This document shows, piece after piece, positions 1 through 64,000 of a stretch of 64,000 bases of DNA. The position numbers and the translations under genes are program-made. The notes under the pieces were generated by a model. It had not been told where the DNA came from, did no database searches, and saw nothing but the letters and a program-made list of their open reading frames with translations. The stretch lies in the IMG/VR virus record IMGVR_UViG_3300026484_000007, positions 208,603 to 272,602 of that record. One strand, 5' to 3'. How positions within the stretch are numbered: position 1 is the stretch's first letter; every line of letters starts with the position of its first letter.

Positions 1-2
1 TT

Positions 3-410
3 ACTAGTGGAAATCAATATCATAGAATGTGGAGAGTAATTAATTTTTGGAATTATCATAATTATAAAAATGGAATTATAATTACAGATTCGCCTATAAT
101 AAATGGTATATTTTATGATACTCATCCAAAAAAGGAATTACTCAAAAAAGTTTTAATCGAATACTCTGAATTCGACGAATACAAAAACAATTTTGCTGGA
201 CTTGAACAATTTAATTATTTATTAATAAGAGATCATGATTTTGAACAATCTGGAAGACTTCAGACTTCAGAAGAATCTGATAAAATTACGAATGATATTA
301 AAAAATTTTTTAATAAAAATAATAAGGATCTTTTAGAGATTCAAACTTCAAAAGCTCAAGAATTTATTTTGAATGATATTTTAAAAAATATAAAAAAGGA
401 AAAAACATGA
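3..410 (+). CDS. AAA_28/NadR-like P-loop kinase/ATPase, C-terminal part (runs off the left edge)
   Basis: Frame is open upstream of the ATG at 27 (TSGNQYHRMW...). Motifs IIITDSPI and GRLQTSEES resemble phage NadR/AAA_28-type proteins. Walker A is not in the window. Confidence 0.55.
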   Translation, partial: TSGNQYHRMWRVINFWNYHNYKNGIIITDSPIINGIFYDTHPKKELLKKVLIEYSEFDEYKNNFAGLEQFNYLLIRDHDFEQSGRLQTSEESDKITNDIKKFFNKNNKDLLEIQTSKAQEFILNDILKNIKKEKT

Positions 411-847
411 AAGAATTAGAATTGAACGCTTCGAACAAGCCAAATTTTTTATCGGATGAAGAAATTAATTCTCTTTTGGATGTAGTTTTCGATAAAAATT
501 TTATTGAAAACACTCAAAGAAAATATTTTACTAGCGATAATAAAGATGATATAATTAAAGGCCATCAATTAATACTAGAACATATTAGTGTTAGAATTGA
601 TAAGCTTTTACTTGGATTTAAAAATATAAAAATAGAAGGATCTTTAGCAGATCCAATAATAAAAATTCTTGGAGAAAATCAATATGATGATCACGTGAAT
701 TTATTTAAAATTATTCAATCGACAAAAAATCTAAATAACGATATTATCGAAGCTATTGCTCAAATGGATTATATTGAAAATAAAATAAGAAAAAAAGTGG
801 AAGAAAAGGAACTCGAAGATGAAAATACAGAAGAATGTCATTTTTGA
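407..847 (+). CDS. hypothetical protein (FliM-N-like LSDEEINSLL motif)
   Basis: 146-aa ORF with AAGGA RBS, overlapping both neighbours. Confidence 0.7.
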   Translation: MKELELNASNKPNFLSDEEINSLLDVVFDKNFIENTQRKYFTSDNKDDIIKGHQLILEHISVRIDKLLLGFKNIKIEGSLADPIIKILGENQYDDHVNLFKIIQSTKNLNNDIIEAIAQMDYIENKIRKKVEEKELEDENTEECHF

Positions 848-1307
848 TAATAATACTAAATTACTAATTTATGCAGATGGTAGTTGTCTCGGAAATCCTG
901 GAAAAGGAGGATGGGCAGCTCTTTTAATTTTTTTAAAAAATGGAGCGAAGAAAGCTGAAAAAATGATATCGGGTTGTTCTAAATCTAGCACTAATAATAA
1001 AATGGAATTACAAGCAGTTATCGAAGCTTTAAAAACTATAAAATTAAATACTATTTCGTATCCAATAGAGATTCATGTTGATTCTCAATATGTTCAAAAA
1101 GGGCTAACTGACTGGAGAGAATCTTGGGAGTATCGAAATTTTAGAGGAGTAAAGAATCCTGAGCAATGGAAAGAATTGATTGATTTAATAAATAAAATTG
1201 AACATAAAAAAATTAAAATATCTATCAATTATGTAAAAGCTCATAACGGGCATCCTGAAAACGAAAGAGTCGATGACGAAGCAAGAAAAAAAGCCGAGAG
1301 ATGCTAA
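819..1307 (+). CDS. rnhA: ribonuclease HI
   Basis: IYADGSCLGNPGKGGWAA, TNNKMELQAVIEAL, DSQYV, VKAHNGHPENERVD: all RNase HI catalytic motifs present. Confidence 0.97.
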   Translation: MKIQKNVIFDNNTKLLIYADGSCLGNPGKGGWAALLIFLKNGAKKAEKMISGCSKSSTNNKMELQAVIEALKTIKLNTISYPIEIHVDSQYVQKGLTDWRESWEYRNFRGVKNPEQWKELIDLINKIEHKKIKISINYVKAHNGHPENERVDDEARKKAERC

Positions 1308-1341
1308 AGAAATGCTAAAGAATGGCTAAAAGGGGAAGCGT

Positions 1342-1830
1342 ATGAAAAACATGAAAAACATGAAAAACATTTTTACATCCATAAAAGATCTTTTTAAAAA
1401 AGATTACGAAAAAATTATTGAAGAATTAAAAGATGAGCATAAATATTTACTCATTCTTTATCACGAAATTATTCATATTTGTACGGTAGAAAAAGATATT
1501 GAAAGATTAAATAATATGATCGATAATTTTTTAAATATCTTAAAAGAACATTTAGAAAAAGAAAATAAAGAGATCTATGAATTTTTTGACAATACAATTA
1601 CTGATGAATTGATAAAAGAACATATCGAAAAAATTAGAAAAGACATCAAAATTATTGATAAAAAATTGAAAATTATTTTAAAAAAGCATAGAAAAATCAA
1701 AGAGGAAACCCTTGATTCATTCCTAAGAGATTTTTCTTATTTAATACAAATGATAATCAAAAGAGTTGAGTTAGAAGAGAATATTATATATTCTTATTTT
1801 CTTCGTAAAAAATCTTCAAAAGCAATTTAA
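1342..1830 (+). CDS. hemerythrin/HHE cation-binding domain protein
   Basis: LKDEHKYL ... EHLEKENKEIY ... RVELEENIIY four-helix hemerythrin-like pattern. Confidence 0.7.
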   Translation: MKNMKNMKNIFTSIKDLFKKDYEKIIEELKDEHKYLLILYHEIIHICTVEKDIERLNNMIDNFLNILKEHLEKENKEIYEFFDNTITDELIKEHIEKIRKDIKIIDKKLKIILKKHRKIKEETLDSFLRDFSYLIQMIIKRVELEENIIYSYFLRKKSSKAI

Positions 1831-1927
1831 AGAAATAAAAATTCATTATCAAATTATAAGCATATGATAATCATACGAAAATCATTCAAATGTGATAAAA
1901 TTACAATAAAATCAAAGGAGACTAGAA

Positions 1928-2575
1928 ATGAAAAAAATTACATTAACTGAAGCATTATCTGAATTAAAATTATACGATAAAAAAATTACTAAAGAAATAT
2001 CAGAATTAAGTAGATCTAAAAGCACAGTCGATTATGTTATAGGTAAAAATAAATTAACTGAAATCAATAAAATGACTGAAGAAGAGTTAAAAGAATATGC
2101 TCAAAGCGCTGTAGATAAATTATTAAATTTAATTAAAAACAGAGGTATTCTTAAAGCAGCAATTGCTAAAGCAAACGCAATTACAACATTAAACGTTAAT
2201 GGAAAAGAATATACTATCGTAGAAGCTATTGAAAGAAAAAATAATATTTATAAAGAAAAAGAAATTTTAAATATTCTTGCAGAAAATTATAACAATGTTG
2301 CTTATAAAGTTTCAAGAATCAATGAAAATGCGAGAGATGAAGTAAATAGATTATTAGAAGCTAAATTATCTAGCGATAGTAAAAATCAATCGTCAGATGA
2401 AATTGAAAAACTATCTCAAGTTCTTTTAGAAGCTAAAGAAGCTAAAATTCTCGATCCATATAAAATCGGAGATTTAATAGTAAAAATGCAAGAAGAAATT
2501 GAAGAGTTCGAAACTAACATCGACGTAGCATTATCAATCGTAAATGCTAAAACAGAAATCGAAGTAGATCTTTAA
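1928..2575 (+). CDS. conserved coiled-coil protein (DIP1984-like family)
   Basis: N-terminal TLTEALSELKLYDKKI, central AIAKANAITTLNVNGKEYTIVEAIERK, C-terminal IDVALSIVNAKTEIEV; strong AAGGAG RBS. Confidence 0.6.
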   Translation: MKKITLTEALSELKLYDKKITKEISELSRSKSTVDYVIGKNKLTEINKMTEEELKEYAQSAVDKLLNLIKNRGILKAAIAKANAITTLNVNGKEYTIVEAIERKNNIYKEKEILNILAENYNNVAYKVSRINENARDEVNRLLEAKLSSDSKNQSSDEIEKLSQVLLEAKEAKILDPYKIGDLIVKMQEEIEEFETNIDVALSIVNAKTEIEVDL

Positions 2576-2600
2576 AAGATCTACTTTTTTTTGTCATTAG
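2562..2600 (+). terminator. intrinsic terminator built on a GATC-N7-GATC palindrome, with TTTTTTGTCATTAG tail
   Basis: AAGTAGATC-TTTAAAA-GATCTACTT hairpin followed by a T run. Confidence 0.7.
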
Positions 2601-2622
2601 AAAAAATTGTAAAGGAGAATAA

Positions 2623-4923
2623 ATGAACGATATTTACGTAATTAAAAGAGATGGAAGAAAAGAAAAATTTCAATTAAGCAAAATAAGAAAACAGATTGAA
2701 TTTGCATGCGCGCCTACTTCAGTAAGTCCTCTTGAAATCGAAAGTCTTTTAAAGATTGATCTTCATAAACCAGATTTAAAAACTTCAGACATTCAAGAAA
2801 TCATTATTGGATCAATTGTAAAAAATATTAATATTGATAATAAAGAGTGGGATTTAATTGCTGGTAGAGCAGCGATGTTTGATCTTTATAGAAACGTTTA
2901 TAAAGTTACAGGTTTTGATCCAAAAGATTGGAGAGAACATATTAAATGGCTTACTGAAAATAATAGATACAGAACTGATATTTTATCTAAATTAGAAAAA
3001 ATGGAGAAAGAAAGAAAATTAGAATTCTTAGATGATCTTTTAGAGAACTTTGTAACTGGAAATTATGATTTTCAAATGGTGTACTCGCAAGTACAAGTTA
3101 TTAAATCTAAGTATCTTTTAAAAAGCAAAAGAAAAATTATTGAATATCCAGTGTTGACTGATATAGTTAATAGTATTATTTTATGCGATGGAACTTATGA
3201 AGATTTTAAAATTCTTTTTGAAATGATTCATAATCAATATATTTCATTAGCGACTCCATTTAAAGCTAATCTTAGAATTCCAAATGGAAGTGTTACATCT
3301 TGTTTTATTGGAGAAAATATCGATAGTCTTGCGGGAATTGCTAAAGCTTGGAAAGATATGGCTAAGATATCTCAAGAAGGTGGAGGAATCGGTTGGGACT
3401 TTTCAAAAATTAGACCAGGAGATTCTTATACTGATAACGTTCCTAAATCAAATACTATCAATAAATGGCTTAAGATAGTTAATGATATTATGGTTGCTGT
3501 TAATCAAAGAGGAATTAGACCAGGAGCTTTAACTCCAGCAATACCTTGGTGGCATTTAGATGTTTTTGATTTTATCGATATGAAATCAGAATTAAATGGA
3601 GATCTTAGAGAAAAATGTTTTGACCTTTTCCCTCAAGTAACTGTAGATAATTATTTTATTGATGCGGTACTTAACGACGAAGAAGTTTATTTATTCGACC
3701 AAAAAGAATATAAAGATTTAACTTGCATCGATATTACTGAGTTAGTCGATGAAAAATTATATGAAACTCATAAACATGTTGAAAAATTAATCAATGAAAA
3801 TAAACTTACTCATTATAAAAAGATTAAAGCTAGAGATCTTTGGAAAAAAATCTTATGGGTATGGGTTGAGATAGGTGATTTTTATATCGCTCATAAAGAC
3901 AATATTAATAAAGCAAATTACTTAAAAAATGATCCTCAAGGAGGGATTACAAAGAATGTTAATCTATGTTGTGAAAGTTATAGTCTTACAAAAGCACCTA
4001 CTCAATGGGCTTCAAAATCAATTAATGATGGTGATAGAGAAATAACAATTGAAACGGATGGTAGATATCATGCTTGTAATCTTTGTAGTATCAATCTTAC
4101 AAATCTTGTAGATAAATCGGAAGAATTTATTAAATTAGTTTCTAAATACGCAGTAATTATTCTTGATAGAGGAATTGATTTAAGTACTTTCCCAGTTCTT
4201 GAAGCTGAATTAAATTCAAAAGAATTAAGAAACATAGGTATCGGATTTGTAGGTATGGCTGATTATATGGCTTATAATAATAAAATGTTTGACACTGAAG
4301 ATGGTCAAAGATTTGCGGAAGCTTTAATCGAAAGATTCTCTTGGTACGTTCATAATACAAGCGTAGAATTAGCTAAAGAAAAAGGATCTTATCCATTATT
4401 CAAACCAGAAAATTATTATAAAATTCTTGGGCATAAACCAGAAGAATTAGAAAATTTTAGTAAAGCAAATGGAAATAATTTCCCTTGGAGACAATTACAA
4501 CAAGATATTTTTGAACATGGAATTAGAAATTTTTATTTATTAAGTCCAGCACCAAACACATCAACTGCGATCTTAAATGGATCAACAGCGAGTTTCTTAC
4601 CAGTATATAATAAAGAAATGTATCAAACAATGAGCAATCAATCAGTTCCTATTATTCCTAAATTTATTAAAGAAAAATTCTGGTTGTATAAAACTAAATT
4701 CGATTATATTCCAAAAGATATCATCAATTATACTAGAAGACTTCAAAGATGGATTGACGCAGGAATTTCATTAGAAATTAATATTAATCCAGCTCTTACG
4801 AATATCAAAGAAATTTCAGATGCTATTCTAGATGGTTTTAAATCTGGAGAGCTTAAAGCAATATATTATTCATTGACAATTGATGGTAAAAAACAAGAAG
4901 GTTGTGTATCATGTGCGAATTAG
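2623..4923 (+). CDS. nrdA: ribonucleoside-diphosphate reductase class Ia alpha subunit
   Basis: ATP-cone start VIKRDGRKEKF, TSCF, GGGIG, NLCCE, CNLCSINL, APNTST, YY pair, C-terminal CVSC. Confidence 0.97.
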   Translation: MNDIYVIKRDGRKEKFQLSKIRKQIEFACAPTSVSPLEIESLLKIDLHKPDLKTSDIQEIIIGSIVKNINIDNKEWDLIAGRAAMFDLYRNVYKVTGFDPKDWREHIKWLTENNRYRTDILSKLEKMEKERKLEFLDDLLENFVTGNYDFQMVYSQVQVIKSKYLLKSKRKIIEYPVLTDIVNSIILCDGTYEDFKILFEMIHNQYISLATPFKANLRIPNGSVTSCFIGENIDSLAGIAKAWKDMAKISQEGGGIGWDFSKIRPGDSYTDNVPKSNTINKWLKIVNDIMVAVNQRGIRPGALTPAIPWWHLDVFDFIDMKSELNGDLREKCFDLFPQVTVDNYFIDAVLNDEEVYLFDQKEYKDLTCIDITELVDEKLYETHKHVEKLINENKLTHYKKIKARDLWKKILWVWVEIGDFYIAHKDNINKANYLKNDPQGGITKNVNLCCESYSLTKAPTQWASKSINDGDREITIETDGRYHACNLCSINLTNLVDKSEEFIKLVSKYAVIILDRGIDLSTFPVLEAELNSKELRNIGIGFVGMADYMAYNNKMFDTEDGQRFAEALIERFSWYVHNTSVELAKEKGSYPLFKPENYYKILGHKPEELENFSKANGNNFPWRQLQQDIFEHGIRNFYLLSPAPNTSTAILNGSTASFLPVYNKEMYQTMSNQSVPIIPKFIKEKFWLYKTKFDYIPKDIINYTRRLQRWIDAGISLEININPALTNIKEISDAILDGFKSGELKAIYYSLTIDGKKQEGCVSCAN

Positions 4924-5216
4924 ACCAAAATGCTAAAAATGAAATCTTAAAAGAAATAAGACAATTAAGGCAAAAATTTGAAGAGGATCTTAGAAATAAA
5001 AGATTCTCTTCGGATATACCAGAGAGATCTTTTGCAGATCAGTTTGAGCAAATTGTCCCACCATTAACATTTTTAATAGTGGTTTTATCTATATTGATTT
5101 TATTCATTGGTGATGTATACAATAAACATCAATTAAATAAATTAATTATCGAAAAAAATTGTAGTCAATTTTTAAATAAGATGCATGAAATAAGAGAAAT
5201 GAAGGAGAAAAAATGA
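4902..5216 (+). CDS. small membrane protein
   Basis: Single hydrophobic segment LTFLIVVLSILILFIG; lies between nrdA and nrdB. Confidence 0.6.
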   Translation: MCIMCELDQNAKNEILKEIRQLRQKFEEDLRNKRFSSDIPERSFADQFEQIVPPLTFLIVVLSILILFIGDVYNKHQLNKLIIEKNCSQFLNKMHEIREMKEKK

Positions 5217-6283
5217 GCCAAATATCAAATCAAGTAAATCATAATTGTAAAGTTAAAAAATTATTTAATCCAGATGTTCAGGATGAACACAAATTATACG
5301 GAGGTTGTACGACAAATACATTAGATCTTGCTAACGTAAAATATCCAGTGTTCGTTGATTGGGTGGATAAACAATACGCAAATAACTGGTTACCTCAAAA
5401 AGTTGATATGACTGGGGATTATAGTCAATACTGGAATGATTTAACAGATGATGAAAGAGTTGCGTTTGATAATATTTTATCTTTCTTAATATTCTTAGAT
5501 AGTATTCAAACGAACAATCTTCCTAATATTGCAGATTATATTACATTACCTGAGGTTGTATATGCATTAGCAAGACAAACATATGACGAAGCAATACATA
5601 GTCGTTCATATGGATTAATATTAAATTTTAATATTAAAGATAAAGCTAAAATAGAAGAAATTACTTATCTTTGGAGAAAAAATAAAATTCTTTTAGAAAG
5701 AAATAAAAAAATTGCAGAGATCTATCAAGACGCAAAAGATAATCATTCTGATCTTAATTTTATCAAAGGTCTTATAGGGAATTTTATGTTAGAAGGAATT
5801 TATTTTTATAATGGATTTCAGTTCTTTCATAATCTTGCATCAAGAGGTCTTATGATTGGAACAGATACTCAAATCAGATATATCCAAAGAGATGAATTAG
5901 GACATTTAAAGCTTTTCGCTGATATTATTAAAATATCGCAAGAAGAAAATCCAGAAATTTGGACAGACGAAGTTAAAGAAATCGTTTACGATATGTTTAG
6001 AGATGCTGTAGATCTTGAAATTAAATTTAGTCAAGATGTTATTGGAGATAAAATTCTTGGAATGAGTTCACAAGCAATCGAAGATTACGCTTATTGGCTT
6101 GGGAATAAAAGACTTAAAGAAATTAAATTAAAACCAATTTTTCCAGAAAGAAAAAATCCTTATTCTCATTTAGAAAAAATTGCTTCTGTCGAAGATGAAA
6201 GTTCAAATAGAACTAATAACTTCGAAAGCACATCAATTACTTATAAATCTCCAGAAATTCTTGATGGATGGGATCAAATTTAA
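5213..6283 (+). CDS. nrdB: ribonucleoside-diphosphate reductase class Ia beta subunit
   Basis: NNWLPQKV, FLDSIQ, EAIHSRSY, LEGIYFYNGF, IQRDELGH, NFESTSITY. Confidence 0.97.
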   Translation: MSQISNQVNHNCKVKKLFNPDVQDEHKLYGGCTTNTLDLANVKYPVFVDWVDKQYANNWLPQKVDMTGDYSQYWNDLTDDERVAFDNILSFLIFLDSIQTNNLPNIADYITLPEVVYALARQTYDEAIHSRSYGLILNFNIKDKAKIEEITYLWRKNKILLERNKKIAEIYQDAKDNHSDLNFIKGLIGNFMLEGIYFYNGFQFFHNLASRGLMIGTDTQIRYIQRDELGHLKLFADIIKISQEENPEIWTDEVKEIVYDMFRDAVDLEIKFSQDVIGDKILGMSSQAIEDYAYWLGNKRLKEIKLKPIFPERKNPYSHLEKIASVEDESSNRTNNFESTSITYKSPEILDGWDQI

Positions 6284-6305
6284 AACCGATTTAAAAAGGA
6301 ATCAA

Positions 6306-6491
6306 ATGTTACTTAAAGAATGTAATGGTTGCAAATATCTAGCTCGATTGATCGGTATAGGTCAAGGAGTTAGATGTACAAATCCAGAAAATCAAATAAC
6401 TGGAATGGATGGATCAAAAGCGATAGTTATATCTCAGATAGAGAATTGTAATTATTATAAGCAACATAAAAAAGATAAGAAAGAATCTTAA
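6306..6491 (+). CDS. small Cys4 (zinc-binding-like) protein
   Basis: AAAGGA RBS before the ATG at 6306; CNGC...C...C pattern. The track's start at 6180 overlaps nrdB and is unlikely. Confidence 0.6.
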   Translation: MLLKECNGCKYLARLIGIGQGVRCTNPENQITGMDGSKAIVISQIENCNYYKQHKKDKKES

Positions 6492-6512
6492 AAGGATCTT
6501 AAAAAGATCCAA

Positions 6513-6540
6513 TTGAAATATTTTTTTTGAAATTTAAGAT
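6513..6540 (+). promoter_or_regulatory. sigma70-like promoter for the large ncRNA
   Basis: TTGAAA-N16-TAAGAT ending about 9 nt before the first strand of the closing helix. Confidence 0.45.
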
Positions 6541-6672
6541 TTTCTTTAACTTTCTTTATCAGGCGATAAAAATCGAATAATCCCGCCTGACTGGAGCGAA
6601 ATACCAGTCACAAAATTATTTTACATGGGTTAAAATAAGGAGATCGCACTGAAGATGCGCTTTTATAATTAC

Positions 6673-6744
6673 ACCAAAAACGAAGGTTCGATTCCTTCCT
6701 TTCCCAACATAATAGGGAAAGTAGCCAAGAGGTAAGGCATTGGT
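6673..6744 (+). tRNA. circularly permuted tRNA-like domain (3' half precedes 5' half, no closed anticodon loop)
   Basis: ACCAA-aaac-GAAGG-TTCGATT-CCTTC-CTTTCCC-A, 8-nt linker, then GGGAAAG-TA-GCC-AAGAGGTAA-GGC-A-TTGGT. All four stems pair perfectly. Confidence 0.8.
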
Positions 6745-6775
6745 TCCAAAATATAAATATATAACAATCGAACGA

Positions 6776-6859
6776 AAAGTTCAAAGTAAAAAATTTAAAA
6801 TTTAATGCTTAAATACTAACTACTAAAAATTAACCTTCAAAATTTAAAATAAAAAGCTT
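6776..6859 (+). repeat. 12 consecutive degenerate 7-nt units, each starting AA
   Basis: aaagttc aaagtaa aaaattt aaaattt aatgctt aaatact aactact aaaaatt aaccttc aaaattt aaaataa aaagctt. Confidence 0.7.
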
Positions 6860-6938
6860 TTTAAAATCTTGGAGGAAGTTTTAAGTGGCGAGGATTAGCC
6901 CGATTTTTGATCCAAGCTGCTTGATAGAGAAAGACTTC

Positions 6939-6976
6939 AAAACCCTCGCATAGTGCGAGGGTTTTTTTGTCGTTAG
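6939..6976 (+). terminator. intrinsic terminator with GTCGTTAG tail
   Basis: AAAACCCTCGCA-TAG-TGCGAGGGTTTTTTT. Confidence 0.9.
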
Positions 6977-7015
6977 AAAAAATTAGATAAAATTAGAAAA
7001 ATAAAAAAATTTTGT

Positions 7016-7110
7016 AAATAAAATCTATGGGGAGCAATGCTCCCCATAGGGGGACTTTGTCCCCCTTGGAGGAGTGGAGACTTTTCGTCTCCACTCCTCT
7101 CTTTCTGCTA
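7016..7110 (-). ncRNA. GC-rich triple-hairpin cassette 1 (putative small RNA; strand uncertain)
   Basis: Hairpins CTATGGGGAGC/GCTCCCCATAG, GGGGGAC/GTCCCCC and GAGGAGTGGAGAC/GTCTCCACTCCTC. Leftward promoter-like motif at 7116-7145. On the - strand the last hairpin is followed by ATTTTATTT. Confidence 0.5.
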
Positions 7111-7115
7111 TTTAT

Positions 7116-7145
7116 ATATCAATTAAAACTAAAGCAGTTCTAAAA
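7116..7145 (-). promoter_or_regulatory. bipartite motif TTTTAGAACT-N14-(A/T)GATAT (putative phage promoter)
   Basis: Same motif and spacing at 7334-7363, 7966-7995 and 8695-8724, the last directly upstream of the only - strand gene. Confidence 0.55.
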
Positions 7146-7166
7146 AATCTCCGTAAATAAAATTAC

Positions 7167-7328
7167 AAATAAAATCTATGGGGAGCATTGCTCCCCATAG
7201 GGGGACTTTGTCCCCCACTCACTGGGGTGGTTGCCCACATTGGCAACGGGAGCAATCCCGCTCATTTGAGCGGGGCCCGACCACCCCGGAGGACTCACCT
7301 CCTTTCTTGGAGTCCTCCTTTTTTGCTA
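7167..7328 (-). ncRNA. GC-rich multi-hairpin cassette 2 with SD/anti-SD loop (putative small RNA; strand uncertain)
   Basis: Shares the two terminal hairpins with cassettes 1 and 3. Extra multibranch domain at 7224-7287. Hairpin 7288-7318 has loop ACCTCCTTTCTTG. Confidence 0.55.
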
Positions 7329-7333
7329 ATTAA

Positions 7334-7363
7334 ATATCTGATAAAACTAAAGCAGTTCTAAAA
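7334..7363 (-). promoter_or_regulatory. TTTTAGAACT-N14-AGATAT motif
   Basis: Copy of the bipartite motif, followed on the - strand by TAGCAAAA. Confidence 0.55.
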
Positions 7364-7442
7364 AATCTTTATAAATAAATTTAAAAAATCTTTTCTAAAA
7401 CAATATATAAATTATCAATTAAAATATATAAGGAGATTAATT

Positions 7443-7727
7443 ATGGCAACTGCTTTTCATAAAGATTACAATGCAGAATACGTAATCGGTGATGACGTTG
7501 TAAATTCTGAAGAAGTAAAAAATACTCAGCCAACTGTATTATCTAAAATTATAGATGGAAAACCAGCTGATGTTAATACCGAAACTAAAGATATGCTAAC
7601 CGAAGAAACTGTATGGTTTAGAAATGACAGAATCAGACAAACTCTTCAAGATCAATACACTGAAGTTTCTAGACAAACTTTTGAAATTGATCAATTTGAA
7701 ACTACTGATTTACCAGGAAATCCATAA
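7443..7727 (+). CDS. hypothetical protein
   Basis: 94 aa, AAGGAG RBS. Confidence 0.75.
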   Translation: MATAFHKDYNAEYVIGDDVVNSEEVKNTQPTVLSKIIDGKPADVNTETKDMLTEETVWFRNDRIRQTLQDQYTEVSRQTFEIDQFETTDLPGNP

Positions 7728-7778
7728 GCAAATATTGCGATGCATGGCGCTAATGGATAACTCGTATATATATCTCAT

Positions 7779-7826
7779 AAAACTCCGGAGTTCTAAAATA
7801 GAGCTCTGGAGTTTTTTTGTCGTTAG
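7779..7826 (+). terminator. intrinsic terminator with GTCGTTAG tail
   Basis: AAAACTCCGGAGTTCT...AGAGCTCTGGAGTTTTTTT. Confidence 0.7.
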
Positions 7827-7865
7827 AAAAAATTAGAAAAAATTAGAAAAAATAAAAAAATTTGC

Positions 7866-7960
7866 AAATAAAATCTATGGGGAGCAATGCTCCCCATAGG
7901 GGGACTTTGTCCCCCTTGGAGGAGTGGGGAATTTTCATCTCCACTCCTCTCTTTCTGCTA
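7866..7960 (-). ncRNA. GC-rich triple-hairpin cassette 3 (near copy of cassette 1)
   Basis: Part of a ~185-bp direct repeat (6961-7145 vs 7811-7995). Confidence 0.5.
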
Positions 7961-7965
7961 TTTAT

Positions 7966-7995
7966 ATATCTAATAAAACTAAAGTAGTTCTAAAA
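7966..7995 (-). promoter_or_regulatory. TTTTAGAACT-N14-AGATAT motif
   Basis: Copy of the bipartite motif. Confidence 0.55.
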
Positions 7996-8042
7996 ATAAT
8001 TAAAAATTAATGCGAAAAAAAGAGACAGAAGCGTCAGTAGGC

Positions 8043-8663
8043 TTAAGCCTCCGATTGATGCTTTTTAAGCAATTTATCGAAGGCTTTCAGATACCTACTA
8101 ATCTTGACAATATACACAATTGTCGCCCCTGAAATTATCCCGAATAGGAGTATAACTCCATTGTCGGGCAACTTCAGGTATGAATAGCCCATTAATAATA
8201 GGGCCACAACCAATTGCACTCTCGAGCGCGCTTTATTCACGTCACTCGAAAACGTCTCCGCCTCTTCTGAATTCAGCAAGACGTTCGTCAAAACTGAATT
8301 CATGTTCGCCTGAACGGCGAACAACAATACATACAGCGGAAAGATCAATACGACGATCTTTGCCGCTAATACTCTATCTATCTCCGGATGGAGATAGAAT
8401 AGGTACACTAGAATGCAGAAATACGCTACATCTAGTGTGCTTAATAACACGAAGCTCGCAAAGTAGCTAATTTTGTGTGTTAGCCACTTATTGAACTCCA
8501 TCATTGTAGCGCTCATTAGACTAATGAACGCGATAAACCCAACCGAGAACTCACCATAAAGGTGAGACTCAAATGGTTGAATTATTTGGAAAGCTAAGCT
8601 TCCCAGAATAACTATCTTTATTCTTAATGTTAAGAATAAAGACTTCAATACTTCCATCTTCAT
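8043..8663 (-). CDS. polytopic membrane protein (about 5-6 TM)
   Basis: AAGGAG RBS on the - strand, several hydrophobic helices, visibly more GC-rich than neighbours. Confidence 0.75.
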   Translation of the reverse strand: MKMEVLKSLFLTLRIKIVILGSLAFQIIQPFESHLYGEFSVGFIAFISLMSATMMEFNKWLTHKISYFASFVLLSTLDVAYFCILVYLFYLHPEIDRVLAAKIVVLIFPLYVLLFAVQANMNSVLTNVLLNSEEAETFSSDVNKARSRVQLVVALLLMGYSYLKLPDNGVILLFGIISGATIVYIVKISRYLKAFDKLLKKHQSEA

Positions 8664-8694
8664 CTTTTCTCCTTTGATTTTTTTGCTATTTTAG

Positions 8695-8724
8695 ATATCT
8701 CATAAGCCTTTACCAGTTCTAAAA
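8695..8724 (-). promoter_or_regulatory. TTTTAGAACT-N14-AGATAT motif upstream of the - strand gene
   Basis: - strand reads TTTTAGAACT ggtaaaggcttatg AGATAT ctaaaaTAGCAAAAAAATCAAAGGAG...ATG. Confidence 0.6.
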
Positions 8725-8824
8725 AAAACTTCGATTTTCTTAACAAAGATTTTCTTAACAAACGAAGAAAATTCATAAGAATAAAATACAAATAAATACA
8801 AAAATATTTAATTAAGGAGTATTA

Positions 8825-10273
8825 ATGGGTTTTGATTTACTCGATATAAATAAATTTATTAAAGAAAAGGATGCTAAAGAAGTAACATCCGAAAAAACAT
8901 TTTTATTTACAAAAGGCGATTTTATTCCAGATCCAAATGGTTTATATAGTCCACAGATCTTCGAAGGAACTGGTATTAAAGGACAACGGGATAAATACGG
9001 ATACATATCTTTAAAAAATACAATTATGCATCCATTAATTTATAAGAATCTAAAAAAGATTGCTACAATTTTTTATTATGTAGCAACTTCTGAAAAACAC
9101 GTTGAAATTATTGATGGTGAACTTATAGAAACACCACCAGAAAACGGTGGTAAAACTGGATTAGACTTTCTAATAAATAATTGGAAAAAAATTAATTTAG
9201 ATAAATACAAGAAAGAAACGAATGAATTCTTTATTGAGTTTCTAAAGAAAGTTCAAGAAAAATTAATTTTTATTAATAAACTTCCAGTTATTCCAGTACT
9301 TTATCGACCTTATACTTTTGAACACGGACGAGTAATTGAAGATGAAATTACTGAAAAGTATAAAAAAATTTTATTAGAATACAAAAAAACTATGGGAGGT
9401 CTTTCCGGTCAGCCTTTGAATTCGTTGAATTCTAAAAATTTAACTGCGTCTGAAGATGCAGTTAGTTTAACTGGAAGAAGATCTACTATATCTAACATTG
9501 ATAACCCATTAGGTATTTCTGATGATAATGGATTAGAATTATTAAATTCATTTATTCAGAATAATGTAAATTCTTCAGAAAAAGTTCAAAAATACGTTCA
9601 GGATCTATATGATTATTTTATTTCTAAATTAGAGAAAAAAGAAGGTTTCTTTAGAAGTAATTTAGTAGGTAAAAGATTAGATAATGTATCAAGATTAGTT
9701 GCTAATGCTCGTCCAGATATACCAGTAGATTGCGTAGGTATTCCTTGGCATGTATTAATTAATATTTTTGATTATTACGTATTAGCTGAGTTAGAGCATA
9801 ATAAAGATGTCGCTGAAAAACTTGGTCTTGCTGACATTAGTACAGTAGACTTTGGAAAACACATCTATTATATCTATAAAAACTGTGATATTTATTGCAA
9901 GTCGTTTCCTGAAAGACAACAGATATGGATAGAATTACTTACAGAAATCTTTGATAAACATGATTATCTTAGAGTAGTATTTAAACGGGATCCAGGTTGG
10001 TCAGCGAATTCATTCTGGTCAGTAAAACCATTAATCTTAAAAGGATGTTCGTATTACATTGTTGTAAATTCATTTTATTACAAACCACTTGGTGGAGATA
10101 GTTTTAATACTAATATTCTAATTAAAGAATCTACTCAAAAATCTATTACTAAAGATTTAATTTTATCAAAGGATCCAAAAAAGATCCAAAAAAGATATAC
10201 GTTAGAATTTCCAGTAGCTAATGAAGCAAAAACATTAAAAAATTATTACGAAAAAAATAAAAAGGAGAAATAA
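8825..10273 (+). CDS. DNA-directed RNA polymerase beta' subunit, N-terminal fragment
   Basis: GLYSPQIF, YGYISL, LPVIPVLYRP, KKEGFFRSNLVGKRLD, VVFKRDP. Ends at PLGGD (NADFDGD position) followed by an unrelated 57-aa tail. Confidence 0.88.
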   Translation: MGFDLLDINKFIKEKDAKEVTSEKTFLFTKGDFIPDPNGLYSPQIFEGTGIKGQRDKYGYISLKNTIMHPLIYKNLKKIATIFYYVATSEKHVEIIDGELIETPPENGGKTGLDFLINNWKKINLDKYKKETNEFFIEFLKKVQEKLIFINKLPVIPVLYRPYTFEHGRVIEDEITEKYKKILLEYKKTMGGLSGQPLNSLNSKNLTASEDAVSLTGRRSTISNIDNPLGISDDNGLELLNSFIQNNVNSSEKVQKYVQDLYDYFISKLEKKEGFFRSNLVGKRLDNVSRLVANARPDIPVDCVGIPWHVLINIFDYYVLAELEHNKDVAEKLGLADISTVDFGKHIYYIYKNCDIYCKSFPERQQIWIELLTEIFDKHDYLRVVFKRDPGWSANSFWSVKPLILKGCSYYIVVNSFYYKPLGGDSFNTNILIKESTQKSITKDLILSKDPKKIQKRYTLEFPVANEAKTLKNYYEKNKKEK

Positions 10274-10974
10274 TGGCTAGAGCACCTAAAACAACAAGAC
10301 GAAAAAGAAAAAATCAAGAAGAATTACAAACAGCACAAAATACTCAAGATGTACAAACAACGTTAAACGAAGAAGGATCTTTAAAAGATCCAAACAAGTT
10401 AACTGATTTAACGGAACCGACAGATTTAAAAGATCAATCTAATTTAACTGATTTAACTGAGCCAACAGTTGAAATCGATAATGAATCTAAAAATGAATCT
10501 TTAAAAGATCTAACTGAGCCTACTATATCTACTGGCGAAACAACTGAGCCAACAGTTGAAAATGTATCTCAAGAAGATCCAACTGCAGAAGAGCTTAAAG
10601 AAACTTCAGAAAAAGAAATTTTAGAAGAAGCTAAAGAAGAAGCTAAAGAAGATACCAAATCTGCAAAAAAACGTAATACTAAAAAGCGATCTAAAAAAGA
10701 TTCTGAGGTTGAAGTCGCTCAATCCAATCAATCTAATCAGATCAATCAAGAATCTAAAAAAGATCGAAAAAAGATCTCTTTTTTAGATAAAGTAAAAATG
10801 GCTGCAAGAAATGAATTATCGGAAACCGAAAAATTAAAACAAGAATTAATTAAAAAATCAGTTTCTGATGTTTTAACTCAAGAATATCAAAATACCGTTT
10901 ATGTATCTAAAGCAGATCAAAATAAAATAAAAGATAAACATGTTACTTATAATATGTCAGATCTTGGATTTTAA
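10273..10974 (+). CDS. low-complexity charged protein with DLTEPT repeats
   Basis: AAGGAG RBS; basic N-terminus and acidic repeats. Confidence 0.75.
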   Translation: MARAPKTTRRKRKNQEELQTAQNTQDVQTTLNEEGSLKDPNKLTDLTEPTDLKDQSNLTDLTEPTVEIDNESKNESLKDLTEPTISTGETTEPTVENVSQEDPTAEELKETSEKEILEEAKEEAKEDTKSAKKRNTKKRSKKDSEVEVAQSNQSNQINQESKKDRKKISFLDKVKMAARNELSETEKLKQELIKKSVSDVLTQEYQNTVYVSKADQNKIKDKHVTYNMSDLGF

Positions 10975-10992
10975 TATTAAAAAGGAGAATGT

Positions 10993-11724
10993 ATGTATTT
11001 AGCGTTAATGATCGAAGAATCATTTAATGAATTTCTTCAAAAAAATAATCTTCCTCAAACTACTTTAGAAGAAACCCACTATTTAAAAACCGGAAAAAAT
11101 CCTGGTTCTTTTAATTTAATTGAAGAAGGAGCTTTAGCTCGAGGAGCTGGGCTTGGGGCTCTTGTAGGTACTGCTGCGGTAGGAACTGCTCTTGGTATGG
11201 ATCATAGTCACATGCATGACATGCGCGACGCTTACGATTTCGCTCATAATGATGAAACTGGATTAGAAAATTCAAAAATAAATCAAGGGATTAAAGATGC
11301 TTTAAAATCAGATAATGAAACTGAATTTAAAGACAATAATGGAGAAGCTCCAAAAGATAAACCAGATTTAATTGATTCTGCGGAAGAAAGAAAGAAAATC
11401 GATGAATTCGTGAAAAACTGGAATGCGGAACATAAAGACCATCCATTGTCGACTAACGACATTATTAGTAAATACAATATGACTCAAAATAAAGAATTTA
11501 CTCAACTTCAAAGCAGAATCGATAATGCAGATTTAAATAAATCTAAAGCATTCCAATCTAATTGGGATAGTCTAAAACAAGGCGTTGGTAATCTTTGGAG
11601 TGGTTCTAAAGAAGGGCTTAACGATAAAGCGCTTGGAGCATTAAAAGTTGGTGGAGCAGCAATTGGTGGTGGAGCAGCAATTGGTGCAACATTAGGTGGA
11701 ATTCTTGGAAATAATAGAAGATAA
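10993..11724 (+). CDS. glycine-zipper virion-like protein (paralog family)
   Basis: IEES and IEEG motifs, N-terminal GAGLGALVG segment, C-terminal GGAAIGGGAAIGATLGG. Confidence 0.6.
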   Translation: MYLALMIEESFNEFLQKNNLPQTTLEETHYLKTGKNPGSFNLIEEGALARGAGLGALVGTAAVGTALGMDHSHMHDMRDAYDFAHNDETGLENSKINQGIKDALKSDNETEFKDNNGEAPKDKPDLIDSAEERKKIDEFVKNWNAEHKDHPLSTNDIISKYNMTQNKEFTQLQSRIDNADLNKSKAFQSNWDSLKQGVGNLWSGSKEGLNDKALGALKVGGAAIGGGAAIGATLGGILGNNRR

Positions 11725-11773
11725 TAGAAGATAATATAAAATAAAAATAAAAATTTTATAAAAGGAAGCGAAT

Positions 11774-13126
11774 ATGGCTTATGTTTTTAAAAAAGACAAA
11801 AACGGTAAATTAAAATTGATTAAACCATCAACCTCGGCTACCTCAACGACCGACAAAAGTGATCTTTTAAAGATCACTAATTCTCATAATTCTCATACTT
11901 CACTCAAAAGAACAATTGAGGAAAATTCATCTGCTATTTTAGAAGTTCCTATAGAAAAAGAAACCGAAAAATTTATCGAGACTCGAGACTGGGTAATTCC
12001 AAAAAAATTCATGATGCCAGATTGGGTAGAAAAAAATTTAAAAGACTTTAAAGATCAAGCAAGAGAAATTATCTCAAACGCAGACGAATCTTCTATAGAT
12101 TCAATTAATCCTAAAATTAAAAAATTAATTGAAGAATTAATTCTTGATAATAAAGTTAAACCTAAGTATCCTTTAAATAAAAAGACTCTTGGAAAATTAT
12201 CGAATGAAATGTGGAAAGTCTTCGGTGAAGATGAATTCATGTATCGATATTGGATACTACAAGAAGCTGGATTTTTTCTAAGTACTTTTAAACCATCTGG
12301 ATTTGAACCTGAGGCTCTACAATTACCTGAAAAATTCGTTAAAAGAAAAGACGCATTATTAAAAGAATTTGAAAAACGAGTTAAAGAACACGGTAAAGAT
12401 AAAGCGGTAGCTTGGATTGATAAAGAATTTAATAATTTAACCAACGAGGTAATCGATTACTGGGAAGAAAAAGGTATTAACGTTGTAGATATGATTAGAT
12501 CAGGAGCAAGAGGTGGTCCAGCGGATATTAGAAAAATGCTTGTTGCTGTTGGGTTAAGTATTGATAGTTCAGGAAAACCAAACGACGTTATTATGACGTC
12601 ACAAATCGAAGGTTTATCTCAAACTCAATTCTTTCATTATTCTTCACAAGCAATTATGGCATTATATGCAAAATCTTCAGAAACTGCTGTTCCAGGTTAT
12701 CTTGCAAGAAAATTAAGTACAGTTGCGGACGCGGTAAATCTTTCAGAAGTTGAAGATTGTAAAACGAAGAGATTTTTGGAAGTAACAGTTCTTGATTCAG
12801 ATGTTCTTAATGCGTTAGATGGTAGAGTATTGCATACAGGTAAAGTTATTGATTCTGAAAAAGATACTAATTTAATTGGTAAAAAAATTAAAATTAGATC
12901 GCCTTTATATTGTAAGGCAACTGATGGTATATGCGCTACATGTTATAATAAAAAAATTATTCAGAAAATGAATTGGCAGCCTGGAGAAAAAATTGGGTTG
13001 CATGCAGCTACAACTCTTGGAGATCAAGCATTAGTAAACTTAACACTTAAAAAATCTCATGTTGGTCTTTCATTAAATATGGAAACCGTAGATTTAGAAA
13101 AAGATATTTTTCAATTCGCAGAGTGA
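11774..13126 (+). CDS. RNA polymerase beta' subunit, middle fragment (bridge helix, Zn site, trigger loop)
   Basis: MIRSGARG, EGLSQTQFF, ETAVPGYLARKL, EDC, IRSPLYC...GICATCY, GEKIGLHAATTLGD...LTLKKSHVG. Confidence 0.9.
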   Translation: MAYVFKKDKNGKLKLIKPSTSATSTTDKSDLLKITNSHNSHTSLKRTIEENSSAILEVPIEKETEKFIETRDWVIPKKFMMPDWVEKNLKDFKDQAREIISNADESSIDSINPKIKKLIEELILDNKVKPKYPLNKKTLGKLSNEMWKVFGEDEFMYRYWILQEAGFFLSTFKPSGFEPEALQLPEKFVKRKDALLKEFEKRVKEHGKDKAVAWIDKEFNNLTNEVIDYWEEKGINVVDMIRSGARGGPADIRKMLVAVGLSIDSSGKPNDVIMTSQIEGLSQTQFFHYSSQAIMALYAKSSETAVPGYLARKLSTVADAVNLSEVEDCKTKRFLEVTVLDSDVLNALDGRVLHTGKVIDSEKDTNLIGKKIKIRSPLYCKATDGICATCYNKKIIQKMNWQPGEKIGLHAATTLGDQALVNLTLKKSHVGLSLNMETVDLEKDIFQFAE

Positions 13127-13164
13127 TCTTTTTTAGATCACTCTCTAGCTTTTTTTGTCATTAG
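13119..13164 (+). terminator. terminator on a GATC palindrome, with GTCATTAG tail
   Basis: AGAGTGATCTTTTTTAGATCACTCT...TTTTTTTGTCATTAG. Confidence 0.65.
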
Positions 13165-13176
13165 ATAATTTTTCCT

Positions 13177-13317
13177 GAAAACTCGTGATCTTAAAACGTT
13201 GAGCTTCATTAGATATCTAAAGATATATACGAGTTCTAAAATTTATAAAACCGTTTTAGAACTCGTATATATCCTTAGCATCGAAAAAAGATGCTACTTG
13301 AAAAATCAAAGTTTTTC
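13177..13317. repeat. ~140-bp dispersed palindromic element, copy A
   Basis: GAAAACTCGTGATC..AAAACGTTG..GATATATACGAGTTCTAAAA..TTTTAGAACTCGTATATATC..GATGCTAC..AGTTTTTC. Confidence 0.85.
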
Positions 13318-13372
13318 TTTTTCATTTTTTAAAAAATTGAATTTTTTAAACGAAGCCAAAAAAGGATTTTTT

Positions 13373-14464
13373 ATGAGCGCGGCAAGCACAACGAGAGTGA
13401 TAAATTTAAACAGATCAATCTTTTATCTTAATCAATCTTGTGTAAAAGAAATTCATGAATCTTCAATGTTAATTGAAGAAATTTCAAGTAAAGAAATAAT
13501 TTCAAAAATAAGATCATTTATGCCTAATTTAGATAATAAAATTGCTAAGCAATTTAATAATATATATAGAATTTTATCTAATGCGTTAGCATCTAAAAAA
13601 GATCTTGAAAGAATAAAAAAGATCAATGATGAGCAAATGAAAGCCATCGAAAAATATTTAAAAAAGAATGGTATAAATACTAAAAAATTAAAAGATAGAC
13701 TTAAAGAGAAAAAACAATTAACTCCAACCGATTTAGATTTAATCATCGAGATGGGATTAATTGAATTAAAACACACAACTGCGAAAGATTTTATTGAAGT
13801 CGTAGCTTTCGTTTTAGTAGCTTTTATTTTAAATACTTTTATTATTTATTCTATACTTGATCTTATATTTTTCATCAATCCATTGGCTAATTATAGTCAA
13901 GCTATGATGGTAGCTGTTTCAATTGGAGCAGTACTTTCAGCACCATTCGTTGAAGAAGCTGGTAAACGAGTAAGTATTGAAAGAAAAAAAGGTTTACTGT
14001 ATATTATAGGTTTTAATATTGCTGAATATACTTCTTATGTTTCTGCAGCTGCAGGAGCAGGTCTTGGATACATGATAATTATGATGATTGTTCGATTGTT
14101 ACCGGTTGCAATGCATTTCTCAAATTATAGTATTCATCAAAAAGGTGATATTGATCAAAAAATAGCAGATAAGTATAAAATTTCTACTGAAAGAGATTTC
14201 AGACAAGACGCTCAACGAATAGCAATGACAATACATAGATTTTGGAATATTGGATTAATATTTTTAGCTCCACTTGCAGGTTGGGCAAATTCTTATTTTA
14301 GCAATAAATTTCCTGTGAAAAAAATTGAAGAAAAAATTGAACCAAGATCATATTTAAACGAAATTCAAAAATTCTTTAAAGAAAAATCTAAAACTTTAAA
14401 ATACATTAATGCTAAAAAAGTAATCGAAAAAAATATCAAAAAAAATATCAAAAAGGATAAATAA
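13373..14464 (+). CDS. PrsW/M82-like intramembrane glutamic protease with soluble N-terminal extension
   Basis: APFVEEAGK, GFNIAE, AMHF and IHRFWN motifs in TM segments. AAGGA RBS before ATG 13373; the track's start at 13199 lies inside the repeat. Confidence 0.65.
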   Translation: MSAASTTRVINLNRSIFYLNQSCVKEIHESSMLIEEISSKEIISKIRSFMPNLDNKIAKQFNNIYRILSNALASKKDLERIKKINDEQMKAIEKYLKKNGINTKKLKDRLKEKKQLTPTDLDLIIEMGLIELKHTTAKDFIEVVAFVLVAFILNTFIIYSILDLIFFINPLANYSQAMMVAVSIGAVLSAPFVEEAGKRVSIERKKGLLYIIGFNIAEYTSYVSAAAGAGLGYMIIMMIVRLLPVAMHFSNYSIHQKGDIDQKIADKYKISTERDFRQDAQRIAMTIHRFWNIGLIFLAPLAGWANSYFSNKFPVKKIEEKIEPRSYLNEIQKFFKEKSKTLKYINAKKVIEKNIKKNIKKDK

Positions 14465-14736
14465 TGGCTTTAAAAACTTCATATATTGAATTAAATAAAG
14501 ATTATCAAATAATTTTAGATAACTCTGGGCAAAATTCCTCAGCAGATAATTTTATTCAAGTTAATCATGGAACAGCAGAATTGTTCTTTGATACCGATAC
14601 TCCAAGTTCATCTTCGATTGGATTAAGATGGTCCGCTGGAGCTCGAATTTTATTCGTGCCTCAAGGATCAAAATTATATGGAAGACTTTGGAAAAATTCC
14701 GATAGCTGTAGCGTAATCGTGAACAAAGACTCTTAA
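14464..14736 (+). CDS. small beta-rich hypothetical protein
   Basis: 90 aa, AAGGA RBS, translationally coupled. Confidence 0.7.
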   Translation: MALKTSYIELNKDYQIILDNSGQNSSADNFIQVNHGTAELFFDTDTPSSSSIGLRWSAGARILFVPQGSKLYGRLWKNSDSCSVIVNKDS

Positions 14737-14746
14737 AGGATAAAAT

Positions 14747-15154
14747 ATGGCTAATAAAAATTATACAGTTGGCCTTGATAAAAAATATTTAGATCTAGTT
14801 GACGCAGATCTAACTCCAGAAAATCAAAGATTTTTAAATGATTACGTTGCTAAAAAATTAAGAATGATAGATAACACTATCATCGCAAATCATCTTAAAA
14901 AAATGGATCAAGAAGCTTCTCATTATAAAAATCTTGATAACTTTGAAAAACAAGAGATAATTAATTCCGAAAGATGGAAAAATCCATTGATCGGTGCAAC
15001 TATTGGAGGAGCTCTTGGTTTTGGACTTACTGATGTAATCAGTGGAAATCCTACGACCGATGGAATATTTGGCGCTCTTGGGTTAGGAGTTGGAGCTTAT
15101 CAAGGTAAGAAATATACTGATTTTAAATTAAAAAGGCAAGGATTGATAAAATGA
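14747..15154 (+). CDS. glycine-zipper membrane-type protein
   Basis: GATIGGALGFG and GALGLGVGAY. Confidence 0.65.
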   Translation: MANKNYTVGLDKKYLDLVDADLTPENQRFLNDYVAKKLRMIDNTIIANHLKKMDQEASHYKNLDNFEKQEIINSERWKNPLIGATIGGALGFGLTDVISGNPTTDGIFGALGLGVGAYQGKKYTDFKLKRQGLIK

Positions 15155-15894
15155 AACGAAGAAATTATTTTAATTATTTAAAAGGATCTGCAAAAGATCT
15201 TTTAGAAGAAAATGATCGTTATCGAGCGTTCTATCCCACTTCCACTGCCGCTGCCGCTCCACAAAGATCAATTTGGTCGGATATGAAAAACGGCGCAAAA
15301 AATCTTGGGAATAGCATAGTAAATTCTGCTAGTAAATTTGGATCTAAAATAACTAATGACCCAAAAATTGCTGCAGCTACAGGAGCAGCGATAGGTGGAG
15401 CTCTTCATCTTTACGATGTTCATGATGCAAAATCTGATTTATCTGATCTTATGGGCAAAAATTTTGATGCAGAAAAAATTAATAAAGATACATTCAATAG
15501 CAATTATGAGCAATACAAAGATCTTTATAATAAAGAAGGTATTAATAAATTTGATGCGAATAACGATGGATACTTAGATAAAAACGAACTTCATAAACTT
15601 TATAATACATATAAAAATGATACAAGTTGGTTCCCGTGGTGGAATGATGCAGATGATAAAATCAGTGCGGCTAAAGAATATTATGATTATATTCAAAAAA
15701 CTCCAGCAATGGATTTTAATAAAGATGGAATTGTAGATTCTAATGACACTAAAGCAATGAAAGATGTTGATCGTGTCGTTAATAGTAGTTTACCTGCGAA
15801 CTTAATGGGTGGTGCTGCAATTGGAGGAGCTCTTGGATATGGAACTAATAAACTTAATTCAAAACTTAATTCAAAATTTGGAGGACATTCATGA
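15151..15894 (+). CDS. glycine-zipper protein with two EF-hand-like loops
   Basis: GAAIGG at both ends; DANNDGYLDKNE and DFNKDGIVDSND. Confidence 0.65.
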   Translation: MKRRNYFNYLKGSAKDLLEENDRYRAFYPTSTAAAAPQRSIWSDMKNGAKNLGNSIVNSASKFGSKITNDPKIAAATGAAIGGALHLYDVHDAKSDLSDLMGKNFDAEKINKDTFNSNYEQYKDLYNKEGINKFDANNDGYLDKNELHKLYNTYKNDTSWFPWWNDADDKISAAKEYYDYIQKTPAMDFNKDGIVDSNDTKAMKDVDRVVNSSLPANLMGGAAIGGALGYGTNKLNSKLNSKFGGHS

Positions 15895-16658
15895 AAAATA
15901 TAAAAAAGACAAGAACGCTTAATTATTTAAATGAGGCATCTAATAGAGATCTTTCAATTGCTTTAACTGGATTAGGTTTTGGAATTGGTGGAGCCGCTCT
16001 TGGCGACTCAATATATGATGCTCACTTAGATCATTATAATTCCGAATTCCAAAAACAATTTTCCGATATTAATGCCACCAAAGATCAATTATTGAATGAA
16101 AAATTTGGTGATCCTGAAAATAATAAAGAAGCTCTTCAATCATATCAAGATCAATACAATAAAATAAAATTTGCTGATTTTAATAAAGATGGTTTCGTTG
16201 ATGAACGAGAATACAACAAAGCACTTGAAAATTATAAAAATTATATTAACAGCGGAGGTAATAATCCATTCTCTGATAATTATAAAAATTTAGATTATAA
16301 ACCAGATACAGTAAAACAATTAAATACTTATAAAAATTTATTACATGATAAAGATTTTGTATCTAAATTCGATGTAAATCAAGATGGAACATTTAACGCA
16401 AGAGAATTACAGTTATTGAAAAAACTTCCAGAGTATCAAGACAGAATGAATTCTTTTGAATATCAACCATATTTATATGGAACTGCTGGAGCAATAGCGG
16501 GAATGAAATTAATGGATGCTGCGACTAGAGGCGAAAGTTCTGATAAAGATCGAATAAATTTTCCAAGTAATAGATTTGCTCCGTTTGGTGCTCCAAAAAG
16601 ACCAAACGAATCTCAAGAAATCGTAGATAAAGTTCCACTACCACCGATAGTAAAATAA
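15891..16658 (+). CDS. glycine-zipper protein with two EF-hand-like loops
   Basis: GLGFGIGGAALG; DFNKDGFVDERE and DVNQDGTFNARE; C-terminal GTAGAIAG. Confidence 0.65.
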   Translation: MKNIKKTRTLNYLNEASNRDLSIALTGLGFGIGGAALGDSIYDAHLDHYNSEFQKQFSDINATKDQLLNEKFGDPENNKEALQSYQDQYNKIKFADFNKDGFVDEREYNKALENYKNYINSGGNNPFSDNYKNLDYKPDTVKQLNTYKNLLHDKDFVSKFDVNQDGTFNARELQLLKKLPEYQDRMNSFEYQPYLYGTAGAIAGMKLMDAATRGESSDKDRINFPSNRFAPFGAPKRPNESQEIVDKVPLPPIVK

Positions 16659-16692
16659 AAAATTATATAAAATTTAAATCAAAGGAAAATCG

Positions 16693-17445
16693 ATGTTATC
16701 GAAAGACAAATTTAATAAATATTTAAAAATTGAAAATAATACTGTAATTGCAAAAGCACCTATCCGAATCGATCTTGATCTTTCAGAATACAAAAATATA
16801 TCGGAAGAATTTGATACGGATAATGATTCTGGAATTGCAGAGACTGCTAATGGAGTTTATGAGATTCCAGGATTTTTTACTTTAGAAATTCTTGATAATG
16901 ATAAGAATATCGTTGATAGTATTCAATTCTTTTTCCCATACAACGTATACTTATTAGGATCAAATAATTCTGAAATTAGTAGTACAAGATTTTTAATGGA
17001 ATACGAAGAAGGGGATTCAATATTCTTCGCGAAATTTAAAAAACAAGAAACTGATATTAGAATTCTTGACAAATTATTTGAAAACGGGATAAAATATCTT
17101 AGTACAAGAATGGATTTCTTAATTTATAATATTTGGAAACAAGTTGAACCAACGATTAACGTTCCTTGGCATCACTTTGAAGTAATTGTTTCTCAATTGT
17201 ATGGTAAAAGAGTTGAAGGAGGACATTACGTTCCTTTACGATTAACTAACGAAGAGTATTCTAAAAAATATGCTTTAAATACTAAACAAGCAGCGCACTA
17301 TTTTGGAGAATCAAGTGGATTCTTATATGGATATAGTAATGATGCGTTATTGACTAGTGTTTCTAAAGATAAAACAGTTCCGAAAAAATATAGACCAGAT
17401 TATTATATGGAAAAATTAATTGCCGGAGAAGTTAATGAAGTTTAA
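16693..17445 (+). CDS. probable RNA polymerase beta' subunit, C-terminal fragment
   Basis: INVPWHHFEVIVSQL matches the beta' INDKHIEVIVRQM motif; ends MEKLIAGE, like the ENxIxG motif. Confidence 0.6.
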   Translation: MLSKDKFNKYLKIENNTVIAKAPIRIDLDLSEYKNISEEFDTDNDSGIAETANGVYEIPGFFTLEILDNDKNIVDSIQFFFPYNVYLLGSNNSEISSTRFLMEYEEGDSIFFAKFKKQETDIRILDKLFENGIKYLSTRMDFLIYNIWKQVEPTINVPWHHFEVIVSQLYGKRVEGGHYVPLRLTNEEYSKKYALNTKQAAHYFGESSGFLYGYSNDALLTSVSKDKTVPKKYRPDYYMEKLIAGEVNEV

Positions 17446-17458
17446 AAACTTATAAAGT

Positions 17459-17505
17459 TTAAAAGTGATCTAAAAAAGATCACTTTTAATTTTTTTTGTC
17501 TTTAG
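17459..17505 (+). terminator. terminator on a GATC palindrome, with GTCTTTAG tail
   Basis: TTAAAAGTGATCTAAAAAAGATCACTTTTAA then T9. Confidence 0.65.
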
Positions 17506-17549
17506 CAAAATTTTAGCGAAGTTCTATCGAAGTCAATAAAAAAACTTTT

Positions 17550-17680
17550 GAAAACTTGAGTTTCCAGAACGTTGAGCTTCTATAGATATCTAAAGATATA
17601 TAGCAGTTCTAAAAATTTTAGAACTGCTTTTATATCGCTTGTATCTAAAAAAGATGCTACGTGGAAAATCAAAGTTTTTC
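17550..17680. repeat. ~140-bp dispersed palindromic element, copy B
   Basis: Same core, GCAGTTCTAAAA/TTTTAGAACTGC. Confidence 0.85.
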
Positions 17681-17741
17681 AAGTTTTAAATTTAAAAAAA
17701 TACAAAGAAAGAAAAAGAAAGAAAATTAAAAGGATAGTTAA

Positions 17742-19397
17742 ATGAAATTAGATCAATTATTAATGAAACAAAAAACATCTTTGAAAGACTCAGCATTTCC
17801 AGCTTTATTCGCTGGCGACGAAATTACTATAAGTTATTTACCTGAGATCGGAGCATCCGGAATAAATTTTATTAATAAATTAAGAAAGAAAAATATTTTC
17901 AATGAAGTTCTTATTTATCCATATTATACCCTTGGAGCGAAAAAAATTATTTCTAAAGATTACATTGCAGATTTTAAAAAATTAAATCCAAATATAAAGA
18001 CTGTTTATAAATTTAAAACTTTCATGAAAAACAGAGCAAACGTGATCGATCTAACTCCACTGATGGATCTTTTTTCGATCCTAATCAATCAGCAGCCAAA
18101 ATTTAAAGTTTTAAATGAAACGATTGATGCTATAAATAATTATTTTACTGAGAATGTATCTTCCCAAGATCCTACTGGAGAAAAACATTTTATTTTCGTG
18201 GATTGTAATTCTAAAAGCAATTTTAATTTCTTAGATTCTATTTATAGATTATTTAGAAAAAAAGCTTTCAAACTCAATCATGATCTTTTAAAGATCAAAG
18301 GTTTATTTGTAATAGCTTTAAACGAATCTGAAGAATTTGATATTTATCCATTAATCCATAAAAAAGAAAAACATTTAATCTTTCGACCTGATATTTATAG
18401 ATTAATCAAAAAAGATCTTACTGGGATCGAAGAAGAAGAAATAAACGAATTCGTTGATTCATATGAAAAAATCAATGAAGCTAGAAATAATATTTTAAAC
18501 ATTACTGATAAACTTTTAAATAAAATTGGGAAAGGATCTGCAAAAGATTCGAAAGAGACTGCAGACTTTCTAAATCAATTAGGAAATGCTAAAGAAAGAT
18601 TTGAAAACTACATCGATTTAATTTATCAAGAATTATCAAGTAATGATATTCCTGGAAATGATTATATAGAAAAACTTCATCGTTTATTTCCGAAAGACAC
18701 GACGGATCCAAAAAAGATCCAAAAGATTGAAAAATTAATTTCTTACATAGATGATCTTAATAAGATCTATAATGGATCAATTAAAATAAAAAAAGATTTA
18801 ATTAATAAATCTGCTGATATTTATTATGATCCAATGGAGATCGTTAAGTTAGATGAAATTTCTGTTTATAATAAGCAGAAAACAGAATTCGATGAAGTGC
18901 TAGATAAATCAATGTTTGATTTAATTAAAAGTATTGAGCGAGATAAAGATGCAGGAATTGAAGTTCTTGATATTAAAGTAGAAGTTCAAGACACTAATAA
19001 AAGTAGATTTAAAAAATACAAAGTTAAATTAAAGAATACTAAGTTCGGTAAAAAAACTCCATACGAAATAGAATTTCTTACTCCGTATCCTATCAAAGGA
19101 AAATATTTAAAAATAGGTGGAGTAAGATACATAATGTTAAATCAATTTATGGCTAAACCTATTTTAAAAATTAAGCCTAACATTGTAAGATTATATACTC
19201 ACTTCAGTACTTTCTCAGTAACTTTAAAAACTCATAAATATAATAATACTCAAGATTTCCACGAGATCTTAATGAAAGTTACTTCTAGTATAAAAGGATC
19301 TAAAATAGATTACGTCGAATCTACTAACAATGATCCGCGCGAAAAATATAAATTTTATATCGATAGAACTTTTATAGATAAAACTATAGAATTATAA
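17742..19397 (+). CDS. probable RNA polymerase beta subunit, N-terminal fragment with large extension
   Basis: PYPIKGKYLKIGGVRYIMLNQ resembles beta GTFxINGxERVxVSQ; directly precedes the main beta gene. Confidence 0.6.
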   Translation: MKLDQLLMKQKTSLKDSAFPALFAGDEITISYLPEIGASGINFINKLRKKNIFNEVLIYPYYTLGAKKIISKDYIADFKKLNPNIKTVYKFKTFMKNRANVIDLTPLMDLFSILINQQPKFKVLNETIDAINNYFTENVSSQDPTGEKHFIFVDCNSKSNFNFLDSIYRLFRKKAFKLNHDLLKIKGLFVIALNESEEFDIYPLIHKKEKHLIFRPDIYRLIKKDLTGIEEEEINEFVDSYEKINEARNNILNITDKLLNKIGKGSAKDSKETADFLNQLGNAKERFENYIDLIYQELSSNDIPGNDYIEKLHRLFPKDTTDPKKIQKIEKLISYIDDLNKIYNGSIKIKKDLINKSADIYYDPMEIVKLDEISVYNKQKTEFDEVLDKSMFDLIKSIERDKDAGIEVLDIKVEVQDTNKSRFKKYKVKLKNTKFGKKTPYEIEFLTPYPIKGKYLKIGGVRYIMLNQFMAKPILKIKPNIVRLYTHFSTFSVTLKTHKYNNTQDFHEILMKVTSSIKGSKIDYVESTNNDPREKYKFYIDRTFIDKTIEL

Positions 19398-19418
19398 ATT
19401 AATCATAAAGGACAAAAT

Positions 19419-22400
19419 ATGATCAAAAAAGATACGTCTGATGCTACATTAAAATTAAAATCTGCAAAATTTTATATAGATTTTCATAATGAAAAAAATA
19501 ATAAATTATTTTTTTATGAAGTTTATTCTAAGAAAAAAGGAACTGCTGGAGCAGAGCGTCTCGAATACGCTTATATGACTCCAGACGACGAAGTGATCTT
19601 TTACAAACCCATCGATGATATCGAAGAGCATGAAATACCAAAGAAAGATCTTCGAGAGTTTCTTCTTGGTAGAATTAATAGCATAGCGATGTTAAAATTA
19701 GGAGCTAGAGTTGATATTAAATCAAAATCTTCTAAACCTACTTTTAAAATTAAAGCGTTGAGCAATGAACCCGAAGTAATTCTTTTTGCTAGTATTATTT
19801 TAGGATTAAGACCTGCGCTAGATTTCATGGGAATAAAGTATAGTTTTAATAAGACTAAAGAAGGTTATAAATCTATAAAACTATCCACTCAAGATGGTAA
19901 AACTAAATATTTTAATATTTATGCTAACTCTTTATACGATGAATACGTTTTAAATGGAATGTCTTCTTTTATTAAGAAAATTGAATTCACTGAAGAAAAT
20001 TTATCTTCTAAAGATGTATTCATAACTTATTTCGATAATCGTTTTGGTAAAGGTTTATTTAATTCTTATAATCAAAAGTTAGTATCTTTTATAGATACAA
20101 CGACTGAGCAAATTTTAAGATCGTATGGTTATAGTACGGATCCATTAAAATTATTATGTATAACTATGCCTAAGAAAATACTAAACGAAGCAGTCGATGA
20201 TATCGATAATCTTGAAAATAAAAGAATTAGAATGGCTGAAAGTATTGCTCACTCAGCTTATAATGCAGTTTCGCAAGCTCTTGTAAAATTCAAGAAAGAA
20301 TCTAAATTAGATAACGTTAAATTACATATTCAAAAAGATTATATTATTAATAATCTTATTAACACTGGTATGGTTCAATGGAGTAATCCAGTTAACCCAT
20401 TAGAAGAATTAACTACTTCTGCAAAAATTACTAAAACTGGGGTTGGGAATCCATTAAAAGAACAGATCACTATAGACAAAAGGGATCTTAATGAAAGTTA
20501 TTTTGGAGTTGTATCTGCGACACATACTAATGAGTACGGTGGAATAGGTTTAAACCAAACTCTCGTAAATAAAATGATGATCAAAGATAGATTCGGAAGT
20601 ATTTTAATTAAAAAATTCCAAGATACTAATCCTTTTGAAATACTAAGTCCAATTGAAAGTATTGCTCCATTTATGGATACAGATGATACTACTAGAAAAG
20701 TTATGGGGAATCAGCAAACCTCACAATTCATTCAAGTTAAAAATCCAGATGTTCCTCTTGTTCAAACTGGTTTTGAAGCTTATATACCTTATATAGTATC
20801 TGATAGATTTGCAATGAAAGCTAAAAAACCTGGAACTGTTAAATTAGAAAAAGACTATATTATAATGAAATACAATGATGGTTCTGAAGAAATCTTTAGT
20901 ACTAAACCCACTAAAGCGAGAACTAAAAGAGGTCTTTATATTCCAATTGAATATAACGTTCTTGTAAAAGATGGTCAAAAAGTAAAAGAAGGAGAAATCC
21001 TTGCAGCAACTAATTCTTTAAAACACGGAAAATTAGGTATAGGAAAAAATTTAGTAGTCGCAGAAATGTCTTATCGAGGTATGAATTACGAAGATGGTTG
21101 GGTAATATGCGAAGACCTTAAAGAAAAATATCAAAGTTCTTTATATGAAAAAATTACTATAATTATTCCAGAAGGTGCTAAGATTCAAGATTTTAATATT
21201 GAATTAAATAAAAACACTAAACCTGGAGAAAAATTAATTTCGTATGTTACAAACGCAACTGAGTCTTTAGAATTCGATGAAGAAAATAGTATTACTGATG
21301 AAAATACTGATGATTTAAGTACAGGTAAAGAGATTAGAGGTAATACAGTAACTTACTATAGTATCGGTGGACAAATTGCAGATTTTGTAATAAAATTAAA
21401 TTCTACTAAAATTGATAAAAAAATTATAGAAAAATTTAAATTTCAAAATTCAGAAATTGAAAAAAAATTAAAGATTTGCGAAAAACTCAAAAATGAAATT
21501 AATAAATTAGATTGTAGAGATAACATTGAACATCTTGAAGCTCTTGAAGTTGGTGGACATAAAGCAAATAAAATGGAGCCAGAAGGAGCGATTATTGAAG
21601 TCTATATCGAAACAGAAAATCCAATCAGAAACGGATCAAAATTTACTTTAGCGAGTACTGGTGGTAAAGGTACTGTACAATACATTATTGATAAAGATAA
21701 AAAACCTTATACAAAAGAAACTGGATTAGAAATTGATTTTATTGCGACTCCGTTGTCAATCATTTCAAGAAAAAACCCAAGTATTATTTTACAATTGTAT
21801 CTTGGAAAAGTAATTTATTTTCTAAATAAAAAAGTTGAAGAATTAGCTAAAGAAAATAAAATTTCTTCGGTTAGAACTTTAATTACTAAAGTATTTGAAA
21901 GAATTGATAAATCAGATGATAAAGTTTATCTAAATCAATTAAAAGGATTCTTAAAAAATAAAGATGATTTTCTTAAAAAATATATTTTAAAACATGATCC
22001 TTTAAATAACCCAGCTTTCCCAGCAATTATGCCTCCATTCGGAAGTAAATTAAGTACGAAAGATATCGAAGATGCTGCAGATATTCTTGGAATTCCTTTA
22101 CAAGAACATGTAATAATTCCAGAAGAAGATAATAAAGAGACTAAATATAAAGTTACTGTTGGAATTATGCCAGTATTTTATTTAGAACATTTTCCAAAAG
22201 CTATGTCAGGGGTAAGAGGAAGTATTAATGTTAAAAATCAATTAACGACTGGACAAGGTCGTGCCGGAACTAAAGAAGGAAACGGAGCAATTAAACTTGG
22301 TTTATATGATATGTTTTCCGTTACATCAAGACGAGCAAATAAGTTCATTAAAGAAATGTGGGCAGTAAAATCAGATGATTACGAAGCGAAAAAAGAACTT

Positions 22401-22538
22401 CGAAAGAAAATCATTAAATCAGCCGAAACTGGCGAAGAAATAAATGTTTCTGATATTGAAGTAAAACCAGAAGATATTACTACCAAAAAATTGATTGAAG
22501 CATATTTTTATGGAGCATGTTTGCAGCCACGTTTCTAA
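19419..22538 (+). CDS. DNA-directed RNA polymerase beta subunit, main fragment
   Basis: NKRIR, NPLEEL, RDLNESYFGVV..THTNEYGGIGL, DDTTRKVMGNQQTSQ, GKNLVVA..GMNYEDG, GSKF..GGKGTV, PLSIISRKN, GAIKLG. Confidence 0.93.
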   Translation: MIKKDTSDATLKLKSAKFYIDFHNEKNNKLFFYEVYSKKKGTAGAERLEYAYMTPDDEVIFYKPIDDIEEHEIPKKDLREFLLGRINSIAMLKLGARVDIKSKSSKPTFKIKALSNEPEVILFASIILGLRPALDFMGIKYSFNKTKEGYKSIKLSTQDGKTKYFNIYANSLYDEYVLNGMSSFIKKIEFTEENLSSKDVFITYFDNRFGKGLFNSYNQKLVSFIDTTTEQILRSYGYSTDPLKLLCITMPKKILNEAVDDIDNLENKRIRMAESIAHSAYNAVSQALVKFKKESKLDNVKLHIQKDYIINNLINTGMVQWSNPVNPLEELTTSAKITKTGVGNPLKEQITIDKRDLNESYFGVVSATHTNEYGGIGLNQTLVNKMMIKDRFGSILIKKFQDTNPFEILSPIESIAPFMDTDDTTRKVMGNQQTSQFIQVKNPDVPLVQTGFEAYIPYIVSDRFAMKAKKPGTVKLEKDYIIMKYNDGSEEIFSTKPTKARTKRGLYIPIEYNVLVKDGQKVKEGEILAATNSLKHGKLGIGKNLVVAEMSYRGMNYEDGWVICEDLKEKYQSSLYEKITIIIPEGAKIQDFNIELNKNTKPGEKLISYVTNATESLEFDEENSITDENTDDLSTGKEIRGNTVTYYSIGGQIADFVIKLNSTKIDKKIIEKFKFQNSEIEKKLKICEKLKNEINKLDCRDNIEHLEALEVGGHKANKMEPEGAIIEVYIETENPIRNGSKFTLASTGGKGTVQYIIDKDKKPYTKETGLEIDFIATPLSIISRKNPSIILQLYLGKVIYFLNKKVEELAKENKISSVRTLITKVFERIDKSDDKVYLNQLKGFLKNKDDFLKKYILKHDPLNNPAFPAIMPPFGSKLSTKDIEDAADILGIPLQEHVIIPEEDNKETKYKVTVGIMPVFYLEHFPKAMSGVRGSINVKNQLTTGQGRAGTKEGNGAIKLGLYDMFSVTSRRANKFIKEMWAVKSDDYEAKKELRKKIIKSAETGEEINVSDIEVKPEDITTKKLIEAYFYGACLQPRF

Positions 22539-22574
22539 ATTATAAGTATTTAGAAGATTTAGAAGGAGTCGACA

Positions 22575-23576
22575 ATGAAAAAAATGACTAAATTTTTATC
22601 AGTGATCTTTTTAGGATCACTTTTTTTAAATCCACTTTCAGCCAATGATTATAATGATTATAATGATTATAATGATTGTAATGATTGTTTTGAATTTAAC
22701 GATGGAATCGCTATTCCTACAAATCCTATATTAAAAAATAGACTATCGACAAAAATTAGCAATAAAGAATTTTATATCAATGTGCTAAACACTTGTCCAG
22801 GTTTAACATCAAATGAAAAAATTTATTTTGAATTAAACAGAACGAGAATTGATAGTAAAACTGGAAATTGTTATACGGAAAGTAAAATTGTATCTATCGA
22901 AGATCCAACGATTCGTCTTTTTTTGCCAGAGAATGTTTTAAAATTAAAAGTTAAAGATAGTTGGAATATCGCAAAAATTTCGATCGATTACAATTTAAGA
23001 CAAATGATTTATCCATTCAAAATAGTATCTAAAAAAGATTCTTCTGATACTTTTGCGGTAAGACCTGATCATTTTCGAATAAAAGTTTTTAAATCTTCAG
23101 CGTCTGATCCAACCGTATCATCTACATCATCCACATCATCTATACCATCTATACCAGCGGGAAATTTTATTTCACTTAAAATAGAAGCATTAGATTATCA
23201 AGGGAATGTTGTGACGTACGATAAATCTACAGATGATTATTTAACTATAGAACTTTCTCCTGGAAATAAAATACAATTTATTCCTTATAATATAAAAAAC
23301 GGGCAAGGTTTAATAAGAATGATGTTTTCTTTATCTGCAGAAGATCAAGAAATTAAATTAATAGATGAAACTTTTTCTAATATAGATATAAACGATTCTT
23401 TAGAAGATCAACGATATTTTGAAGGAAAAGTTAATTTACGAATCTCAGAAAGATTCAAATCTTGGTGTGGAACTGGAACTGGTGAGAAAGAAAACGATCC
23501 AAATAAAAATACAGTTCAGCCTAATATAAGAAATAATGTAAATAAAAATTTACAATACCATAAAATGCAATGGTAA
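22575..23576 (+). CDS. secreted protein (Sec signal peptide, Ig-like)
   Basis: MKKMTKFLSVIFLGSLFLNPLSA signal; DTFAVRPDHF and AGNFISLKIEALD motifs; NDY repeats. Confidence 0.65.
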   Translation: MKKMTKFLSVIFLGSLFLNPLSANDYNDYNDYNDCNDCFEFNDGIAIPTNPILKNRLSTKISNKEFYINVLNTCPGLTSNEKIYFELNRTRIDSKTGNCYTESKIVSIEDPTIRLFLPENVLKLKVKDSWNIAKISIDYNLRQMIYPFKIVSKKDSSDTFAVRPDHFRIKVFKSSASDPTVSSTSSTSSIPSIPAGNFISLKIEALDYQGNVVTYDKSTDDYLTIELSPGNKIQFIPYNIKNGQGLIRMMFSLSAEDQEIKLIDETFSNIDINDSLEDQRYFEGKVNLRISERFKSWCGTGTGEKENDPNKNTVQPNIRNNVNKNLQYHKMQW

Positions 23577-23624
23577 AAAATGGTAAAAACGATAAAAATG
23601 GTATATTAAATTAAGGATTTAATA

Positions 23625-24818
23625 ATGATTATTACACACAATTATTATATTGATTTTTTTAAAGCCTTTAATCAGTTTCTTAAAAAGATTCTTGATCCTC
23701 GCGCTTTAAAAGACGGTAGAGGTATTCAAAAAATTGAATACTCTATCGCATCTAAAACACTTCTGAGTCATAAATTATATGGAAATGAATCTTTTGAATA
23801 TCCAAATTTAATTATTGATCTTCAAGATATCCATGCTGACGAAGGTGTAAGTACAATTAAAAATAATGCTTATGGTTTAATTGATAATATTAATACGGTT
23901 TATCTCGCGGATAATCTTGATAAGAATCAGTTTATTAAAGCAGAAATGAAAAAATATATTCTTAATTTTAATATTACTATTAATTTAGAAGAATCTGCTG
24001 ATATGTTAAATTTTTATCATTTAATTACGAATCATGTTCCTGTTAATTTTACATTCGTGGATTTTTCATTCTTTTATGGAATAGACATTACTGAGTTTGT
24101 AAATGATGGGAATTGGGATTTTGATAATGATAATATTTTTAACGTATTTAAACAACCTGATCCAACAGAGAGAGATAAAGAGTATTATTATTCTTATTTA
24201 AAAACTCAACCAGAATTAGAATTAACTGGAATTTCTAAAAATGAAGATAAAGAAGGAATGAAGTACAGTATTCAAATGAATTTTCTTGCATCGTTCTTAA
24301 TTCCTTCTTATATTTACGGAACGAATTTTATTAACATTGAAAGAATTGTTCTTCAAATAGATACTACTGATAAAGATGATTATCCTATCATCACTGACAC
24401 AGAAAATATATTTAGTACAAATAAAATTAAAAAAGGATCTTTTTTAGATCCTAATAGTTTTATTTTAAATGAGGAAAACGAATCTTTTGATATAATTTTG
24501 AAAAATGAAGCTAGCGATGAAGAAACTTTAAATTCATTAAAACAATTTAATTATATTTTAAAACTCGAACCTGATCTTTTGGAGATCTTTTCTCAAAAAA
24601 CTCCACATAAGACAGAGAAAAGATTAAATCTTTATTTAGAGAATTTTGAAATTGTATCTGAAGAAGATAAAACAATACTGAGAATCACTAAAGAATCTCA
24701 AAAGACGCATTTTTCTTTATTAGAAGATTTTTTTATAAATTATATAAACTATATAAAAAATGAGGAGAGCGAATCTTCTCAATTTTACAACTTTCAATTA
24801 TTTTATGCGGAGAAGTGA
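23625..24818 (+). CDS. virion structural protein, possibly T4 gp15-like tail terminator
   Basis: N-terminal YYIDFFKAF, YPNLIIDLQDI, YILNFNITI pattern; position in morphogenesis region. Confidence 0.35.
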   Translation: MIITHNYYIDFFKAFNQFLKKILDPRALKDGRGIQKIEYSIASKTLLSHKLYGNESFEYPNLIIDLQDIHADEGVSTIKNNAYGLIDNINTVYLADNLDKNQFIKAEMKKYILNFNITINLEESADMLNFYHLITNHVPVNFTFVDFSFFYGIDITEFVNDGNWDFDNDNIFNVFKQPDPTERDKEYYYSYLKTQPELELTGISKNEDKEGMKYSIQMNFLASFLIPSYIYGTNFINIERIVLQIDTTDKDDYPIITDTENIFSTNKIKKGSFLDPNSFILNEENESFDIILKNEASDEETLNSLKQFNYILKLEPDLLEIFSQKTPHKTEKRLNLYLENFEIVSEEDKTILRITKESQKTHFSLLEDFFINYINYIKNEESESSQFYNFQLFYAEK

Positions 24819-24880
24819 TCTTTTTTAGATCACTTTTTAACCAACTATAAAATTCTAGAAAATTAATTAAGGAGATTTAA

Positions 24881-25714
24881 ATGTCAAAATATTCTGAAAT
24901 CTTAGGGCAACTTATTAATGAAAATATAAGCAAAGCTCATGATTATATCACAAATCAATTAATTATGGAACATCTTTTAAAAACTGGTAAAGTTACAATT
25001 GAAGAAGCTCAATTATTCAATCAAATGACGTATTCAGTGCTTTATGAAAGTTCTCATTTAATGGTACCAACAGTTGAAGAAATTCAAGAAGCGATGATGC
25101 CACCTGCGCCAGCTCAAATGGGTGCGCCAGCTCCAGGAGCAGCAGGAGAGGAACCAGTTCCAGCAATGAACGAAGCGCCAGCTCCAGCTCCAGCAGATGG
25201 AATTCCAAATGAGGGAGAACCAAGTCCTCAAGAAATTCAAGCTGCAATCGATGGTGGAGAAGCTCCAGCAGGTTTAAAAACATTAGTTGATCCAGAAACA
25301 GGAGAAAAATTTCAATTTGATCCAACAAGCGGATCTGTAATGCCTGAAGCTAAAGACGACATGCCAGTACCAGGAGATACAATGGGAGATTCTGCAGAAC
25401 CAGTTCCAGCCCCAGAAGCAGAACCAGCAGCTCCAACAGATGAACCAGCAGCTCCAACTGATCAAGCAGGTTTACCTAAAAAAGACGTAAGTGCTAGCGA
25501 AGGAAATGTTGAAGAATCTACTGCTGCAGAAGCTACAGCAGCTACTGCGGAAGAATCTAAAAAAGATCAAAATATTGAAGAATCTGCGAATGTAGACGCT
25601 TCTGCAAAAGAAGAAGCAAAAGAAGAAGCAAAAGAAGAAGCAAAAGAAGAAGCAAAAGAAGAATTAAATGAAAATGAATTACTAGTTCAATCATTAATGA
25701 ATCTTATAAAATAA
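24881..25714 (+). CDS. acidic Pro/Ala-rich prohead core/scaffold-like protein
   Basis: Many (I/L/V)xE motifs, (EEAK)4 repeat, N-terminal domain paralogous to the next gene. Confidence 0.5.
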   Translation: MSKYSEILGQLINENISKAHDYITNQLIMEHLLKTGKVTIEEAQLFNQMTYSVLYESSHLMVPTVEEIQEAMMPPAPAQMGAPAPGAAGEEPVPAMNEAPAPAPADGIPNEGEPSPQEIQAAIDGGEAPAGLKTLVDPETGEKFQFDPTSGSVMPEAKDDMPVPGDTMGDSAEPVPAPEAEPAAPTDEPAAPTDQAGLPKKDVSASEGNVEESTAAEATAATAEESKKDQNIEESANVDASAKEEAKEEAKEEAKEEAKEELNENELLVQSLMNLIK

Positions 25715-25745
25715 GATAAAATAATATTTTTAAAAGGATTAAATT

Positions 25746-26108
25746 ATGGAAAACAATCCTACTATAGTAGATAAGGTACTTTCGAAGATTATCTTCGAAA
25801 ACCTTATTAAAAACGGAAAAGTTACTTTAGAAGAAGCTCAAATCATCAATGAAGCAATTATCGAAATCGTTGATAGATATAATCATACTATTATTGAAGA
25901 AACTGCAAAAATCAATACTTTAATGAATGTTCAAAATTCTCAGCCTCAGCAACCTCAACAACCTCAAATTAATGAAGCTGAAATGAATAGAATACTTCAA
26001 AGTATTGAGGAAGCAGCAATCGAAGCTACACAAAACAATCAAAAAATTATTGAAGAATCTGAAGAAATGTCAATTGCAGAAAAACTTGCATCTAAAGTTT
26101 TAAAATAA
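25746..26108 (+). CDS. paralog of preceding gene; prohead core-like
   Basis: ENLIKNGKVTLEEAQIIN vs EHLLKTGKVTIEEAQLFN; repeated IEE motifs. Confidence 0.55.
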   Translation: MENNPTIVDKVLSKIIFENLIKNGKVTLEEAQIINEAIIEIVDRYNHTIIEETAKINTLMNVQNSQPQQPQQPQINEAEMNRILQSIEEAAIEATQNNQKIIEESEEMSIAEKLASKVLK

Positions 26109-26144
26109 TTTTTAAAAAAATAAAAATCAAATTAAGGAGTACTA

Positions 26145-26653
26145 ATGAATTACTTTGAAAGAGTAAAATTACATGAAATTTGCGAAAGTGTAAAAGAAAC
26201 TTATCTTTTAAATAGCATCGAAGAAAATGCTAATGAAATCGAAGTTCTAAGAACTAAAAAATTCTTAACTGAAACATTTAATACAATTGAAAAATTATTA
26301 ATTGAAGAAGCAATTGCTGATGGTGTAAAAAAAGCAGCAATTATTGGAGCAGCAGGGTTAGCTGGAACAGCTGCAGGTTATGAACTTGGTCATGCTGCTG
26401 ATGCAGGGGAATTAGCAGCGGGAAAGTAATTGATCCAGCTGCCCCAGAAGAAGTTGTAGTTGATAAAAATTTAATTACTGCAGATGACGTTGAAAAGCGA
26501 GAGATGAATGCTTTTGCGTTATCTGACTTATACAAACTTGCTCAGCAAAATCCTAATGCTGTTTTATATGGAGGAGCGTTAGGAACAGCTGGGTTAGCTT
26601 CTGGTGCAGTCGCTGCTCAAGCAATGAATTCTCAGAATCCAAGAAGTAGATAA
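26145..26653 (+). CDS. glycine-zipper protein expressed as a 94-aa form and a ~169-aa -1 frameshift form
   Basis: 0-frame stops at 26429 right after G GGA AAG. The -1 frame stays open for 75 codons to TAA 26651-26653 and encodes the family's C-terminal GGALGTAGLASG zipper. Confidence 0.65.
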
Positions 26654-26667
26654 AAATTATAAAAATA

Positions 26668-26715
26668 TGGAGTTGTGATCTTTTTTAGATCGCTCTCCAG
26701 TTTTTTTGTCGTTAG
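26668..26715 (+). terminator. terminator on a GATC palindrome, with GTCGTTAG tail
   Basis: TGGAG..GATCTTTTTTAGATC..CTCCA then T7. Confidence 0.65.
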
Positions 26716-26750
26716 AAAAAATTCTGAAAAAATTCTGAAAAAAATTATAA

Positions 26751-26890
26751 AAAACTTGAGATTCGCGGACGTTGCGCTTCTGTAGATATCTAAAGATATA
26801 TAGCAGTTCTAAAATTATCAGAGTGGTTTTAGAACTCGTATATATCTTTGTGTATCCAAAATAGATGCTACATAGAAAATCAAGTTTTTC
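26751..26890. repeat. ~140-bp dispersed palindromic element, copy C
   Basis: Same core. Confidence 0.85.
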
Positions 26891-27033
26891 AATGTTTTCT
26901 TTTGATTGATTTTGATTAAGATTAATTTTAATTTTAATTTTAATTTTAATTAAATTTTATTTATAGCCAAAATCGATCTAACGAAGATAAAAATCTTTAA
27001 TTTAAAAATAATATTATATACTAAGGAGAAATA

Positions 27034-27876
27034 ATGAGTCTTTATACTTTAATTGAAGAAGCTTATAATTCTAAAGAAAAAGCTCTCGCGACAATGGGAC
27101 TTGGTGCTCTTGGAGCAGGAGTAGCTGCATATCATGGTCATAGCGTTGATCAATTAGATAATTTGATAGATAAAGAAACTGGATTAACCGATTTAGAAGC
27201 GAATAACTTTAGAGCAGACGCTGCTTTATCAAAAGATGGAATACTAGGGAAAGTGAAAGGAGTTTTTGATTTATCTACTGGTAAATTAGATCCTCGAGAA
27301 TTAGCTAAAGCTTATCAAACAGATCCAGATGTTAAAAATTTAATAGATGAAAAACTAGATCCTGAAAGCAAAAAATATATATTAAAAATTATGAATCTTC
27401 AAGATAAATTCAATGATCATCTTTTTCATATTGAGAATGATAAAAAAGAATTACCTGGGGTATTTAATGGTCATGCAAACGCAACTGCTTACGGAGCAGC
27501 AGGATTAATGGGTGGGGCAGCTCTTGGAGCAGCAGCGACATCAGATACGCTTAATCCTAAAAAAGAAACTAAGCAGTTAAAGAAAATTGAAAAAGATTAT
27601 GAAAAAATTTTAAAAGATAAGCAAAAGCTAGCAGAAGAGCTTGAAAAAGAAAAAGCTTTACAATCGACTGTAAAAGATTATCATTTAGAGTCGACTCCAG
27701 CGCCTCCAGCGCCTCAAGCGCCTCAAGCTCAACCAGCGCCAGTTCAGATACCATTTCATCCAAACGTTCAATATTATTATGATCCATTAAATCCATATGG
27801 TTTACCAGCTCAATCTACACAACCTACCCAACCTATTCAACCTATTCAACCTATTCAACCTACTTTATTAAGATAA
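27034..27876 (+). CDS. glycine-zipper virion-like protein with Pro/Gln tail
   Basis: LIEEA, GLGALGAG, GAAGLMGGAALGAA. Confidence 0.6.
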   Translation: MSLYTLIEEAYNSKEKALATMGLGALGAGVAAYHGHSVDQLDNLIDKETGLTDLEANNFRADAALSKDGILGKVKGVFDLSTGKLDPRELAKAYQTDPDVKNLIDEKLDPESKKYILKIMNLQDKFNDHLFHIENDKKELPGVFNGHANATAYGAAGLMGGAALGAAATSDTLNPKKETKQLKKIEKDYEKILKDKQKLAEELEKEKALQSTVKDYHLESTPAPPAPQAPQAQPAPVQIPFHPNVQYYYDPLNPYGLPAQSTQPTQPIQPIQPIQPTLLR

Positions 27877-27894
27877 CTTTTAAAGGAATTAATT

Positions 27895-29682
27895 ATGAAA
27901 AACGAGAAAAAAGAAATGAATTTTAAACCAAAAAAATTTAGAGAAATCGAAGAAAGTTTTTTAAAAAATCTTGGATTATATGGTGGATTGGGAGCAGCAG
28001 GAGCTGCTGCTGCAATCTATGGAAACGATCATTGGGATCCGAATGCGACTCATACTGAAGTTGTTGAAAAAGTAAAACATGGAGTAGGCGCGACTGGGGA
28101 TAAAGCTGCATGGGACGCGCATGTAAAAAAGGAAAATGAATTTATAAATAATGAAACAGCTTCCGATTTTAATAAATTAATGAAGGGTAATTTTAGTAAT
28201 TCTAAGAACGATTACCAGGAATACCTAAAACAAACAGAGACTATCGATGATTTTAGAAAACTGACACCAGAACAGCAAAAACATTATATTCTTAGCTTAG
28301 CGGGATATGATTTCGATCATCCTGAAGCTTCTAAAAATACTTTAGCATTAAAGTTTGCTCAAGATTTTTATGCTCAAGAATTAGCTAAACAGTATCCTGA
28401 GGCTAAAAACCCTGAAATTTTTCAAACTATGGCTAAGAATTTCTTTGATAATAATAATACTAATGATACTTGGATGTTTAATAAAGATAATAAATTCGTT
28501 CAAGCTCAAGCAGGAGCTGAAAATTCATTCAACGATGCTTTAAAATTAAACAGTCCTAAAATTGATTTTAAAAATGATTGGACTACTTTTACTCAAAATA
28601 AAAATCAAGATTATATGAACATGGGAAGAATTTTATCAACAGTTGATGGAAATGGTAATGATAATGGCAACAATTTAGTAAATTTTGGAGATTTTATTAA
28701 AAAAGATGGAACGTTTGATTTCAATAAAGCTTCGCAATTTTATAATGGAGATGTTAATAAAGTTAAAGAATTATATAAAACATTTATCGATGCCGCTGAT
28801 ACTGACGCAGGCGATACGTTTTCAGGAGACAATATTAAAAATAAAAATCCTTACCCAAATCCGAATGGATTTTTTGATCATATTTCAAATTATTTTTCAA
28901 AAGGTAATATGCCTTTTAATAAAATTAATTCCATTGATGATTTAAAAGCTTGGAATGAAAAACTTTTAGAGACACAACCAAATGCTGCAAAAATATCAAA
29001 TTATGATGCTGTTTATAGTGGATTTTTTAATCCTGATACTATGCATCCAGCTGGAACATTAAACAGTTCTCAAGGGACTGATCTTGATTCTAATTTAGAT
29101 TTTTCAAAATTAACTTTAAAAAGCGATACTACGACACCGTCACCTGTAAAAACAGATTTTGATCAATTCAATAAAAAATATGAATCCTATAAACCATACG
29201 GAGACCAGGCAAATATTTTTATAAAAAACTGGAGTAATTCTACTGTCTTTGATGGACAAGGTAATGTAAAAGATACAGATTCTGTAGTTAATCCAAATGA
29301 AAAGTGGAGAGAATTTGATTATGATAAAAATGGTAAGATAGATGAAAAAGATTTTGAAGCTTTTAAAAAGTCGGACGAATATCATAAAAAATTAGAAGAA
29401 TACAGAAACAAACATCATTCTGAATACGAAAAAAAATTTTTAGAAAATTATAAAGGCAAAATTCCCGAAAAATATAATCCGGGGCATGATGAAATAATCA
29501 AAGAAAAGAAAGAAGTAAAAGGTATTACTACTAAACCGATGGCTGGTCTTGTAGGAGCTGGAGCTGGACTTGCTGCAGCAGGTATAAGTTCTGCAATCGC
29601 TAACGCAGCAAAAAAACCTAATCATTCGCAGTTCCCAGCTCATCCAACGTATTCGCCGTATCCAGCATATCCTCATAGATAA
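27895..29682 (+). CDS. large glycine-zipper protein with EF-hand-like loop
   Basis: IEES, GGLGAAGAAA, DYDKNGKIDEKD, GLVGAGAGLAAAG. Confidence 0.6.
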   Translation: MKNEKKEMNFKPKKFREIEESFLKNLGLYGGLGAAGAAAAIYGNDHWDPNATHTEVVEKVKHGVGATGDKAAWDAHVKKENEFINNETASDFNKLMKGNFSNSKNDYQEYLKQTETIDDFRKLTPEQQKHYILSLAGYDFDHPEASKNTLALKFAQDFYAQELAKQYPEAKNPEIFQTMAKNFFDNNNTNDTWMFNKDNKFVQAQAGAENSFNDALKLNSPKIDFKNDWTTFTQNKNQDYMNMGRILSTVDGNGNDNGNNLVNFGDFIKKDGTFDFNKASQFYNGDVNKVKELYKTFIDAADTDAGDTFSGDNIKNKNPYPNPNGFFDHISNYFSKGNMPFNKINSIDDLKAWNEKLLETQPNAAKISNYDAVYSGFFNPDTMHPAGTLNSSQGTDLDSNLDFSKLTLKSDTTTPSPVKTDFDQFNKKYESYKPYGDQANIFIKNWSNSTVFDGQGNVKDTDSVVNPNEKWREFDYDKNGKIDEKDFEAFKKSDEYHKKLEEYRNKHHSEYEKKFLENYKGKIPEKYNPGHDEIIKEKKEVKGITTKPMAGLVGAGAGLAAAGISSAIANAAKKPNHSQFPAHPTYSPYPAYPHR

Positions 29683-29694
29683 AAGGAGGATTTA

Positions 29695-30243
29695 ATGTTA
29701 AATTATTTACAAGAGCAATCTATAGGGCTTCAAGTTCTAAAATCAAAATTGGTTCCAGAAGAATCAAAAGAAGAATCTAAAAAAGATTCGAAAGAATCTT
29801 CTGGTCTTTTTAAGAAAACAGGTATCTTTACTGGATTAAGAGCTAGCGATAATTTTAGTAAAAATAAAGTAAAAGATGCGATAGATAAAACTTCAGAAGC
29901 CGCTTTCGATTCAATTGGAATGACCGAAAATAAACCTAAAAAAGATAATGAAAAATCTTTTGGTTACATTGCTGACAGCGCGTATCAAAAACTTCAAAAG
30001 ATCGATGAAGTAATTAATATTTTTGAAACAACATTTCGCAATAACGTATTGACCGTCAAAGGAACTCATAAAAGAGGTTTACCGTATGTTTCTCTCACTA
30101 AAGAAAAAATGGCTAAAACTTACAAAAAACCTCGAGCGCATGCTACTGATCCTCTTGGGAAAGATCCAAAACAAGCTGCGATAGATTTAAGAAAAAATAC
30201 AAGAGTTCTTCAAAAGATCAAACAAGGAACACAAAATGGCTAG
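29695..30243 (+). CDS. hypothetical protein
   Basis: AGGAGG RBS, 182 aa. Confidence 0.7.
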   Translation: MLNYLQEQSIGLQVLKSKLVPEESKEESKKDSKESSGLFKKTGIFTGLRASDNFSKNKVKDAIDKTSEAAFDSIGMTENKPKKDNEKSFGYIADSAYQKLQKIDEVINIFETTFRNNVLTVKGTHKRGLPYVSLTKEKMAKTYKKPRAHATDPLGKDPKQAAIDLRKNTRVLQKIKQGTQNG

Positions 30244-30571
30244 TATTCTTGTTGGTGATATTGATACGACAATGATCAACGGAATTCCAAATGAATTAAT
30301 TTTTAAAAATATATTAAATAATAATATTCAATTTTTTCAAGAAAACGAATTGAAAGCGTTAGATACTTTTAAGATCGATGAATCTTATAAATACCGTCCA
30401 GATAAAGTAGCTTTCGAATACTACGGAGAAGACGGCTATTATCCTCTCGTGCTTTACGCAAATAATATTGGATCAATTTTACAATTTAATCCAGAGATTA
30501 TTGGAGATGAGATAAAATTATTAAAACCAGAATATGCATTAAAATTAATAATTGATTATAGGCATAAATAA
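30236..30571 (+). CDS. baseplate wedge protein, T4 gp53/LysM-like
   Basis: YRPDKVAFEYYGEDGYYPLVLYANNI. Confidence 0.7.
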   Translation: MASILVGDIDTTMINGIPNELIFKNILNNNIQFFQENELKALDTFKIDESYKYRPDKVAFEYYGEDGYYPLVLYANNIGSILQFNPEIIGDEIKLLKPEYALKLIIDYRHK

Positions 30572-30660
30572 TATAATAAATAATATAATAAATAATATAA
30601 TAAATAATATAATAAATAATATAATAAATAATATAATAAATAATATAATAAATAATATAA
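30565..30660. repeat. tandem repeat (TAAATAATATAA)x8
   Basis: Direct reading. Confidence 0.95.
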
Positions 30661-30743
30661 TACATATATGCGAACAGACGCAGTCAATTAACTGACCTTA
30701 CTGACCTTACTGACTACGTCAAAACGATTAAAAGGAGATTTAA

Positions 30744-31772
30744 ATGTTATATCGAGAAATTAAAAGATTTCATCTCGAGAAAGTCCCGTTAAATCAAGAA
30801 ACATTTGACGAATTAAAAAGAAGACTTTTTTTAGCTTTATCCAAATATAAAAGTTCTAAAAAAACAAGAATCGTTCATAAAATTATAGAAAATAATCTTT
30901 TTCAACTTTATTTTTTCAATAAAGATATTTCTGACGAAGTGATATTAATTTTTTCAGAGAATAATAAAATTACATTATTTCCTATAAATATTGATTTAAT
31001 TGCAGATTACTCGCCTGATGATATAGTTCATATCGCGGACCAAATTATTTTAACTCATAGAAAATTAAAAGAAGAAAAAGAAGTTTTAAGCGCGCACCAA
31101 ATATACAATATTGAAAAATTAAATAAAAAATTAGAAGATTTATATGAAAGATATTTAGACGCTTTTGATTATTTTAAAATAATTGATATTCTTTATTATG
31201 GATTTTTAAAATTCTTAGCGGGAAGAATATTCCTTACGAATCAAAAGTTATCGAAAGAAGTCCTTGAAGAACTATCAAGCATCATCTTTGAAATTATTTC
31301 AAAAATCTATACAAAAAGTGTTAAAAAATATTTAAATTCATATGAAGAAAAGATAGTTAAAGCTATCGCAGGTATCTATGTTTTAAGTGCTTTTAAAGAA
31401 GAAAATTCTTCAATGATTCTAAAAAAGATTCAAAAAATTTATGACGAAGAAGTTTTTTCAGCAATTAAAAAAATTAGAAAAGTAAGTATGAAATCTTTAG
31501 ATGATCTTATTGAAGCTTTATTCGATACAGAAGTTTTTAAAGTTTCAAAAAATATTTTCAAAATCAATCTTAGACAAATCCTTGGTGACAAAGCAGAATA
31601 TTTTATACAAGGTCCAGCAAATGAATTCATTGCATTCTTGTGTTCTTTGAATCATAAAAATCAATTATTTAATGCTTTATCTCCGAATGAAAAGAAAACT
31701 GTTAGATTAGAAGAACTTGTTTTTAATGAAAAAGGAAATGTGATCTTAAATAAATTAAGGCCAATGCTATGA
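30744..31772 (+). CDS. hypothetical helical protein
   Basis: 342 aa, AAGGAG RBS. Confidence 0.75.
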   Translation: MLYREIKRFHLEKVPLNQETFDELKRRLFLALSKYKSSKKTRIVHKIIENNLFQLYFFNKDISDEVILIFSENNKITLFPINIDLIADYSPDDIVHIADQIILTHRKLKEEKEVLSAHQIYNIEKLNKKLEDLYERYLDAFDYFKIIDILYYGFLKFLAGRIFLTNQKLSKEVLEELSSIIFEIISKIYTKSVKKYLNSYEEKIVKAIAGIYVLSAFKEENSSMILKKIQKIYDEEVFSAIKKIRKVSMKSLDDLIEALFDTEVFKVSKNIFKINLRQILGDKAEYFIQGPANEFIAFLCSLNHKNQLFNALSPNEKKTVRLEELVFNEKGNVILNKLRPML

Positions 31773-32080
31773 CGCCTACTATTATAAGAAAAGGATCTAA
31801 AAAAGATTCAGAAAAGAAAAAATTTTCTTTTCTATTTGAATATACGCCAGATGGCGAAATGTATCTTACAAAGATCACTCGACCTGTAAGCTATTTTATT
31901 ATGCTTTTTATTTTTATATTTTTATTAATTCTCAATAGTTTCAATGTAATTCATACTGACGAATTATATATTGAAACATTAAAACAAGTTCTGCTTTTAA
32001 TGACAGGATTTTATTTTACTGCGCGCACGCTCGAAAAAATTCAAAAAGGATCTAAAAAAGATCCTTTGGATGAGAAATAA
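31769..32080 (+). CDS. holin-like two-TM protein
   Basis: Two TM helices, GFYFTARTLEK motif and charged tail typical of holin families. Confidence 0.55.
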   Translation: MTPTIIRKGSKKDSEKKKFSFLFEYTPDGEMYLTKITRPVSYFIMLFIFIFLLILNSFNVIHTDELYIETLKQVLLLMTGFYFTARTLEKIQKGSKKDPLDEK

Positions 32081-32201
32081 AAAATAATTTTTTAAATTAA
32101 TTTTTTAAAACGATTTTCCCTAAAAGGATCCTAAAAGGATCCTTTTAGGATTTTTGTCGTTAAACGAAAACCAAATTAATTTAATATTTTAAGGAGACCT
32201 A

Positions 32202-35200
32202 ATGGGTGCTTTAGGTAATGAATATTTATATAAAAAATTGGTCGAAGAACAACAAGCGCAAGAAATGCGTAATAAAATGGCTTCGAAAAATAGTTTTTTT
32301 AATAAAAATATAATCGGAGGAACTCAGCGTATGACTGGTAGTCCATTGATTGGAGCTCTTGCTCCTACAATGGCTGCTGGAATGGGTAAAACGATGGTGA
32401 CTGCTCACACAACTGACGCAGCTCTTCAAATGGCAGGATCTATTCCTTATTTATTTTTAAAAGCTGGTCAAGGAGCAAATTATTTAAATAAATATAAACA
32501 ATTAGATCTTAAATTTCAAAGCGGTTTGATGGATAATTATAGTGGCTTTAGTCATACGATGCATAATGCTATGAAAGTTCAAACTGCTTCTGCGGGAGCT
32601 AGTGCGGCTGCCGCTGCGCTTGGTCATACTGGAGCAGCTCAATGGATAGCTGCTCATAACCCAATGCTTATGGCTTTTCATGGATTAGGACCAAGTAGTG
32701 GGCTGGGATCTTTAACAGGAGCAATTGGAAAAGGAACCGCAGGACTTTTAGGTTTAAAAGGTGGTGCTGCGACAGCTCTTGGAACTCTTGGATCTTTCGC
32801 TCCTATGGCGTTAGCCCTTGGTGGGTTAATGTATGGTGCTCATAAATTTAATAAAATGGGTGGAAGCGATACAACCATCCAAAATAAAAAAATTAGAAAC
32901 GAGACTCCAAAAGTCAATGGTATTCAAAAGTTGATCTCCGAAGGATCATATAAGACACATGCGAATACTATTCAAATGCTTCAGGCTCAAAATTTATTAG
33001 ATCCTTTTCAGACTTTACAATTAACTATCTTAAATGATATTAATCTTAATACCACAGCTAATAAATTAAGTTATATTGAAAAACACACGAAATCAACAGA
33101 TAATGCTAGAGTAAGTAATGAATTAGCTAATAGATTTTATCAAGATGAATTTCGATCGAGCTCGTTGAGTGGTTCAAAAAATTTAAATAAAAATATTTGG
33201 TATAATGTAAACCAAGGGATCTCTTTAGGATCATTTAGATTATTTGCAAACTTAATGGGTCCTTTATCTCGAGTTATGTTTGGTCAACATGTTGGAGAAA
33301 TTAATTCTCAAATCGATAGCATGCTGACTTCAGACAGCAGAAATTCTTTTCATAATGCTTTAACGAAAAGCGCAAATAAATTAAACATTCCTCATAATTT
33401 ACTTTCATCAGTTCACGCGAGCGCAAATGATTTTCTTAAGTATGAATCTTTTGAAGATCAATTATTAGGTTTAACTGCAAACATTCATGAAATATCAAGA
33501 ACAAGTGCGTTAGCCCTTTTAGATATACGAACTGGTATGGGTTATAATCAAAGCACTTCTCTTGGTGATGGAGCAAAAACATCTGCTTTTAGTATCATCG
33601 GAGACACCAAAGATTATCTAAAAAGAACAGCAGGAGTAAAATCATTTGAAGATAAATCTTTTGCTCAAAAATATTTTGGAAGCTTTTGGGGAACCTTACT
33701 TGAAGGTGGATTAAGTTTTGCTCACGGATTAAGCACAAATGTATTAAAAGAAACAGCAAAACTCGGTGGTAAGCAATTAGATAAAGGATTAGTAAAATTA
33801 TTTGGAGCAGGATTCTCTGACGATCTTAATTACAAAGAAGCGGTTAAACAGAAAAAGATAAATAACTTACTTAAGTTAGCTGCTAAAAAAGGCGACATCA
33901 ACGAAGCATTTAATTCAATGACTAATTCTGATTATGATTTAAGTCAGTCGCTTCATATAGCGACCATCTTACATAAAGAAAGAAAAAAAGAACATTTCAC
34001 TGGAAATTATTCTGACGACATTGAAAAAGCTTTAAATGGTTTAGATCTTGAAACAGAGATAAATGAAAGTAATATCACAAAAGAACACGTTAAAAACGCT
34101 GAAAAAGTTCTAGATAAAATTAATAATACAATCAGAAAACTTAACGATGAAAAGAAAAGAATTACTAATCCAGATAGATTAGAAGAAATTAATAAAAAGA
34201 TTAAATCATTCAGAAGAATAAAAACAATTGTAGAATCTCGATATTCTAAATTGAATCTTTTATGGATCGCTAAAAAGAATGGTGGAATTGAAAAAGCAAT
34301 CCAATCTGGTAAATTAAATTCTGATAAAGATGCTTTTTTAGCTTATAAAGAATTTGATCCTACTCAATCCGGAGGAAGCAATAGTTACGTTCAGAATTTA
34401 TTAAATCCATTTTTAGATCCATTCAGACAAATGCGATCTTCTTTTATAAATTATAAAGAAAATCTTGCTCGAAAATTAAGAAATTCATTCAATATTTATT
34501 CTCAAAAAGATATTGAAAAATTATACGACGACGCTAAAAGTAAACTTAGAAAAGTCGATTATGAAAAATCTGGTAGGGAATTTCTTGGTAAAAAATTCCC
34601 AGATATGATGATCCAAATTCTAAACGAACTTAAAACACAGAGTTCGTATTTAAAAGATCTCTTACGTTGTAATGGTTGTAGCGTTAAGCAAGTAAAAGGA
34701 TTAATTTCAGGAAAATGGCGAGGTCAGTTTGGTGATATAATGACTGACTCAGAATACGATAGAAGACTTTCAACAGAAGCTTTATCCCAAGTGGAAGGAC
34801 AATTAGAAACCGGTAAAAGCAAAAGATTAATTGGAGGTCTTACTAAACACATAGGAATTAATCTTTTAAAATTGATGACTCTTGGATCAATCAAAGCGGA
34901 AGAATTCAATACTGGATCATCCGTTATGAAAAAATTTAGAATGTATACAAGATTAAATGACGATCAGCTTCAAAGAATTCAGGAAAAAGAAAATAAAGAA
35001 AAAGAATTCGAAAAAGAATTAAAAGAAAAAGTAGAATCTGAGAAAAAAAGTTCTAAAACTTTAGAAGTAATTGAAACGACTGTTAAAAAATGGTTTTCTT
35101 TTGAAAAAGAATCTAAAAAAGATTCAGAGAAGAAAGAAGAATCAAAGAAAAAATGGTTGGAAAATTTATTAGTTGGAGGTTTAGGTTTATCTCTTGGAGG

Positions 35201-36713
35201 TTTATTATATAGTGGGTTCGGTTATCTTGCAGAACATTTAGATCATATGATAGATAGCGCATATGAATGGATGCAAGATAACTCTTCAACATTAAAAAGT
35301 GTAGCTGCTACACTTGGTGGAATAGGAGCTGCATACGGTATTAAAAAAGCGAAAGACGCCGTTTTCGGAAAGAAACAGAAACCTAAAACAGATACTTCTG
35401 AAAAACCTAAAAACGATAAATCCAAAAATAAAAAAACTAATAAAACTAATAAACCTAAAAACAATAAACCTAATAAAATTAAGAAAATCGTAAAAAATAC
35501 GAAACGATCATTAAAAGGTTTCTGGGGAATTTTCCTTGAAAAGCTTAAGAATGTTTGGGATCGAGCGCTTGATTTATTCAAGAAAAAGAATCCAGGCAAA
35601 GTCGATAAAAAATCTTATAATTTTATCAAAACTATTAAAAATTTTATATCTAAGGCTCCAGAAGCTTTCGTAAAATTATTTAAGAGTTTTAGATCTGTAA
35701 GCGGATTTTTAAAAGCTACTAAAATAGTAAGAGCTTTCTTTTCAATGTTAGCAGTTGGTGGAGCTGTTGTTTTAGGTTCCGCTGGAATTGGATCAGCAAT
35801 GATCGCAATATTCACTTCATTTATTATTTTCTTAGTAACTGATTTCTTAATCGATATTGTAATTGATTTAATTAATTCTACAGGTGAAGCTGAAAACTAC
35901 GAAGCTCAAATTGTTTTAGAATCATTGAATAATATTAAAGATTTATCAAATGATGTAGAATACTATAAATTTTTATCTTCGCTTGATTCATTAGGTAATA
36001 TTGATGCGGCGAACACGTTAGTAAAACATTATACACGGACTGGAGATCTTAAACATAATTTATCAGCACTGATTGGAGGCGTTGAAGATAATTATTTTGA
36101 GAACGATGGAATAATATTTAACTTCAAAGAAAAAAATAAAAATGGCGCTAAAATAAGTAAAGATTTTATAAAAAATACATTATACAATCATCTTCGATTT
36201 AATGATACTAGTAATGTTATTAGAGAGATGAATGCATTTGAATTATATGCAAAAGATAAAGATGATATAAAAAATATGCAAGCAATTGCTAACTTTAAAG
36301 TAATAGTAGAAATGCTTGATGAAAAGAAAAAACAAGAAATCTTTAGTTCTCCAGAAGTCTTTATGAGAAACTTCAATGACTTCCTTAAACAGCCAGATAA
36401 CTGGATCAACTCTCACGGTTTAACTGGTAGAGTAAAAAAGAAAAATATTGAATTCACTAATAAATTTGGAGAAGATTTTAATAAAGCTATTTATTATGAA
36501 AACGAAATTACTCCGAAATATAAAGCTGGTGCATCAGCAATATCGGAAGTTGATTTCAAAAAACCATTAGAAGAAGCAGTACAACAAATTACATTAAGTA
36601 TATCAGAAGCAGCATCAATAATCACTTCAGCAATTAATAATCAGACGGTTAGTCTTTCAGGAACTTTAGCAGCAACAAAAGTTGAAAGTATTTCGTCTAT
36701 ATCCGAAAAATAA
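32202..36713 (+). CDS. probable tape measure protein
   Basis: 1503 aa, helical, Gly/Ala-rich and hydrophobic stretches, located between baseplate-like genes. Confidence 0.5.
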   Translation: MGALGNEYLYKKLVEEQQAQEMRNKMASKNSFFNKNIIGGTQRMTGSPLIGALAPTMAAGMGKTMVTAHTTDAALQMAGSIPYLFLKAGQGANYLNKYKQLDLKFQSGLMDNYSGFSHTMHNAMKVQTASAGASAAAAALGHTGAAQWIAAHNPMLMAFHGLGPSSGLGSLTGAIGKGTAGLLGLKGGAATALGTLGSFAPMALALGGLMYGAHKFNKMGGSDTTIQNKKIRNETPKVNGIQKLISEGSYKTHANTIQMLQAQNLLDPFQTLQLTILNDINLNTTANKLSYIEKHTKSTDNARVSNELANRFYQDEFRSSSLSGSKNLNKNIWYNVNQGISLGSFRLFANLMGPLSRVMFGQHVGEINSQIDSMLTSDSRNSFHNALTKSANKLNIPHNLLSSVHASANDFLKYESFEDQLLGLTANIHEISRTSALALLDIRTGMGYNQSTSLGDGAKTSAFSIIGDTKDYLKRTAGVKSFEDKSFAQKYFGSFWGTLLEGGLSFAHGLSTNVLKETAKLGGKQLDKGLVKLFGAGFSDDLNYKEAVKQKKINNLLKLAAKKGDINEAFNSMTNSDYDLSQSLHIATILHKERKKEHFTGNYSDDIEKALNGLDLETEINESNITKEHVKNAEKVLDKINNTIRKLNDEKKRITNPDRLEEINKKIKSFRRIKTIVESRYSKLNLLWIAKKNGGIEKAIQSGKLNSDKDAFLAYKEFDPTQSGGSNSYVQNLLNPFLDPFRQMRSSFINYKENLARKLRNSFNIYSQKDIEKLYDDAKSKLRKVDYEKSGREFLGKKFPDMMIQILNELKTQSSYLKDLLRCNGCSVKQVKGLISGKWRGQFGDIMTDSEYDRRLSTEALSQVEGQLETGKSKRLIGGLTKHIGINLLKLMTLGSIKAEEFNTGSSVMKKFRMYTRLNDDQLQRIQEKENKEKEFEKELKEKVESEKKSSKTLEVIETTVKKWFSFEKESKKDSEKKEESKKKWLENLLVGGLGLSLGGLLYSGFGYLAEHLDHMIDSAYEWMQDNSSTLKSVAATLGGIGAAYGIKKAKDAVFGKKQKPKTDTSEKPKNDKSKNKKTNKTNKPKNNKPNKIKKIVKNTKRSLKGFWGIFLEKLKNVWDRALDLFKKKNPGKVDKKSYNFIKTIKNFISKAPEAFVKLFKSFRSVSGFLKATKIVRAFFSMLAVGGAVVLGSAGIGSAMIAIFTSFIIFLVTDFLIDIVIDLINSTGEAENYEAQIVLESLNNIKDLSNDVEYYKFLSSLDSLGNIDAANTLVKHYTRTGDLKHNLSALIGGVEDNYFENDGIIFNFKEKNKNGAKISKDFIKNTLYNHLRFNDTSNVIREMNAFELYAKDKDDIKNMQAIANFKVIVEMLDEKKKQEIFSSPEVFMRNFNDFLKQPDNWINSHGLTGRVKKKNIEFTNKFGEDFNKAIYYENEITPKYKAGASAISEVDFKKPLEEAVQQITLSISEAASIITSAINNQTVSLSGTLAATKVESISSISEK

Positions 36714-36729
36714 TTTTTAAGGAGCTTTT

Positions 36730-38181
36730 ATGGGTAAAAATAACACCGGTAACTCTAGTCCACAAATTCCAGGAATGGAAATTGAAGAACTTGATATAAA
36801 AACTTTAGCAAATTCCGGATCAGGTATTAAAGCAAATAAAATTCATTTAGTTGTTTTGGGTCAATTACCTGGATTCAATTCCGAAATTGATCCAAATTTT
36901 GCTTTAGAAAAATTAAATTTAAGAAACATTCCATTGATTGATTTTATTCCAGTTTCTTATAGTATACCTTTAATTAATAAAATGATGTCAGGAGCTTCAG
37001 AAGGATTATCTAAATTTAGCGCGATGTTAGCTGAAGGTGAATTTGGAACTATGGGATTATATTTAAAAAATGGATTAAGTTCAAGTTATAACTCTTTTAA
37101 ATCTCTTCTTTCATCGGCAGCAAATTCTGTCAATCAAAAAGGATTCGTAGGCGCTTCGACATCTGCTCTTGCTGATGGAGTTCAGAATTTGACAAAGTTA
37201 GCAGATTCTACTTCATTGTATAACTATGAAGCTTCTCCAGAAAACGAATGTAATTTTTTATTTAATTTACTTTTAATGAGATACGTGAATTTGAATTGGG
37301 GGGTAGACGCCAAATCGCATATTTCTTCTTACCTTAAAGAAGATAAAAAAAATAAACAAGATGAAGCTAAAATAAAACAAGGATCGGAAGAATACTTAGG
37401 AGTAAGATTAATTGCTGCAAATGATGCTATGTATAATGAATCAATTAGTAATTCATTTGGACAAAATGAAGCTTTAAATGTCTTATCAAATAACCCGTTA
37501 GTTAACGCATTTTCTGGAGCGGCGACGTCTCTTTTCAATAAAGGAGCAAACGCAATTACAAACGCTACAAAAATTAATGCTCTGAATACAGTACAGAATC
37601 TCCCTAAACTAAGTTATGGAGATGCATTGAAAGTCTTTGAAGGATCTAGTACTGGTAATATAATTACTCAAATTGCTCAAAGTAAATTTCTTGGAATGAA
37701 TATAGCTTTACCAAAAGCTTTTAATAGTTCAAATTTTTCGGATAATTTTAGTATAACAGTGAAGTTATCTTCTCCGAGTGGACATCCAATTGATATTCAA
37801 AATTATATTATAAATCCTTTAAAAATTTTCTTATCTATGGCAGCTCCAATTACGCAAAATCTTGAAACATATTATTTACCATTATTATGGAAAGTACAAG
37901 GTTATGGTATTCATAATGATTTAGTAGCTTATATAAATAATATAACTATAATGAAAGGCGGAATGGAAAATTCAGTCAATGATTATCTTCAACCAACAAT
38001 GATTGAAGTAAGATTAACTTTAAGTACGATTTCTGAAACAATGGCTGCTGTAGCTGCTCCAGATGTGCTTGTTTCAGATACAAACGAACGAAACGCGATT
38101 GGTATGACTACTCCTTTAAGATCAGCTGAATCTATGGACCAATCCAAATATAAAAGAGAAAAATACACTGTGAAATTATAA
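36730..38181 (+). CDS. probable baseplate/tail-tube initiator (gp48/gp54-like)
   Basis: C-terminal tube-fold pattern FSITVKL...YINNITIMKGG...PTMIEVRLTL; follows the tape-measure candidate. Confidence 0.45.
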   Translation: MGKNNTGNSSPQIPGMEIEELDIKTLANSGSGIKANKIHLVVLGQLPGFNSEIDPNFALEKLNLRNIPLIDFIPVSYSIPLINKMMSGASEGLSKFSAMLAEGEFGTMGLYLKNGLSSSYNSFKSLLSSAANSVNQKGFVGASTSALADGVQNLTKLADSTSLYNYEASPENECNFLFNLLLMRYVNLNWGVDAKSHISSYLKEDKKNKQDEAKIKQGSEEYLGVRLIAANDAMYNESISNSFGQNEALNVLSNNPLVNAFSGAATSLFNKGANAITNATKINALNTVQNLPKLSYGDALKVFEGSSTGNIITQIAQSKFLGMNIALPKAFNSSNFSDNFSITVKLSSPSGHPIDIQNYIINPLKIFLSMAAPITQNLETYYLPLLWKVQGYGIHNDLVAYINNITIMKGGMENSVNDYLQPTMIEVRLTLSTISETMAAVAAPDVLVSDTNERNAIGMTTPLRSAESMDQSKYKREKYTVKL

Positions 38182-38223
38182 TAAAAATACAATAAATTAT
38201 AAAATTTTTTACAAAGGATTCAA

Positions 38224-38397
38224 ATGAAAAAAACAGAAAATGATAAAAATGATAAAAAAATTTTAGAAATAAAAGATCCTTTATCTAAAAAAGATTTAGA
38301 AATAGAAACAATCGTTTGCGATGAATTCTTAGAAGAAGGATCTTTTATAGAAATCGATTTAGACGTTATCGATTTCGTAGAAAAACTTAAAAAATAA
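38224..38397 (+). CDS. 57-aa hypothetical protein (below ORF-track cutoff)
   Basis: AAAGGA RBS, MKKTENDK...FVEKLKK. Confidence 0.55.
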   Translation: MKKTENDKNDKKILEIKDPLSKKDLEIETIVCDEFLEEGSFIEIDLDVIDFVEKLKK

Positions 38398-38453
38398 AAA
38401 AGGATCTTTTTTAGATCCTTTTTAAAAATTAAAAATATAAAGGGAGATTAATA

Positions 38454-39032
38454 ATGTTAGATGATATTCAAAAACCACTTACAACGCTTATAAATATTTT
38501 TAATATTAATTTTATAGTAGGAATTATTTTATTTTCAATCGTTTTTACTATTGGAATGATTTTATTCAAAGATCAAATTAAATATTTATTTTATTCATTT
38601 ATGGATTTTATGAGATCTTTTATAGATCGCAAGTCTACTCAAAAATCTATAAAAGATCAACAGAAGCAATCTTCTTCGTCTTCTCCGCGCGCTCAGCTTT
38701 CTATACAAGAAGCGCAAGAAGTTAGACGATTATTAAACGATATCATTAAAGAAAAATTTAATTTTTATTTAATCAATGAATTATTACCTATGTACTATGG
38801 TAATAAAAAACCAGATAAAAATGATATTAATGAATTGCAAGAAAGATTTTTCACTGATGTATCGTTATTGATCACAAAGGATCTAAAAAAGATCTTTTTA
38901 AAATATTATACTACAGAAGGTATAAAAATATACATTAATGAACAATTTTTGTATTACGTGAATAAAATTGATAAAGCTTTCTATACTGATCAGACTTCGA
39001 TAGTTTCCGACGATTTATATAAATCGATATAA
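38454..39032 (+). CDS. membrane-anchored hypothetical protein
   Basis: N-terminal TM FIVGIILFSIVFTIGMILF. Confidence 0.7.
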   Translation: MLDDIQKPLTTLINIFNINFIVGIILFSIVFTIGMILFKDQIKYLFYSFMDFMRSFIDRKSTQKSIKDQQKQSSSSSPRAQLSIQEAQEVRRLLNDIIKEKFNFYLINELLPMYYGNKKPDKNDINELQERFFTDVSLLITKDLKKIFLKYYTTEGIKIYINEQFLYYVNKIDKAFYTDQTSIVSDDLYKSI

Positions 39033-39094
39033 CAACGTAATAAACGTAAAACGTAATAAAACGTAACAACACGCAACAACGTAAAGGAGAATAA

Positions 39095-41458
39095 ATGCCT
39101 ACAAACACAAACAATATAAATCATAAAAATTATAAATTAAAAATTCTTCAAGAGGCATCTTGGGAAGATGCTTTTGAAGATGAAGATCCAGTTGATGATG
39201 TTGTGGATAGTGCGTCAGCGCTAAACTCTCACGAACAGTCGCTTAAAGCAATATCATCTTTAGAAGATCTCGAAAAGATCGATAAACAGTTTGATTCATT
39301 ATATAAAAATTTTCTTGATAAAAATGATGATATTAATCTTTTTTCAGCGAAAGTTCAACGAATTGAATTGAGTAAAACATCTCAATTATATAAAAGAGAA
39401 AAAGAAAAAGAAGAGCCTGATGATCCTTTCGATGATCATAAACAAGCTCAGGAAGAATTAAATAAACTTTTCAATAATGAATCTAATGATATTCTTAAGA
39501 TTTTCCAATCTCAAACTATTCATAATAATAGAAAAGATCTTTATGAGATGTACGATGAAATCGCTGATATAAATTATATTGCGTATAAAATGCTAAGAGT
39601 GTATCTTGATAATATTTTAATTAAGAATGCTCAAACTAAAACATTCATTAATATCAAAGAAAATGAAGATAATAAAAATTTAGCTAAAATCGATGATACT
39701 AAATTAGATTTTATTAAAAAGATGCTTGATATGTTTTTAGTATTTTTTGATATTCAAAATAAGTTAAAAAACCAAATTGTTCCAAAGACTTTAAAGTACG
39801 GAGATTTTTATATTGAAGTTGTTGATCTTTCAAAGATCGATAATATTCTTTATAGACAACCTCAATTATTAACTGAAAATTTCGTAATTGAAAATAATGG
39901 AAGGAAAAAAACTTATAAAAATGTTTCTTACGCTTATCTTGAATTACCGTATAAAGAAAATTTTATGGAGTCTATGGATGCTGAAAACATTAATGAATCT
40001 AAATTCGGATCTAAAAAAGATTCGATTCATGATTTAAATAATTTAGCTCCAGCAGGCAATAATTTTGAAAATTTGGAAGAATCCTTTCAATACAAACTTG
40101 AAAAATTACGAGATAAATTATCGGCGAGAGTTCTTGAAGAAAGCGATATTCCTTTTTTAAAAAGAAATGATAATGAAGAATTTGATATTGAAAATTTATT
40201 TAAAATGGATCTTGATAAGATCGAAAATATTTATTTAAGATTACAAGACCCAAGTAAAGTTCTTAAAGTAGAGCAAGATGGAGTACTTTATGGGTATTTA
40301 GTAATCGAAGATGTCGATAGAGAAAAAAATGGGGATGAAGAAGAGATAAACATATACAAACGATTTTTATCGGATAATGAAAGTGGATCAAATGATGATG
40401 TAAATAAAAATGTTACAAAAAATATTGCTGGAGAAATTTCAGAGAAAATCTCAGAAAGACTTGCGGAATTTATTAATCAGAAAGGTGATTTTGAAGCTAT
40501 TCCAGATGAACTTAAAGCATCATTAAGAGTAATTATTTATCAAAAATTACTTAAGAAATCTAAGATAAAATTTAGATTTTTAGAAACTTCTGATATGGTA
40601 AATTTTCATACAGTGATTGATAAATTTGCTCCATATGGAACGTCAATTTTCGATCCAATTATTCAACCAGTAAAAATGTATACTATTGGATTAATGACTT
40701 CGATAGTATCAAGACTTAGTAGAGCTGCAGTGATTCGAAAATGGAATATTGAAGTAGGTAATAAAAGAAACTATCAAGCTGTAATCGAGCAAGTTAAAAA
40801 AGATCTTCGTAATAAATCAGTAACATACGATAGTCTTACTAGTATTAAAAATATATCAAAAATGATTACCGATTTTAAAGATATTGCGACAGTTACTAGA
40901 GATGGTCAAAGATTTATCGATCTTGAAGTGATGCCAATGCATGATCGATCTTTACCTATTCAAGAATTACAAGATCTAAAAACAGAATTAATTGCTGCGA
41001 CTGGAATTCCTGCGACTTATTTAAATATGCCAGATGCAGTTGATCTTAGAGAGACTCTTGTAAATATTAATATCAATTTTGCAAATACTATTATTAGTCA
41101 GCAAAGTTATATCGAAGATGGTCTGAATATTTTATTTAATATTATTATTAAAAAATTATTAAATTTAAATGGAATACCAGATAAAGGTTTCAATATATCT
41201 AGTATTTTTAAATTAACTTTAAACACTCCATTAGTACTTCAATTACAACAGAGTGAAGCTCTTGTTGGAAGTATAATTAATATTATTGGAGCATTGAATC
41301 AAGCTCAGCTTCAGATAGATCCATTAAAATTATTAGAAATGTATATACCTCAAATGAATTGGGAAGCATTGAAAAAATCTGGAGAAGAATTAACTCGAGA
41401 CGAAATCAAAAAGCAAATTATGATGCAACAAGACGGTCAGCAAGCTGGAGGATTTTAA
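39095..41458 (+). CDS. portal protein, T4 gp20-like
   Basis: LYEMYDEI, LKYGDFYIE, PYGTSIFDP, SRLSRAAVIRKWNIEVGN, LIAATGIPATYL. Confidence 0.8.
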   Translation: MPTNTNNINHKNYKLKILQEASWEDAFEDEDPVDDVVDSASALNSHEQSLKAISSLEDLEKIDKQFDSLYKNFLDKNDDINLFSAKVQRIELSKTSQLYKREKEKEEPDDPFDDHKQAQEELNKLFNNESNDILKIFQSQTIHNNRKDLYEMYDEIADINYIAYKMLRVYLDNILIKNAQTKTFINIKENEDNKNLAKIDDTKLDFIKKMLDMFLVFFDIQNKLKNQIVPKTLKYGDFYIEVVDLSKIDNILYRQPQLLTENFVIENNGRKKTYKNVSYAYLELPYKENFMESMDAENINESKFGSKKDSIHDLNNLAPAGNNFENLEESFQYKLEKLRDKLSARVLEESDIPFLKRNDNEEFDIENLFKMDLDKIENIYLRLQDPSKVLKVEQDGVLYGYLVIEDVDREKNGDEEEINIYKRFLSDNESGSNDDVNKNVTKNIAGEISEKISERLAEFINQKGDFEAIPDELKASLRVIIYQKLLKKSKIKFRFLETSDMVNFHTVIDKFAPYGTSIFDPIIQPVKMYTIGLMTSIVSRLSRAAVIRKWNIEVGNKRNYQAVIEQVKKDLRNKSVTYDSLTSIKNISKMITDFKDIATVTRDGQRFIDLEVMPMHDRSLPIQELQDLKTELIAATGIPATYLNMPDAVDLRETLVNININFANTIISQQSYIEDGLNILFNIIIKKLLNLNGIPDKGFNISSIFKLTLNTPLVLQLQQSEALVGSIINIIGALNQAQLQIDPLKLLEMYIPQMNWEALKKSGEELTRDEIKKQIMMQQDGQQAGGF

Positions 41459-41484
41459 AATCCTCCAGCTTTTTTTGTCGTTAG
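41442..41484 (+). terminator. intrinsic terminator with GTCGTTAG tail
   Basis: AGCTGGAGGATT-TTAA-AATCCTCCAGCT-TTTTTT. Confidence 0.85.
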
Positions 41485-41494
41485 AAAAAACTTT

Positions 41495-41625
41495 GAAAAC
41501 TCGTGATCCTAAAACGTTAAGCAACGATAGATATCTAAAGATATATAGCAGTTCTAAAATTTTTAGAACTGCTTTTATATCGCTTGTATCTAAAAAAGAT
41601 GCTACGTGGAAAATCAAAGTTTTTC
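41495..41625. repeat. ~140-bp dispersed palindromic element, copy D
   Basis: Same core. Confidence 0.85.
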
Positions 41626-41650
41626 AATATAATTTTAAATAATTTTTATT

Positions 41651-41791
41651 GAAAACTCGTGATCTTAAAACGTTGAGCAACGATAGATATCTAAAGATAT
41701 ATACGAGTTCTAAAACCACTTTAGAAATTTTAGAACTGCTTTTATATCGCTTGTATCTAAAATAGATGCTACTTTAAAAAACAAGTTTTTC
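41651..41791. repeat. ~140-bp dispersed palindromic element, copy E (tandem with D)
   Basis: Same core. Confidence 0.85.
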
Positions 41792-41892
41792 AAAAGTTTT
41801 TTTTGCCCTCTTAATTATTTTTAATTAAAAAATACAAAGAAAAAATTAAACGAAGTTTTAAACGAAGTTAAAGAAGATAAAAAGGAGATAAA

Positions 41893-43599
41893 ATGTCAAA
41901 ATTCGAAAACTTTTTTGGAGCGCTTCCTATTTTAAAACATATGAAATCTGAAGATTTTAAAGCTTTAAAATTACTAACAGAAAATGAAAAATATTCAGAA
42001 GATCTTCAAAAACTTGAAAATATTAATTCTAAATTAATCAATATTATCAATAACCCTTATTTAAAATATCCTAATTATTTAAAAGAACAAGATGAATCTT
42101 TTATAGATACATTTTATAATAATAAAGAAGGTAAAGAAAAATTAAAAAAAACATTAAGTGATAGATATCGATCTTCAATAGATACATTAGAAGAATATTC
42201 TAAAAATTTAGATAAAATAGATTATACTTTTGAAATTCTTTTTGAAGCTCAAGAAGAAGTAAATTCCGAAAGCCAATCAGATCCTTCTCAATCTCAAAAT
42301 GGCGAAAATAGAAAATTATCTGACGAACAGATTCAGCAGATAGCTCAAGGTATCCAAGATGGATCAATATCCGAAGAAGAGATTCAATCTGCGATACAGC
42401 AAGGTCAAATTGGAGAAGGAGATGTTGAATTAATTCAACAAGCGATGGGTCAGCAATCTGAAGAATCTGCTCAACAAAAAGAGGAAATTTCTAAACAACA
42501 AGTTGATCAAATTACTGATTCTTTTATTCGATTAAATTTATTTGATAAAATTAATGATCTTGAAGAAAAATTTGAAAGTTTTATCAATACTTCAAATGAT
42601 GCTGAAATGGTCGAAAAAATTAAACAATTAAAAAATTATTTAGATATAATTCTTTCTTTAGTGTATAATATGGATGTAAATTTGCTTTACCAATTATACG
42701 CTACTATCGAATTAAAAGCAATTACATTATTTAAAGAAAAAATGGGAATAAAAACTATAGATGATGATGACGAATACTTAATTAATCTTCAACGTCAAGC
42801 ATATGCTCAAGAATTAAAAAGTAAATTTCCAAAAGAAATTCTTATGGAAAAATTAGCTTCTGGCGAATTAGAAGGTACTACGATTCTTGAAGATTTAGTA
42901 AAATATCAAATATATTCAGAAGAAGAAATTCAACAGATGATGCAAGAGGCACAGCAGCAACAGGAACAACAACAGGCGCAAGAACAAGGGCAACCAGAAC
43001 AAGGATCCCCAGCAGATCAACAACCTGGAACACCTGATCCAGCAGCAGCTCAAGCGCAACCTCAGCCAGATCAACCTGCTCAGCAAGCTAATCCTCAACA
43101 AGTTGATCCAGCGCAAGCGGGACAAGCTCAAGCTCAACCTCAACCAACACAAGGATCTCCAGCAGATCAACAAGCTCAAGCGGGACAAGCTCAAGCACAA
43201 CCTCAAAATAATCAAGAACAATTAGCTCAGCAGATGATGCAATCTGCTGAAGAATTAAAACAAGCTGCTCAAGTAATGTTAAATAATTCAGAACAAGATG
43301 AAATTACGCAAATCGCTAACGCAATCGTATCTGGGCAAATGTCAGCTGATGAATTAATTCAACAATTTATGAATAATCAGATTTCGAAAGAAGATTTTAA
43401 AAAGATTATTTCAAAAATCGATGAAATTAAAAAAGCTGGTGGAGAAGGATCTTCTGGAGATCAAGCTCAAAGCCAAGCTCAAAGTCAAGGCGAACAGCAA
43501 ATTACAGATGATGAATCTAAAGATTTAAAAGCAAAAGAATCGAAAGAACCTAAAAAGAAAAAGAATGTTGACGTTAGTAGCGACGCAGTTGATGTATAA
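41893..43599 (+). CDS. Gln-rich acidic protein, possible scaffold/head protein
   Basis: 568 aa downstream of portal; QAGQAQAQPQ repeats; LxE motifs. Confidence 0.5.
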   Translation: MSKFENFFGALPILKHMKSEDFKALKLLTENEKYSEDLQKLENINSKLINIINNPYLKYPNYLKEQDESFIDTFYNNKEGKEKLKKTLSDRYRSSIDTLEEYSKNLDKIDYTFEILFEAQEEVNSESQSDPSQSQNGENRKLSDEQIQQIAQGIQDGSISEEEIQSAIQQGQIGEGDVELIQQAMGQQSEESAQQKEEISKQQVDQITDSFIRLNLFDKINDLEEKFESFINTSNDAEMVEKIKQLKNYLDIILSLVYNMDVNLLYQLYATIELKAITLFKEKMGIKTIDDDDEYLINLQRQAYAQELKSKFPKEILMEKLASGELEGTTILEDLVKYQIYSEEEIQQMMQEAQQQQEQQQAQEQGQPEQGSPADQQPGTPDPAAAQAQPQPDQPAQQANPQQVDPAQAGQAQAQPQPTQGSPADQQAQAGQAQAQPQNNQEQLAQQMMQSAEELKQAAQVMLNNSEQDEITQIANAIVSGQMSADELIQQFMNNQISKEDFKKIISKIDEIKKAGGEGSSGDQAQSQAQSQGEQQITDDESKDLKAKESKEPKKKKNVDVSSDAVDV

Positions 43600-43600
43600 G

Positions 43601-43670
43601 AATTATTAAAAATCATTAAGAATTATTAAGAATTATTAAGAATTATTAAAAATTATTAAGAATTATTAAA
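43601..43670. repeat. tandem repeat (AATTATTAAR)x7
   Basis: Direct reading. Confidence 0.9.
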
Positions 43671-43708
43671 AATATATAGAATTATAAAAAATTATAAAAA
43701 GGATTACG

Positions 43709-46621
43709 ATGGCTACTGAAATAGTAACGAATGAAGATTATAAAAAAGTAGAAATTCTTGGATTATTGCCAACCGCTAGAGATCCATCCGATTGGCTTCG
43801 AATGGTCGCAAGAATTTTTGGGGCTTATAAACAAGTCGATTTAAATAAATCCATCGCAGCTTATATCGATGGATTCGATATTAAAGTTACCGAAGAAGGT
43901 GATCGATATAAATTCGAGATCTCTGCTGGATCATGTTTTATTGATGATCAATTTATTGGATTTAAAGATGACGTCGTATGGTATCTTTATAAAAATACCA
44001 TAGTACCAAACTCTGATAAAATTTTAGTCCTTTATTATCAATGGTCTTTAGAATTTAATTATAATCTCGCTGAGTTTAAAGTAATTGATGAATCTGAGTT
44101 CGTTCCTCAAAATATGATTAGAATTCGAAGATTTAAAATTAATGCTGATTATAGTATTACATTAGAACCATCTGATTTAGATCAACAATTCGCAGATAAC
44201 TTTAAAAAATTATTTGAAATTGCTTCAGATAAAGTTGTATCTTCAATGGATTCATTAAAGTATCATTTTGAATCGTATGATGTTGAAGAAAATAAAATTG
44301 CTCCAGAAACTAAGTCAGGTGACTTTGTATATTTAGATTATATTACTGGACAATATCGCCCTGCTAGATCATGTACTAAAAAATACGATAAAGCAGTAGG
44401 AATTTATTTAAAAAATATTAATAATAATAAACAATATGTAATTTTTTCTGGGATAGTGAATTTCGATGAATCTCAATGGTACATCGATGATGAAAGAAGT
44501 TATCTAAAAAATTTAGAAAAAGGTACTAGTTATTACTTAGCGGACAATTGTCTGGAAACCAACGTTTATACTGGAGAAGTGAAAGTAATCAATCCAGGAG
44601 CTATAAGTTCAAAATTTTATCCAGGGCTGGTTAGAGTAGGATTTTCAATCGATGAAAATTCTTTATTTATTCAATTAGATTATTCTTCTGAAATGAACGT
44701 GAATAATATATTAGAATTATTTGGAGATAAAGAAAGATTCTCTTTAAGATACACTCAGTTTTATGATTATTTTTCTATAGTAAATCAATTAAATAAATAT
44801 AATGAATACACTGCGGGAGATTATTTATCTCATAAAGATTTAATTGATTCAAATATAGATGAAATTGATTCTCGTATAAATACGGATCTTTCAGATCTTA
44901 ATACAGCTTATTCAAATTGGAGCACTGCTAAATCTAATTTAGAAAATCATGTTTCATCTACATCAAGTTCATCAGATTACAAAACGAATTTTGAATCTAT
45001 ATTTAATCAGTATCATAAAAAGATCTATAATCAATTGAAAGCAATTTATAATGGAGACCAAATCAAAAACGTTCGTGATAATATTAAATTTATTTTAGAT
45101 TTAATTAAAGCAAATATTGATGCTAGTCAAAGTGCTTATGATGATATTGCTACTGCAAATACATCATTTGAGACAAAAACGATTGGTAAAAAATGGCAAG
45201 CATTAATAGATGATATGAATGATATTTACGACATGATTAATTATTGGTATCAATTATTAGGAACTGGCACTGACGATAAAACCTTACTAGCAAATTCTGA
45301 AAAAAGAATTCAGGATATTATAATAAATTATTTTAATAAAACTAACGATCTATCAACGACTATTAATAATTCAAATACATATTTGGATATTACTACTGAA
45401 AATGACGATGGTAGTACAACAACCACTACTGGTTATATTTCAAAAATTATTAATAGTATTCAAGATTCATTAAATTCTTTCAGTTCAAATCATTTAACAG
45501 TTATGTCTGTAGCTCAAGATCCAAATAATTATAGATTTGATGATACATTCTTTACTTTAGACTATCAAAAAATTACTGATTATTATCAATTATCAAAAAC
45601 TTTAACTTGGGATGATGTAAGATATTATAAGGATTCTGATTTAACGGTTGATAATGTGGATGAAGAAACTGGAGAAGGAACTTATAGTTATTCGACTGAA
45701 ACTGACGCTGATGGTATTGCAAATATTCAAACCAATGACGTATTATTTAATACGACTACTGAAGTAAACGATACTTACGTAAATATTTATGATAATACTA
45801 GTCCAGATTCGGATAATTACAAAGATGAAACTTTATATACTGAAATGAAATTAGGTCTAGCTTTATTAAGCAATAATCTTTTATATATAAATAAAGTTCA
45901 TGATAGTTTATTATACATGCGTGGATATATTATTGAATTCCAAAAATTAATTACTTATTTTGATAATTATTTTAGTGCTGTTAGTATCTCAACAGAAACC
46001 TCAAATATAGAAACAATCAATACTAATTTTAATACATTAGCAGTAACTTTAATGAATAAAAAAGATCTTTTAAATAATCATCAAATCGAAACATATACTG
46101 ATAAAATGATTAAAGATAAATTAAATATCCATTTAAATGAATTAAATTCTATCAAAGCTGATAATGAAAATACGGTAATTGATTTAAGTACTAAAATGAC
46201 AACAGTGAAAGAAAATCTTGGAGTAGATTTAGATCAAAATAATCCTGTTTTAAGTATCTTTAGTATAAATAATTATCAGCGAATAATTTATAATTACACT
46301 TACATCGTTCAACGTTTAAGAATCAAATTTACTGATAAAAAAGTTATCGAAGATCGAATTCAGATCATTGATAATAAAATTGCTTTTGTGACTAGTCAAC
46401 CAGTAATTGATCAAGCTTTATTAACTCAATTGCAAGATCTTAAAGCATCATATGTTAATACATTAAATCAAGTGAATTTTGAAATTGAAACTTTAGCTAC
46501 TGAATTTAATAGATTAAGAACAGAGCATTTAGGTTTACCAGCGACAGCTGTTGAATCCGCAGATTTCGATGATGGAGGATTAGCTGTTAGTAATTTAGAT
46601 TGCTTAGATACCTCAGAGTGA
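43709..46621 (+). CDS. large virion/tail-fibre-associated protein with long coiled coils
   Basis: N-terminal FEISAGSCFIDD and GDFVY...AVGI beta modules seen in fibre proteins. Confidence 0.5.
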   Translation: MATEIVTNEDYKKVEILGLLPTARDPSDWLRMVARIFGAYKQVDLNKSIAAYIDGFDIKVTEEGDRYKFEISAGSCFIDDQFIGFKDDVVWYLYKNTIVPNSDKILVLYYQWSLEFNYNLAEFKVIDESEFVPQNMIRIRRFKINADYSITLEPSDLDQQFADNFKKLFEIASDKVVSSMDSLKYHFESYDVEENKIAPETKSGDFVYLDYITGQYRPARSCTKKYDKAVGIYLKNINNNKQYVIFSGIVNFDESQWYIDDERSYLKNLEKGTSYYLADNCLETNVYTGEVKVINPGAISSKFYPGLVRVGFSIDENSLFIQLDYSSEMNVNNILELFGDKERFSLRYTQFYDYFSIVNQLNKYNEYTAGDYLSHKDLIDSNIDEIDSRINTDLSDLNTAYSNWSTAKSNLENHVSSTSSSSDYKTNFESIFNQYHKKIYNQLKAIYNGDQIKNVRDNIKFILDLIKANIDASQSAYDDIATANTSFETKTIGKKWQALIDDMNDIYDMINYWYQLLGTGTDDKTLLANSEKRIQDIIINYFNKTNDLSTTINNSNTYLDITTENDDGSTTTTTGYISKIINSIQDSLNSFSSNHLTVMSVAQDPNNYRFDDTFFTLDYQKITDYYQLSKTLTWDDVRYYKDSDLTVDNVDEETGEGTYSYSTETDADGIANIQTNDVLFNTTTEVNDTYVNIYDNTSPDSDNYKDETLYTEMKLGLALLSNNLLYINKVHDSLLYMRGYIIEFQKLITYFDNYFSAVSISTETSNIETINTNFNTLAVTLMNKKDLLNNHQIETYTDKMIKDKLNIHLNELNSIKADNENTVIDLSTKMTTVKENLGVDLDQNNPVLSIFSINNYQRIIYNYTYIVQRLRIKFTDKKVIEDRIQIIDNKIAFVTSQPVIDQALLTQLQDLKASYVNTLNQVNFEIETLATEFNRLRTEHLGLPATAVESADFDDGGLAVSNLDCLDTSE

Positions 46622-46737
46622 TCTTTTTTAGATCACTTCTACGGGAGTGATCTTTTTTAGATCACTTTCAAAATTGAATTAAAAATAATTAAAAATAATT
46701 AAAAATAATTAAAAATAAAAAACTTAAAGGATTCAAA

Positions 46738-47046
46738 ATGGGATTAAAAAGATACATCACGATAATGAACGAAGATAATCAAACGAAAACCGTCGGGACA
46801 GATGTTACTGGTTTACTATTTGAAGTTTTCGTGTATAACGATCACGACACAAATGATTCTCGACAACCAACAATAAAATTTTATTTTCAAACAGATGACG
46901 ATTTAGAGATTACTGTTTTTAAAAAGAAATTAGAAGTGAATGAAACTTTTATTTTAAAGCCAGAGATATCGTTAATATCAGATGATTTAAAAATCTACTG
47001 CGATTTAAAAGGAGTTCAAGTAGTAACTCAAGTTCTTCAAAATTAA
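46738..47046 (+). CDS. small beta-rich hypothetical protein
   Basis: 102 aa with RBS. Confidence 0.7.
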   Translation: MGLKRYITIMNEDNQTKTVGTDVTGLLFEVFVYNDHDTNDSRQPTIKFYFQTDDDLEITVFKKKLEVNETFILKPEISLISDDLKIYCDLKGVQVVTQVLQN

Positions 47047-47057
47047 AGGATCGAAAA

Positions 47058-49277
47058 ATGGGAATAGTAGTAAAGACTAAAGAAATATATCCAATTTACG
47101 AAGAAAATTGTAAAGCGAATCAAGAGATTGCTCTTGTCGAAGCAGCTCGAGATGATAATAATGAAAATAATATACATTATAAAGCTAAAGATAGCACTCA
47201 AGTATATTCATATATTCATATAAATGGAGATACTGGAGAAATCACTTTAACCACTCAAGGGGTCGAAGCAGTAAATACAGATTACGATGATAAATCATTA
47301 GAATTATGGTCTCTTGATTTTACGGTGATAGCTGAAGATACTGAACTTGGAGATTCAATAGAGATTGATCTTAGTGTTCCAGTTGTAAGAGTTAACGACA
47401 GCGCTCCTGTTGTAACAGATGAAATTAAATATCCTATTTATAGTAAAGATGTTAAAGAAGGTCAAAGAGTTCTAGATGTAAGAACTATGTATCCAAGTTA
47501 TTATAGAGTAATTAATACATCTTCAAAATATTTTACATTTAATGATTCTCAATTTGGTGCTTGTACATTAACTGCTGATGGAGTAGAACAAGCACAAAAA
47601 ATCTTTGAAAACGGCGGAAATCAAATGAGATTAGATGTCGAATTCGAAGATCAATATTGTGGATTAAAAACCACTCGTACTTATTATATTGATTTAATTG
47701 AAGGTTCTGCGGTTGAATACGTTCCTAAGAAATCAATTCTTGAGAATATCGGAGTTGTTCTTGGAATAGATATTTCTTCAAAATTTGAAACTTTTAAAAC
47801 CGATGCTGAAATAAAAAATAAATATTTATTAAATCAATATTTTGATTCTTTAAGTATAGATGATTTAGGTTTACTTGAAAATATTTTCAAAGGTGTAGCT
47901 TATTTTGAAACTGAAATGGGCAATAAATATAATGACACTAATCAATCAAATGAAATCATTAATGAATATAAATTAATGAAATCAATCGAAACTAACAGAA
48001 CTTCTTTAATCAATAAAGGTATAAAACATTATTTACAAGCGCTTGATAAAGATTATACTTTAAATTATAATTTTCAAGGGAAGATTAGCAATTCCAATTT
48101 TAATCTTGGGACAAATTTATTTAATTATCAGGATGATCAATCAATTAAAAATATTTTTTATAATGTAATGTATTTAAAAGATCAAATTGAGAATCTTGTT
48201 GATAAAAAAATTCAATCGAACAATGAATCAATTTCATCAGTTGTTGGTCAAGCTTTTAAAGCAGTACATGATGAATTCAATTATGTGAATAAAAGTATTC
48301 TGATGAATCATTTTACAAAACTTGGTAAATATATTTGGAATACAAATAAACGGGTTTATAAAATCTTGACTAATCAAAATAAATTAACTAATGAAGTTTC
48401 TGTGGATTCATCAAGAATTCAAGATATAATAAATTTATTATTTATTGATGATACTAGTACTTTACCTACGTCAGCGGCAGCTAATTATGATACATATAAA
48501 GGTGATCATACTACGGAAACTCTTACTGGAACATCAAAAGGATTTTTTGGATGGATCAAAGCGATCGATGATAGATACTTAGAAGACTGGGGAGTTAATG
48601 ATAACGATCGTTGGCAATTCACGAATAGCACTGATGGTGATGGTGAATTAAAATATGATAAATTAACTAGATTAATTGCTGCTACAGCTGGTGATGCAGA
48701 CGAAGTTGCTCGAATACTAATGGAAACAGATGATATTACTTTTGAGCAAGGTAAATCAAAATTTTATTTTATCGGTGGAGATAGTAATTGTAAATTACAA
48801 TTATCCGCAGATGCAGGTGTTACGACTATAGTTGAAGCTGATGAATTCGATGGAACTGCATCTTCTGCGAAATACGCGGATATCGCCGAATATTATTTAG
48901 CAGATAAAAATTATGAAAAAGGAACTGTATTAGTATTTGATTCTTCAGATTCCGATTTTGAAATTACCCTTGGATCTTCTAAAGATCAATATCCGATAGG
49001 GATCGTTTCTTCAAGACCAGGATATATATTAAATTCATCTAAAGCAGAAATTCCAAATTGGAATTTAATTGCGTTAAAAGGAAGAGTTCCTGTAAAAATT
49101 AATTCAAAAATAAAAGAGATCAAAAAAGGATCTTTATTGTATGCTAGTGTATCTGAGCCAGGAACTGCTACGCCAGAAAAAGATGATTCTATAGGAAACA
49201 AACCTATCGCAATTATCATTCAAAGATATAATAAAACTGATGATGAAAACATACTCGTTAATTGCTACGTTATTTAA
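47058..49277 (+). CDS. tail fibre/spike with cadherin-like Ig domains and C-terminal intramolecular chaperone (peptidase G2-like)
   Basis: INGDTGEITL...VVRVNDSAPV cadherin motif; GTASSAKYADIAEYY...IGIVSSRPGYILN...IALKGRVPVK. Confidence 0.75.
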   Translation: MGIVVKTKEIYPIYEENCKANQEIALVEAARDDNNENNIHYKAKDSTQVYSYIHINGDTGEITLTTQGVEAVNTDYDDKSLELWSLDFTVIAEDTELGDSIEIDLSVPVVRVNDSAPVVTDEIKYPIYSKDVKEGQRVLDVRTMYPSYYRVINTSSKYFTFNDSQFGACTLTADGVEQAQKIFENGGNQMRLDVEFEDQYCGLKTTRTYYIDLIEGSAVEYVPKKSILENIGVVLGIDISSKFETFKTDAEIKNKYLLNQYFDSLSIDDLGLLENIFKGVAYFETEMGNKYNDTNQSNEIINEYKLMKSIETNRTSLINKGIKHYLQALDKDYTLNYNFQGKISNSNFNLGTNLFNYQDDQSIKNIFYNVMYLKDQIENLVDKKIQSNNESISSVVGQAFKAVHDEFNYVNKSILMNHFTKLGKYIWNTNKRVYKILTNQNKLTNEVSVDSSRIQDIINLLFIDDTSTLPTSAAANYDTYKGDHTTETLTGTSKGFFGWIKAIDDRYLEDWGVNDNDRWQFTNSTDGDGELKYDKLTRLIAATAGDADEVARILMETDDITFEQGKSKFYFIGGDSNCKLQLSADAGVTTIVEADEFDGTASSAKYADIAEYYLADKNYEKGTVLVFDSSDSDFEITLGSSKDQYPIGIVSSRPGYILNSSKAEIPNWNLIALKGRVPVKINSKIKEIKKGSLLYASVSEPGTATPEKDDSIGNKPIAIIIQRYNKTDDENILVNCYVI

Positions 49278-49307
49278 ATTTATTTAAACGTAGATCAAAC
49301 GTCATTT

Positions 49308-49345
49308 AAAAGTGATCTTTTTAAGATCACTTTTTTTGTCGTTAG
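49308..49345 (+). terminator. terminator on a GATC palindrome, with GTCGTTAG tail
   Basis: AAAAGTGATCTTTTTAAGATCACTTTTTTT. Confidence 0.7.
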
Positions 49346-49377
49346 AAAAAATCCATAGAAAAGATTATAAAAATTAA

Positions 49378-49515
49378 GAAAAAACAGCGATCCTAAAACG
49401 TTGCGCTTCTATGGATACACAAAGATATATACGAGTTCTAAAGTTTTATAGTTTTAGAACTCGTATATATCCTTAGTATCGAAAAAAGATGCTACTTAGA
49501 AAATCAAAATTTTTC
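49378..49515. repeat. ~140-bp dispersed palindromic element, copy F
   Basis: Same core. Confidence 0.85.
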
Positions 49516-49546
49516 AAGAAAAAAATAAAAAAATAAAGGAAAATAA

Positions 49547-50509
49547 ATGCTAAATGAAATTACTTTATTTATCACAAAAGAATGCAATATGAACTGCGAT
49601 TATTGTACTCAAGAAAATAATAAAGATTCGATAGATGATAATGAATCGCTAGAGTTAACAATCAAAACAATTGAAAGTTTAATCAAAGATAAAAAATTAA
49701 GTTCAAAAACTTCGTGGCATTTTTTTGGAGGAGAACCTACTTTAAAATTCGATAAAATGTTAAAATTATATAAGTATTTAAAAACTCAAGGCTTTAAAAA
49801 TTTTAAATTATTTACTAATGGATTAATAAAAGAATCTTTTTTAGATCACATTCCAAATGATATAATGATTTCGATATCCTACGATGGATTGTCTCAGAAA
49901 AATCGATCTTCAAAAGATCGTGATAAAATTATTAATAATATTAAATATTTAATTACTAAAAATAATTTTGAAAAAATAAATTTCATTTATGATGAATTTT
50001 TATTAAAAAATTATTTTTTTATTAGTGATCTTTTAAAGATCCCTGAGTGGAAAATTACACATAGTTTAAATAGAAATTTTTATTGGTGGACTCCAGAAAG
50101 AATTGAAAAATATTTAACCGAATTTAATGCTTTAGCAGAATATAATTTTTTTGCAAATATATATAGAAAAAATAAAGATATCGAAGATATATATTTTATG
50201 TATTTTCAAAATATATTTAATCAATCAAAAAGATCGATTTTAGGATGTGGGCTTAAAGATTCTCGAATAAGTATATATCCAGATGGATCTATCAAAAATT
50301 GCGGAATTAGATCATTTAATGAAGATGATTATGTTTCTCAAAAAGAGATTGAATCTTTTTGTAAAAATTGTGAAGCTTATAAATTCTGCGATAAAAAATG
50401 CCCTATCGAAATGAAAAAATTTCCAGAGCTTTTTCAATATTCTTTTTGTGAAATAAAAATAAATGAAATTAAAACGCTTGAAAAATATTTTAAAAAGGAA
50501 CTTAAATGA
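49547..50509 (+). CDS. radical SAM protein with SPASM-type C-terminus
   Basis: CNMNCDYC, FFGGEP, TNG, SYDG; CG...C...CKNC..FCDKKCP. Confidence 0.9.
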   Translation: MLNEITLFITKECNMNCDYCTQENNKDSIDDNESLELTIKTIESLIKDKKLSSKTSWHFFGGEPTLKFDKMLKLYKYLKTQGFKNFKLFTNGLIKESFLDHIPNDIMISISYDGLSQKNRSSKDRDKIINNIKYLITKNNFEKINFIYDEFLLKNYFFISDLLKIPEWKITHSLNRNFYWWTPERIEKYLTEFNALAEYNFFANIYRKNKDIEDIYFMYFQNIFNQSKRSILGCGLKDSRISIYPDGSIKNCGIRSFNEDDYVSQKEIESFCKNCEAYKFCDKKCPIEMKKFPELFQYSFCEIKINEIKTLEKYFKKELK

Positions 50510-50916
50510 ATTCAGAACTTATCTTATACAAGTATCTTATTACAGATAAAATACGATCTTTAAAAGATCTTTTTAATCTTAATCCAGATGAAAAATTAAT
50601 TTATGCAATAGATAATTTATTAGAGAGCGCTATTCTTTTTGAATCTTTAAATGATTCAAAACTAGAAAAAATTTCAGAAGAATTATTTAATCTTCATGAA
50701 AGATTATATTCGGAAATAGAAAATATAGTTCATAAAAAATTCCAAAATGAATTATTAAATGAAAAAATTATTAAAGAAAAGCAAGAGTACTACGAAGAGA
50801 TCTTAAAAAGATCACAAACTGATTTAGACAAAAAAGAATATGAAGATATCGAATCTCTCGAATTTCAATTGAAAAAGGATATAAGAAAGGATACAAGAAA
50901 GGATACTAAAAAATGA
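50506..50916 (+). CDS. hypothetical helical protein
   Basis: Translationally coupled to both neighbours. Confidence 0.7.
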   Translation: MNSELILYKYLITDKIRSLKDLFNLNPDEKLIYAIDNLLESAILFESLNDSKLEKISEELFNLHERLYSEIENIVHKKFQNELLNEKIIKEKQEYYEEILKRSQTDLDKKEYEDIESLEFQLKKDIRKDTRKDTKK

Positions 50917-52100
50917 AAGAAGCATCAAAAAATACAATAGAAAACACGGTAGTGATCGATTTAATTACTAATAAAGATTGCAATATGAATTGCAAGTATT
51001 GCTTTGAGCAAGGACATTTTAAGAATACTCAGCTAACCGAAGAAACAATAAATAATATTTTTAATTATATTAAATTATTAAAAGAAAAAGATCCTTCGGT
51101 AAATTTTGAATTTATTTTAATTGGTGGAGAACCGAGCATCGCAAAAAATTTAAATTTATTTTTAGAAAAATTGAAAACCTTAGACGAAAAGGATCTAAAA
51201 AAGATCACTTATATGACAAATGGATTATCAAAAGAAAAAATTGAAAATCATTTAAATCAAATAAATAATCTAATTGATCCTAAAAAGATCGAACTTCAAA
51301 TTTCTTATGATGGAAAAGGTTTTCATGATAAAAATAGATTATTTAAACAACAAGGGAATTTAATTCCTACAAGTGCTATTATAAAAGAGAATATCGATTA
51401 TTTTTATAATTCTGGTAAATGTTATGTTACTATAAAAAGTACAATAACTTATCAAGATTTATTAGATAAAGGATCTTTATTAGATACATTAAACGATTTT
51501 GAAGAATTAAATGAAAAATACCATATATTATATTCCGTTTCAGAAGACAAAACATCGTTCGAAATTCCTGAGAATTTATTTAAAAATAATTTAAATAAAT
51601 TATTAGAATCGTTATTGATCTTAGAAAGATTCGAAAAAGATTTCTTTAAAAAGAAAGGATATTTTTTGACTAAATGGTTTAATGGTGCTAGTTATAGAGC
51701 AGATAATAAAACTTGTGGTATGGGAAATAAAATTATTAGTTTTTCTCCAACGGGAGATGCAATGGCTTGCCATGCAATTGAATACTACGACACTAATGAA
51801 TCTAAAAAAGATCTTTTATACGGAAATATCAATCAAGACTCTTTAGATAGCATTTATGAAAATTTTGAAAGAATTAAAAAAGAAATCAATAATAATAAAT
51901 ACAACCAATGCATAGATTGCAAAACTTTATATTGTAGCAAATGTCCAGCATACACTTTCGAATCTTTAAAAGATCTAAAAAAGATCTATACTGGATCTAA
52001 ATTAAATAATCAAAATTTATGCAACTTTTTTAATTTATTAAGCATAAATATTTATAGAGTTTATAAAGAATTAAATATTCTTGATAAGCTGAAAAAATAA
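50913..52100 (+). CDS. radical SAM/SPASM protein
   Basis: CNMNCKYC, IGGEP, TNG, ISYDG; CGMG...ACH...CIDC...CSKCP...C. Confidence 0.92.
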   Translation: MKEASKNTIENTVVIDLITNKDCNMNCKYCFEQGHFKNTQLTEETINNIFNYIKLLKEKDPSVNFEFILIGGEPSIAKNLNLFLEKLKTLDEKDLKKITYMTNGLSKEKIENHLNQINNLIDPKKIELQISYDGKGFHDKNRLFKQQGNLIPTSAIIKENIDYFYNSGKCYVTIKSTITYQDLLDKGSLLDTLNDFEELNEKYHILYSVSEDKTSFEIPENLFKNNLNKLLESLLILERFEKDFFKKKGYFLTKWFNGASYRADNKTCGMGNKIISFSPTGDAMACHAIEYYDTNESKKDLLYGNINQDSLDSIYENFERIKKEINNNKYNQCIDCKTLYCSKCPAYTFESLKDLKKIYTGSKLNNQNLCNFFNLLSINIYRVYKELNILDKLKK

Positions 52101-52112
52101 AAAGGAGAAATT

Positions 52113-52682
52113 ATGGCTAAGTGTACGTGCGAAGTGATTAGTGCGTGTTCTTCCACTTGGAACTCAAAGTATTGTAGTACAGTTTGTGCATGTAATGACG
52201 TTACATCTTGTTATGACGATTGTAGCGCTTATCTTTCGACATCTCAAGCTAGAGACGATTTTGATAGCACTAAAGAAGATGAGGTTAATACTGCTAGAGA
52301 TAATTTTAAAGGTAAAAAAGTAATTAAAATTTCCGATTTAAAAGCAATTCGAAAATATTTGAATGATATTGCTAAAAGTAAAAAAGATAGTTCTATCACA
52401 ATAGATGAATTAGATAAAAGTAAAGGAGATACCGTTGAAGCAGCTGACGCAGATGATCCAAGAAAAACTAGTTTAAAAATTGGCCTTTTATCTGGAGTAA
52501 ACGCTGCGAGCGCAACATATGATCTTGGAAATATGGGAGAAATTGAATCAGAAGACATCATTGATGGATCGCAATTAAAAACTATAGCCGAATCAATTGT
52601 TGATATAGCTTTATCATGCAGATGTGTTGGTTATTCAGCACAAACTTGTAATGATCAATGTGTTTGCGATTGTAATTATTAA
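52113..52682 (+). CDS. Cys-rich protein, candidate radical-SAM substrate / tail-tip component
   Basis: 8 Cys in the first 37 aa and 6 Cys in the last 21 aa (CVCDCNY end). Confidence 0.6.
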   Translation: MAKCTCEVISACSSTWNSKYCSTVCACNDVTSCYDDCSAYLSTSQARDDFDSTKEDEVNTARDNFKGKKVIKISDLKAIRKYLNDIAKSKKDSSITIDELDKSKGDTVEAADADDPRKTSLKIGLLSGVNAASATYDLGNMGEIESEDIIDGSQLKTIAESIVDIALSCRCVGYSAQTCNDQCVCDCNY

Positions 52683-52729
52683 AAAATTATTAAAATTATT
52701 AAATTTAAATTTATTAAAAAGGAGAAAAT

Positions 52730-53521
52730 ATGTATTATACTTATGTATTTATGAAAAAAGTTTCAGACAATTATTATCAACCGATATCAATAGATAGAGT
52801 TTTTCAAACAGTAGCACCATTCTTAAAATTAGATAATTTTGATTTAGCAGCAAGAATTGATGATCAAGCAATTCGATTAATAGAATATGCGTGGAAGAAT
52901 AAAGAATTTCCTTTAATAAAAGCAGATTATGGAGATATGGTTAGCGTCGACAAAATCATTGTTTTTTCAATGGAAGAATTCAGAAAAGAAATTCTCGCGA
53001 CTAGAAATCCTAATAAATTAAAAGGTAAAACAATTGAAGAGCTATTCGACGATGAAGATTTAAAAAATGAATATCTTTTTGAAAAAAGAAAAGAAGAAAT
53101 TCTTAAAGAGATTCTTAATCAATTCTTCCCAATGTTTAACGTTTGGGATTTAATGAATATGATTAAATATTTAGAATACTGGGGAATTTTATTTAATGAA
53201 GGAATTGTAATTTCTGAAAAAAATAAAGAAGACAAATTCATCGAAATCATTGAAAAAGACGATGATTATCTTTTAGAGATCCTTGAAAAATTCTTAGAAG
53301 CAAAAGAAAGATTTGATAAATTCAATAAAAGTTATTCAGTATATAATAATTTAATTCAAGAGATGGATGAAGTTATGTATTGGGATTTTGATACTTTCGA
53401 AGAAGCTATAGGCACTCTTGATAAAATAAGAAATACATATGTAGCACCAGAAAATTATACTTGGGATAGCGATCTTTATTTATTTAGAAAAATAAGAAAG
53501 GAATATCTTGATAAAAAATAA
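52730..53521 (+). CDS. hypothetical protein
   Basis: 263 aa, AAGGAG RBS. Confidence 0.75.
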   Translation: MYYTYVFMKKVSDNYYQPISIDRVFQTVAPFLKLDNFDLAARIDDQAIRLIEYAWKNKEFPLIKADYGDMVSVDKIIVFSMEEFRKEILATRNPNKLKGKTIEELFDDEDLKNEYLFEKRKEEILKEILNQFFPMFNVWDLMNMIKYLEYWGILFNEGIVISEKNKEDKFIEIIEKDDDYLLEILEKFLEAKERFDKFNKSYSVYNNLIQEMDEVMYWDFDTFEEAIGTLDKIRNTYVAPENYTWDSDLYLFRKIRKEYLDKK

Positions 53522-54377
53522 AAAGGATCGTAAGACTCATTATCATATAATCCTTTCGGATTATTGTGATCGAAGCTGTCCTTATTGTATAAATTCTTCG
53601 GATCAAAATGAGATCATATCAAAAGACGATTACGATTTAATTTTAAAAGAATTAAAAAAAGTTATTACAACAGATGATCTGCAAAAGATCGTTATCGAAT
53701 TTAATGGAGGGGAATTTACTTTAATAAAAAATATTGAATGGTATTTTGAAAGATTATCTTTTATTTTTCAAGATCTATCTAAAAGTGATCTAAAAAAGAT
53801 ACAAATAATACTTACTACGAATTTCATAGCAGAAAATATTATTTATAATAATATTTATGATCACTTGAGATCTTTTTTAGATCATGATCAAATATGGTTT
53901 TGGGTAAGCACGCACTATGATTATACTGAAGAAAATTATATTCAAAAATTAAAAGATTTTTTAAGTTATCATAAAATTAAAAATAATAAAATAAATTACT
54001 GGTTTAACACATTAACCGTTTCGAAAAAACATAATAAATACATTAATGATCTTAGAAAGATCGCAAAAGAAAAATTAAAAGAATTATTTGATTTTCATAA
54101 CATTATTTTTAGTACTTCCAATTTAATTCCAGTTTCTTCGCTGAAAAAGAATATATATTGGTATGACACCAAACCTAAATTATGCTCGGGAAATATTTAT
54201 TTAATTATGTATAAAGGAGTGAGCAATTATTGTAAAGAAGAATTTTTTTCTTTCAATGAGATCTTTAAAAGATACGAACAGGATAATCAAGGTAATCGAA
54301 GTATACTTTGTAAGAAATCCTGCACCGATCAAAAATTTGATGAAGAATTATTTAAGCCTAAATATTTAAAAAAATAA
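53508..54377 (+). CDS. radical SAM protein
   Basis: CDRSCPYC, NGGEF, TTN. Confidence 0.85.
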   Translation: MIKNKKDRKTHYHIILSDYCDRSCPYCINSSDQNEIISKDDYDLILKELKKVITTDDLQKIVIEFNGGEFTLIKNIEWYFERLSFIFQDLSKSDLKKIQIILTTNFIAENIIYNNIYDHLRSFLDHDQIWFWVSTHYDYTEENYIQKLKDFLSYHKIKNNKINYWFNTLTVSKKHNKYINDLRKIAKEKLKELFDFHNIIFSTSNLIPVSSLKKNIYWYDTKPKLCSGNIYLIMYKGVSNYCKEEFFSFNEIFKRYEQDNQGNRSILCKKSCTDQKFDEELFKPKYLKK

Positions 54378-54423
54378 TTAAAATAATTAAAATAATAAAA
54401 ATAATAAAAAGCAAGGGAAATTA

Positions 54424-55191
54424 ATGCAATATGTATATTATAGACTCGACCCTAAATATTTACAAGAAAAATATAAATTAGAAAGTACTCTTCAAGATTT
54501 TTTTTATGGATATCAAACGTTTATAAATCCAGAAAAGAAATACATAATTAAAAACATTCCTCCATTAATCAATCAAGATAAAGACGGCTATTTTTATTTT
54601 TGGAATAAATTTTTATCGTTATTTTCATATGCTAGCGATCATCATCGATTTACTTCGCAAGATATATATATTGATCACGATGTTTTTTTATTTAATTTGC
54701 CTTCCAAAGATACCGAGAATTCCAATAATTTTTATTATACTTATGGGATTTATAATAGCACTAATAAAGTTAGTGCAGCTTGTTTTTCTTTAAAAAAATT
54801 TGAAGATTTTAAATATTATTTTAAAGTTTTTTTTAGTTGTAATGATTATATTAGAAAGAAGCCAGAAAAATTCGAAGAATTTTTATTAACAGAGTGGATA
54901 AAATCATTCATGTCCGACAAAAATTCTGAAAAATTAAAGAAAAAAATCATAAAGTTTTCAGAAAATAAGATAACGTTAGAAAAGCAAAAAACCTTTAAAA
55001 ATTTTATACTACATTATCAGACAAATTTTTTATATCAATTTATTATAAAAAATAAAGATAGTATTAAAATATTTTTAAAAGAAAAATTTTATATTAAAAC
55101 ATTACATGATCTTTTAAAGATCCTTAAAGATCTTGAAAAGATTTATAAGGATTTAAAAAATGAAAAAATATCAAAAAGTTATTTTTTATAA
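54424..55191 (+). CDS. DxD-motif (GT-A-like) protein, paralog of 56135-56761
   Basis: RLDPKY..KY and YIDHD shared with the paralog. Confidence 0.45.
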   Translation: MQYVYYRLDPKYLQEKYKLESTLQDFFYGYQTFINPEKKYIIKNIPPLINQDKDGYFYFWNKFLSLFSYASDHHRFTSQDIYIDHDVFLFNLPSKDTENSNNFYYTYGIYNSTNKVSAACFSLKKFEDFKYYFKVFFSCNDYIRKKPEKFEEFLLTEWIKSFMSDKNSEKLKKKIIKFSENKITLEKQKTFKNFILHYQTNFLYQFIIKNKDSIKIFLKEKFYIKTLHDLLKILKDLEKIYKDLKNEKISKSYFL

Positions 55192-55945
55192 ATTAAATTT
55201 TTTCAATGGTAATCTTTTTTACGCATTTGAATATTTTGAATATCTACGAAAAAATAATTGGAAATTAATAATAGATTTAAATGGATCTTTAAAAGATCCA
55301 TTTAAACTTCCAATAAATAAAAAAATTTTATTTGAAGCGTTTCGAGAAAAATACAGTAAAAAATATCATAATTTATTTACTGAAATTATTTTCTTGAAAC
55401 CTTCAACTTTTTTTGTCGCCGATAAAATCCTTGTATTAGATCAAACCAGCATAAAATATTTAAATAAAACATTCGTGTCTAAAAAGATTATTTATAATTA
55501 TGGAGACGATGAGCGATCTTTAAAAGATCCTTTGAATAATAAAAATAATAAAAATAATAAAAATATTATTACGATAGGAGATAAAGATATCGGTTGTAAA
55601 ATTCAATATCATTATCCATTAAAATTAAATTTTAAAATCTTAAAACGTTTAAATTATAAAAGGATCCAAAAAAGATCCTTTTTGGAAAATAAAACAAAAA
55701 ACATCTATGAAAGAAAAAGAAATGTTAAAGATTTTCATTATACTTTCGATACTTTAATTTATAAAAAAGAAAATTTCTGGGAAAGAGCAAATCGATTAAT
55801 TCCAGAATGTAAATTTTATAATAAAGAAATAATATTTGAAAATAAAGATAAAAGAATTGATAGCGCAAATCTTCGCTATCAATCGTCGTGGAAAGATTAT
55901 AGTTTATATCATAGTGATTTTAAAGATTTCGTGGAAAATCTTTGA
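55160..55945 (+). CDS. glycosyltransferase-like (GT-B?) protein, paralog of 59644-60579
   Basis: GNLFYAFEY, AFREKY and RLIPECKFYNKEI shared with the paralog. Confidence 0.4.
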   Translation: MKKYQKVIFYKLNFFNGNLFYAFEYFEYLRKNNWKLIIDLNGSLKDPFKLPINKKILFEAFREKYSKKYHNLFTEIIFLKPSTFFVADKILVLDQTSIKYLNKTFVSKKIIYNYGDDERSLKDPLNNKNNKNNKNIITIGDKDIGCKIQYHYPLKLNFKILKRLNYKRIQKRSFLENKTKNIYERKRNVKDFHYTFDTLIYKKENFWERANRLIPECKFYNKEIIFENKDKRIDSANLRYQSSWKDYSLYHSDFKDFVENL

Positions 55946-56075
55946 TTTTTAAAGTAGCATCTATTTTCGATACAAGCGATATAAAAGCAGTTCTAAAAAA
56001 TTTAGAACTGCTTTAGAACTCGTATATATCTTTGGGTATCTAATGAAGCGCAACGTTTTAGGATCACGAGTTTTC
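55934..56075. repeat. ~140-bp dispersed palindromic element, copy G (inverted)
   Basis: Reverse complement reads GAAAACTCGTGATCCTAAAACGTTGCGCTTC...GATGCTAC. Confidence 0.85.
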
Positions 56076-56134
56076 AAAGGAAAAAATGAAAGTATAAATA
56101 AATTTATAAATAAATCAAAGTCAAGGAATTATTT

Positions 56135-56761
56135 ATGGACGATTTAAAATTTATTAGAATAGATCCAAAATATATGGAGGATAAATATAAATACGAAGAC
56201 GAAATAACTTATATTATTTTTAAAGATCTTTTTAATATAGAAATAAAATACATTGAACCGATTTATAAAAATTTTTATAAAGAAAGAAAATATATAGATA
56301 AAAAATGGGAAAAGATTTTGACACTGATACATTATTCTTTTTCAGATTCATCTAAAAAATATTATATAGATCATGATATAATTATTAACCCTCGTGTATT
56401 ATCAATGAATAAAATAAACGCGACTTTTGGAGCATATTGCAAGACAGGTAATAAGCTAATGGCTAGTTTTATAGATATGAAAATTATTCAAAATTATAAA
56501 AATATTTTATCTGAAAATATTTTTTTATTAAAAGATATAAATAATGAAGAAATATTATTTAAAGAAATTATTTCAAAATTTAATAAATTTAACAATGTAA
56601 ATTATTTCGATTTACCATTTAATACTATAGAAAATTTAACTTTTCAAATGCATTATAATATTAATTTTATACAACCTTTAATTATAAAAAATAAAAAAAT
56701 AAAAAATAAAAAATATTTAATAAATTTGACAAAAAAACTTAGGAGAATTTATGAAAAATAA
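56135..56761 (+). CDS. DxD-motif protein, paralog of 54424-55191
   Basis: RIDPKYMEDKY, YIDHD. Confidence 0.45.
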   Translation: MDDLKFIRIDPKYMEDKYKYEDEITYIIFKDLFNIEIKYIEPIYKNFYKERKYIDKKWEKILTLIHYSFSDSSKKYYIDHDIIINPRVLSMNKINATFGAYCKTGNKLMASFIDMKIIQNYKNILSENIFLLKDINNEEILFKEIISKFNKFNNVNYFDLPFNTIENLTFQMHYNINFIQPLIIKNKKIKNKKYLINLTKKLRRIYEK

Positions 56762-57845
56762 AAATGATAGATTAAATAAATTTAATAAATTTAATAAATT
56801 TAATAAATTTAATAAATTTAACTCTATAGAAGATCTTTATAATAACTCATGTTTAAAATATGATCATTCGATAATAGATATCAAAAATGAATTTATTAAA
56901 TTAAATAAAATTTTAAAATTAAATGATGAGAGAATTAAAATTGATACGGGATTTGCTTGTAATGCTAAATGTTATTTTTGCTATTATCGATCTCATTTAA
57001 AAGATCCATTTCTTGAATTATCAGAAATTAAAAAACAGATCTTTCATGCAAAACAAATGAATTTTAAACAGGTGGAATTTAGTGGAGGAGAAAGTACTTA
57101 TCATCCTAAATGGTTTGATATGCTTGAAATTGCTCAAAAGTTAAATTTAAAATCCAGTTTGGTTTCAAATGGATTATTATTATCAAACTATGATTTTATT
57201 AAAAAAAGTTATAATTTAGGACTTAAAGAAGTTTTATTTAGTGTTCATGGTTATAAAGAAAATCATGATAAAATGATTGGGGTTGAAGGAGCGTTCGAGA
57301 AGATAATCCAAGCTATAAAATATTCTAAAGAACTGGGTATTCTACCAAGGATAAATATAACAGTCAATCTCATGAATATCAAAGTAATTCCTAATATAGT
57401 AAATTATTTATTGAATATAGGAGTGTATCAATTTAATTTTATAGAAATAAATAATTCTCATGAAGCTTTTAAAACAGCAAGAAAACAGCATTCGGAAATA
57501 TATAATTCTTTTAAAGAGCTTGAACCGATTTTTGATAAAATAATTGAAACTTATAAAAGAGATGATTGTTTAAATATTAGATATTTACCGTATTGTAAAA
57601 TCAATGAAAAGTATCATAAATACATGAAAAATTATATCCATCACTGGTTCGATCATTTTGATTGGAATCCATTGTTTGTGCATAGAACCGATTTTACCAC
57701 GGATAAAATTAAAACTTGGAAAAAAAGAGATTTATCTGTTTTCATAAAACAATTAAAAGCAACAAGAGATTATTGGTATTATAAAGATGAAGATTGCGAA
57801 AGTTGTAAATTTAATGGAGTATGCGATGGATATAAAAAACAATAA
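56751..57845 (+). CDS. radical SAM protein
   Basis: CNAKCYFC, FSGGE, SNG, SVHG; C-terminal CESC...CDG; N-terminal NKF repeats. Confidence 0.92.
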   Translation: MKNKNDRLNKFNKFNKFNKFNKFNSIEDLYNNSCLKYDHSIIDIKNEFIKLNKILKLNDERIKIDTGFACNAKCYFCYYRSHLKDPFLELSEIKKQIFHAKQMNFKQVEFSGGESTYHPKWFDMLEIAQKLNLKSSLVSNGLLLSNYDFIKKSYNLGLKEVLFSVHGYKENHDKMIGVEGAFEKIIQAIKYSKELGILPRINITVNLMNIKVIPNIVNYLLNIGVYQFNFIEINNSHEAFKTARKQHSEIYNSFKELEPIFDKIIETYKRDDCLNIRYLPYCKINEKYHKYMKNYIHHWFDHFDWNPLFVHRTDFTTDKIKTWKKRDLSVFIKQLKATRDYWYYKDEDCESCKFNGVCDGYKKQ

Positions 57846-57865
57846 AAAATTTAAGGATTAATTTT

Positions 57866-58732
57866 ATGCGAAATACAGATGAAATACAAAATTTTTATTT
57901 AAAATCAATGGCTCAGACTCCACTTTACAATACATTATATTTAAATACAGTTTTTACTAAAAAATGCAATTTTAATTGCAGTTATTGTTTCCAAGATAAA
58001 ACAGATGAAATTCTCGATTTGAACGTATTTGAAAATATTTTAAAAAAATTATTAAAATTTAAAAATATTGATAAATATATTTTTTCCATAATGGGAGGGG
58101 AATTATCTTTATTAGATGCTAAGTATATAAATAATATTTTTAATATATTTAATAAAGAATTTAAAGAATTAAAAAAATTAAAAAAAGATATCAAAATAGT
58201 CTTCGTTACTAATTTTTCTACGGATTTTAAAAATATTTATGAATTATATTTTTCAAAAGATTTTCTTAGTAAAAACGTTTTATTAGATTTAGCTATATCT
58301 CATCATCATCAAAATGAAAATCAATTATTCAATAAAGCAATAAATGATTTTATTGATCATAAATTATTGCTTCAAGAAAATATATTATTTACTATCAAGA
58401 CATTTAATATTAATTCATACGAAAAATTTATCAATTTAAAAAACGAATTCTTTAAAAAACATAAAAAATATCAAAATGATTTTTTAATCGAATTCGGTGA
58501 TAAAAATTGGAAAATTCAAAAAAGAATTTTTGCAAAAATAAAAAAATTTACAAGACCAGTAATATGTAATTCTTGGAATTATAATTTAGATTCAAATGGA
58601 AAATTATATCATTTATGTAATTTAAAAGAAATCGATATAAATGAAATAAAACAGATCCCTATTTTTTGCAATAAAAGGTGTAGCAATTATGAAATCGAAC
58701 AAGACACTTATAAAAGACATATACAAAAATAA
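57866..58732 (+). CDS. radical SAM protein
   Basis: CNFNCSYC, MGGELS, TNFS. Confidence 0.88.
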   Translation: MRNTDEIQNFYLKSMAQTPLYNTLYLNTVFTKKCNFNCSYCFQDKTDEILDLNVFENILKKLLKFKNIDKYIFSIMGGELSLLDAKYINNIFNIFNKEFKELKKLKKDIKIVFVTNFSTDFKNIYELYFSKDFLSKNVLLDLAISHHHQNENQLFNKAINDFIDHKLLLQENILFTIKTFNINSYEKFINLKNEFFKKHKKYQNDFLIEFGDKNWKIQKRIFAKIKKFTRPVICNSWNYNLDSNGKLYHLCNLKEIDINEIKQIPIFCNKRCSNYEIEQDTYKRHIQK

Positions 58733-59657
58733 ATTGATAAGATTTTCTGATCATTTAGCTCAGCCAATAAAACCCAAAATAAATATCAGCACCGTTGTTA
58801 CATATCAATGTTCTCTTAATTGTCCGTATTGTAATCAAAAAATAGATAGAAATAATATTTTAAAATCAAAAAAAGATTTTAAATTAATTAATTTAATTCT
58901 TTATGAAAAAGTATTACAAAAAATGTTTGATGAATTTTTAAGAAATAAAAATATCAATTTAAACGATTTTAATGTTGCTTTTAATATTTTAGGAGGAGAA
59001 TTATCAGAATTGCCTTTAAATTATAATATCGAATTAATTAACATTCATCAGAGAATTATTAAAAAATATAATCTAAACGTCGAAATAACATGGTTATCAA
59101 ATTTTACTCAAAATAATAATTATTTTAAAAAGATATTCGATGAGTTAAATAATTTTAATCATAAAGAAAATGATAAAATATATAATTTTGAATTATTATT
59201 TAGCATTCATGGGGAATATTTAAAAAATCATTCAAAAGAAAAAATAAAAGATAAATTTATTGATTTATTTAAATACAAGAATATTAACGAACATACATGT
59301 ATTAAAATATTTGGAAAACATCTCAGCAAATACTTTATAAATGAACTTCATAAAAATCATAATTTTAATAATTCTTTTGAAATTGGAGATTTAAATTTTC
59401 TATCTTACTCAAGACAATTTAAAAATAATTATGATTTAATTAGACCGGTTAAATGTTATAATTTTAATTATGATATAACGCCTGACTTATCAATTATTAA
59501 TCAATGTAATAAAGATCCCGAAGGGAAAACTATAAGAATGAATTATTTTAATTTTAAATGCAATGATATTAAAAAATGTAATAAAAAATGCCCGATAGGG
59601 GATTTTGAATTCAATGTTTATAAAAAGGTTATGAAAAAGGATAATGAAAATGAATAA
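58689..59657 (+). CDS. radical SAM protein (paralog of preceding gene)
   Basis: CSLNCPYC, LGGELS, SNFT, RPVKC. Confidence 0.88.
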   Translation: MKSNKTLIKDIYKNKLIRFSDHLAQPIKPKINISTVVTYQCSLNCPYCNQKIDRNNILKSKKDFKLINLILYEKVLQKMFDEFLRNKNINLNDFNVAFNILGGELSELPLNYNIELINIHQRIIKKYNLNVEITWLSNFTQNNNYFKKIFDELNNFNHKENDKIYNFELLFSIHGEYLKNHSKEKIKDKFIDLFKYKNINEHTCIKIFGKHLSKYFINELHKNHNFNNSFEIGDLNFLSYSRQFKNNYDLIRPVKCYNFNYDITPDLSIINQCNKDPEGKTIRMNYFNFKCNDIKKCNKKCPIGDFEFNVYKKVMKKDNENE

Positions 59658-60579
59658 AATTAATTTGAGCAAAAATGATAAAATATTTAATTTTATTGAT
59701 AATAAAAATACTATTTATTTAACATATTCCCCCGCTAAAGATGAATACGAAAGAATTTGTGGACATACTTTCGAAGTAATGGATTATTATCTTTTATTAA
59801 AAGATAATGGTTACAATGCAAAAATATTGATTTTTGATAAATTTAAAAATAAAAATAAATTATTTAACGCATGGGAAGATAAATACGTTTTGGATGATTA
59901 TCCAAATTATAAAAAAGATGTAATATTTAAAAATATTAATTTTAATTCTATAAATAGATTATATATTCCTGGATATTTAATTATTACTTCTGGAATTGAT
60001 ATTTTTTGGGACCAAATATTTAAAACATTGACTAAAAAAATAATTTCTTTTCAATGCGAAGAATTTGATTATTCTGAGTATTTAAAATTTAAAAATTTTT
60101 ATTTGCTTAGAGATGAAAGAATTTATCAAAATAAAAATTCTTCAGAAAAGACATTTAATTATCTTAAAAAAATATATTTTAAAAGATATAAAAAAATAAA
60201 TAATATAAAAACCAAAAAAACACTTGTATATGTAAATTCAAAATTAAAAGATTTATCAGAGGATCAAATACGATTTTTCATTAAAAACTACAAAATCGAA
60301 AATATATTATTTATATCTGGAACTATACTTACCAAAGAACAAGAGCAAAAATATTTAAAATATGGTGAATTAAAATATGCTCCAGTTGAAAATTTATTTG
60401 ATCAATTCGATAATTATTTAGTAACTCCTAATACAAGGAACTTCGATTGTAGTCCAAGATTCGTAGCGGAATGTAAATTTTATAATAAAGAAATATTCGT
60501 TCCTTTTAATCCAAAAGAAGATTTAGGTTTTTATTGGAGATGGTATGATATAAAAATTGATCGAAAAATTTTATTTTAA
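59644..60579 (+). CDS. glycosyltransferase-like protein, paralog of 55160-55945
   Basis: GHTFEVMDY, AWEDKY, PRFVAECKFYNKEI. Confidence 0.4.
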   Translation: MKMNKINLSKNDKIFNFIDNKNTIYLTYSPAKDEYERICGHTFEVMDYYLLLKDNGYNAKILIFDKFKNKNKLFNAWEDKYVLDDYPNYKKDVIFKNINFNSINRLYIPGYLIITSGIDIFWDQIFKTLTKKIISFQCEEFDYSEYLKFKNFYLLRDERIYQNKNSSEKTFNYLKKIYFKRYKKINNIKTKKTLVYVNSKLKDLSEDQIRFFIKNYKIENILFISGTILTKEQEQKYLKYGELKYAPVENLFDQFDNYLVTPNTRNFDCSPRFVAECKFYNKEIFVPFNPKEDLGFYWRWYDIKIDRKILF

Positions 60580-60617
60580 AAATAATTTTTTTTACTAGAA
60601 TTATCAAAAGGAATAAT

Positions 60618-61622
60618 ATGGATAAAATTTTAACTTTAGAAAATATTAAAGCATTAGAAATCGGTTTAAATAATACATGCAATCTTGCTTGCCCAATGTG
60701 CACGAGACAAGAATTGAAATCAAAAGTAAAAAATTTATTAAATAACTGTGAACTCAATTTAGATATTCTGAAAAAAAGGATAAATGAATTAAATATTGAA
60801 AGAATAGAGATCGTTGGTTCAATAGGAGAACCATTATTTTATTCTTCTATTTTTAATTTAATTGAATTTTTAAATGAAAAGAATATAAGAATAATTATTA
60901 GTACTAATGGTTCTATTAAAAATTTTAATTTTGAAAAGCTTGGAAGATTATTAAAAGAAAATGATATAATTAGATTTCCTATGGATGGAACTTTTGAAAC
61001 TCATTCAATTTATAGAAAAAATAGTGACTTAAACTTAGTATTAAATAATATAAAAAAATTAAAAAAAGAAACTAAAGCTACAATAATTCTTCAAACTATT
61101 ATATTTAAATATAATGAAAATCAATTAGATGAAATTTTTAAAATATTTAAAGAATCAGAAGCTGATTTATTTGAACTTACTCATACAGGGTATTCCGAAT
61201 ATTTAGATGATCAAGTTAGACCAGTTGATGAATTATTAAAATTATATAAAAAAAACGATAAGATCGCCAATGAGAAAAAAAATATTATAAACTGCGAAGC
61301 GATAAAAGATAAAAAAATTTATCTTAATTGTTTTGGATATTTTTTACCATGCGAAAATCTTGATGAATATGTATTTTTGCATAAAGATGATATTCATTCT
61401 TGCTCGGAAGCTAATCTTAATAAATTATTTTATCAAAATAATATGCAAGAAATAATTAAAGAAATTAATTCTATAATAAAAAATAAACAGAATTTCGTAG
61501 AATGCCATCAATCTTGCGGATTATTTAATAATATAATTAGAAAAAAATTTGATGTTTTCCAATTTACAAAAAACGGTGAAAAATATAAATTAAAAAAATA
61601 TAGATTATTATATAATGATTAA
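60618..61622 (+). CDS. radical SAM protein (twitch/SPASM-like tail)
   Basis: CNLACPMC, GSIGEP, STNG, MDG, PC..C...C. Confidence 0.9.
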   Translation: MDKILTLENIKALEIGLNNTCNLACPMCTRQELKSKVKNLLNNCELNLDILKKRINELNIERIEIVGSIGEPLFYSSIFNLIEFLNEKNIRIIISTNGSIKNFNFEKLGRLLKENDIIRFPMDGTFETHSIYRKNSDLNLVLNNIKKLKKETKATIILQTIIFKYNENQLDEIFKIFKESEADLFELTHTGYSEYLDDQVRPVDELLKLYKKNDKIANEKKNIINCEAIKDKKIYLNCFGYFLPCENLDEYVFLHKDDIHSCSEANLNKLFYQNNMQEIIKEINSIIKNKQNFVECHQSCGLFNNIIRKKFDVFQFTKNGEKYKLKKYRLLYND

Positions 61623-61690
61623 TAAATAATTATAAATAATTATAAATAATTATAAATAATTATAAATAATTATAAATAATTATAAATAAT
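61621..61690. repeat. tandem repeat (TATAAATAAT)x7
   Basis: Direct reading. Confidence 0.95.
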
Positions 61691-61704
61691 TAATGGGAGA
61701 TATT

Positions 61705-62787
61705 ATGGTAATTAATGAATTTGGTAAACTTAAAGAAGTAATAGTTGGTCGCGAATTAAAAGTATCTAAACGCGCTCTAGATTTATCTTTTAAAGTTCTT
61801 TATAGTAAAATTATGAAAGATAAAGAATGGGATGAATTTGAAGAATATAAAATTTCTCAAAAATTTATCGATGAAAGAAATGAAGATTTAGATAATTTTG
61901 CTAAACTTTTAGAAAATATGGGGGTTAATGTTATTCGTCCAGAAAAACAAACCGATATGAAAAAAATAAAAACCCCTTATTTTGAATCTTTAGATCTAAC
62001 ATCCTCTAATGTAAGAGATTTGACTTTAGTGTATAAAGATGCTATTTTTGAATTTCCCCCTATTTATAGAGGAAGATATTTTGAACATCATTATCTTTAT
62101 AATTATTTTAAAAAGAAAATGTATAAAGATAATTATTTATGGATTAAAGCACCATTAAATAGATTAATGGATGATAGTATCGATTATCTTGATTGGGATG
62201 AAAAAAGAAATTTTGAAAATTTTAATATAGATAAATATGATATAGCAATTGATGCTGCTCAATATTTAAAAATTAATGATATTTTATTATGCAATTATAG
62301 TCTTTATAATCATAAATTAGGAACTAAATGGTTTGAATTAAATTTTAAAAGATTATTTCCTGATACAAAAATAATTTATACTAAAGCATTAATTGATAAT
62401 CATTTAGATGGAAATATTATACCTTTAAGAGAAGGTGTTTTGCTTATAAATGATTATAATTTATATAAACCTATAGAATATTATTTACCTAATGAATTTA
62501 AAAAATGGAAATTAATAAAAATTAATAATGATAGAATGTCTTCTGATCAAATAAAAAAATATTTAGATTATTATACAAGTATTCCTCAAATAGCTTCCTT
62601 GAGAGGAATGGATATTAACGTTCTTAGTTATGATAGAAATACTGTATTCGTGAATAAAGATAGCATGAATGTTATTAAAGCTTTGGAAAAAGAAAAGTTC
62701 GATGTTATTCCAGTACAACTTAGGCATTCTGAGATATTTGGTGGAGGTTTACATTGCGTAACATTAGATGTCAATCGTGAAGAGTAA
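61705..62787 (+). CDS. amidinotransferase (glycine/inosamine-phosphate amidinotransferase family)
   Basis: NEFGKLKEVIVGR, VRD, DAA, HLD, GGGLHCVTLD (Asp-His-Cys triad). GGGAGA RBS favours ATG 61705. Confidence 0.92.
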   Translation: MVINEFGKLKEVIVGRELKVSKRALDLSFKVLYSKIMKDKEWDEFEEYKISQKFIDERNEDLDNFAKLLENMGVNVIRPEKQTDMKKIKTPYFESLDLTSSNVRDLTLVYKDAIFEFPPIYRGRYFEHHYLYNYFKKKMYKDNYLWIKAPLNRLMDDSIDYLDWDEKRNFENFNIDKYDIAIDAAQYLKINDILLCNYSLYNHKLGTKWFELNFKRLFPDTKIIYTKALIDNHLDGNIIPLREGVLLINDYNLYKPIEYYLPNEFKKWKLIKINNDRMSSDQIKKYLDYYTSIPQIASLRGMDINVLSYDRNTVFVNKDSMNVIKALEKEKFDVIPVQLRHSEIFGGGLHCVTLDVNREE

Positions 62788-62855
62788 AAGAGTAAAAAGA
62801 GTAAAGAAAAGCAAATATAAAAAAATATAAAAAAAATAAAAATAAAAGGATTATT

Positions 62856-63671
62856 ATGCTAAATATAGAAAAAAAATTAAATGATTTAAAAGAAAGTTAT
62901 TATGATAAAATAATTTTAAAAAATTCTGAAATCTTTAAAAAAAATAATTTAAATCCTCATGATATAAAGATAACCAATAAAGTTATTTATATTCCTTTTA
63001 CCTACTGCGAATTTTTTCCAGTATATGAAATTAAAAACACGAAAGAAAAATTTGTTTTAAAATACGAATTTGAAGAATATAAAGAAATTTTAAAACAAGA
63101 ACTTGAAATATACATAAAGATTTTTGAAAAATTTAAAAACGATTTAAAAGAATCAAATATTAATATAAAAACGGAATTTTATAATATTGATTATTATAAA
63201 GATTATTTAGAAAATTATAAAATTTTTAAAAAAAATGATAAAGATTTATTATATATTCCATCGATAAAAAAAGATGAAAAAATAAAATATCTTAAAATTT
63301 TTAATTTTAAAAATCTAAATTTATTATATAAAGAATATGTTGGAACGAATTTTATTTATTTAGATTGGTACGATCTTGATCAAAAATTTACTTTAAAAAC
63401 TATTAATTTATTTGATCTTCTTAGTTTTGAATTTATTTATCCTCTTAAAAAATTAAATATTGATTTATTTTTATTTTATTACTATCTAGTAATTATTAGA
63501 AAATTCAATATATTTGAAGATAAAAATTTATCAAGTGAAAAATTTTGTAAAAGAATAATAGAATTTGAAAATTTTTTTACCGATATTAATGATTTTATAT
63601 TCAAAACACCTCAATTCAAAATATTTTTATCAAAAATAAAAAAATTTAAAGAGGAAAACGATGATTTATAA
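62856..63671 (+). CDS. hypothetical protein
   Basis: 271 aa with RBS. Confidence 0.7.
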   Translation: MLNIEKKLNDLKESYYDKIILKNSEIFKKNNLNPHDIKITNKVIYIPFTYCEFFPVYEIKNTKEKFVLKYEFEEYKEILKQELEIYIKIFEKFKNDLKESNINIKTEFYNIDYYKDYLENYKIFKKNDKDLLYIPSIKKDEKIKYLKIFNFKNLNLLYKEYVGTNFIYLDWYDLDQKFTLKTINLFDLLSFEFIYPLKKLNIDLFLFYYYLVIIRKFNIFEDKNLSSEKFCKRIIEFENFFTDINDFIFKTPQFKIFLSKIKKFKEENDDL

Positions 63672-64000
63672 TATTAAATTTGAAGATATAAAAACATTTG
63701 AAATAAATTTAGTCAATGCATGTAATCTTAAATGTCCTCTTTGTCTTAGACAATCTAATGATTTTAAAAACAGCTTATATAATAATAAAAGAAATGAAAT
63801 AGATTTTAATGATTTAATAACTTTTTTAGATAAACTTCCTAATTTAAAAAGAGCGATTCTGATGGGAGCTACATCAGAACCAACTCTTTATTCCAAGTTT
63901 TTTGATTTTATTAAATACTTAAAATCAAGAGATATTGTTCTGAGAATTAGTACTAATGGTAGTACTCATAATCCTAAATGGTGGACTGAGTTAGGTCAAT
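63661..64000 (+). CDS. radical SAM protein, truncated by window end
   Basis: Translated by hand: MIYNIKFEDIKTFEINLVNACNLKCPLCLRQ...MGATSEP...STNGS. Confidence 0.88.
   Translation, partial: MIYNIKFEDIKTFEINLVNACNLKCPLCLRQSNDFKNSLYNNKRNEIDFNDLITFLDKLPNLKRAILMGATSEPTLYSKFFDFIKYLKSRDIVLRISTNGSTHNPKWWTELGQ

Follow-up and report, generated by a model that had tools for sequence, protein, structure and literature searches.

A predicted split intein interrupts the catalytic motif of an RNA polymerase beta' gene in a jumbo phage

Before this work, split inteins were known from 'fractured genes' in metagenomes (Dassa et al. 2009; PMC2677866), inteins of RNA polymerase genes from eukaryotes and giant viruses (PMC1635734), and a split PolB intein from the jumbo phage MIJ3 (PMC6892783). 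The closest described systems are encoded by two genes, a short N-terminal intein fragment (IntN) and a larger C-terminal one (IntC), with 25 and 104 aa in AceL-TerL and with 37 and 115 aa in GOS-TerL, the latter having Ser as its first residue (PMC11766414). Assembly of a fragmented phage enzyme without splicing also has a precedent, in the NrdA of phage Aeh1 (PMC3045599). Full-text literature searches returned no description of an intein, either split or unsplit, that interrupts DxDGD or belongs to a multisubunit polymerase of a phage.

The window analysed here, a stretch of 64 kb with a G+C content of 27%, forms the end of a viral contig of 272,602 bp that belongs to a hydrothermal-vent metagenome (JGI 3300026484 Ga0256837_1000001, the same as IMGVR_UViG_3300026484_000007), and its base 1 corresponds to base 208,603 of the contig. 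It carries jumbo-phage genes for a ribonucleotide reductase, a portal protein, a virion protein and pieces of a multisubunit RNA polymerase. One of these pieces, the gene for the N-terminal part of beta' (beta'-N), very probably represents one half, the N-terminal one, of a gene that a naturally split intein has divided directly after the first Asp of DxDGD. As the break cuts the Mg-binding motif, the catalytic centre would most likely form only once two separately made proteins have been spliced. The features relevant to this proposal are the following:

8825..10099, + strand: predicted N-extein, residues 1-425 of beta'-N, ending in PLGGD (phrog_2986, E 1.6e-33)
10100..10270, + strand: predicted IntN, 57 aa, beginning with Ser426 (stop codon at 10271-10273)
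7992..9335 of locus L106 (contig 202,965-204,308), same strand, outside the window: predicted IntC (390 aa) plus C-extein (57 aa), ORF P0092
11774..13126, + strand: next beta' piece, belonging to the same enzyme and not to the intein (phrog_2962, E 4.6e-23)
19419..22538, + strand: beta-subunit fragment with the second catalytic barrel, Rpb2 domain 6 (phrog_3148, E 4.4e-50)

A beta' gene interrupted within the DxDGD motif

The ORF at 8825..10273 (+), of 482 aa, is the N-terminal fragment of the beta' subunit of a phage multisubunit RNA polymerase of the AR9/phiKZ type. It was matched by tblastn to phiR1-37 g178, which is a virion protein, to BpSp gp212 and to a protein of the Staph phage Machias annotated as 'viral RNA polymerase beta-prime, N-terminal', and its AF2 model was best matched by the AR9 RNA polymerase beta'-N (7s01_d) and by bacterial beta'. 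Judging from the annotations of the matched phages, the multisubunit polymerase is probably a virion RNA polymerase.

Bases 10091-10099 of the window encode Gly423-Gly424-Asp425 and base 10100 begins the codon of Ser426. At the homologous place the canonical relatives BpSp gp212, P0089 and P0090/91 read (L/M)GGD(F/Y/H)DGD, whereas this ORF reads GGD|SFNTN, so that its match ends past the first Asp. The original prediction had described this switch from YKPLGGD to SFNTNILIK... at the motif, and the comparison with the canonical relatives confirmed it, with the break at Asp425|Ser426 and a tail of 57 residues running until the stop codon. A search of 5.8 billion proteins for homologues of beta'-N yielded 85 (35-62% identity), all of which have (G/A)GD|S followed by a tail of 34-65 aa (median 49). 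At the junction of this family G-G-D-S alone is invariant, while the remaining IntN residues vary freely. In the AF2 model the IntN tail is built of four beta-strands and one helix.

The absence of the DGD from every frame of the window, also claimed originally, held in a six-frame scan of all 64 kb, in which neither DxDGD nor DGD-x-hydrophobic was found in a beta' context. PHROG annotation of 25 large ORFs of the window gave beta'-N, beta'-middle and one beta fragment as the only RNA polymerase pieces, and the possibility of a missing DGD piece within the window was rejected on the basis of both assays. When canonical beta'-N relatives were compared with IMG/VR, the window's contig was absent among the best 80 of 159 loci, and a scan with P0087 for a second canonical beta'-N detected one unrelated contig only. 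As had been stated, beta'-middle resumes downstream, in the ORF at 11774..13126, which matches phrog_2962 and comprises Rpb1 domains 4/5, the bridge helix and the first half of the trigger loop, with weak matches to Pfam PF05000/PF04998; the beta fragment at 19419..22538 matches PF00562 over the curated cut-off (E 4.8e-16). The beta'-middle fragment terminates just past the first trigger-loop helix (...LKKSHVG...), and it therefore takes at least four coding pieces, including the intein-split one, to make up the beta' subunit of this phage. No C-terminal beta' piece of this phage was located.

Several other features were observed in the window. Upstream of beta'-N there is a 186-nt direct repeat (6961-7146 and 7811-7996, 94% identical), each copy of which has an AT-rich box, TATATATCTnATAAAACTAAAGCAGTTCTAAAAA, behind three tight hairpins rich in GC. 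Without the hairpins the box is also present at 7329, 7767 and 8690, which includes a site about 100 nt before beta'-N starts; repeat and box are candidate terminator/promoter cassettes in a genome with otherwise 27% G+C. In a non-coding region at 6560-6760, GGTTCGATTCC resembles the T-arm of a tRNA and the Rfam tmRNA matches are weak and below threshold; ARAGORN made no call on this stretch. Downstream of beta'-N, two neighbouring Gly-rich ORFs (15151-16658) have repeated, putative calcium-binding loops of the EF-hand/dockerin-like type (DxNxDG). Four radical SAM proteins (Pfam PF04055 over cut-off), one with a SPASM domain, are encoded at 49547-61622, adjoined by a Cys-rich 189-aa ORF (52113-52682), in what looks like a phage-carried peptide-modification cluster.

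The partner half and the alleles at the same site

The original prediction placed the rest of the motif in a separate gene, encoding a C-intein followed by (S/C/T)DGD and beta' sequence, and such a gene was found elsewhere in the same contig by scanning with an alignment of partner ORFs from IMG/VR relatives. This ORF, P0092, encodes 447 aa and is located 4.3 kb before the window start, upstream of beta'-N, with 13,119 bp from its stop codon to base 8825. Its junction reads ...LLKN|SDGDILG...FTK, in full KN|SDGDILGVMAVWTKDAAQEA. In the IMG/VR relatives the partner is an ORF of 380-450 aa on the same strand, 4.5-7 kb upstream of beta'-N, that ends in YDL(T/V)M..A(T/H)N(Y/F).L..P..KN|SDGD(I/V)LG..G.FTKEA...LGLYNATK; beta'-N is also present in 10 of the 12 IMG/VR contigs with the partner, and at least 12 pairs of N-half and C-half proteins come from equally long contigs. 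A block with RNase H, hemerythrin and ribonucleotide reductase genes sits between the two halves in our contig (from L106 9444-12617 to window 6283), and stretches the distance between them to 13 kb, compared with the shorter one in relatives.

The N|SDGD sequence was invariant in the 93 partner homologues (93/93). The 57 residues of P0092 past the Asn contain the missing DGD, the next strand and, from beta' region D, the helix 'TK(D/E)AA.EA', they align with the canonical tails and with that of an unsplit allele described below (P0236), and they have the size of a canonical tail (55 aa in BpSp). Joining of the 425-aa N-extein to this C-extein thus gives a complete beta'-N reading GGD-SDGD, canonical in length and motifs when BpSp gp212 is taken as reference. 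Only after such a joining of the D of the N-extein to the SDGD of the C-extein is the Asp triad of the beta'-N double-psi barrel whole.

Alleles of the same site were searched for with an HMM against 1.84 billion representatives. P0236 (915 aa) has an unsplit intein, GGD|CVKGN...QCN|SDGD, with a LAGLIDADG_3 match (E 6.8e-12), P0233 and P0235 have unsplit mini-inteins at the identical site, and the fragment P0237 reads N|CDGD, that is, with Cys at +1; the first intein residue is Cys in all four. P0239 is intein-free and reads LGGDSDGDAV, its Rpb1_2 domain running unbroken through the motif, so that its GGDSDGD is the very junction predicted for the phage of the window after splicing. By hhalign, the beta'-N family of the window aligned with P0236 (prob 99.9, E 1.9e-35) across the junction and for about 18 residues into the N-terminus of the intein, and a profile comparison matched the partner family to the intein end and C-extein of P0236 (prob 97.4, E 9.6e-12). 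Alignment with the unsplit alleles puts the split point some 35-50 residues into the intein. As judged from the homologues compared, the split arrangement is fixed in a whole clade of AT-rich jumbo phages, and the presence of intein-free, mini, endonuclease-bearing and split alleles in one clade documents how split inteins can arise.

These data bear on two other explanations for the interrupted motif. The first is that the ORF encodes a degenerate, catalytically dead beta' paralogue, in which DSFNTN has decayed from DFDGD by Asp-to-Asn changes and the tail corresponds to region D in diverged form. F-N-T-N does superficially resemble F-D-G-D, and a 57-aa tail is near the length of the canonical post-motif tail. 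However, the Asn positions of SFNTN are not conserved, the first being R/T/Y/S/F and the second D/R/K/S/E in the homologues, the tail aligns with the N-terminus of an unsplit intein, and the true DGD and the region-D helix sit on the partner. The Asn variation and the discovery of the partner together led us to reject a decayed motif, and with it the dead subunit that the original prediction had kept as an alternative; we consider a dead paralogue very improbable.

Even more improbable is the second explanation, an RNA-level event (a group I/II intron or RNA trans-splicing) or an assembly artefact near base 10100. Introns occur in the same motif of relatives (annotated in Machias and probable in phiR1-37, at DFDG|D), but Rfam gave no intron match here, either in the whole window at the gathering threshold or in positions 6000-14000 at E <= 5, and both interrupting segments are conserved as protein, so that an intron at base 10100 was rejected. 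Moreover, the C-half gene precedes the N-half and possesses a start codon of its own, which together with the protein-level conservation and the silence of Rfam contradicts RNA trans-splicing, the other alternative originally kept. Regarding a mis-assembly, the identical beta'-N protein is present on an independently assembled Logan contig, and a 1,696-nt contig from a different study of 2025 covers 8926-10630, so the junction is crossed by independent assemblies. Of the two outcomes named originally as refuting the split intein, a genome that lacks a complementary DGD-bearing ORF and a mis-assembly at this point, neither was observed.

Intein identity and the predicted splicing reaction

On comparative and modelling grounds, the element is a naturally, atypically split, cysteine-less intein at a new site, for which splicing is predicted. 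Comparison of alleles at one site is the strongest line of evidence for this identity, whereas sequence profiles are weak and the structural evidence is clear. Concerning the residues expected at the junctions, Ser occupies intein position 1 in all the split N-halves (85/85) and the C-terminal Asn followed by Ser(+1) is present in all the partners (93/93). The penultimate residue of the partner is Lys in 80 of 91 cases and His in 4 of 91. The Thr-x-x-His of block B is not present, (S/G)-E-x-x-S being found in both split and unsplit alleles, and P0092 has an invariant His29 upstream of the aligned block B. A block F-type strand, (M/V)YDL(T/V)M...(T/H)N(Y/F), was identified in the partners, with an invariant Asp368.

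Modelling of the C-half alone by AF2 (58 homologues; pLDDT 85, pTM 0.83) gave for the first 390 residues of P0092 a fold like that of an intein with a LAGLIDADG endonuclease. Foldseek against the PDB found five matches to this model below E 1e-3, all of them to endonuclease-bearing inteins (4.7e-8 to 1.5e-4), among them TliVMA 7qss (E 4.7e-8), PhoVMA, PI-PfuI and PI-SceI. At the profile level, Pfam Intein_splicing (PF14890) matched five partner homologues at 19.7-28.8 bits (E 1e-6 to 8e-4; gathering cut-off 35.8), and matched neither P0092 nor IntN; the NCBIfam intein models on both halves and a PDB sequence profile gave no match either. Thus the intein HMMs, which had been proposed as a check on the tail, did not recognize IntN. 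The look-alikes of the partner in the ESM Atlas, to be taken as leads only, were all LAGLIDADG_3/Intein_splicing proteins, several of them within viral Rpb1. The acidic residue of the LAGLIDADG-like motif of the partner is not conserved, and therefore the endonuclease-like domain of IntC has probably decayed. Taken with the alignment to the intein of P0236 and the Hint-like fold of the partner, the constant Ser1 supports the original assignment of the Ser-initiated tail as an N-intein.

A further explanation is non-covalent complementation, in which the intein halves have lost the splicing chemistry and serve as a docking module that joins the beta' pieces. The non-canonical block B, the penultimate Lys and the sub-threshold scores with curated intein HMMs are in favour of it, and Aeh1 NrdA offers a precedent (PMC3045599). 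However, Ser1, the terminal Asn and the Ser/Cys at +1, required only for splicing, do not vary among 85-93 sequences that share 30-60% identity, whereas adjacent positions drift, and the unsplit alleles at the same site have to splice in order to produce a continuous motif. The catalytic loop of RNA polymerase is buried, and an intein/endonuclease body of about 450 aa would stay on this loop if the halves only docked. Docking without splicing is thus unlikely in our estimation.

For the preferred reading, protein trans-splicing, the anatomy of the halves comes from the tools described above and the chemistry is taken from that established for class 1 inteins. The short IntN would dock on the large IntC and complete its fold, as in atypically split inteins, after which Ser426 would attack the Asp425-Ser426 bond to leave an ester at Asp425. 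Ser391 (+1) of the partner would then accept the N-extein, and cyclization of Asn390 would release the intein. The predicted product, a beta'-N of 482 aa, would have an uninterrupted GGD-SDGD and a normal Asp triad able to bind the catalytic magnesium. It is rather unlikely, though conceivable, that trans-splicing is a checkpoint and not a frozen accident, that the excised intein has a second role, and that a working intein without cysteines or block B His employs unusual chemistry. Were the checkpoint real, the virion RNA polymerase would become catalytic only upon co-expression of two genes at separate locations, and its activity could be timed or confined in this way.

Implications and comparison with known systems

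To our knowledge, all multisubunit RNA polymerases need one Asp triad. Here, this triad is encoded by two genes across about 90 phage lineages and its completion would need protein ligation, which would make it a natural case of a core catalytic motif that exists only post-translation. RNA polymerase beta' and its D|xDGD site would thereby join the list of intein homing sites, and introns and inteins would hit the same few codons, each in different jumbo phages. In practical terms, short-IntN cysteine-less split inteins are wanted for protein labelling and this family offers dozens of natural variants, whereas annotation pipelines would mislabel such a polymerase as inactive or truncated. The unusual traits of the split intein are the new host site, the endonuclease-like domain kept in IntC, the Ser/Ser junctions, the lack of the block B His and the C-to-N gene order.

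Like AceL-TerL and GOS-TerL, the element is encoded by two genes, its N-fragment being short and its C-fragment large and accounting for most of the Hint fold, and has a phage/metagenomic origin; with GOS-TerL it also shares Ser as the first residue. In contrast to both, the host protein is RNA polymerase beta' instead of a terminase, IntC has about 390 aa because the endonuclease-like domain is kept, block B lacks the His and the C-half gene is upstream of the N-half. Also unlike them, both nucleophiles are Ser, making the junctions cysteine-less.

The fractured genes and the MIJ3 PolB resemble this locus in that an essential phage nucleic-acid enzyme is broken at a conserved site in association with a homing endonuclease. 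There the halves are adjacent, in N-to-C order, and have a free-standing endonuclease ORF between them, whereas here the order is C-to-N, 4.5-13 kb separate the halves and IntC itself contains the endonuclease-like domain. The Hint plus LAGLIDADG architecture is that of TliVMA/PhoVMA (7qss/7qst), PI-PfuI (2cw7) and PI-SceI (1vde), which in contrast are single-chain inteins with Cys1, a canonical block B and His-Asn, and have 8-15% identity to the partner.

Similarly to the RNA polymerase inteins of eukaryotes and giant viruses, the target is a highly conserved site beside the active centre, and ESM Atlas clusters do combine Rpb1 with Intein_splicing; the published RNA polymerase inteins are, however, contiguous and mostly in the second-largest subunit, whereas this one is split and in beta'.

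Regarding the phages with introns, the deposited CDS of phiR1-37 g178 (L001 5001-7449) ends within the catalytic motif (GGDFDGKF*), with an ORF of 310 aa after it, and in Machias (L003 5001-6833) an intron is annotated at the same position, DFDG|D. The g178 gene is probably intron-interrupted and its annotation truncated. In both phages, as in the phage of the window, a mobile element interrupts the catalytic-motif codons of beta'-N, but there the break is three residues later and removal takes place at the RNA level, whereas here it would take place at the protein level and in trans.

What the first reader, a model, noticed from the sequence alone, without database searches (positions are those of the whole stretch)
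10993..29682. Expanded family of double glycine-zipper proteins, several with EF-hand-like Ca loops
Seen: ORFs at 10993, 14747, 15151, 15891, 26145, 27034 and 27895 mostly share the layout short leader ending (I/L)xE, then a Gly/Ala hydrophobic segment usually followed by His/Asp residues, a variable soluble domain, and a second Gly zipper. Three carry DxNxDGxxD-type loops. Known: T4-type prohead proteases cleave after (I/L)xE, and Gly zippers mediate membrane helix oligomerisation. Inference: capsid-internal proteins matured by the head protease and ejected to form a Ca-responsive membrane channel or compartment, with the variable domain looped to one side.
Basis: partly seen in the sequence, partly recalled or inferred. 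Interest (0 to 1): 0.65.

Follow-up and report, generated by a model that had tools for sequence, protein, structure and literature searches.

The report
Leader-tagged glycine-zipper phage head proteins
An uncultured 273-kb jumbo phage from hydrothermal vents has at least 15 orphan genes sharing a short leader that ends in a head-protease cutting motif and is followed by glycine-zipper helices; they are most likely capsid-packed proteins that enter the host and act at its membrane.

Summary
All seven ORFs exist as described. Eight more with the same signature lie elsewhere in the 272,602-bp phage contig, next to the head protease, major capsid protein and large terminase genes.

- **Signature:** a leader ending (L/I)-x-E before a small residue, then zipper 1 followed by a His/Asp patch, a variable domain, and zipper 2 followed by a Lys/Arg patch.
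- **Zipper segments:** 20 genes carry them, all on the + strand, against 0.55 expected from shuffles.
- **Leader motif:** [LI]EE[small] occurs 21 times in the first 60 residues of + strand genes (2.6 expected) and never in − strand genes.
- **Head module:** the phage encodes a gp21/gp175-type head protease, a T4-type portal and a gp23-like capsid protein that carries the same motif.
- **Calcium loops:** EF-hand loops are real (7 found, 0.26 expected).
- **Relatives:** a profile of the N-terminal module found none among 1.84 billion proteins.
- **Frameshift:** ORF 26145 reaches its second zipper only through a −1 shift at G_GGA_AAG.

The nearest precedent is SPN3US gp47, a protease-processed ejection protein whose mature N-terminus is a membrane helix. 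Packaging and processing are well supported but indirect. A Ca-responsive channel is untested.

The parts
10993..11724 (+). w10993, 243 aa. Three leader sites (IEE|S 7-9, LEE|T 25-27, IEE|G 43-45), zipper 1 at 51-69 followed by DHSHMHD, zipper 2 at 219-239 followed by NNRR. It lies between the two halves of the virion-type RNA polymerase beta' gene.
14747..15154 (+). w14747, 135 aa. Compact zipper hairpin (81-95 and 106-118) with no leader site. Atypical member.
15151..15894 (+). w15151, 247 aa. Leader NYFNYL...LLEE|N, zipper 1 at 73-85 followed by HLYDVHD, two EF-hand loops (nt 15553-15588 and 15712-15747), zipper 2 at 218-232 followed by a Lys-rich tail.
15891..16658 (+). w15891, 255 aa. Leader LNYLNE|A, zipper 1 at 21-38 followed by DSIYDAHLDHY, two EF-hand/dockerin-like loops (nt 16176-16211 and 16371-16406), weak zipper 2 at 194-205, Pro-rich tail. 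Paralogue of w15151.
26145..26429 (+). w26145, 94 aa in the zero frame. Leader with five candidate sites, among them IEE|N at 25-27 and IEE|A at 53-55. Zipper 1 at 64-79 followed by ELGHAAD.
26420..26653 (+). In-phase slippery heptamer G_GGA_AAG (26420-26426) two codons before the stop. The -1 frame stays open to 26653 and encodes the missing zipper 2 (YGGALGTAGLASGAVAA) followed by a basic end (PRSR). This is either a programmed -1 frameshift or a 1-nt assembly error.
27034..27876 (+). w27034, 280 aa. 9-residue leader MSLYTLIEE|A, zipper 1 at 17-33 followed by HGHSVD, zipper 2 at 150-170 followed by a KK-rich coiled segment, then a Pro/Gln/Tyr-rich tail.
27895..29682 (+). w27895, 595 aa. Leader ...FREIEE|S, zipper 1 at 26-43 followed by NDHWD, a 500-aa orphan domain with one EF-hand loop (nt 29317-29352), zipper 2 at 549-566 followed by AAKK, then a Pro/Tyr tail.
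24881..26097 (+). Two acidic genes in the same operon as w26145: w24881 (277 aa) and w25746 (120 aa, given here only up to 26097). They carry 2 and 4 [LI]EE[small] sites and are scaffold- or core-like candidate protease substrates.
8825..13126 (+). Operon holding the RNA polymerase beta' N-part (w8825), an acidic repeat protein (w10273), w10993 and the beta' C-part (w11774, with TIEE|N at residue 48). A hairpin terminator follows at 13122.
17742..22538 (+). w17742 (551 aa; no family match, role not established) and the RNA polymerase beta-like gene w19419. The best cultured match of w19419 includes phiR1-37 g099, which is annotated as a phage structural protein, so this is the virion-type set. 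A second RNA polymerase set lies on the - strand of the genome.
32202..36713 (+). 1503-aa protein with four zipper-like segments and no leader site. It is comparable to the giant zipper-bearing tape-measure-like ORFs of phiR1-37 (g083), JD-Fnp7 and PBS1.
39095..41458 (+). T4-type portal protein (Pfam Portal_T4, 41.7 bits).

Best explanation
These genes form a lineage-specific set of at least 15 capsid-internal proteins of an uncultured T4-/phiKZ-related jumbo phage.

Proposed mechanism:
1. The short N-terminal leader acts like a T4 capsid targeting sequence. It brings the protein into the prohead core and is removed by the phage's gp21/gp175-type head protease after (L/I)-x-E.
2. Cleavage leaves a new N-terminus a few residues before a marginally hydrophobic glycine-zipper helix.
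3. That helix and a second zipper near the C-terminus form a split helical hairpin that frames a variable cargo domain. Some cargo domains carry EF-hand Ca loops.
4. The proteins leave the head with the DNA and the virion RNA polymerase. The zipper hairpins then self-associate in the host envelope. The N-terminus and the basic patch after zipper 2 would face the cytoplasm. The His/Asp patch and the variable domain would face outward.

Shown here: the sequence signature, its statistical excess, its restriction to the late/structural strand, the head module genes, and the absence of relatives.

Inferred: packaging, cleavage, ejection, membrane insertion and topology.
For: - The signature recurs in 15 genes and is far above chance.
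- [LI]EE[small] in the first 60 residues: 21 observed against 2.6 +/- 1.7 expected in + strand genes, and 0 against 2.9 in - strand genes. [LI]xE[small] has z 7.3. [SAG]xE is not enriched.
- Head protease g6204 matches phrog_207 (E 2e-19) and Peptidase_S80 (33.8 bits), and itself carries three such sites.
- The capsid protein g12513 (weak Gp23 match, PDB 7x30 at E 2e-6) has sites at residues 53-55 and 73-75.
- Family genes flank the protease (g7451, g9208), the capsid protein (g14343), the terminase (g197213, g200306, g201214) and the virion-type RNA polymerase genes.
- Leaders of 9-20 residues fit the 10-19-residue T4 capsid targeting sequences (PMC9026906).
- SPN3US gp47 is a virion protein cut by the head protease (site AVE-79 seen by mass spectrometry; maturation cleavage at ALE-111 expected by the authors). 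Its authors infer that it is ejected, and its mature N-terminus is a predicted membrane helix (PMC5694885).
- The charge asymmetry is consistent: acidic/His after zipper 1 in 14 of 14 members, basic after zipper 2 in 9 of 11.
- In cultured relatives, zipper hairpins sit in giant tape-measure-like virion proteins.
Against: - There is no virion proteome, no expression data and no homologue with a known role.
- Pairwise similarity is weak, so common descent of all members is not proven.
- Zipper hydrophobicity is below a classical membrane-helix threshold.
- w14747 has no leader. In w15151, g7451 and g192536 the cleavage site lies 50-117 residues before the zipper.
- Fold and oligomer predictions were uninformative.
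- The + strand also holds non-structural genes such as ribonucleotide reductase and primase, so strand is only a rough proxy for late or virion genes.
Confidence: 0.45

Rival explanations
1. The proteins are prohead core or inner-body components only. They are packaged and processed, but the glycine zippers serve helix-helix packing inside the scaffold or inner body. There is no membrane role after ejection.
For: - g7451, the gene directly after the protease gene in the position of a scaffold gene, carries the zipper plus His/Asp module.
- The zippers are only marginally hydrophobic.
- Co-operonic acidic proteins carry many cleavage sites and look like scaffold.
- phiKZ and SPN3US have paralogous, protease-processed inner-body proteins (PMC9026906).
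Against: - The conserved charge asymmetry, with basic residues after zipper 2 and acidic/His residues after zipper 1, resembles membrane topology signals.
- EF-hand loops fit a Ca-rich extracytoplasmic location.
- SPN3US gp47 gives a precedent for membrane interaction, although its authors call this speculation.
- In relatives the zippers sit in tape-measure-like proteins.
Confidence: 0.25
2. The proteins are not virion proteins. They are made late and inserted into the producing cell's membrane, for example as SAR-like (signal-anchor-release) or holin-like lysis proteins, superinfection exclusion factors or envelope remodelling factors. The leader is then just a cytoplasmic N-terminus.
For: - Weakly hydrophobic Gly/Ala-rich segments behind basic N-termini resemble SAR domains.
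- g200306 has a weak pesticin/T4-lysozyme-like C-domain (19.4 bits, below the cut-off).
- The basic patch after zipper 2 fits the positive-inside rule for co-translational insertion.
- A multi-pass membrane protein with an EEAGKR motif (w13373) is co-operonic with several members.
Against: - This does not explain why the same (L/I)EE[small] motif also marks the N-termini of the protease, the capsid protein, an RNA polymerase subunit and soluble acidic proteins, and only on the + strand.
- Acidic EE directly before the hydrophobic segment is atypical for signal anchors.
- Fifteen lysis or exclusion proteins would be unprecedented.
- Members cluster with head genes.
Confidence: 0.2
3. The pattern is a compositional artefact: unrelated low-complexity Gly/Ala stretches and chance IEE tripeptides in an AT-rich genome.
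For: - Pairwise BLASTP E-values are mostly above 0.001.
- The only two non-self hits of the profile in the 1.84-billion-protein library are compositional.
Against: - Shuffle controls give 20 against 0.55 genes with zippers and 21 against 2.6 leader motifs, and both features are confined to one strand.
- Order, spacing and flanking charge are fixed across members.
- The profile finds all ten training modules, one weak second segment in g14343 (E 0.056) and nothing else in the 272-kb six-frame search. This is partly circular.
Confidence: 0.03

Closest known systems
SPN3US gp47 (giant Salmonella phage ejection protein)
   Same: It has an N-terminal propeptide removed by the prohead protease after x-x-Glu. 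A hydrophobic helix follows a few residues after the cut and is followed by acidic residues (read). The gene lies near virion RNA polymerase genes. Its authors infer that it is ejected and speculate that it contacts the host membrane. They also note highly diverged genes at the equivalent position in relatives (PMC5694885).
   Different: gp47 is a single gene, not at least 15. Its helix is classically hydrophobic rather than a Gly zipper, and it has no second zipper. Its propeptide is about 111 residues against 9-45 here. Its motif is A-x-E against (L/I)-x-E here. No sequence similarity was detected.
T4 internal proteins IPI-III and Alt, with a capsid targeting sequence cut by gp21
   Same: Both have a 10-19-residue N-terminal leader ending hydrophobic-x-Glu, removed by a gp21-family protease. 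Both are packaged in the head and injected with the DNA (PMC9026906). This phage has a T4-type portal, capsid protein and protease.
   Different: T4 internal proteins are soluble, have no zippers, and act against host nucleases or modify the host RNA polymerase. No homology was detected.
Glycine zipper 2TM / YMGG / Gly-zipper_Omp domains (PF05433, PF13441, PF13488; for example the lipoprotein SlyB)
   Same: Both have two GxxxGxxxG helices forming a hairpin. g193397 scores 27.3 bits on YMGG and w15151 gives weak hits.
   Different: All scores are below the Pfam cut-offs. There is no lipoprotein signal. Here the hairpin is split by inserts of 20-500 residues, and the genes are phage-encoded with a protease-site leader.
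Glycine-zipper membrane-depolarising effectors delivered by type VI/VII secretion (for example the LXG-T2 class, PMC12955049; Tse4, Ssp6 and TspA from my own knowledge)
   Same: These are proteins delivered from outside into a target cell envelope, where Gly zippers drive pore formation.
   Different: The delivery machine is different, there is no sequence relationship, and no activity was tested here.
Tape-measure-like giant virion proteins of phiR1-37 (g083), JD-Fnp7 and PBS1
   Same: They carry the same kind of Gly-zipper segments, in phages whose RNA polymerase is the nearest cultured match. The window's 1503-aa ORF 32202 is of this kind.
   Different: In those phages the zippers are concentrated in one giant protein plus at most one other ORF. 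Here they are also spread over about 15 small leader-tagged genes.

Membership tests
T4-type leader-bearing (capsid targeting sequence), protease-processed internal head proteins | The phage encodes a gp21-family prohead protease. | tested here: met
   g6204 matches phrog_207 (E 2e-19), phrog_3014 (E 9e-16) and Pfam Peptidase_S80 (33.8 bits against a 23.4 cut-off). tblastn finds T4-like cyanophage gp21 and phiR1-37 g079. PF03420 (S77) itself gave no match.
T4-type leader-bearing (capsid targeting sequence), protease-processed internal head proteins | A short N-terminal propeptide ending (L/I)-x-Glu. | tested here: met
   14 of 15 members have such a site before zipper 1, with the first site at residues 7-40. 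The motif is enriched only at N-termini of + strand genes.
T4-type leader-bearing (capsid targeting sequence), protease-processed internal head proteins | The protein is physically present in the head and cleaved at the site. | not testable with these tools
   The phage is uncultured and known only from hydrothermal vent metagenomes. No proteome exists.
T4-type leader-bearing (capsid targeting sequence), protease-processed internal head proteins | Sequence homology to T4 internal proteins or phiKZ/SPN3US inner-body proteins. | tested here: not met
   There is no PHROG or Pfam match. The profile finds nothing in phiR1-37, JD-Fnp7, S6 or PBS1 and nothing real among 1.84 billion proteins.
phiKZ/SPN3US-type processed head proteins | Cleavage motif (S/A/G)-x-Glu. 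| tested here: not met
   [SAG]xE[small] is not enriched (z -1.3 and -0.2 in + strand genes). The enriched motif has L or I at the third residue before the cut.
Glycine zipper 2TM / YMGG / Gly-zipper_Omp (Pfam) | Score at or above the Pfam gathering threshold. | tested here: not met
   The best score is g193397 at 27.3 bits against a 28.9 cut-off. The others score 8-18 bits.
Glycine zipper 2TM / YMGG / Gly-zipper_Omp (Pfam) | GxxxGxxxG helices in a pair. | tested here: met
   21 GxxxGxxxG matches fall in family members. Ten members have two or more zipper segments (eight by the stricter rule), and w26145 gains a second through the -1 frame.
EF-hand | Canonical 12-residue loop D-x-[DN]-x-[DN]-G-x-[ILV]-x-x-x-[DE], and a Pfam score over the cut-off. 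| tested here: met
   Five loops occur in w15151, w15891 and w27895. EF-hand_5 scores 26.2 against 25.9 for w15151. The other models fall just under their cut-offs. Ca binding itself is not testable here.
Dockerin type I | Two Ca-loop/helix repeats close together in one ~60-residue module. | tested here: not met
   w15891 passes the Dockerin_1 score (29.7 against 22.9), but its two loops are 65 residues apart, starting at residues 96 and 161. These are EF-hand-like loops, not a dockerin module.
SAR (signal-anchor-release) endolysin or pinholin | An N-terminal weakly hydrophobic Gly/Ala-rich domain joined to a muramidase domain. | tested here: inconclusive
   Only g200306 has a weak lysozyme-like match (Pesticin, 19.4 bits against a 25.8 cut-off). 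No other member has a lytic domain.
Programmed -1 frameshift of the lambda G/GT type | An in-phase X_XXY_YYZ heptamer with an open -1 frame encoding a meaningful extension. | tested here: met
   G_GGA_AAG lies at 26420-26426, one of only two in-phase copies in 280 genes. The -1 frame encodes zipper 2. A downstream structure is present (z -3.1) but begins about 30 nt away, so its role is inconclusive.

The most novel reading that the evidence does not exclude
The phage packs a multi-component, self-assembling membrane apparatus in its head: 15 or more zipper proteins with different outward-facing domains, some of them Ca-binding. It fires this apparatus into the host together with its virion RNA polymerase. 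There the zipper hairpins co-assemble into a phage-built channel or membrane-bounded early-infection compartment. No chimallin homologue was detected, so this would be an independent counterpart of the early-infection vesicle described for nucleus-forming phages (own knowledge).
Probability: 0.1. Interest if true: 0.85.

Novelty: new variant of a known kind. Interest (0 to 1): 0.55.

Why it matters
How giant phages get DNA and tens of megadaltons of ejected protein across the host envelope, and what those proteins do, is largely unknown. SPN3US gp47 is a single, unexplained example of a protease-matured ejection protein with a membrane helix.

This phage offers a whole set of such proteins. 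They have a clean, recognisable signature: leader, cut site, zipper, charge patches and swappable middle domains. About 5% of its genes carry it, and nothing like it turned up among 1.84 billion proteins.

The signature gives concrete constructs for testing capsid targeting, protease specificity ((L/I)-x-E against (S/A/G)-x-E) and membrane insertion by marginally hydrophobic zipper hairpins. It also gives a search pattern for similar proteins in other uncultured jumbo phages.

Tried and rejected
- **Homology searches found only the phage's own proteins.** These were the word search with w15151, with w27895 residues 60-540 and with w13373, scans of viral contigs with w27895 and with the capsid protein, and tblastn of the capsid protein against phages.
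- **The N-module profile found nothing elsewhere.** It gave no hit in four cultured jumbo phages. In the 1.84-billion-protein library it found only this phage's own proteins plus two compositional repeat proteins.
- **The ESM Atlas gave no usable neighbours**.
- **Single-sequence AlphaFold2 models were too poor to use or to fold-search.** w15891 had pLDDT 37 and g193397 had pLDDT 58.
- **Complex prediction returned 'no answer'** for four copies of mature g193397 (score 0.00). This is no evidence either way.
- **Other blanks:** PF03420 in the phage's own genome, phiKZ chimallin gp54 in the phage's own genome (not proof of absence), host inference through NrdA in bacterial genomes, and Rfam for the intergenic repeat.
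- **The joined frameshift product was never built or submitted.** The two frames were handled separately by reference (window:26145-26426 and window:26402-26650).
- **Rejected readings:** a dockerin reading for w15891, because the loop spacing is wrong, and phiKZ-type (S/A/G)-x-E as the cleavage motif.

Full report
**Context**

The window is the last 64 kb of a 272,602-bp IMG/VR virus contig that CheckV rates 97% complete, with 27% G+C. Public runs that hold it are hydrothermal vent metagenomes from at least two studies. All large ORFs in the window lie on the + strand.

The region of the finding is interleaved with split multisubunit RNA polymerase genes:
- The beta'-like genes are w8825 and w11774, and the beta-like gene is w19419. 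w17742 lies just upstream of w19419 but matched no family.
- The best cultured matches of w19419 include phiR1-37 g099, which its record annotates as a phage structural protein, and a 'virion-associated' subunit of a Pseudomonas phage.
- A second, diverged polymerase set lies in the long − strand block. The window set is therefore most likely the virion polymerase.
- Downstream lie a virion structural protein (w36730) and a T4-type portal (w39095; Portal_T4, 41.7 bits).

The seven ORFs exist as described.
- Six have an (L/I)-x-E site followed by a small residue, a few residues before a Gly/Ala-rich helix.
- All seven have an acidic, mostly His-containing dodecamer after that helix.
- Five have a clear second zipper near the C-terminus, usually followed by Lys/Arg.
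- w15891 has a weak second zipper. w14747 has no leader and is a compact hairpin.
- Five canonical EF-hand loops occur in w15151 (two), w15891 (two) and w27895 (one). Genome-wide there are 7 against 0.26 expected.
- Pfam EF-hand_5 passes its cut-off for w15151, and Dockerin_1 passes for w15891. The two loops of w15891 are 65 residues apart, so it is not a dockerin module.

**The set is larger than reported**

A scan of the whole genome finds zipper-like segments in 20 of 280 genes. All 20 lie on the + strand, and none of the 146 − strand genes has one, against 0.55 ± 0.65 in shuffles. Strict GxxxGxxxG occurs 36 times against 9.4 ± 3.2 expected, with 21 of those in the family.

Eight further genes carry the leader, zipper and acidic-patch signature:
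- g7451 and g9208 lie directly after the head protease gene.
- g14343 lies directly after the capsid protein gene.
- g192536 and g193397 lie elsewhere in the + strand block, a few kilobases upstream of the terminase gene.
- g197213, g200306 and g201214 flank the large terminase gene.

A leader of the type NYLN...LL-x-IEE also occurs on + strand genes without zippers: g196584, g194031, g195792 and w29695.

Pairwise similarity between members is weak and confined to the modules. A 53-position profile of the N-terminal module (A1) retrieves the ten training modules, one weak second segment in g14343 (E 0.056), and nothing else in the six-frame genome. That test is partly circular.

**Evidence for processing by the head protease**

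- g6204 is a head maturation protease (phrog_207 at E 2e-19, Peptidase_S80 at 33.8 bits, tblastn to T4-like gp21 homologues).
- g12513 is the capsid protein (weak Gp23 match, PDB 7x30 at E 2e-6). It carries LEE|S and LEE|A at residues 53-55 and 73-75. That is about where I recall T4 gp23 being cut (near residue 65; not checked here).
- The protease itself has three such sites.

| Motif | Gene set | Region | Observed | Expected | z |
|---|---|---|---|---|---|
| [LI]EE[SAGNT] | + strand | first 60 residues | 21 | 2.6 ± 1.7 | 10.9 |
| [LI]EE[SAGNT] | − strand | first 60 residues | 0 | 2.9 | −1.7 |
| [LI]xE[small] | + strand | first 60 residues | 67 | 28.6 | 7.3 |
| [SAG]xE[small] (phiKZ/SPN3US type) | + strand | first 60 residues | 18 | 24.5 | −1.3 |

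The genome therefore carries a T4-type cleavage signature at the N-termini of its late or structural genes. The zipper proteins are its most frequent carriers.

Leader lengths of 9-20 residues to the first site match the 10-19-residue capsid targeting sequences of T4 internal proteins (PMC9026906).

**Precedent**

In the giant phage SPN3US, gp47 is a head protein cut by the prohead protease. Mass spectrometry shows a cut at AVE-79, and the authors expect the maturation cleavage at ALE-111. They infer that gp47 is an ejection protein. They note that its mature fragment starts with a predicted transmembrane helix and speculate that the helix contacts the host membrane (PMC5694885).

Reading the gene shows ALE, then five residues, then a hydrophobic helix, then acidic residues. 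This is the same layout as here, but with a classical helix, no second zipper, and a single gene.

In phiR1-37, JD-Fnp7 and PBS1, zipper hairpins sit in one giant ORF each. The phiR1-37 ORF is annotated as a putative tape measure. Each phage has at most one other zipper ORF. The window's 1503-aa ORF 32202 is of that kind.

**No relatives**

- Pfam and PHROGs give no family for any member.
- The word search finds only the query itself.
- The profile finds nothing in four cultured jumbo phages.
- In 1.84 billion representative proteins it finds only this phage's own proteins plus two compositional repeat proteins.

**Mechanism and its limits**

The zippers are marginally hydrophobic (mean Kyte-Doolittle score 0.9-1.6). 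That suits proteins that must stay soluble in the producing cell and in the capsid yet can enter a bilayer as oligomers.

The fixed charge pattern predicts a hairpin with the trimmed N-terminus and the basic C-flank on one side, and the variable domain on the other. EF-hand loops in that domain fit a Ca-rich, extracytoplasmic side.

All of this is inference. Fold and oligomer predictions gave nothing. An inner-core role without any membrane function, or insertion into the producing cell's own membrane, remain live rivals. 'Ca-responsive channel' goes beyond the evidence.

**A frameshift**

- ORF 26145 ends GCG GGA AAG TAA. G_GGA_AAG (26420-26426) is a canonical −1 slippery heptamer and one of only two in-phase copies in the genome.
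- The −1 frame runs on to 26653 and supplies the missing second zipper and a basic end.
- The downstream RNA is structured (z −3.1), but the structure begins about 30 nt away.
- A programmed frameshift would give a one-zipper and a two-zipper isoform.
- Those places were not sent to any search tool afterwards. The joined product was neither built nor searched; each frame was searched by reference on its own.

**Verdict**

This is a real, statistically solid and sequence-orphan set of leader-tagged glycine-zipper proteins. They are best read as capsid-internal or ejection proteins processed by a T4-type head protease. It is a new variant of a known kind, whose nearest precedent is SPN3US gp47. 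Their action at the membrane is plausible but untested.

Noticed in passing
window 26420-26653: An in-phase G_GGA_AAG heptamer lies two codons before the stop of ORF 26145. The -1 frame encodes the second glycine zipper. This is a candidate programmed -1 frameshift, or a 1-nt assembly error.
   Followed up: partly
window 13178-13336, 17551-17699, 26751-26900, 41496-41790 (two copies), 49389-49520, 55978-56074; about 30 copies genome-wide: An interspersed intergenic repeat of about 140 nt occurs in both orientations. It contains a 21-bp perfect hairpin plus a second hairpin (fold z -8.1) and matches no Rfam family. The annotated TTG start of ORF 13199 lies inside one copy, so the true start is probably Met59 (nt 13373).
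   Followed up: partly
window 11859, 13123, 17465, 22602, 24815, 26675, 46618, 46647, 49312; 29 copies genome-wide: A conserved palindromic hairpin GTGATC-N7-GATCAC followed by T-runs marks operon ends and is a likely terminator. The copy at 22602 lies inside the predicted signal peptide of ORF 22575, so that start codon or signal peptide is doubtful.
   Followed up: partly
window 13373-14464: A multi-pass membrane protein with an EEAGKR motif is co-operonic with w14747, w15151 and w15891. It has only a weak PrsW intramembrane protease match (E 0.16) and no homologues in the word search.
   Followed up: partly
window 10273-10974 and 24881-25714: Two highly acidic low-complexity proteins (DLTEPT repeats; Pro/Ala-rich with EAKE repeats) carry internal [LI]EE sites. 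They could be scaffold-like or inner-body-like proteins.
   Followed up: no
genome 200306-201199 (L006:12306-13196): This zipper-bearing member has a leader YINYLNE|T and a weak pesticin/T4-lysozyme-like C-domain (19.4 bits, below the cut-off). It may be a virion-associated or SAR-type muramidase.
   Followed up: partly
genome 9848-12283 (L002) and 69678-70532: Two further proteins carry a canonical EF-hand loop. g9848 (811 aa) lies between the protease and capsid protein genes.
   Followed up: no
window 27034-27876, 27895-29682, 15891-16658; genome 201214-202800: Four members have Pro/Gln/Tyr-rich, probably disordered C-terminal tails after zipper 2.
   Followed up: no
window 49547-52100: Two radical SAM genes (phrog_1802) lie downstream of the structural block. 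Class I ribonucleotide reductase genes lie at 2623-6283.
   Followed up: no
They were left out of all later searches.
   Followed up: no

What the first reader, a model, noticed from the sequence alone, without database searches (positions are those of the whole stretch)
13177..56075. Seven copies of a ~140-bp palindromic intergenic element
Seen: copies at 13177, 17550, 26751, 41495, 41651, 49378 and, inverted, 55934. Ends are imperfect inverted repeats (GAAAACT...AGTTTTTC). The centre is an inverted pair of AGTTCTAAAA/TTTTAGAACT arms with a variable spacer, and two arm types (GATATATACGAG and GATATAWAGCAG) are shuffled between copies. Five copies sit just after a GTCRTTAG terminator at operon boundaries. 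The arms contain the same bipartite motif seen at 7116-8724. Inference: divergent phage promoter pairs, multiple replication/recombination origins, or a MITE-like element. No transposase or target duplication is visible.
Basis: partly seen in the sequence, partly recalled or inferred. Interest (0 to 1): 0.65.

Follow-up and report, generated by a model that had tools for sequence, protein, structure and literature searches.

The report
Jumbo-phage back-to-back promoter cassettes
A 131-142-bp two-fold-symmetric sequence, repeated 24 times in a 273-kb jumbo phage genome from a hydrothermal vent, is most likely two copies of the phage's own conserved promoter set back to back at operon boundaries; this is an unusual variant of the repeated regulatory cassettes already known in large phages.

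Summary
There are seven copies in the window, at 13177, 17550, 26749, 41495, 41651, 49378 and, inverted, 55934. The whole 272.6-kb virus genome holds 24, all intergenic.

Each copy has two homologous but distinct about 65-nt arms (alpha and beta) that meet at AGTTCTAAAA / TTTTAGAACT. The same box also occurs singly ("gamma" sites) as TTTTAGAACT-N15-GATAT..TAGCA. In gamma sites it always points at a gene start 52-54 nt away or at the 5' end of a hairpin-rich small RNA. Related metagenomic phages (portal 57-58% identical) show the same geometry. The box is therefore the upstream end of a conserved promoter, and the element is two divergent promoter units.

Twenty of 24 copies follow an intrinsic terminator with a T7-GTCGTTAG-A6 tail, 18 directly and 2 as second tandem copies. 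Either arm can face the downstream gene (beta 11, alpha 10, both 1).

I found no target duplication, no base-pair covariation and no copy outside this phage lineage. No RNA data exist, so promoter activity is inferred and not shown.

Verdict: a new variant of a known kind (compare the T4-type PeSL cassettes). Interest is moderate. The role of the gene-less arm is open.

The parts
13177..13317 (.). Copy 1, 141 bp. The alpha arm (13177-13241) points left and the beta arm (13254-13317) points right towards the gene at 13373. Spacer 12 nt; CG/CG.
17550..17680 (.). Copy 2, 131 bp. Alpha arm 17550-17614; beta arm 17616-17680, facing the gene at 17742, which is followed by the RNAP beta-like gene at 19419. 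Spacer 1 nt; GC/GC.
   Evidence: folds
26749..26890 (.). Copy 3, 142 bp. Alpha arm 26749-26814; beta arm 26827-26890, facing the gene at 27034. Spacer 12 nt; GC/CG (mismatched arm types).
41495..41625 (.). Copy 4, 131 bp, the first of a tandem pair just after the portal gene. Alpha arm 41495-41559; beta arm 41561-41625.
41651..41791 (.). Copy 5, 141 bp, the second of the tandem pair. Alpha arm 41651-41715; beta arm 41728-41791, facing the gene at 41893. Spacer 12 nt; CG/GC.
49378..49515 (.). Copy 6, 138 bp. Alpha arm 49378-49443; beta arm 49452-49515, facing the radical-SAM gene at 49547. Spacer 8 nt; CG/CG.
55934..56075 (.). Copy 7, 142 bp, inverted. The beta arm (55934-55998) lies on the left and the alpha arm (56011-56075) faces the gene at 56135. 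The centre carries an 11-nt partial duplication of the box. The element overlaps the stop of ORF 55160-55945, and no GTCRTTAG terminator precedes it.
13120..13165 (+). Terminator before copy 1: a hairpin (13120-13144) followed by T7-GTCATTAG.
17459..17505 (+). Terminator before copy 2: a 13-bp hairpin followed by T8-GTCTTTAG.
26670..26721 (+). Terminator before copy 3: a hairpin followed by T7-GTCGTTAG-A6.
41444..41490 (+). Terminator of the portal gene, before copy 4: an 11-bp hairpin followed by T7-GTCGTTAG-A6.
49305..49351 (+). Terminator before copy 6: the GTGATC..GATCAC hairpin followed by T7-GTCGTTAG-A6.
8664..8724 (-). Single gamma promoter site (box at 8715-8724). It reads leftward into the 206-aa membrane-protein ORF 8663-8043, whose ATG lies 52 nt after the box.
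7100..7145 (-). Single gamma site (box 7136-7145). It reads leftward into a three-hairpin small-RNA candidate at 7107-7022.
7320..7363 (-). Single gamma site (box 7354-7363). It reads leftward into a longer GC-rich structured RNA candidate at about 7325-7165.
7950..7995 (-). Single gamma site (box 7986-7995). It reads leftward into a second copy of the three-hairpin RNA at about 7957-7872.
   Evidence: (D8, D14)

Best explanation
The element is a composite regulatory cassette at operon boundaries of a jumbo phage that encodes its own multisubunit RNA polymerase. It consists of two homologous promoter units, alpha and beta, set back to back. Their upstream boxes (TTTTAGAACT) abut at the centre, and transcription would leave the element in both directions.

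Each unit reads, on its transcribed strand, TTTTAGAACT, then 15-16 nt, then GTATC, then about 10 nt, then a start region (AGCG in alpha, GATGCTAC in beta), followed by a conserved about 25-nt leader ending in GTTTTC. The arm facing the next gene drives that operon. The other arm fires back towards the preceding terminator.

Because both arms are promoters, the cassette works in either orientation. This explains why alpha and beta face the gene equally often.

Shown: the anatomy, the genomic positions, the orientation rules and the conservation of the single-box promoter in relatives. Inferred: that the arms initiate transcription, where they start, which polymerase reads them, and what the gene-less arm is for.
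For: (1) Single gamma sites share the box, the N15 spacing and a GATAT..TAGCA block with the arms. All 14 point in one direction: either at an ATG 52-54 nt after the box, through an A-run and a Shine-Dalgarno sequence (6 sites), or at the first base of GC-rich hairpin RNAs.

(2) The same box, with the same N15-GATAT/GAAAT spacing and about 51-54 nt to the ATG, precedes minus-strand genes in relatives L001, L005 and L006, whose portal proteins are only 57-58% identical. The motif is therefore conserved as a promoter would be.

(3) A truncated single beta arm (genome position 4709) has its ATG 54 nt after the box, the same geometry as gamma sites. The single beta arms at 186309, 188432 and 42292 also point at genes.

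(4) All 24 paired elements are intergenic. Eighteen lie directly after a hairpin + T7-GTCGTTAG-A6 terminator and 2 are second tandem copies, each ahead of the first gene of the next operon. One (188287) lies between divergent genes, so both arms have a gene there.

(5) The gene-proximal arm is beta in 11 copies, alpha in 10 and both in 1. Gene-facing and gene-less arms are equally conserved.

(6) The CG/GC dinucleotide does not covary between arms: 15 matched against 13 expected. Where the arms differ, the pair is simply broken. The symmetry is therefore not maintained as a hairpin.

(7) The closest informative relative, L218 (portal 63% identical), has at the same portal|next-gene site a terminator tail, a leftward alpha-like block and a rightward TTTTAGAACT.
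Against: There is no transcript evidence of any kind; no RNA run holds this genome.

In 21 of 24 copies one arm has no gene to transcribe.

A conserved stretch of about 65 nt per arm is much longer than the promoters mapped in other RNAP-encoding jumbo phages, which have about 10-nt AT-rich early motifs and 4-12-nt late motifs (PMC7598289).

Every element pairs one alpha arm with one beta arm, never alpha/alpha or beta/beta. This hints at a function of the unit as a whole.

Two half elements at convergent gene junctions (genome positions 70985 and 77465) point at nothing.

Seventeen terminators are followed by a gene with no such promoter. Relative L219 has no element after its portal gene.

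The downstream genes mix DNA metabolism and virion functions and are mostly unknown, so no temporal class can be assigned.
Confidence: 0.55

Rival explanations
1. Only the gene-facing arm is a promoter. The dyad is the binding site of a dimeric or oligomeric phage regulator (activator, repressor or RNAP specificity factor), and the second arm is kept because the protein complex is symmetric.
For: The centre is a perfect 10+10 palindrome. The two TTAGAA cores lie 11 bp apart in 13 copies and 22 bp apart in 6, so they fall on the same face of the helix. Alpha is always paired with beta. Gene-less arms are as conserved as gene-facing ones.
Against: Gamma sites and single arms work, judged by position, with one box only. 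The other spacings (9, 13, 13, 18 and 30 bp) are tolerated. The 12-nt spacers look related by descent (the same word or its reverse complement in 21839, 250308 and 235407), so the +11 class need not reflect selection for helical phase. Either arm type can be the gene-facing one.
Confidence: 0.15
2. A non-autonomous mobile element (MITE-like, comparable to Neisseria Correia elements) that carries outward promoters and has spread through the genome.
For: It has terminal inverted repeats, a size of 131-142 bp, 24 copies in both orientations, tandem copies at three places, and mosaic copies in which all four combinations of two variable blocks occur. Relative L219 lacks an element at the portal site. 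Correia elements are reported to create promoters at either or both ends (PMC2649163).
Against: There is no target-site duplication and the edges are not sharp; conservation fades into context-specific flanks. No copy lies inside a gene or in an odd context. No transposase was seen near any copy in the ORF lists and family scans run, though this was not searched exhaustively. A diverged counterpart sits at the same site in L218. No copy turned up in 2.9 million viral contigs or the metagenome scan: 200 pattern hits, none matching the arm profile. The X2 strain, at about 1-2% divergence, keeps the right arm joined to the downstream gene at both sites tested.
Confidence: 0.1
3. The element acts as a nucleic-acid structure: a long RNA hairpin (bidirectional terminator, insulator or RNase III processing site) or a DNA cruciform.
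For: Single strands fold end to end, with z-scores of -2.9 to -9.2 as RNA in 24 copies and -6.8 as DNA. The central 12-bp hairpin with its T-rich tail scores as terminator-like on both strands. The element sits between operons.
Against: Any palindrome folds this way. There are no compensatory changes: CG/GC differences leave CC and GG mismatches, and the consensus fold keeps only the inner stem. In 6 copies a 12-nt spacer opens a large loop. A canonical terminator already precedes 18 copies directly. There is no Rfam match.
Confidence: 0.1
4. Multiple replication origins, or sites for a site-specific recombination or packaging enzyme.
For: The elements are repeated, symmetric, AT-flanked and spread over the genome. 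In T4, some origins are promoters plus an unwinding element (my own knowledge, not tested here).
Against: There are no iterons beyond the dyad and no initiator gene adjacent to the copies examined. Twenty-four origins in 273 kb would be without precedent. The strict link to terminators and gene starts is not expected for origins.
Confidence: 0.04

Closest known systems
PeSL (promoter-early stem-loop) cassettes of T4-type phages (Arbiol et al. 2010, PMC2839356; Comeau et al. 2014, PMC4122927)
   Same: Both are short composite terminator/promoter motifs, repeated tens of times in the intergenic regions of a large myovirus-like genome and similar enough to recombine. PeSLs number about 50 per genome and their promoter and terminator activities were demonstrated.
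   Different: A PeSL carries one sigma70-consensus early promoter with the stem-loop placed inside or next to it. PeSLs cluster in hyperplastic regions before ORFans. Here there are two divergent non-sigma70 units of about 65 nt each forming a 131-142-bp dyad, the terminator is a separate upstream module, and copies flank core genes (portal, RNAP, DNA polymerase). Recombination or mini-circles were not tested.
[quoted passage not shown]
   Same: This phage has split beta/beta'-like RNAP genes. A conserved motif can be found by sequence analysis upstream of operons, and the gamma sites have an AT-rich block (ATATATAAAT) about 10 nt before the inferred start.
   Different: The known motifs are single, about 10 nt long, centred at -10, and not arranged as dyads. 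Here there is an extra conserved box about 30-40 nt upstream, and the alpha and beta arms replace the AT-rich block with other sequence. The RNAP proteins are only about 22% identical to those phages.
Correia repeat enclosed elements (CREE) of Neisseria and other bacterial MITEs (PMC2649163)
   Same: They are 100-150-bp elements bounded by inverted repeats, found in either orientation in intergenic DNA, and reported to generate a promoter at either or both ends and to fold into RNase III substrates.
   Different: CREE have a TA target duplication, a non-palindromic core and insertion polymorphism between strains. None of these was found here, and the setting is a virus genome.
Bidirectional (pseudo-symmetric) bacterial promoters (PMC12825309, PMC10268837)
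   Same: Sequence symmetry lets transcription leave one short region in both directions.
   Different: In those promoters the symmetry lies in the -10 element, and the two polymerase orientations compete for one site. Here two complete units are placed back to back, with inferred starts about 80-100 bp apart.

Membership tests
PeSL-type terminator/promoter cassette | Repeated intergenic motif that combines a promoter with a stem-loop terminator | tested here: met
   20 of 24 copies follow a hairpin + T-run terminator (18 directly, 2 as second tandem copies) and precede the next operon. Promoter function is inferred from the gamma-site geometry.
PeSL-type terminator/promoter cassette | Promoter matches the host sigma70 consensus (-35/-10) | tested here: not met
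   The sigma70 scan gives no outward hit in the arms, and its total is no higher than in shuffles (25 against 29.9). The conserved boxes are TTTTAGAACT and GTATC/GATAT.
PeSL-type terminator/promoter cassette | Concentrated in hyperplastic regions upstream of ORFans | tested here: not met
   Copies are spread over the whole genome and flank the portal, RNAP beta-like, DNA polymerase, thymidylate kinase and radical-SAM genes.
PeSL-type terminator/promoter cassette | Mediates recombination between copies (indels, mini-circles) | tested here: inconclusive
   Mosaic copies with all four combinations of two variable blocks suggest exchange. No strain comparison was possible because contigs break inside the repeats.
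MITE / Correia-like element | Terminal inverted repeats | tested here: met
   The ends are GAAAAC.. / ..GTTTTC, and the whole element is an imperfect palindrome.
MITE / Correia-like element | Target-site duplication | tested here: not met
   No direct repeat flanks any of the 21 copies with definable ends. The flanks follow the context instead (terminator side or gene side).
MITE / Correia-like element | Filled and empty sites among close relatives | tested here: inconclusive
   The X2 strain keeps both tested sites, but contigs end inside the elements. L219 lacks an element after its portal gene, and L218 has a diverged one there. All of these relatives are distant.
Jumbo-phage virion-RNAP early promoter | Conserved AT-rich about 10-nt motif centred near -10 of mapped early transcription start sites | not testable with these tools
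   No RNA data exist. Gamma sites have such a block before the inferred start; the alpha and beta arms do not.
Intrinsic terminator / structured RNA element | Base pairing maintained by compensatory change | tested here: not met
   Across 13 equal-length copies only the invariant inner stem is supported, and CG/GC differences break pairs. There is no Rfam family match.
Replication origin | Iterons or initiator sites plus an unwinding element, with initiation mapped there | not tested
   No specific feature was seen, and no replication data are available.

The most novel reading that the evidence does not exclude
The cassette is an orientation-independent promoter module whose second, gene-less arm is used. 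At about 20 operon boundaries it would fire back into the preceding A-tract/hairpin/T-tract terminator. This would make a family of short conserved antisense RNAs that carry the complement of the T7-GTCGTTAG-A6 tail, acting as a genome-wide insulator or antisense layer of transcription control in a lineage of vent jumbo phages with its own bipartite promoter code.
Probability: 0.2. Interest if true: 0.7.

Novelty: new variant of a known kind. Interest (0 to 1): 0.5.

Why it matters

This uncultured vent phage offers a promoter candidate that is long, bipartite and easy to recognise, conserved across a clade, and in this one genome built into symmetric double cassettes. These cassettes, together with 42 conserved terminators, divide the genome into operons.

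If confirmed, this would provide:
- a transcription map of an uncultivated jumbo phage from sequence alone;
- a defined DNA target for its unusual polymerase or specificity factor;
- a natural example of a promoter module that works in either orientation.

If the gene-less arm is active, it would also be a systematic source of terminator-proximal antisense RNA.

Tried and rejected
1. Looking for the genome or close kin.
- Megablast against phage records found nothing.
- tblastn found only about 22%-identical RNAP subunits.
- The search for related loci with the portal protein in viral contigs found nothing.

2. Pattern scan for the central palindrome. It gave 79 viral and 120 metagenome loci, but an nhmmer profile of the arms matched none of them. 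The four contigs from the same vent project were inspected by eye and are chance palindromes.

3. Literature. Searches for the genome size and for the box sequence returned nothing relevant.

4. RNA evidence. No RNA run holds the stretch.

5. Read laying. Contigs of all four runs end inside the repeats, so presence/absence and within-element diversity could not be read. One X4 joint that skips 144 bases (13181 to 13326) has only 22 letters on its shorter side, and I did not rely on it.

6. A test of whether terminators followed by a back-pointing arm have more A-tract on their 5' side, as expected if antisense transcripts had to be stopped. There was no difference: 4.1 against 4.8 A in 8 nt, p = 0.38.

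7. Function of downstream genes as a clue to timing. PHROGs and Pfam gave almost nothing. PDB sequence searches and the Atlas did not identify the large proteins after the portal gene.

8. An inward sigma70-like match in beta arms (TTGAAA-17-TAGCAT). I rejected it as a signal because such 9/12 matches are no more frequent than in shuffles, and because the truncated arm at genome position 4709 lacks that part yet sits directly before a gene.

9. Helical phasing of the +11 spacer class. I treated this as ambiguous because the 12-nt spacers look related by descent.

No genetic code other than table 11 was used.

Full report
**What the window is.** The window is the last 64 kb of a single 272,602-bp contig, which the tools treat as a virus record. 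GC content is 19-34%, and almost all genes lie on the + strand. It encodes:
- a class I ribonucleotide reductase;
- a T4-type portal protein;
- several split beta/beta'-like RNA polymerase pieces (8825-10273, 11774-13126, 19419-22538), whose nearest phage relatives are only about 22% identical (Staphylococcus S6, Yersinia phiR1-37, Bacillus PBS1, Fusobacterium phages).

The DNA is held by runs labelled hydrothermal vent metagenome. No RNA run holds it. It is therefore an uncultured jumbo phage with its own multisubunit polymerase.

**Checking the observation.**
- Seven copies of 131-142 bp lie at 13177, 17550, 26749, 41495, 41651, 49378 and, inverted, 55934.
- The ends are imperfect inverted repeats.
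- The centre is AGTTCTAAAA / TTTTAGAACT with a spacer of 1, 8 or 12 nt.
- CG and GC variants next to the box are combined freely.
- Five copies follow a T-run + GTCRTTAG tail.
- TTTTAGAACT occurs 20 times in the window against 0.92 expected.

In the whole genome I count 24 paired elements, all intergenic, plus 7 single arms and about 14 single "gamma" sites.

**Anatomy.** Each element has two arms of about 65 nt that are homologous but consistently different.
- Alpha carries AACGTTGCGCTTC, GATAC/GATATC and GATATATA before the box.
- Beta carries ACGTAGCATC, T6, AGATAC and GATATAAAA before the box.
- Twenty-two elements are alpha + beta. Two have a gamma-like arm plus beta. None is alpha/alpha or beta/beta.
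- Conservation starts about 58 nt from the box and fades outward, without a sharp edge.
- The distance between the two boxes is 20 nt in 13 copies and 31 nt in 6. The rest are 18, 22, 22, 27 and 39.

**Which way the box points.** The single gamma sites settle this. On the transcribed strand they read TTTTAGAACT, N15, GATAT(A/T)TAA(A/T)TAGCA. What follows is one of two things:
- an A-run, a Shine-Dalgarno sequence and an ATG 52-54 nt after the box (six sites, including the 206-aa ORF at window 8663-8043);
- immediately, a GC-rich hairpin RNA.

One such RNA, window 7107-7022 on the minus strand, folds into three hairpins at -57.5 kcal/mol, z = -9.7.

Relatives from other metagenomes have portal proteins 57-58% identical and are syntenic. 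They carry the same box with the same spacing, about 51-54 nt before minus-strand genes (L001 12622, L005 630, L006 401). A motif with fixed orientation and distance to gene starts, kept across that much divergence, is a promoter in all but experimental proof. The box is its upstream end and TAGCA is near the start.

A truncated single beta arm (genome position 4709) has its ATG 54 nt after the box, the same geometry.

By homology each arm of the dyad is such a unit, and the two units diverge from the centre. A reading of the arms as face-to-face units is not.

**Context.**
- A genome map shows a regular grammar: operon, hairpin, T7-9, GTCGTTAG, A6, then the cassette, then the next operon.
- There are 42 such terminators, all in gene orientation.
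- Eighteen cassettes follow one directly and two are second tandem copies. One lies between divergent genes, so both of its arms have a gene.
- The arm that faces the gene is beta 11 times and alpha 10 times. The cassette is therefore used in either orientation, and gene-less arms are as well conserved as gene-facing ones.
- The genes served include a DNA polymerase fragment, thymidylate kinase, the operon with the large RNAP beta-like gene, the genes after the portal gene and a radical-SAM cluster. Most have no annotation, so no temporal class can be assigned.

**Tests of the rival explanations.**

*Structure.* All copies fold as long hairpins (z -2.9 to -9.2 as RNA, -6.8 as DNA), as any palindrome must. 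Several points argue against structure as the selected feature:
- Only the invariant inner stem survives in a consensus fold.
- CG/GC differences produce CC and GG mismatches rather than compensation.
- Matched arm types (15 of 24) are at the chance level of 13.
- There is no Rfam match.

*Mobility.* Several points argue against a MITE:
- There are no target duplications.
- The flanks follow the context: the terminator side always reads AAAAAACTTTT before the end, whichever arm is there.
- No copy lies in a gene.
- There is no match to the arm profile among 200 palindrome hits from viral and metagenome collections.

*Positional conservation.* Relatives have repeated palindromes of their own at the same two boundaries (after the portal gene and before the radical-SAM gene). 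The closest informative one, L218 (portal 63% identical), shows after its portal gene a T8-GTCTTTAG-A6 tail, a block shared with our alpha arm (TATCTAAAGATATAT), a leftward box variant and a rightward TTTTAGAACT. L219 has only a 97-nt spacer there.

The picture is a regulatory site that is old, evolves quickly together with its reader, and is homogenised within each genome. All four combinations of two variable alpha blocks occur, which points to exchange between copies.

*Origins.* Nothing specific supports this reading.

**What remains unexplained.**
- Why a second promoter faces the preceding terminator in 21 of 24 copies.
- Why alpha always pairs with beta.
- Why the first about 25 transcribed nucleotides are conserved.
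- Why two half elements sit at convergent junctions (genome positions 70985, 77465).

The 11- or 22-bp spacing of the two box cores in 19 copies would fit a symmetric protein complex. However, the 12-nt spacers look related by descent, so this is weak. Terminators next to a back-pointing arm are not more bidirectional than the others.

**Comparison with known systems.**
- The nearest described thing is the PeSL of T4-type phages. These are composite sigma70 promoter plus stem-loop cassettes, about 50 per genome, shown to promote, terminate and recombine (PMC2839356, PMC4122927). Our element shares the logic but not the promoter type, the single-promoter layout or the hyperplastic-region bias.
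- Promoters mapped in phiKZ and AR9 are short single motifs (PMC7598289).
- Correia elements share size, inverted ends and outward promoters, but they are true MITEs (PMC2649163).
- Bacterial bidirectional promoters are symmetric at the -10 element, not built of two full units (PMC12825309).

I therefore file the element as a new variant of a known kind.

**Limits.** All function is inferred from position and conservation. No code other than table 11 was used, and no contig was taken for human.

Noticed in passing
whole genome; window examples 13123, 15180, 24815, 32044, 51187, 55658: The 15-bp motif GATC-W7-GATC (mostly GATCT-W5-AGATC) occurs 116 times in 272.6 kb, against 0-1 in Markov-1 simulations. 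It almost never occurs at other spacings (W6: 2; W8-W10: 0). 77 copies lie inside ORFs in frames 0 and 1, so the motif does not encode one peptide. The looser form ATCT-W5-AGAT occurs 231 times, and GATC itself is 2.4 times over-represented. The beta arm contains a degenerate copy, and relatives have similar ATC-W7-GAT boxes in their own intergenic elements. Function unknown; it could be a protein site or a small hairpin.
   Followed up: partly
window 2585, 6962, 7812, 13150, 17490, 26701, 41470, 49331; 42 in the genome: The terminators have variable hairpins but an invariant tail, T7-9-GTCGTTAG-A6, always in gene orientation. Related tails occur in relatives (GTCTTTAG, GTCATTAG). At 17 sites the next gene's ribosome-binding site follows within about 20-40 nt with no other promoter candidate. 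The tail may therefore be more than a terminator, for example a restart or processing signal.
   Followed up: partly
window 7022-7107, about 7165-7325 and about 7872-7957, minus strand: Three GC-rich, strongly folded small-RNA candidates lie here. Two are near-identical three-hairpin RNAs (z = -9.7) and one is longer. Each starts right after a gamma promoter and ends in a U-run. None matches an Rfam family. Similar hairpin starts follow gamma sites at genome positions 53572, 94763, 128713, 161069 and 174935.
   Followed up: partly
window 6680-6749, + strand: A tRNA/tmRNA-like T-arm fragment gives a weak Rfam hit to tmRNA models (22.5 bits, below threshold). ARAGORN finds no tRNA in the window.
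   Followed up: no
window 30564-30666, 43597-43695, 46677-46718, 61591-61692: Intergenic AT-rich tandem arrays with periods of 10 or 12 bp (up to 10 copies) sit ahead of genes that lack the 140-bp element. A period close to the helical repeat suggests curved DNA, perhaps another kind of upstream element.
   Followed up: no
window 49547-52100 and relatives L001, L003, L005: A cluster of radical-SAM genes (PHROG hits include QueE-like) follows the head-gene block and is syntenic in relatives. It is possibly a nucleotide- or DNA-modification pathway.
   Followed up: no
window 15151-16658: Two adjacent ORFs have EF-hand / dockerin-type calcium-binding motifs (Pfam E-values 1e-6 to 1e-7), which is unusual in a phage.
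   Followed up: no
genome 53281-53737 (outside the window): At a convergent gene junction, a rightward single beta arm and a leftward gamma-like arm face each other across about 190 bp that contain a hairpin RNA start. This is a possible sense/antisense RNA pair.
   Followed up: no

What the first reader, a model, noticed from the sequence alone, without database searches (positions are those of the whole stretch)
26405..26653. Programmed -1 frameshift (G GGA AAG) adding a second glycine zipper
Seen: the ORF ends GCG GGA AAG TAA, with the heptamer at 26420-26426. The -1 frame continues VIDPAAPEE...YGGALGTAGLASGAVAAQAMNSQNPRSR for 75 codons with no RBS of its own, and an SD-like AGGGGA lies about 10 nt upstream of the heptamer. 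Known: GGGAAAG is the lambda gpG/gpGT slippery site, and an upstream internal SD stimulates -1 shifts as in dnaX. Here the gene looks like a Gly-zipper family member rather than a typical tail chaperone, so the shift would set the ratio of one-zipper to two-zipper forms.
Basis: partly seen in the sequence, partly recalled or inferred. Interest (0 to 1): 0.7.

Follow-up and report, generated by a model that had tools for sequence, protein, structure and literature searches.

The report
Conserved -1 frameshift in jumbo-phage gene
A small gene of an uncultured 273-kb hydrothermal-vent phage ends on the classic slippery sequence G GGA AAG plus a stop, and three diverged relatives keep exactly this arrangement, so ribosomes almost certainly slip back one base there to make a second, longer protein carrying an extra glycine-rich segment.

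Summary
The 94-codon ORF 26145-26429 ends GCG GGA AAG TAA. The -1 frame is open for 75 codons to 26653 and encodes a second Gly/Ala-rich "zipper". An AGGGGA lies 9 nt upstream of the heptamer.

Five contigs from other metagenomes form two further lineages, 61-63% identical in the N part with synonymous divergence of 0.7-1.3. All keep the heptamer in the same phase, an immediate stop and an open -1 frame. In the two lineages with a complete C part, that frame has no ATG, GTG or TTG at all. The heptamer uses codons that are rare in this genome (AAG 9.7% of Lys, GCG 15.6% of Ala). The only long invariant nucleotide block is AGCGGGAAAGTA. All lineages carry a Shine-Dalgarno-like element about 10 nt upstream, as in dnaX. 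No conserved downstream hairpin was found.

Single-ORF relatives carry the C-part module in frame, and stand-alone short and long family members both exist. An assembly error, a pseudogene and two separate genes are therefore all unlikely.

The family has a helical-hairpin N domain followed by Gly zippers and has no known function. The gene lies in an array of similar genes between RNA-polymerase and head genes. This is a new member of a known kind of recoding, and it is not a tail chaperone.

The parts
26134..26139 (+). Shine-Dalgarno AAGGAG of the gene, 5 nt before ATG 26145
   Evidence: Read directly from the sequence. It shows that this phage's genes use canonical SD pairing.
26145..26429 (+). 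Zero-frame ORF, 94 aa: helical-hairpin N domain (aa 1-~62) followed by Gly/Ala zipper 1
   Evidence: ORF. It has 76 relatives in the representative library. The AF2 model has helices 3-27 and 31-77, with pLDDT 75-80 over aa 1-50.
26334..26399 (+). Gly/Ala-rich zipper 1 (aa 64-85)
   Evidence: The highest Kyte-Doolittle 19-residue window scores 1.14.
26399..26401 (+). TGA that closes the -1 frame upstream, confining any frame change to 26402-26426
   Evidence: The relatives have the equivalent stop 21-27 nt before the heptamer end.
26405..26410 (+). Internal SD-like AGGGGA, 9 nt upstream of the heptamer (putative 5' stimulator)
   Evidence: Anti-SD duplex energy is -6.5 kcal/mol, in the top 1.2% of coding positions. 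Relatives have AGGAG (-6.6) or AGGA (-3.9) at the same distance.
26420..26426 (+). Slippery heptamer G GGA AAG
   Evidence: It is invariant in 6 sequences from 3 lineages. It is built from rare codons.
26427..26429 (+). Zero-frame stop TAA directly after the heptamer
   Evidence: The relatives have TAA or TAG at the same position.
26426..26653 (+). -1 frame extension: 75 codons plus stop (linker and zipper 2), giving a 169-aa trans-frame product
   Evidence: It is homologous to the in-frame C-terminal module of single-ORF relatives (hhalign probability 89%, E 2.4e-6). dN/dS is 0.46-0.60.
26558..26626 (+). Gly/Ala-rich zipper 2 (extension aa 45-67), preceded by a conserved NPNA motif
   Evidence: The highest Kyte-Doolittle 19-residue window scores 1.36.
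26668..26722 (+). Terminator hairpin, T run and the genome-wide motif TTTTTGTCGTTAGAAAAAAT, which together end the transcription unit
   Evidence: Fold energy is -18.8 kcal/mol with z -5.7. The motif occurs about 20 times per strand in the genome and follows the gene in relatives.

Best explanation
This is a genuine, evolutionarily conserved programmed -1 ribosomal frameshift. Most ribosomes translate 26145-26429 and terminate at TAA, giving a 94-aa protein with a helical-hairpin N domain and one Gly/Ala zipper. A fraction slip back one base on G GGA AAG: tRNA-Gly re-pairs GGA to GGG and tRNA-Lys re-pairs AAG to AAA. Those ribosomes then read GTA ATT GAT and continue to 26653, giving a 169-aa protein (junction ...A-A-G-K-V-I-D-P...) with a linker and a second zipper.

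Slippage is probably stimulated in two ways. The SD-like element 9-10 nt upstream can pair with the 16S rRNA tail, as in dnaX. The stop codon in the A site may add a pause. Both are inferred, not shown.

The two products correspond to the short and long forms that occur as separate ordinary genes elsewhere in the family. The site therefore fixes a ratio of short to long form from one mRNA (inferred).

The proteins belong to an uncharacterised jumbo-phage family that occurs in arrays between virion RNA-polymerase genes and head genes. My best guess, at low confidence, is that they are self-associating virion-internal or membrane-active proteins.
For: Shown:
1. The heptamer is in phase and abuts the stop, and the two frames overlap by only 25 nt.
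2. Lineages P0002 (L016, L017) and P0078 (L018-L020) come from at least 4 other samples. They keep GCG GGA AAG plus a stop and an open -1 frame of 79-80 codons ending in a homologous zipper.
3. L017 and L020 have no ATG, GTG or TTG anywhere in the C frame.
4. dS between lineages is 0.7-1.3, yet AGCGGGAAAGTA is the only long invariant block.
5. The codons are rare: P(GCG GGA AAG | A-G-K) = 0.008 per lineage.
6. SD-like pairing sits at -9/-10 in all lineages, in the top 1-7% of coding positions, and is made with rare codons GGG and AGG. This spacing falls in the 9-14 nt range for -1 stimulators, and G_GGA_AAG is highly shift-prone in E. coli (PMC5009743).
7. The C-part profile matches the in-frame C-terminal module of single-ORF relatives. 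C-part dN/dS is below 1.
8. The frameshifted genes form one clade (SH-aLRT 90) whose sister is a 187-aa single ORF.
9. Stand-alone short forms (P0049, P0057) and a two-zipper 159-aa form (P0022) exist.
10. An independent contig is identical across the site.
Against: - There is no protein, ribosome-profiling or reporter evidence, so the efficiency is unknown.
- No conserved downstream hairpin or pseudoknot was found (z -0.8 to -1.2).
- Read-level support is thin: one low-depth Logan contig bridges the site, and the run that best holds the window was filtered out.
- P0002 and P0078 are close to each other in the N part (86%), so there are effectively two to three independent lineages.
- In the window itself an internal ATG at 26504 could also give a 49-aa product.
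- C-part pairwise similarity is weak (BLASTP E 0.1).
- The host, and hence its anti-SD sequence, is unknown.
Confidence: 0.88

Rival explanations
1. Assembly or sequencing indel: the true gene is one uninterrupted 169-codon ORF, and the stop is an artefact of the metagenome assembly.
For: The genome is a metagenome-assembled IMG/VR record. Only one low-depth contig bridging the site could be laid.
Against: Five contigs from other assemblies and samples have the same frame arrangement at 61-63% protein identity to the window. The X5 contig is identical across 26309-26507. The site has only 3-nt homopolymers.
Confidence: 0.01
2. Ancestral frameshift mutation: the gene is truncated to 94 aa and the downstream frame is an untranslated remnant.
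For: Stand-alone short family members exist, so a truncated form could be functional by itself.
Against: The -1 frame stays open for 75-80 codons in three lineages separated by dS 0.7-1.3, where the chance of 75 open codons is about 0.005. C-part dN/dS is 0.46-0.60 with conserved blocks. The rare-codon heptamer and the SD-like element are conserved.
Confidence: 0.03
3. Two separate genes: the C part is initiated on its own (ATG 26504 in the window) or by termination-reinitiation at a non-canonical codon near the stop.
For: The window has an in-frame ATG at 26504, giving a 49-aa ORF that contains zipper 2. ATT follows the stop region in most sequences.
Against: L017 and L020 have no ATG, GTG or TTG in the entire C frame, and L016 lacks the ATT. 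No SD lies at initiation distance from 26504 or from the ATT. The 26 codons before ATG 26504 begin with the conserved V-I-D...P.E motif. This model does not explain why the heptamer is conserved with rare codons.
Confidence: 0.04

Closest known systems
Phage lambda gpG/gpGT tail-assembly-chaperone frameshift (and its homologues in tailed phages)
   Same: Both use the heptamer G GGA AAG near the end of a small ORF. In both, a -1 shift yields a C-terminally extended product that shares the N-terminal part, so the two proteins are made in a fixed ratio (PMC5009743).
   Different: This gene is not between major-tail and tape-measure genes. It has no tail-chaperone Pfam or PHROG match. Here the zero-frame stop abuts the heptamer and an upstream SD-like element is conserved. 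The extension is a Gly/Ala zipper rather than a tail-tube-binding T domain.
E. coli dnaX (tau/gamma) -1 frameshift
   Same: Both have an X XXA AAG-type heptamer decoded by tRNA-Lys and an internal Shine-Dalgarno-like stimulator about 10 nt upstream (PMC5009743).
   Different: dnaX also has a strong 3' stem-loop, and none is conserved here. In dnaX the shift truncates the protein, whereas here it extends it by 75 residues.
C-terminal extension of phage structural proteins by -1 frameshifting (e.g. T7 gene 10A/10B; from my own knowledge, not tested here)
   Same: A minor, longer isoform of a phage protein is made by a -1 slip close to the end of the ORF.
   Different: The gene family and the heptamer differ. 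Whether the present proteins are structural at all is unknown.
T4 internal proteins with a capsid-targeting sequence
   Same: Both are arrays of small, highly diverse genes that share only a short N-terminal motif ending in (L/I)-x-E (concept from PMC3012670).
   Different: No T4-type prohead protease (PF03420) was detected in the genome. There are no virion proteomics data. The resemblance is a lead only.

Membership tests
Programmed -1 ribosomal frameshift, bacterial/phage type | Slippery heptamer X XXY YYZ in the zero-frame phase | tested here: met
   G GGA AAG at 26420-26426 is in phase 2. It is the only one of 9 intragenic GGGAAAG copies in that phase.
Programmed -1 ribosomal frameshift, bacterial/phage type | A -1 ORF that overlaps the site, has no start of its own and is under coding constraint | tested here: met
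   There is no ATG, GTG or TTG in the C frame of L017 and L020. dN/dS is 0.46-0.60. The C part matches the in-frame module of relatives.
Programmed -1 ribosomal frameshift, bacterial/phage type | Conservation of the site at synonymous positions across diverged relatives | tested here: met
   AGCGGGAAAGTA is invariant at dS 0.7-1.3. The codons are rare, with P = 0.008 per lineage.
Programmed -1 ribosomal frameshift, bacterial/phage type | Stimulatory element: 5' SD-like sequence at 9-14 nt, or a 3' structure | tested here: met
   A 5' SD-like element lies at 9-10 nt in all lineages, in the top 1-7% of coding positions. A 3' structure was looked for and not found.
Programmed -1 ribosomal frameshift, bacterial/phage type | Trans-frame protein actually produced | not testable with these tools
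   This needs a reporter assay or mass spectrometry.
Tail assembly chaperone G/GT | Position between the major tail and tape-measure genes, and homology to chaperone families | tested here: not met
   The neighbours are RNAP subunits, unknown paralogues, a virion protein and the portal. There is no Pfam or PHROG hit.
Pfam glycine-zipper families (PF13488, PF13441, PF13436, PF05433) | Match to the family HMM | tested here: not met
   Neither piece has a Pfam hit at E<=0.01. The only trace is a weak language-model neighbour carrying PF13441, at rank 65 with score 0.70.
T4-like internal head proteins (capsid-targeting sequence) | N-terminal targeting motif ending (L/I)xE shared by otherwise unrelated neighbours | tested here: inconclusive
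   The motif [LI][LI]xE[ESN][YF] is seen in many neighbouring or zipper-bearing genes here and in L014 and L021. No statistical test or cleavage data exist.
T4-like internal head proteins (capsid-targeting sequence) | Cognate T4-type prohead protease in the genome | tested here: not met
   PF03420 has no match at E<=1 in the 272.6-kb genome. Distant phiKZ-type proteases might escape this model.

The most novel reading that the evidence does not exclude
The frameshift sets the stoichiometry of a hetero-oligomer built from one-zipper and two-zipper subunits. This oligomer would belong to a so far unrecognised class of jumbo-phage head-internal or ejected proteins. Those proteins would be marked by a T4-CTS-like N-terminal (L/I)xE motif and would insert into or remodel host membranes on infection. 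Recoding would then be part of the assembly logic of jumbo-phage ejection machinery, in the way G/GT is for tails.
Probability: 0.15. Interest if true: 0.7.

Novelty: new member of a known kind. Interest (0 to 1): 0.5.

Why it matters
Outside tail chaperones, capsid decoration, dnaX and IS elements, few conserved -1 frameshifts are documented in phage genes, and I found none reported for jumbo phages. This case is clean:
- the heptamer abuts the stop;
- a dnaX-like upstream SD element is present;
- no 3' structure is involved;
- the downstream frame has no possible start.

It affects annotation, because gene callers list only the 94-aa product and miss 75 codons. It also offers a compact natural test case for SD-plus-stop-stimulated slippage in a genome of about 28% GC. 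Finally, it flags an unstudied, widespread family (76 clusters at 50% identity) of helical-hairpin plus Gly-zipper proteins in vent and marine jumbo phages.

Tried and rejected
- **Cultured relatives.** Megablast and tblastn against GenBank phages found none.
- **Direct searches with the two pieces.** The search for related loci in viral contigs found nothing. The word-indexed protein search with the N piece found only the window's own protein.
- **DNA pattern scans.** A 30-mer taken from a relative's loose end, and the degenerate site motif, gave nothing in viral contigs. In metagenome contigs the motif gave 18 hits, of which only the window's own contig is real and the rest are chance matches.
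- **Read laying.** The second gave only fragmentary Logan contigs.
- **Downstream RNA structure.** Folds are not better than shuffles and are not conserved. A window-only hairpin that encloses the heptamer (z -3) is absent in relatives and would be melted by the ribosome, so I rejected it as a stimulator.
- **Rfam.** There are no meaningful hits at 26000-27100.
- **Structure.** The AF2 model is a generic helical hairpin with a disordered zipper. Foldseek against viral models gave nothing at E<=0.001. The Atlas search gave no informative neighbour.
- **Complex prediction.** Predicting the N piece with the C piece gave no answer, with a score of 0.02. This is not evidence either way.
- **Transcriptional slippage.** Rejected, because the longest homopolymer at the site is 3 nt.
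- **Alternative genetic code.** Rejected, because reading through TAA in frame 0 meets another stop 10 codons later.
- **Short relatives P0049, P0057 and P0081.** I checked these for further frameshifts. They are genuine short genes.

Full report
**1. What is in the sequence**

The window is the last 64 kb of a 272.6-kb IMG/VR virus record, 97% complete, with GC 0.19-0.34 and all genes on the + strand. Public runs that hold it are hydrothermal-vent metagenomes.

The ORF 26145-26429 (94 aa) has an AAGGAG ribosome-binding site at 26134-26139 and ends GCG GGA AAG TAA. GGGAAAG at 26420-26426 is in the X XXY YYZ phase. The zero-frame stop follows it directly. AGGGGA lies at 26405-26410. The -1 frame runs 75 codons to a stop at 26651-26653 and contains a second Gly/Ala-rich hydrophobic segment.

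The -1 frame is closed upstream by TGA at 26399, so the two frames overlap for only 25 nt, ending at the heptamer. Over the 225 nt of the extension the other two frames have 7 and 8 stops. The composition-based chance of 75 open codons is about 0.005.

Slippery A/T heptamers near ORF ends are common in this AT-rich genome, so that feature alone proves little. However, of the 9 GGGAAAG copies inside + strand genes, only this one is in phase, and it abuts the stop.

**2. Is it an artefact?**

Read laying gave little. In the other, a 199-nt Logan contig from a different sample and study (X5) matched 26309-26507 with no difference and no gap, at depth 2.4. The stronger evidence comes from comparison with relatives.

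An exhaustive HMMER search with the 94-aa product found 76 related cluster representatives. The nearest, P0002, is also 94 aa, is 63% identical and ends ...L-A-G-K. A further search found P0078, also 94 aa and ending ...E-A-G-K.

Their DNA comes from five contigs: L016-L020, from ENA ERZ23491723, ERZ23491583 and ERZ940667 and from JGI 3300041922. In every case it reads GCG GGA AAG followed at once by TAA or TAG. An open -1 frame follows, beginning V-I-D or V-V-N and ending in a homologous NPNA-plus-zipper module and a stop. In each, the -1 frame is closed 21-27 nt upstream of the heptamer end. An assembly error in the window is therefore excluded.

**3. Is the downstream frame translated, and how?**

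Where the C part is complete (L017, 79 codons; L020, 80 codons), it contains no ATG, GTG or TTG at all. It therefore cannot be a separate gene. L016 also lacks the ATT that might otherwise be proposed as a restart codon.

Synonymous divergence between lineages is 0.7-1.3. dN/dS is 0.12-0.42 for the N part and 0.46-0.60 for the C part, which has conserved blocks. A dead remnant would not have stayed open.

The only extended invariant nucleotide block in the alignment is AGCGGGAAAGTA. In this genome AAG is 9.7% of Lys codons and GCG 15.6% of Ala codons. Each appears in this gene only at the heptamer. Given A-G-K, the chance of GCG GGA AAG is 0.008 per lineage.

A profile of the three C parts matches the in-frame C-terminal module of single-ORF relatives (an E-W-M-R-Q-N-P-like motif plus zipper), with hhalign probability 89% and E 2.4e-6. 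On a tree of N domains the three frameshifted genes form one clade (SH-aLRT 90). Its sister, P0003, is an uninterrupted 187-codon ORF. The tree rests on only 75 columns, so its resolution is limited.

**4. Mechanism**

According to the recoding review PMC5009743, G_GGA_AAG is highly shift-prone in E. coli, and internal SD stimulators of -1 shifts act at 9-14 nt.

All lineages have an SD-like element ending 9-10 nt before the heptamer: AGGGG in the window, AGGAG in L016 and L017, and AGGA in L018-L020. The encoded residues differ (A-G-E, S-G-A, D-R-T), and rare codons are used (GGG 7%, AGG 2.6%).

The duplex energies with the canonical anti-SD are -6.5, -6.6 and -3.9 kcal/mol. These fall in the top 1.2%, 1.1% and 7% of in-phase coding positions of the genome.

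No downstream hairpin is better than shuffles or conserved. The abutting stop may prolong the pause with tRNA-Lys in the P site. That step is my inference.

The predicted products are a 94-aa form and a 169-aa form with junction A-A-G-K-V-I-D-P. The efficiency cannot be estimated from sequence.

**5. What the gene is**

Neither piece, nor the neighbouring genes, matches Pfam or PHROGs. No cultured phage has a relative.

The family has a conserved N domain of about 62 aa. The model is a helical hairpin with pLDDT 75-80 and has no informative structural neighbours. After it come variable regions with one or two Gly/Ala zippers.

Family members span a range of forms:
- N domain only, 74 aa, followed by a terminator (L021);
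- N domain plus one zipper, 101-110 aa, confirmed to be complete genes;
- two zippers in a single ORF, 159 aa (P0022).

Both frameshift products thus have ordinary-gene counterparts. This fits the view that both are functional and that the site fixes their ratio.

The zippers have Kyte-Doolittle 19-residue scores of 1.1-1.4, which is borderline for membrane helices.

The gene is the last of a transcription unit. A terminator hairpin lies at 26668-26699, with dG -18.8 and z -5.7.

It sits in an array of similar proteins. p280 and p595 downstream each have two such segments, and six or more genes elsewhere in the genome do too. The array lies between split multisubunit RNA-polymerase genes of the jumbo-phage type and head genes, namely a virion protein at 36730-38181 and the portal at 39095-41458. 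The related phage L014 has a syntenic array of about ten paralogues.

Many of these genes share an N-terminal motif ending (L/I)(L/I)xE. This is reminiscent of the T4 capsid-targeting sequence shared by otherwise diverse internal proteins (PMC3012670). However, no T4-type prohead protease model matches the genome. I therefore hold the idea of head-internal or ejected, self-associating or membrane-active proteins only as a low-confidence guess. A complex prediction of the two pieces gave no answer.

**6. Comparison and verdict**

Mechanistically this combines the heptamer of lambda G/GT with the dnaX type of 5' stimulator, but it has no conserved 3' structure and the stop abuts the site. It is not a member of the tail-chaperone family, because both context and homology tests fail. 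It is not a member of any Pfam Gly-zipper family.

It is a new member of a known kind of recoding, in a gene family and a phage group (jumbo phages) where I found no such case reported.

My confidence that it is a real, selected -1 frameshift is about 0.88. My confidence in any specific protein function is low.

Noticed in passing
window 26668-26722; also 6964, 7814, 32151, 41472, 49333, 55410 and about 30 more sites in the genome; L020:560-590; L042:610-655; L021:7240-7275: A GC-rich terminator hairpin is followed by the nearly invariant motif TTTTTTTGTCGTTAGAAAAAAT. It occurs about 20 times on each strand of the 272.6-kb genome, always after genes. A TTTTTTTGTCG(T/C)TA version follows the same gene in related phages. 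It looks like a terminator/promoter junction, possibly for the phage's own RNA polymerase.
   Followed up: partly
window 24881-25714 and 25746-26108: The two genes just upstream share an N-terminal motif, L(L/I)K(T/N)GKVT(I/L)EEAQ. They appear to be paralogues, and L014 and L021 have counterparts at the same position. The longer one has a Pro/Ala/Glu-rich low-complexity middle.
   Followed up: no
window 27034-27876, 27895-29682, 10993-11724; genome 14343-15005, 192536-193705, 200306-202800: Many genes of this phage carry one or two Gly/Ala zipper segments. Many also begin with a short motif ending (L/I)(L/I)xE followed by S/N/E and an aromatic residue. This could be a targeting or cleavage signal like the T4 capsid-targeting sequence.
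   Followed up: partly
window 26723-27033: The 380-nt spacer after the gene holds direct repeats (AAAAATTCTGA twice; TTAATTTTAA-type tandem repeats at 26920-26960) and a long imperfect hairpin at about 26781-26861. Its only Rfam match is a chance-level hit.
   Followed up: no
window 49547-57845: This is a cluster of at least three radical-SAM-domain genes (49547-50509, 50913-52100, 56751-57845) in the very AT-rich end of the genome (GC about 0.2). It may be a nucleotide- or peptide-modification module.
   Followed up: no
window 8825-13126 and 19419-22538: These are split beta/beta'-like RNA-polymerase subunit genes of the kind found in phiKZ-like jumbo phages. They lie beside ribonucleotide reductase genes at 2623-6283.
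   Followed up: no
runs X1 and X5, contigs of 1194 and 850 nt matching window 26218-26273 at 87%: The same vent samples hold a second, related phage with a homologue of this gene. Its N domain reads ...V-K-E-N-Y-L-L-N-A..., probably close to P0005. Its contigs could not be retrieved.
   Followed up: partly
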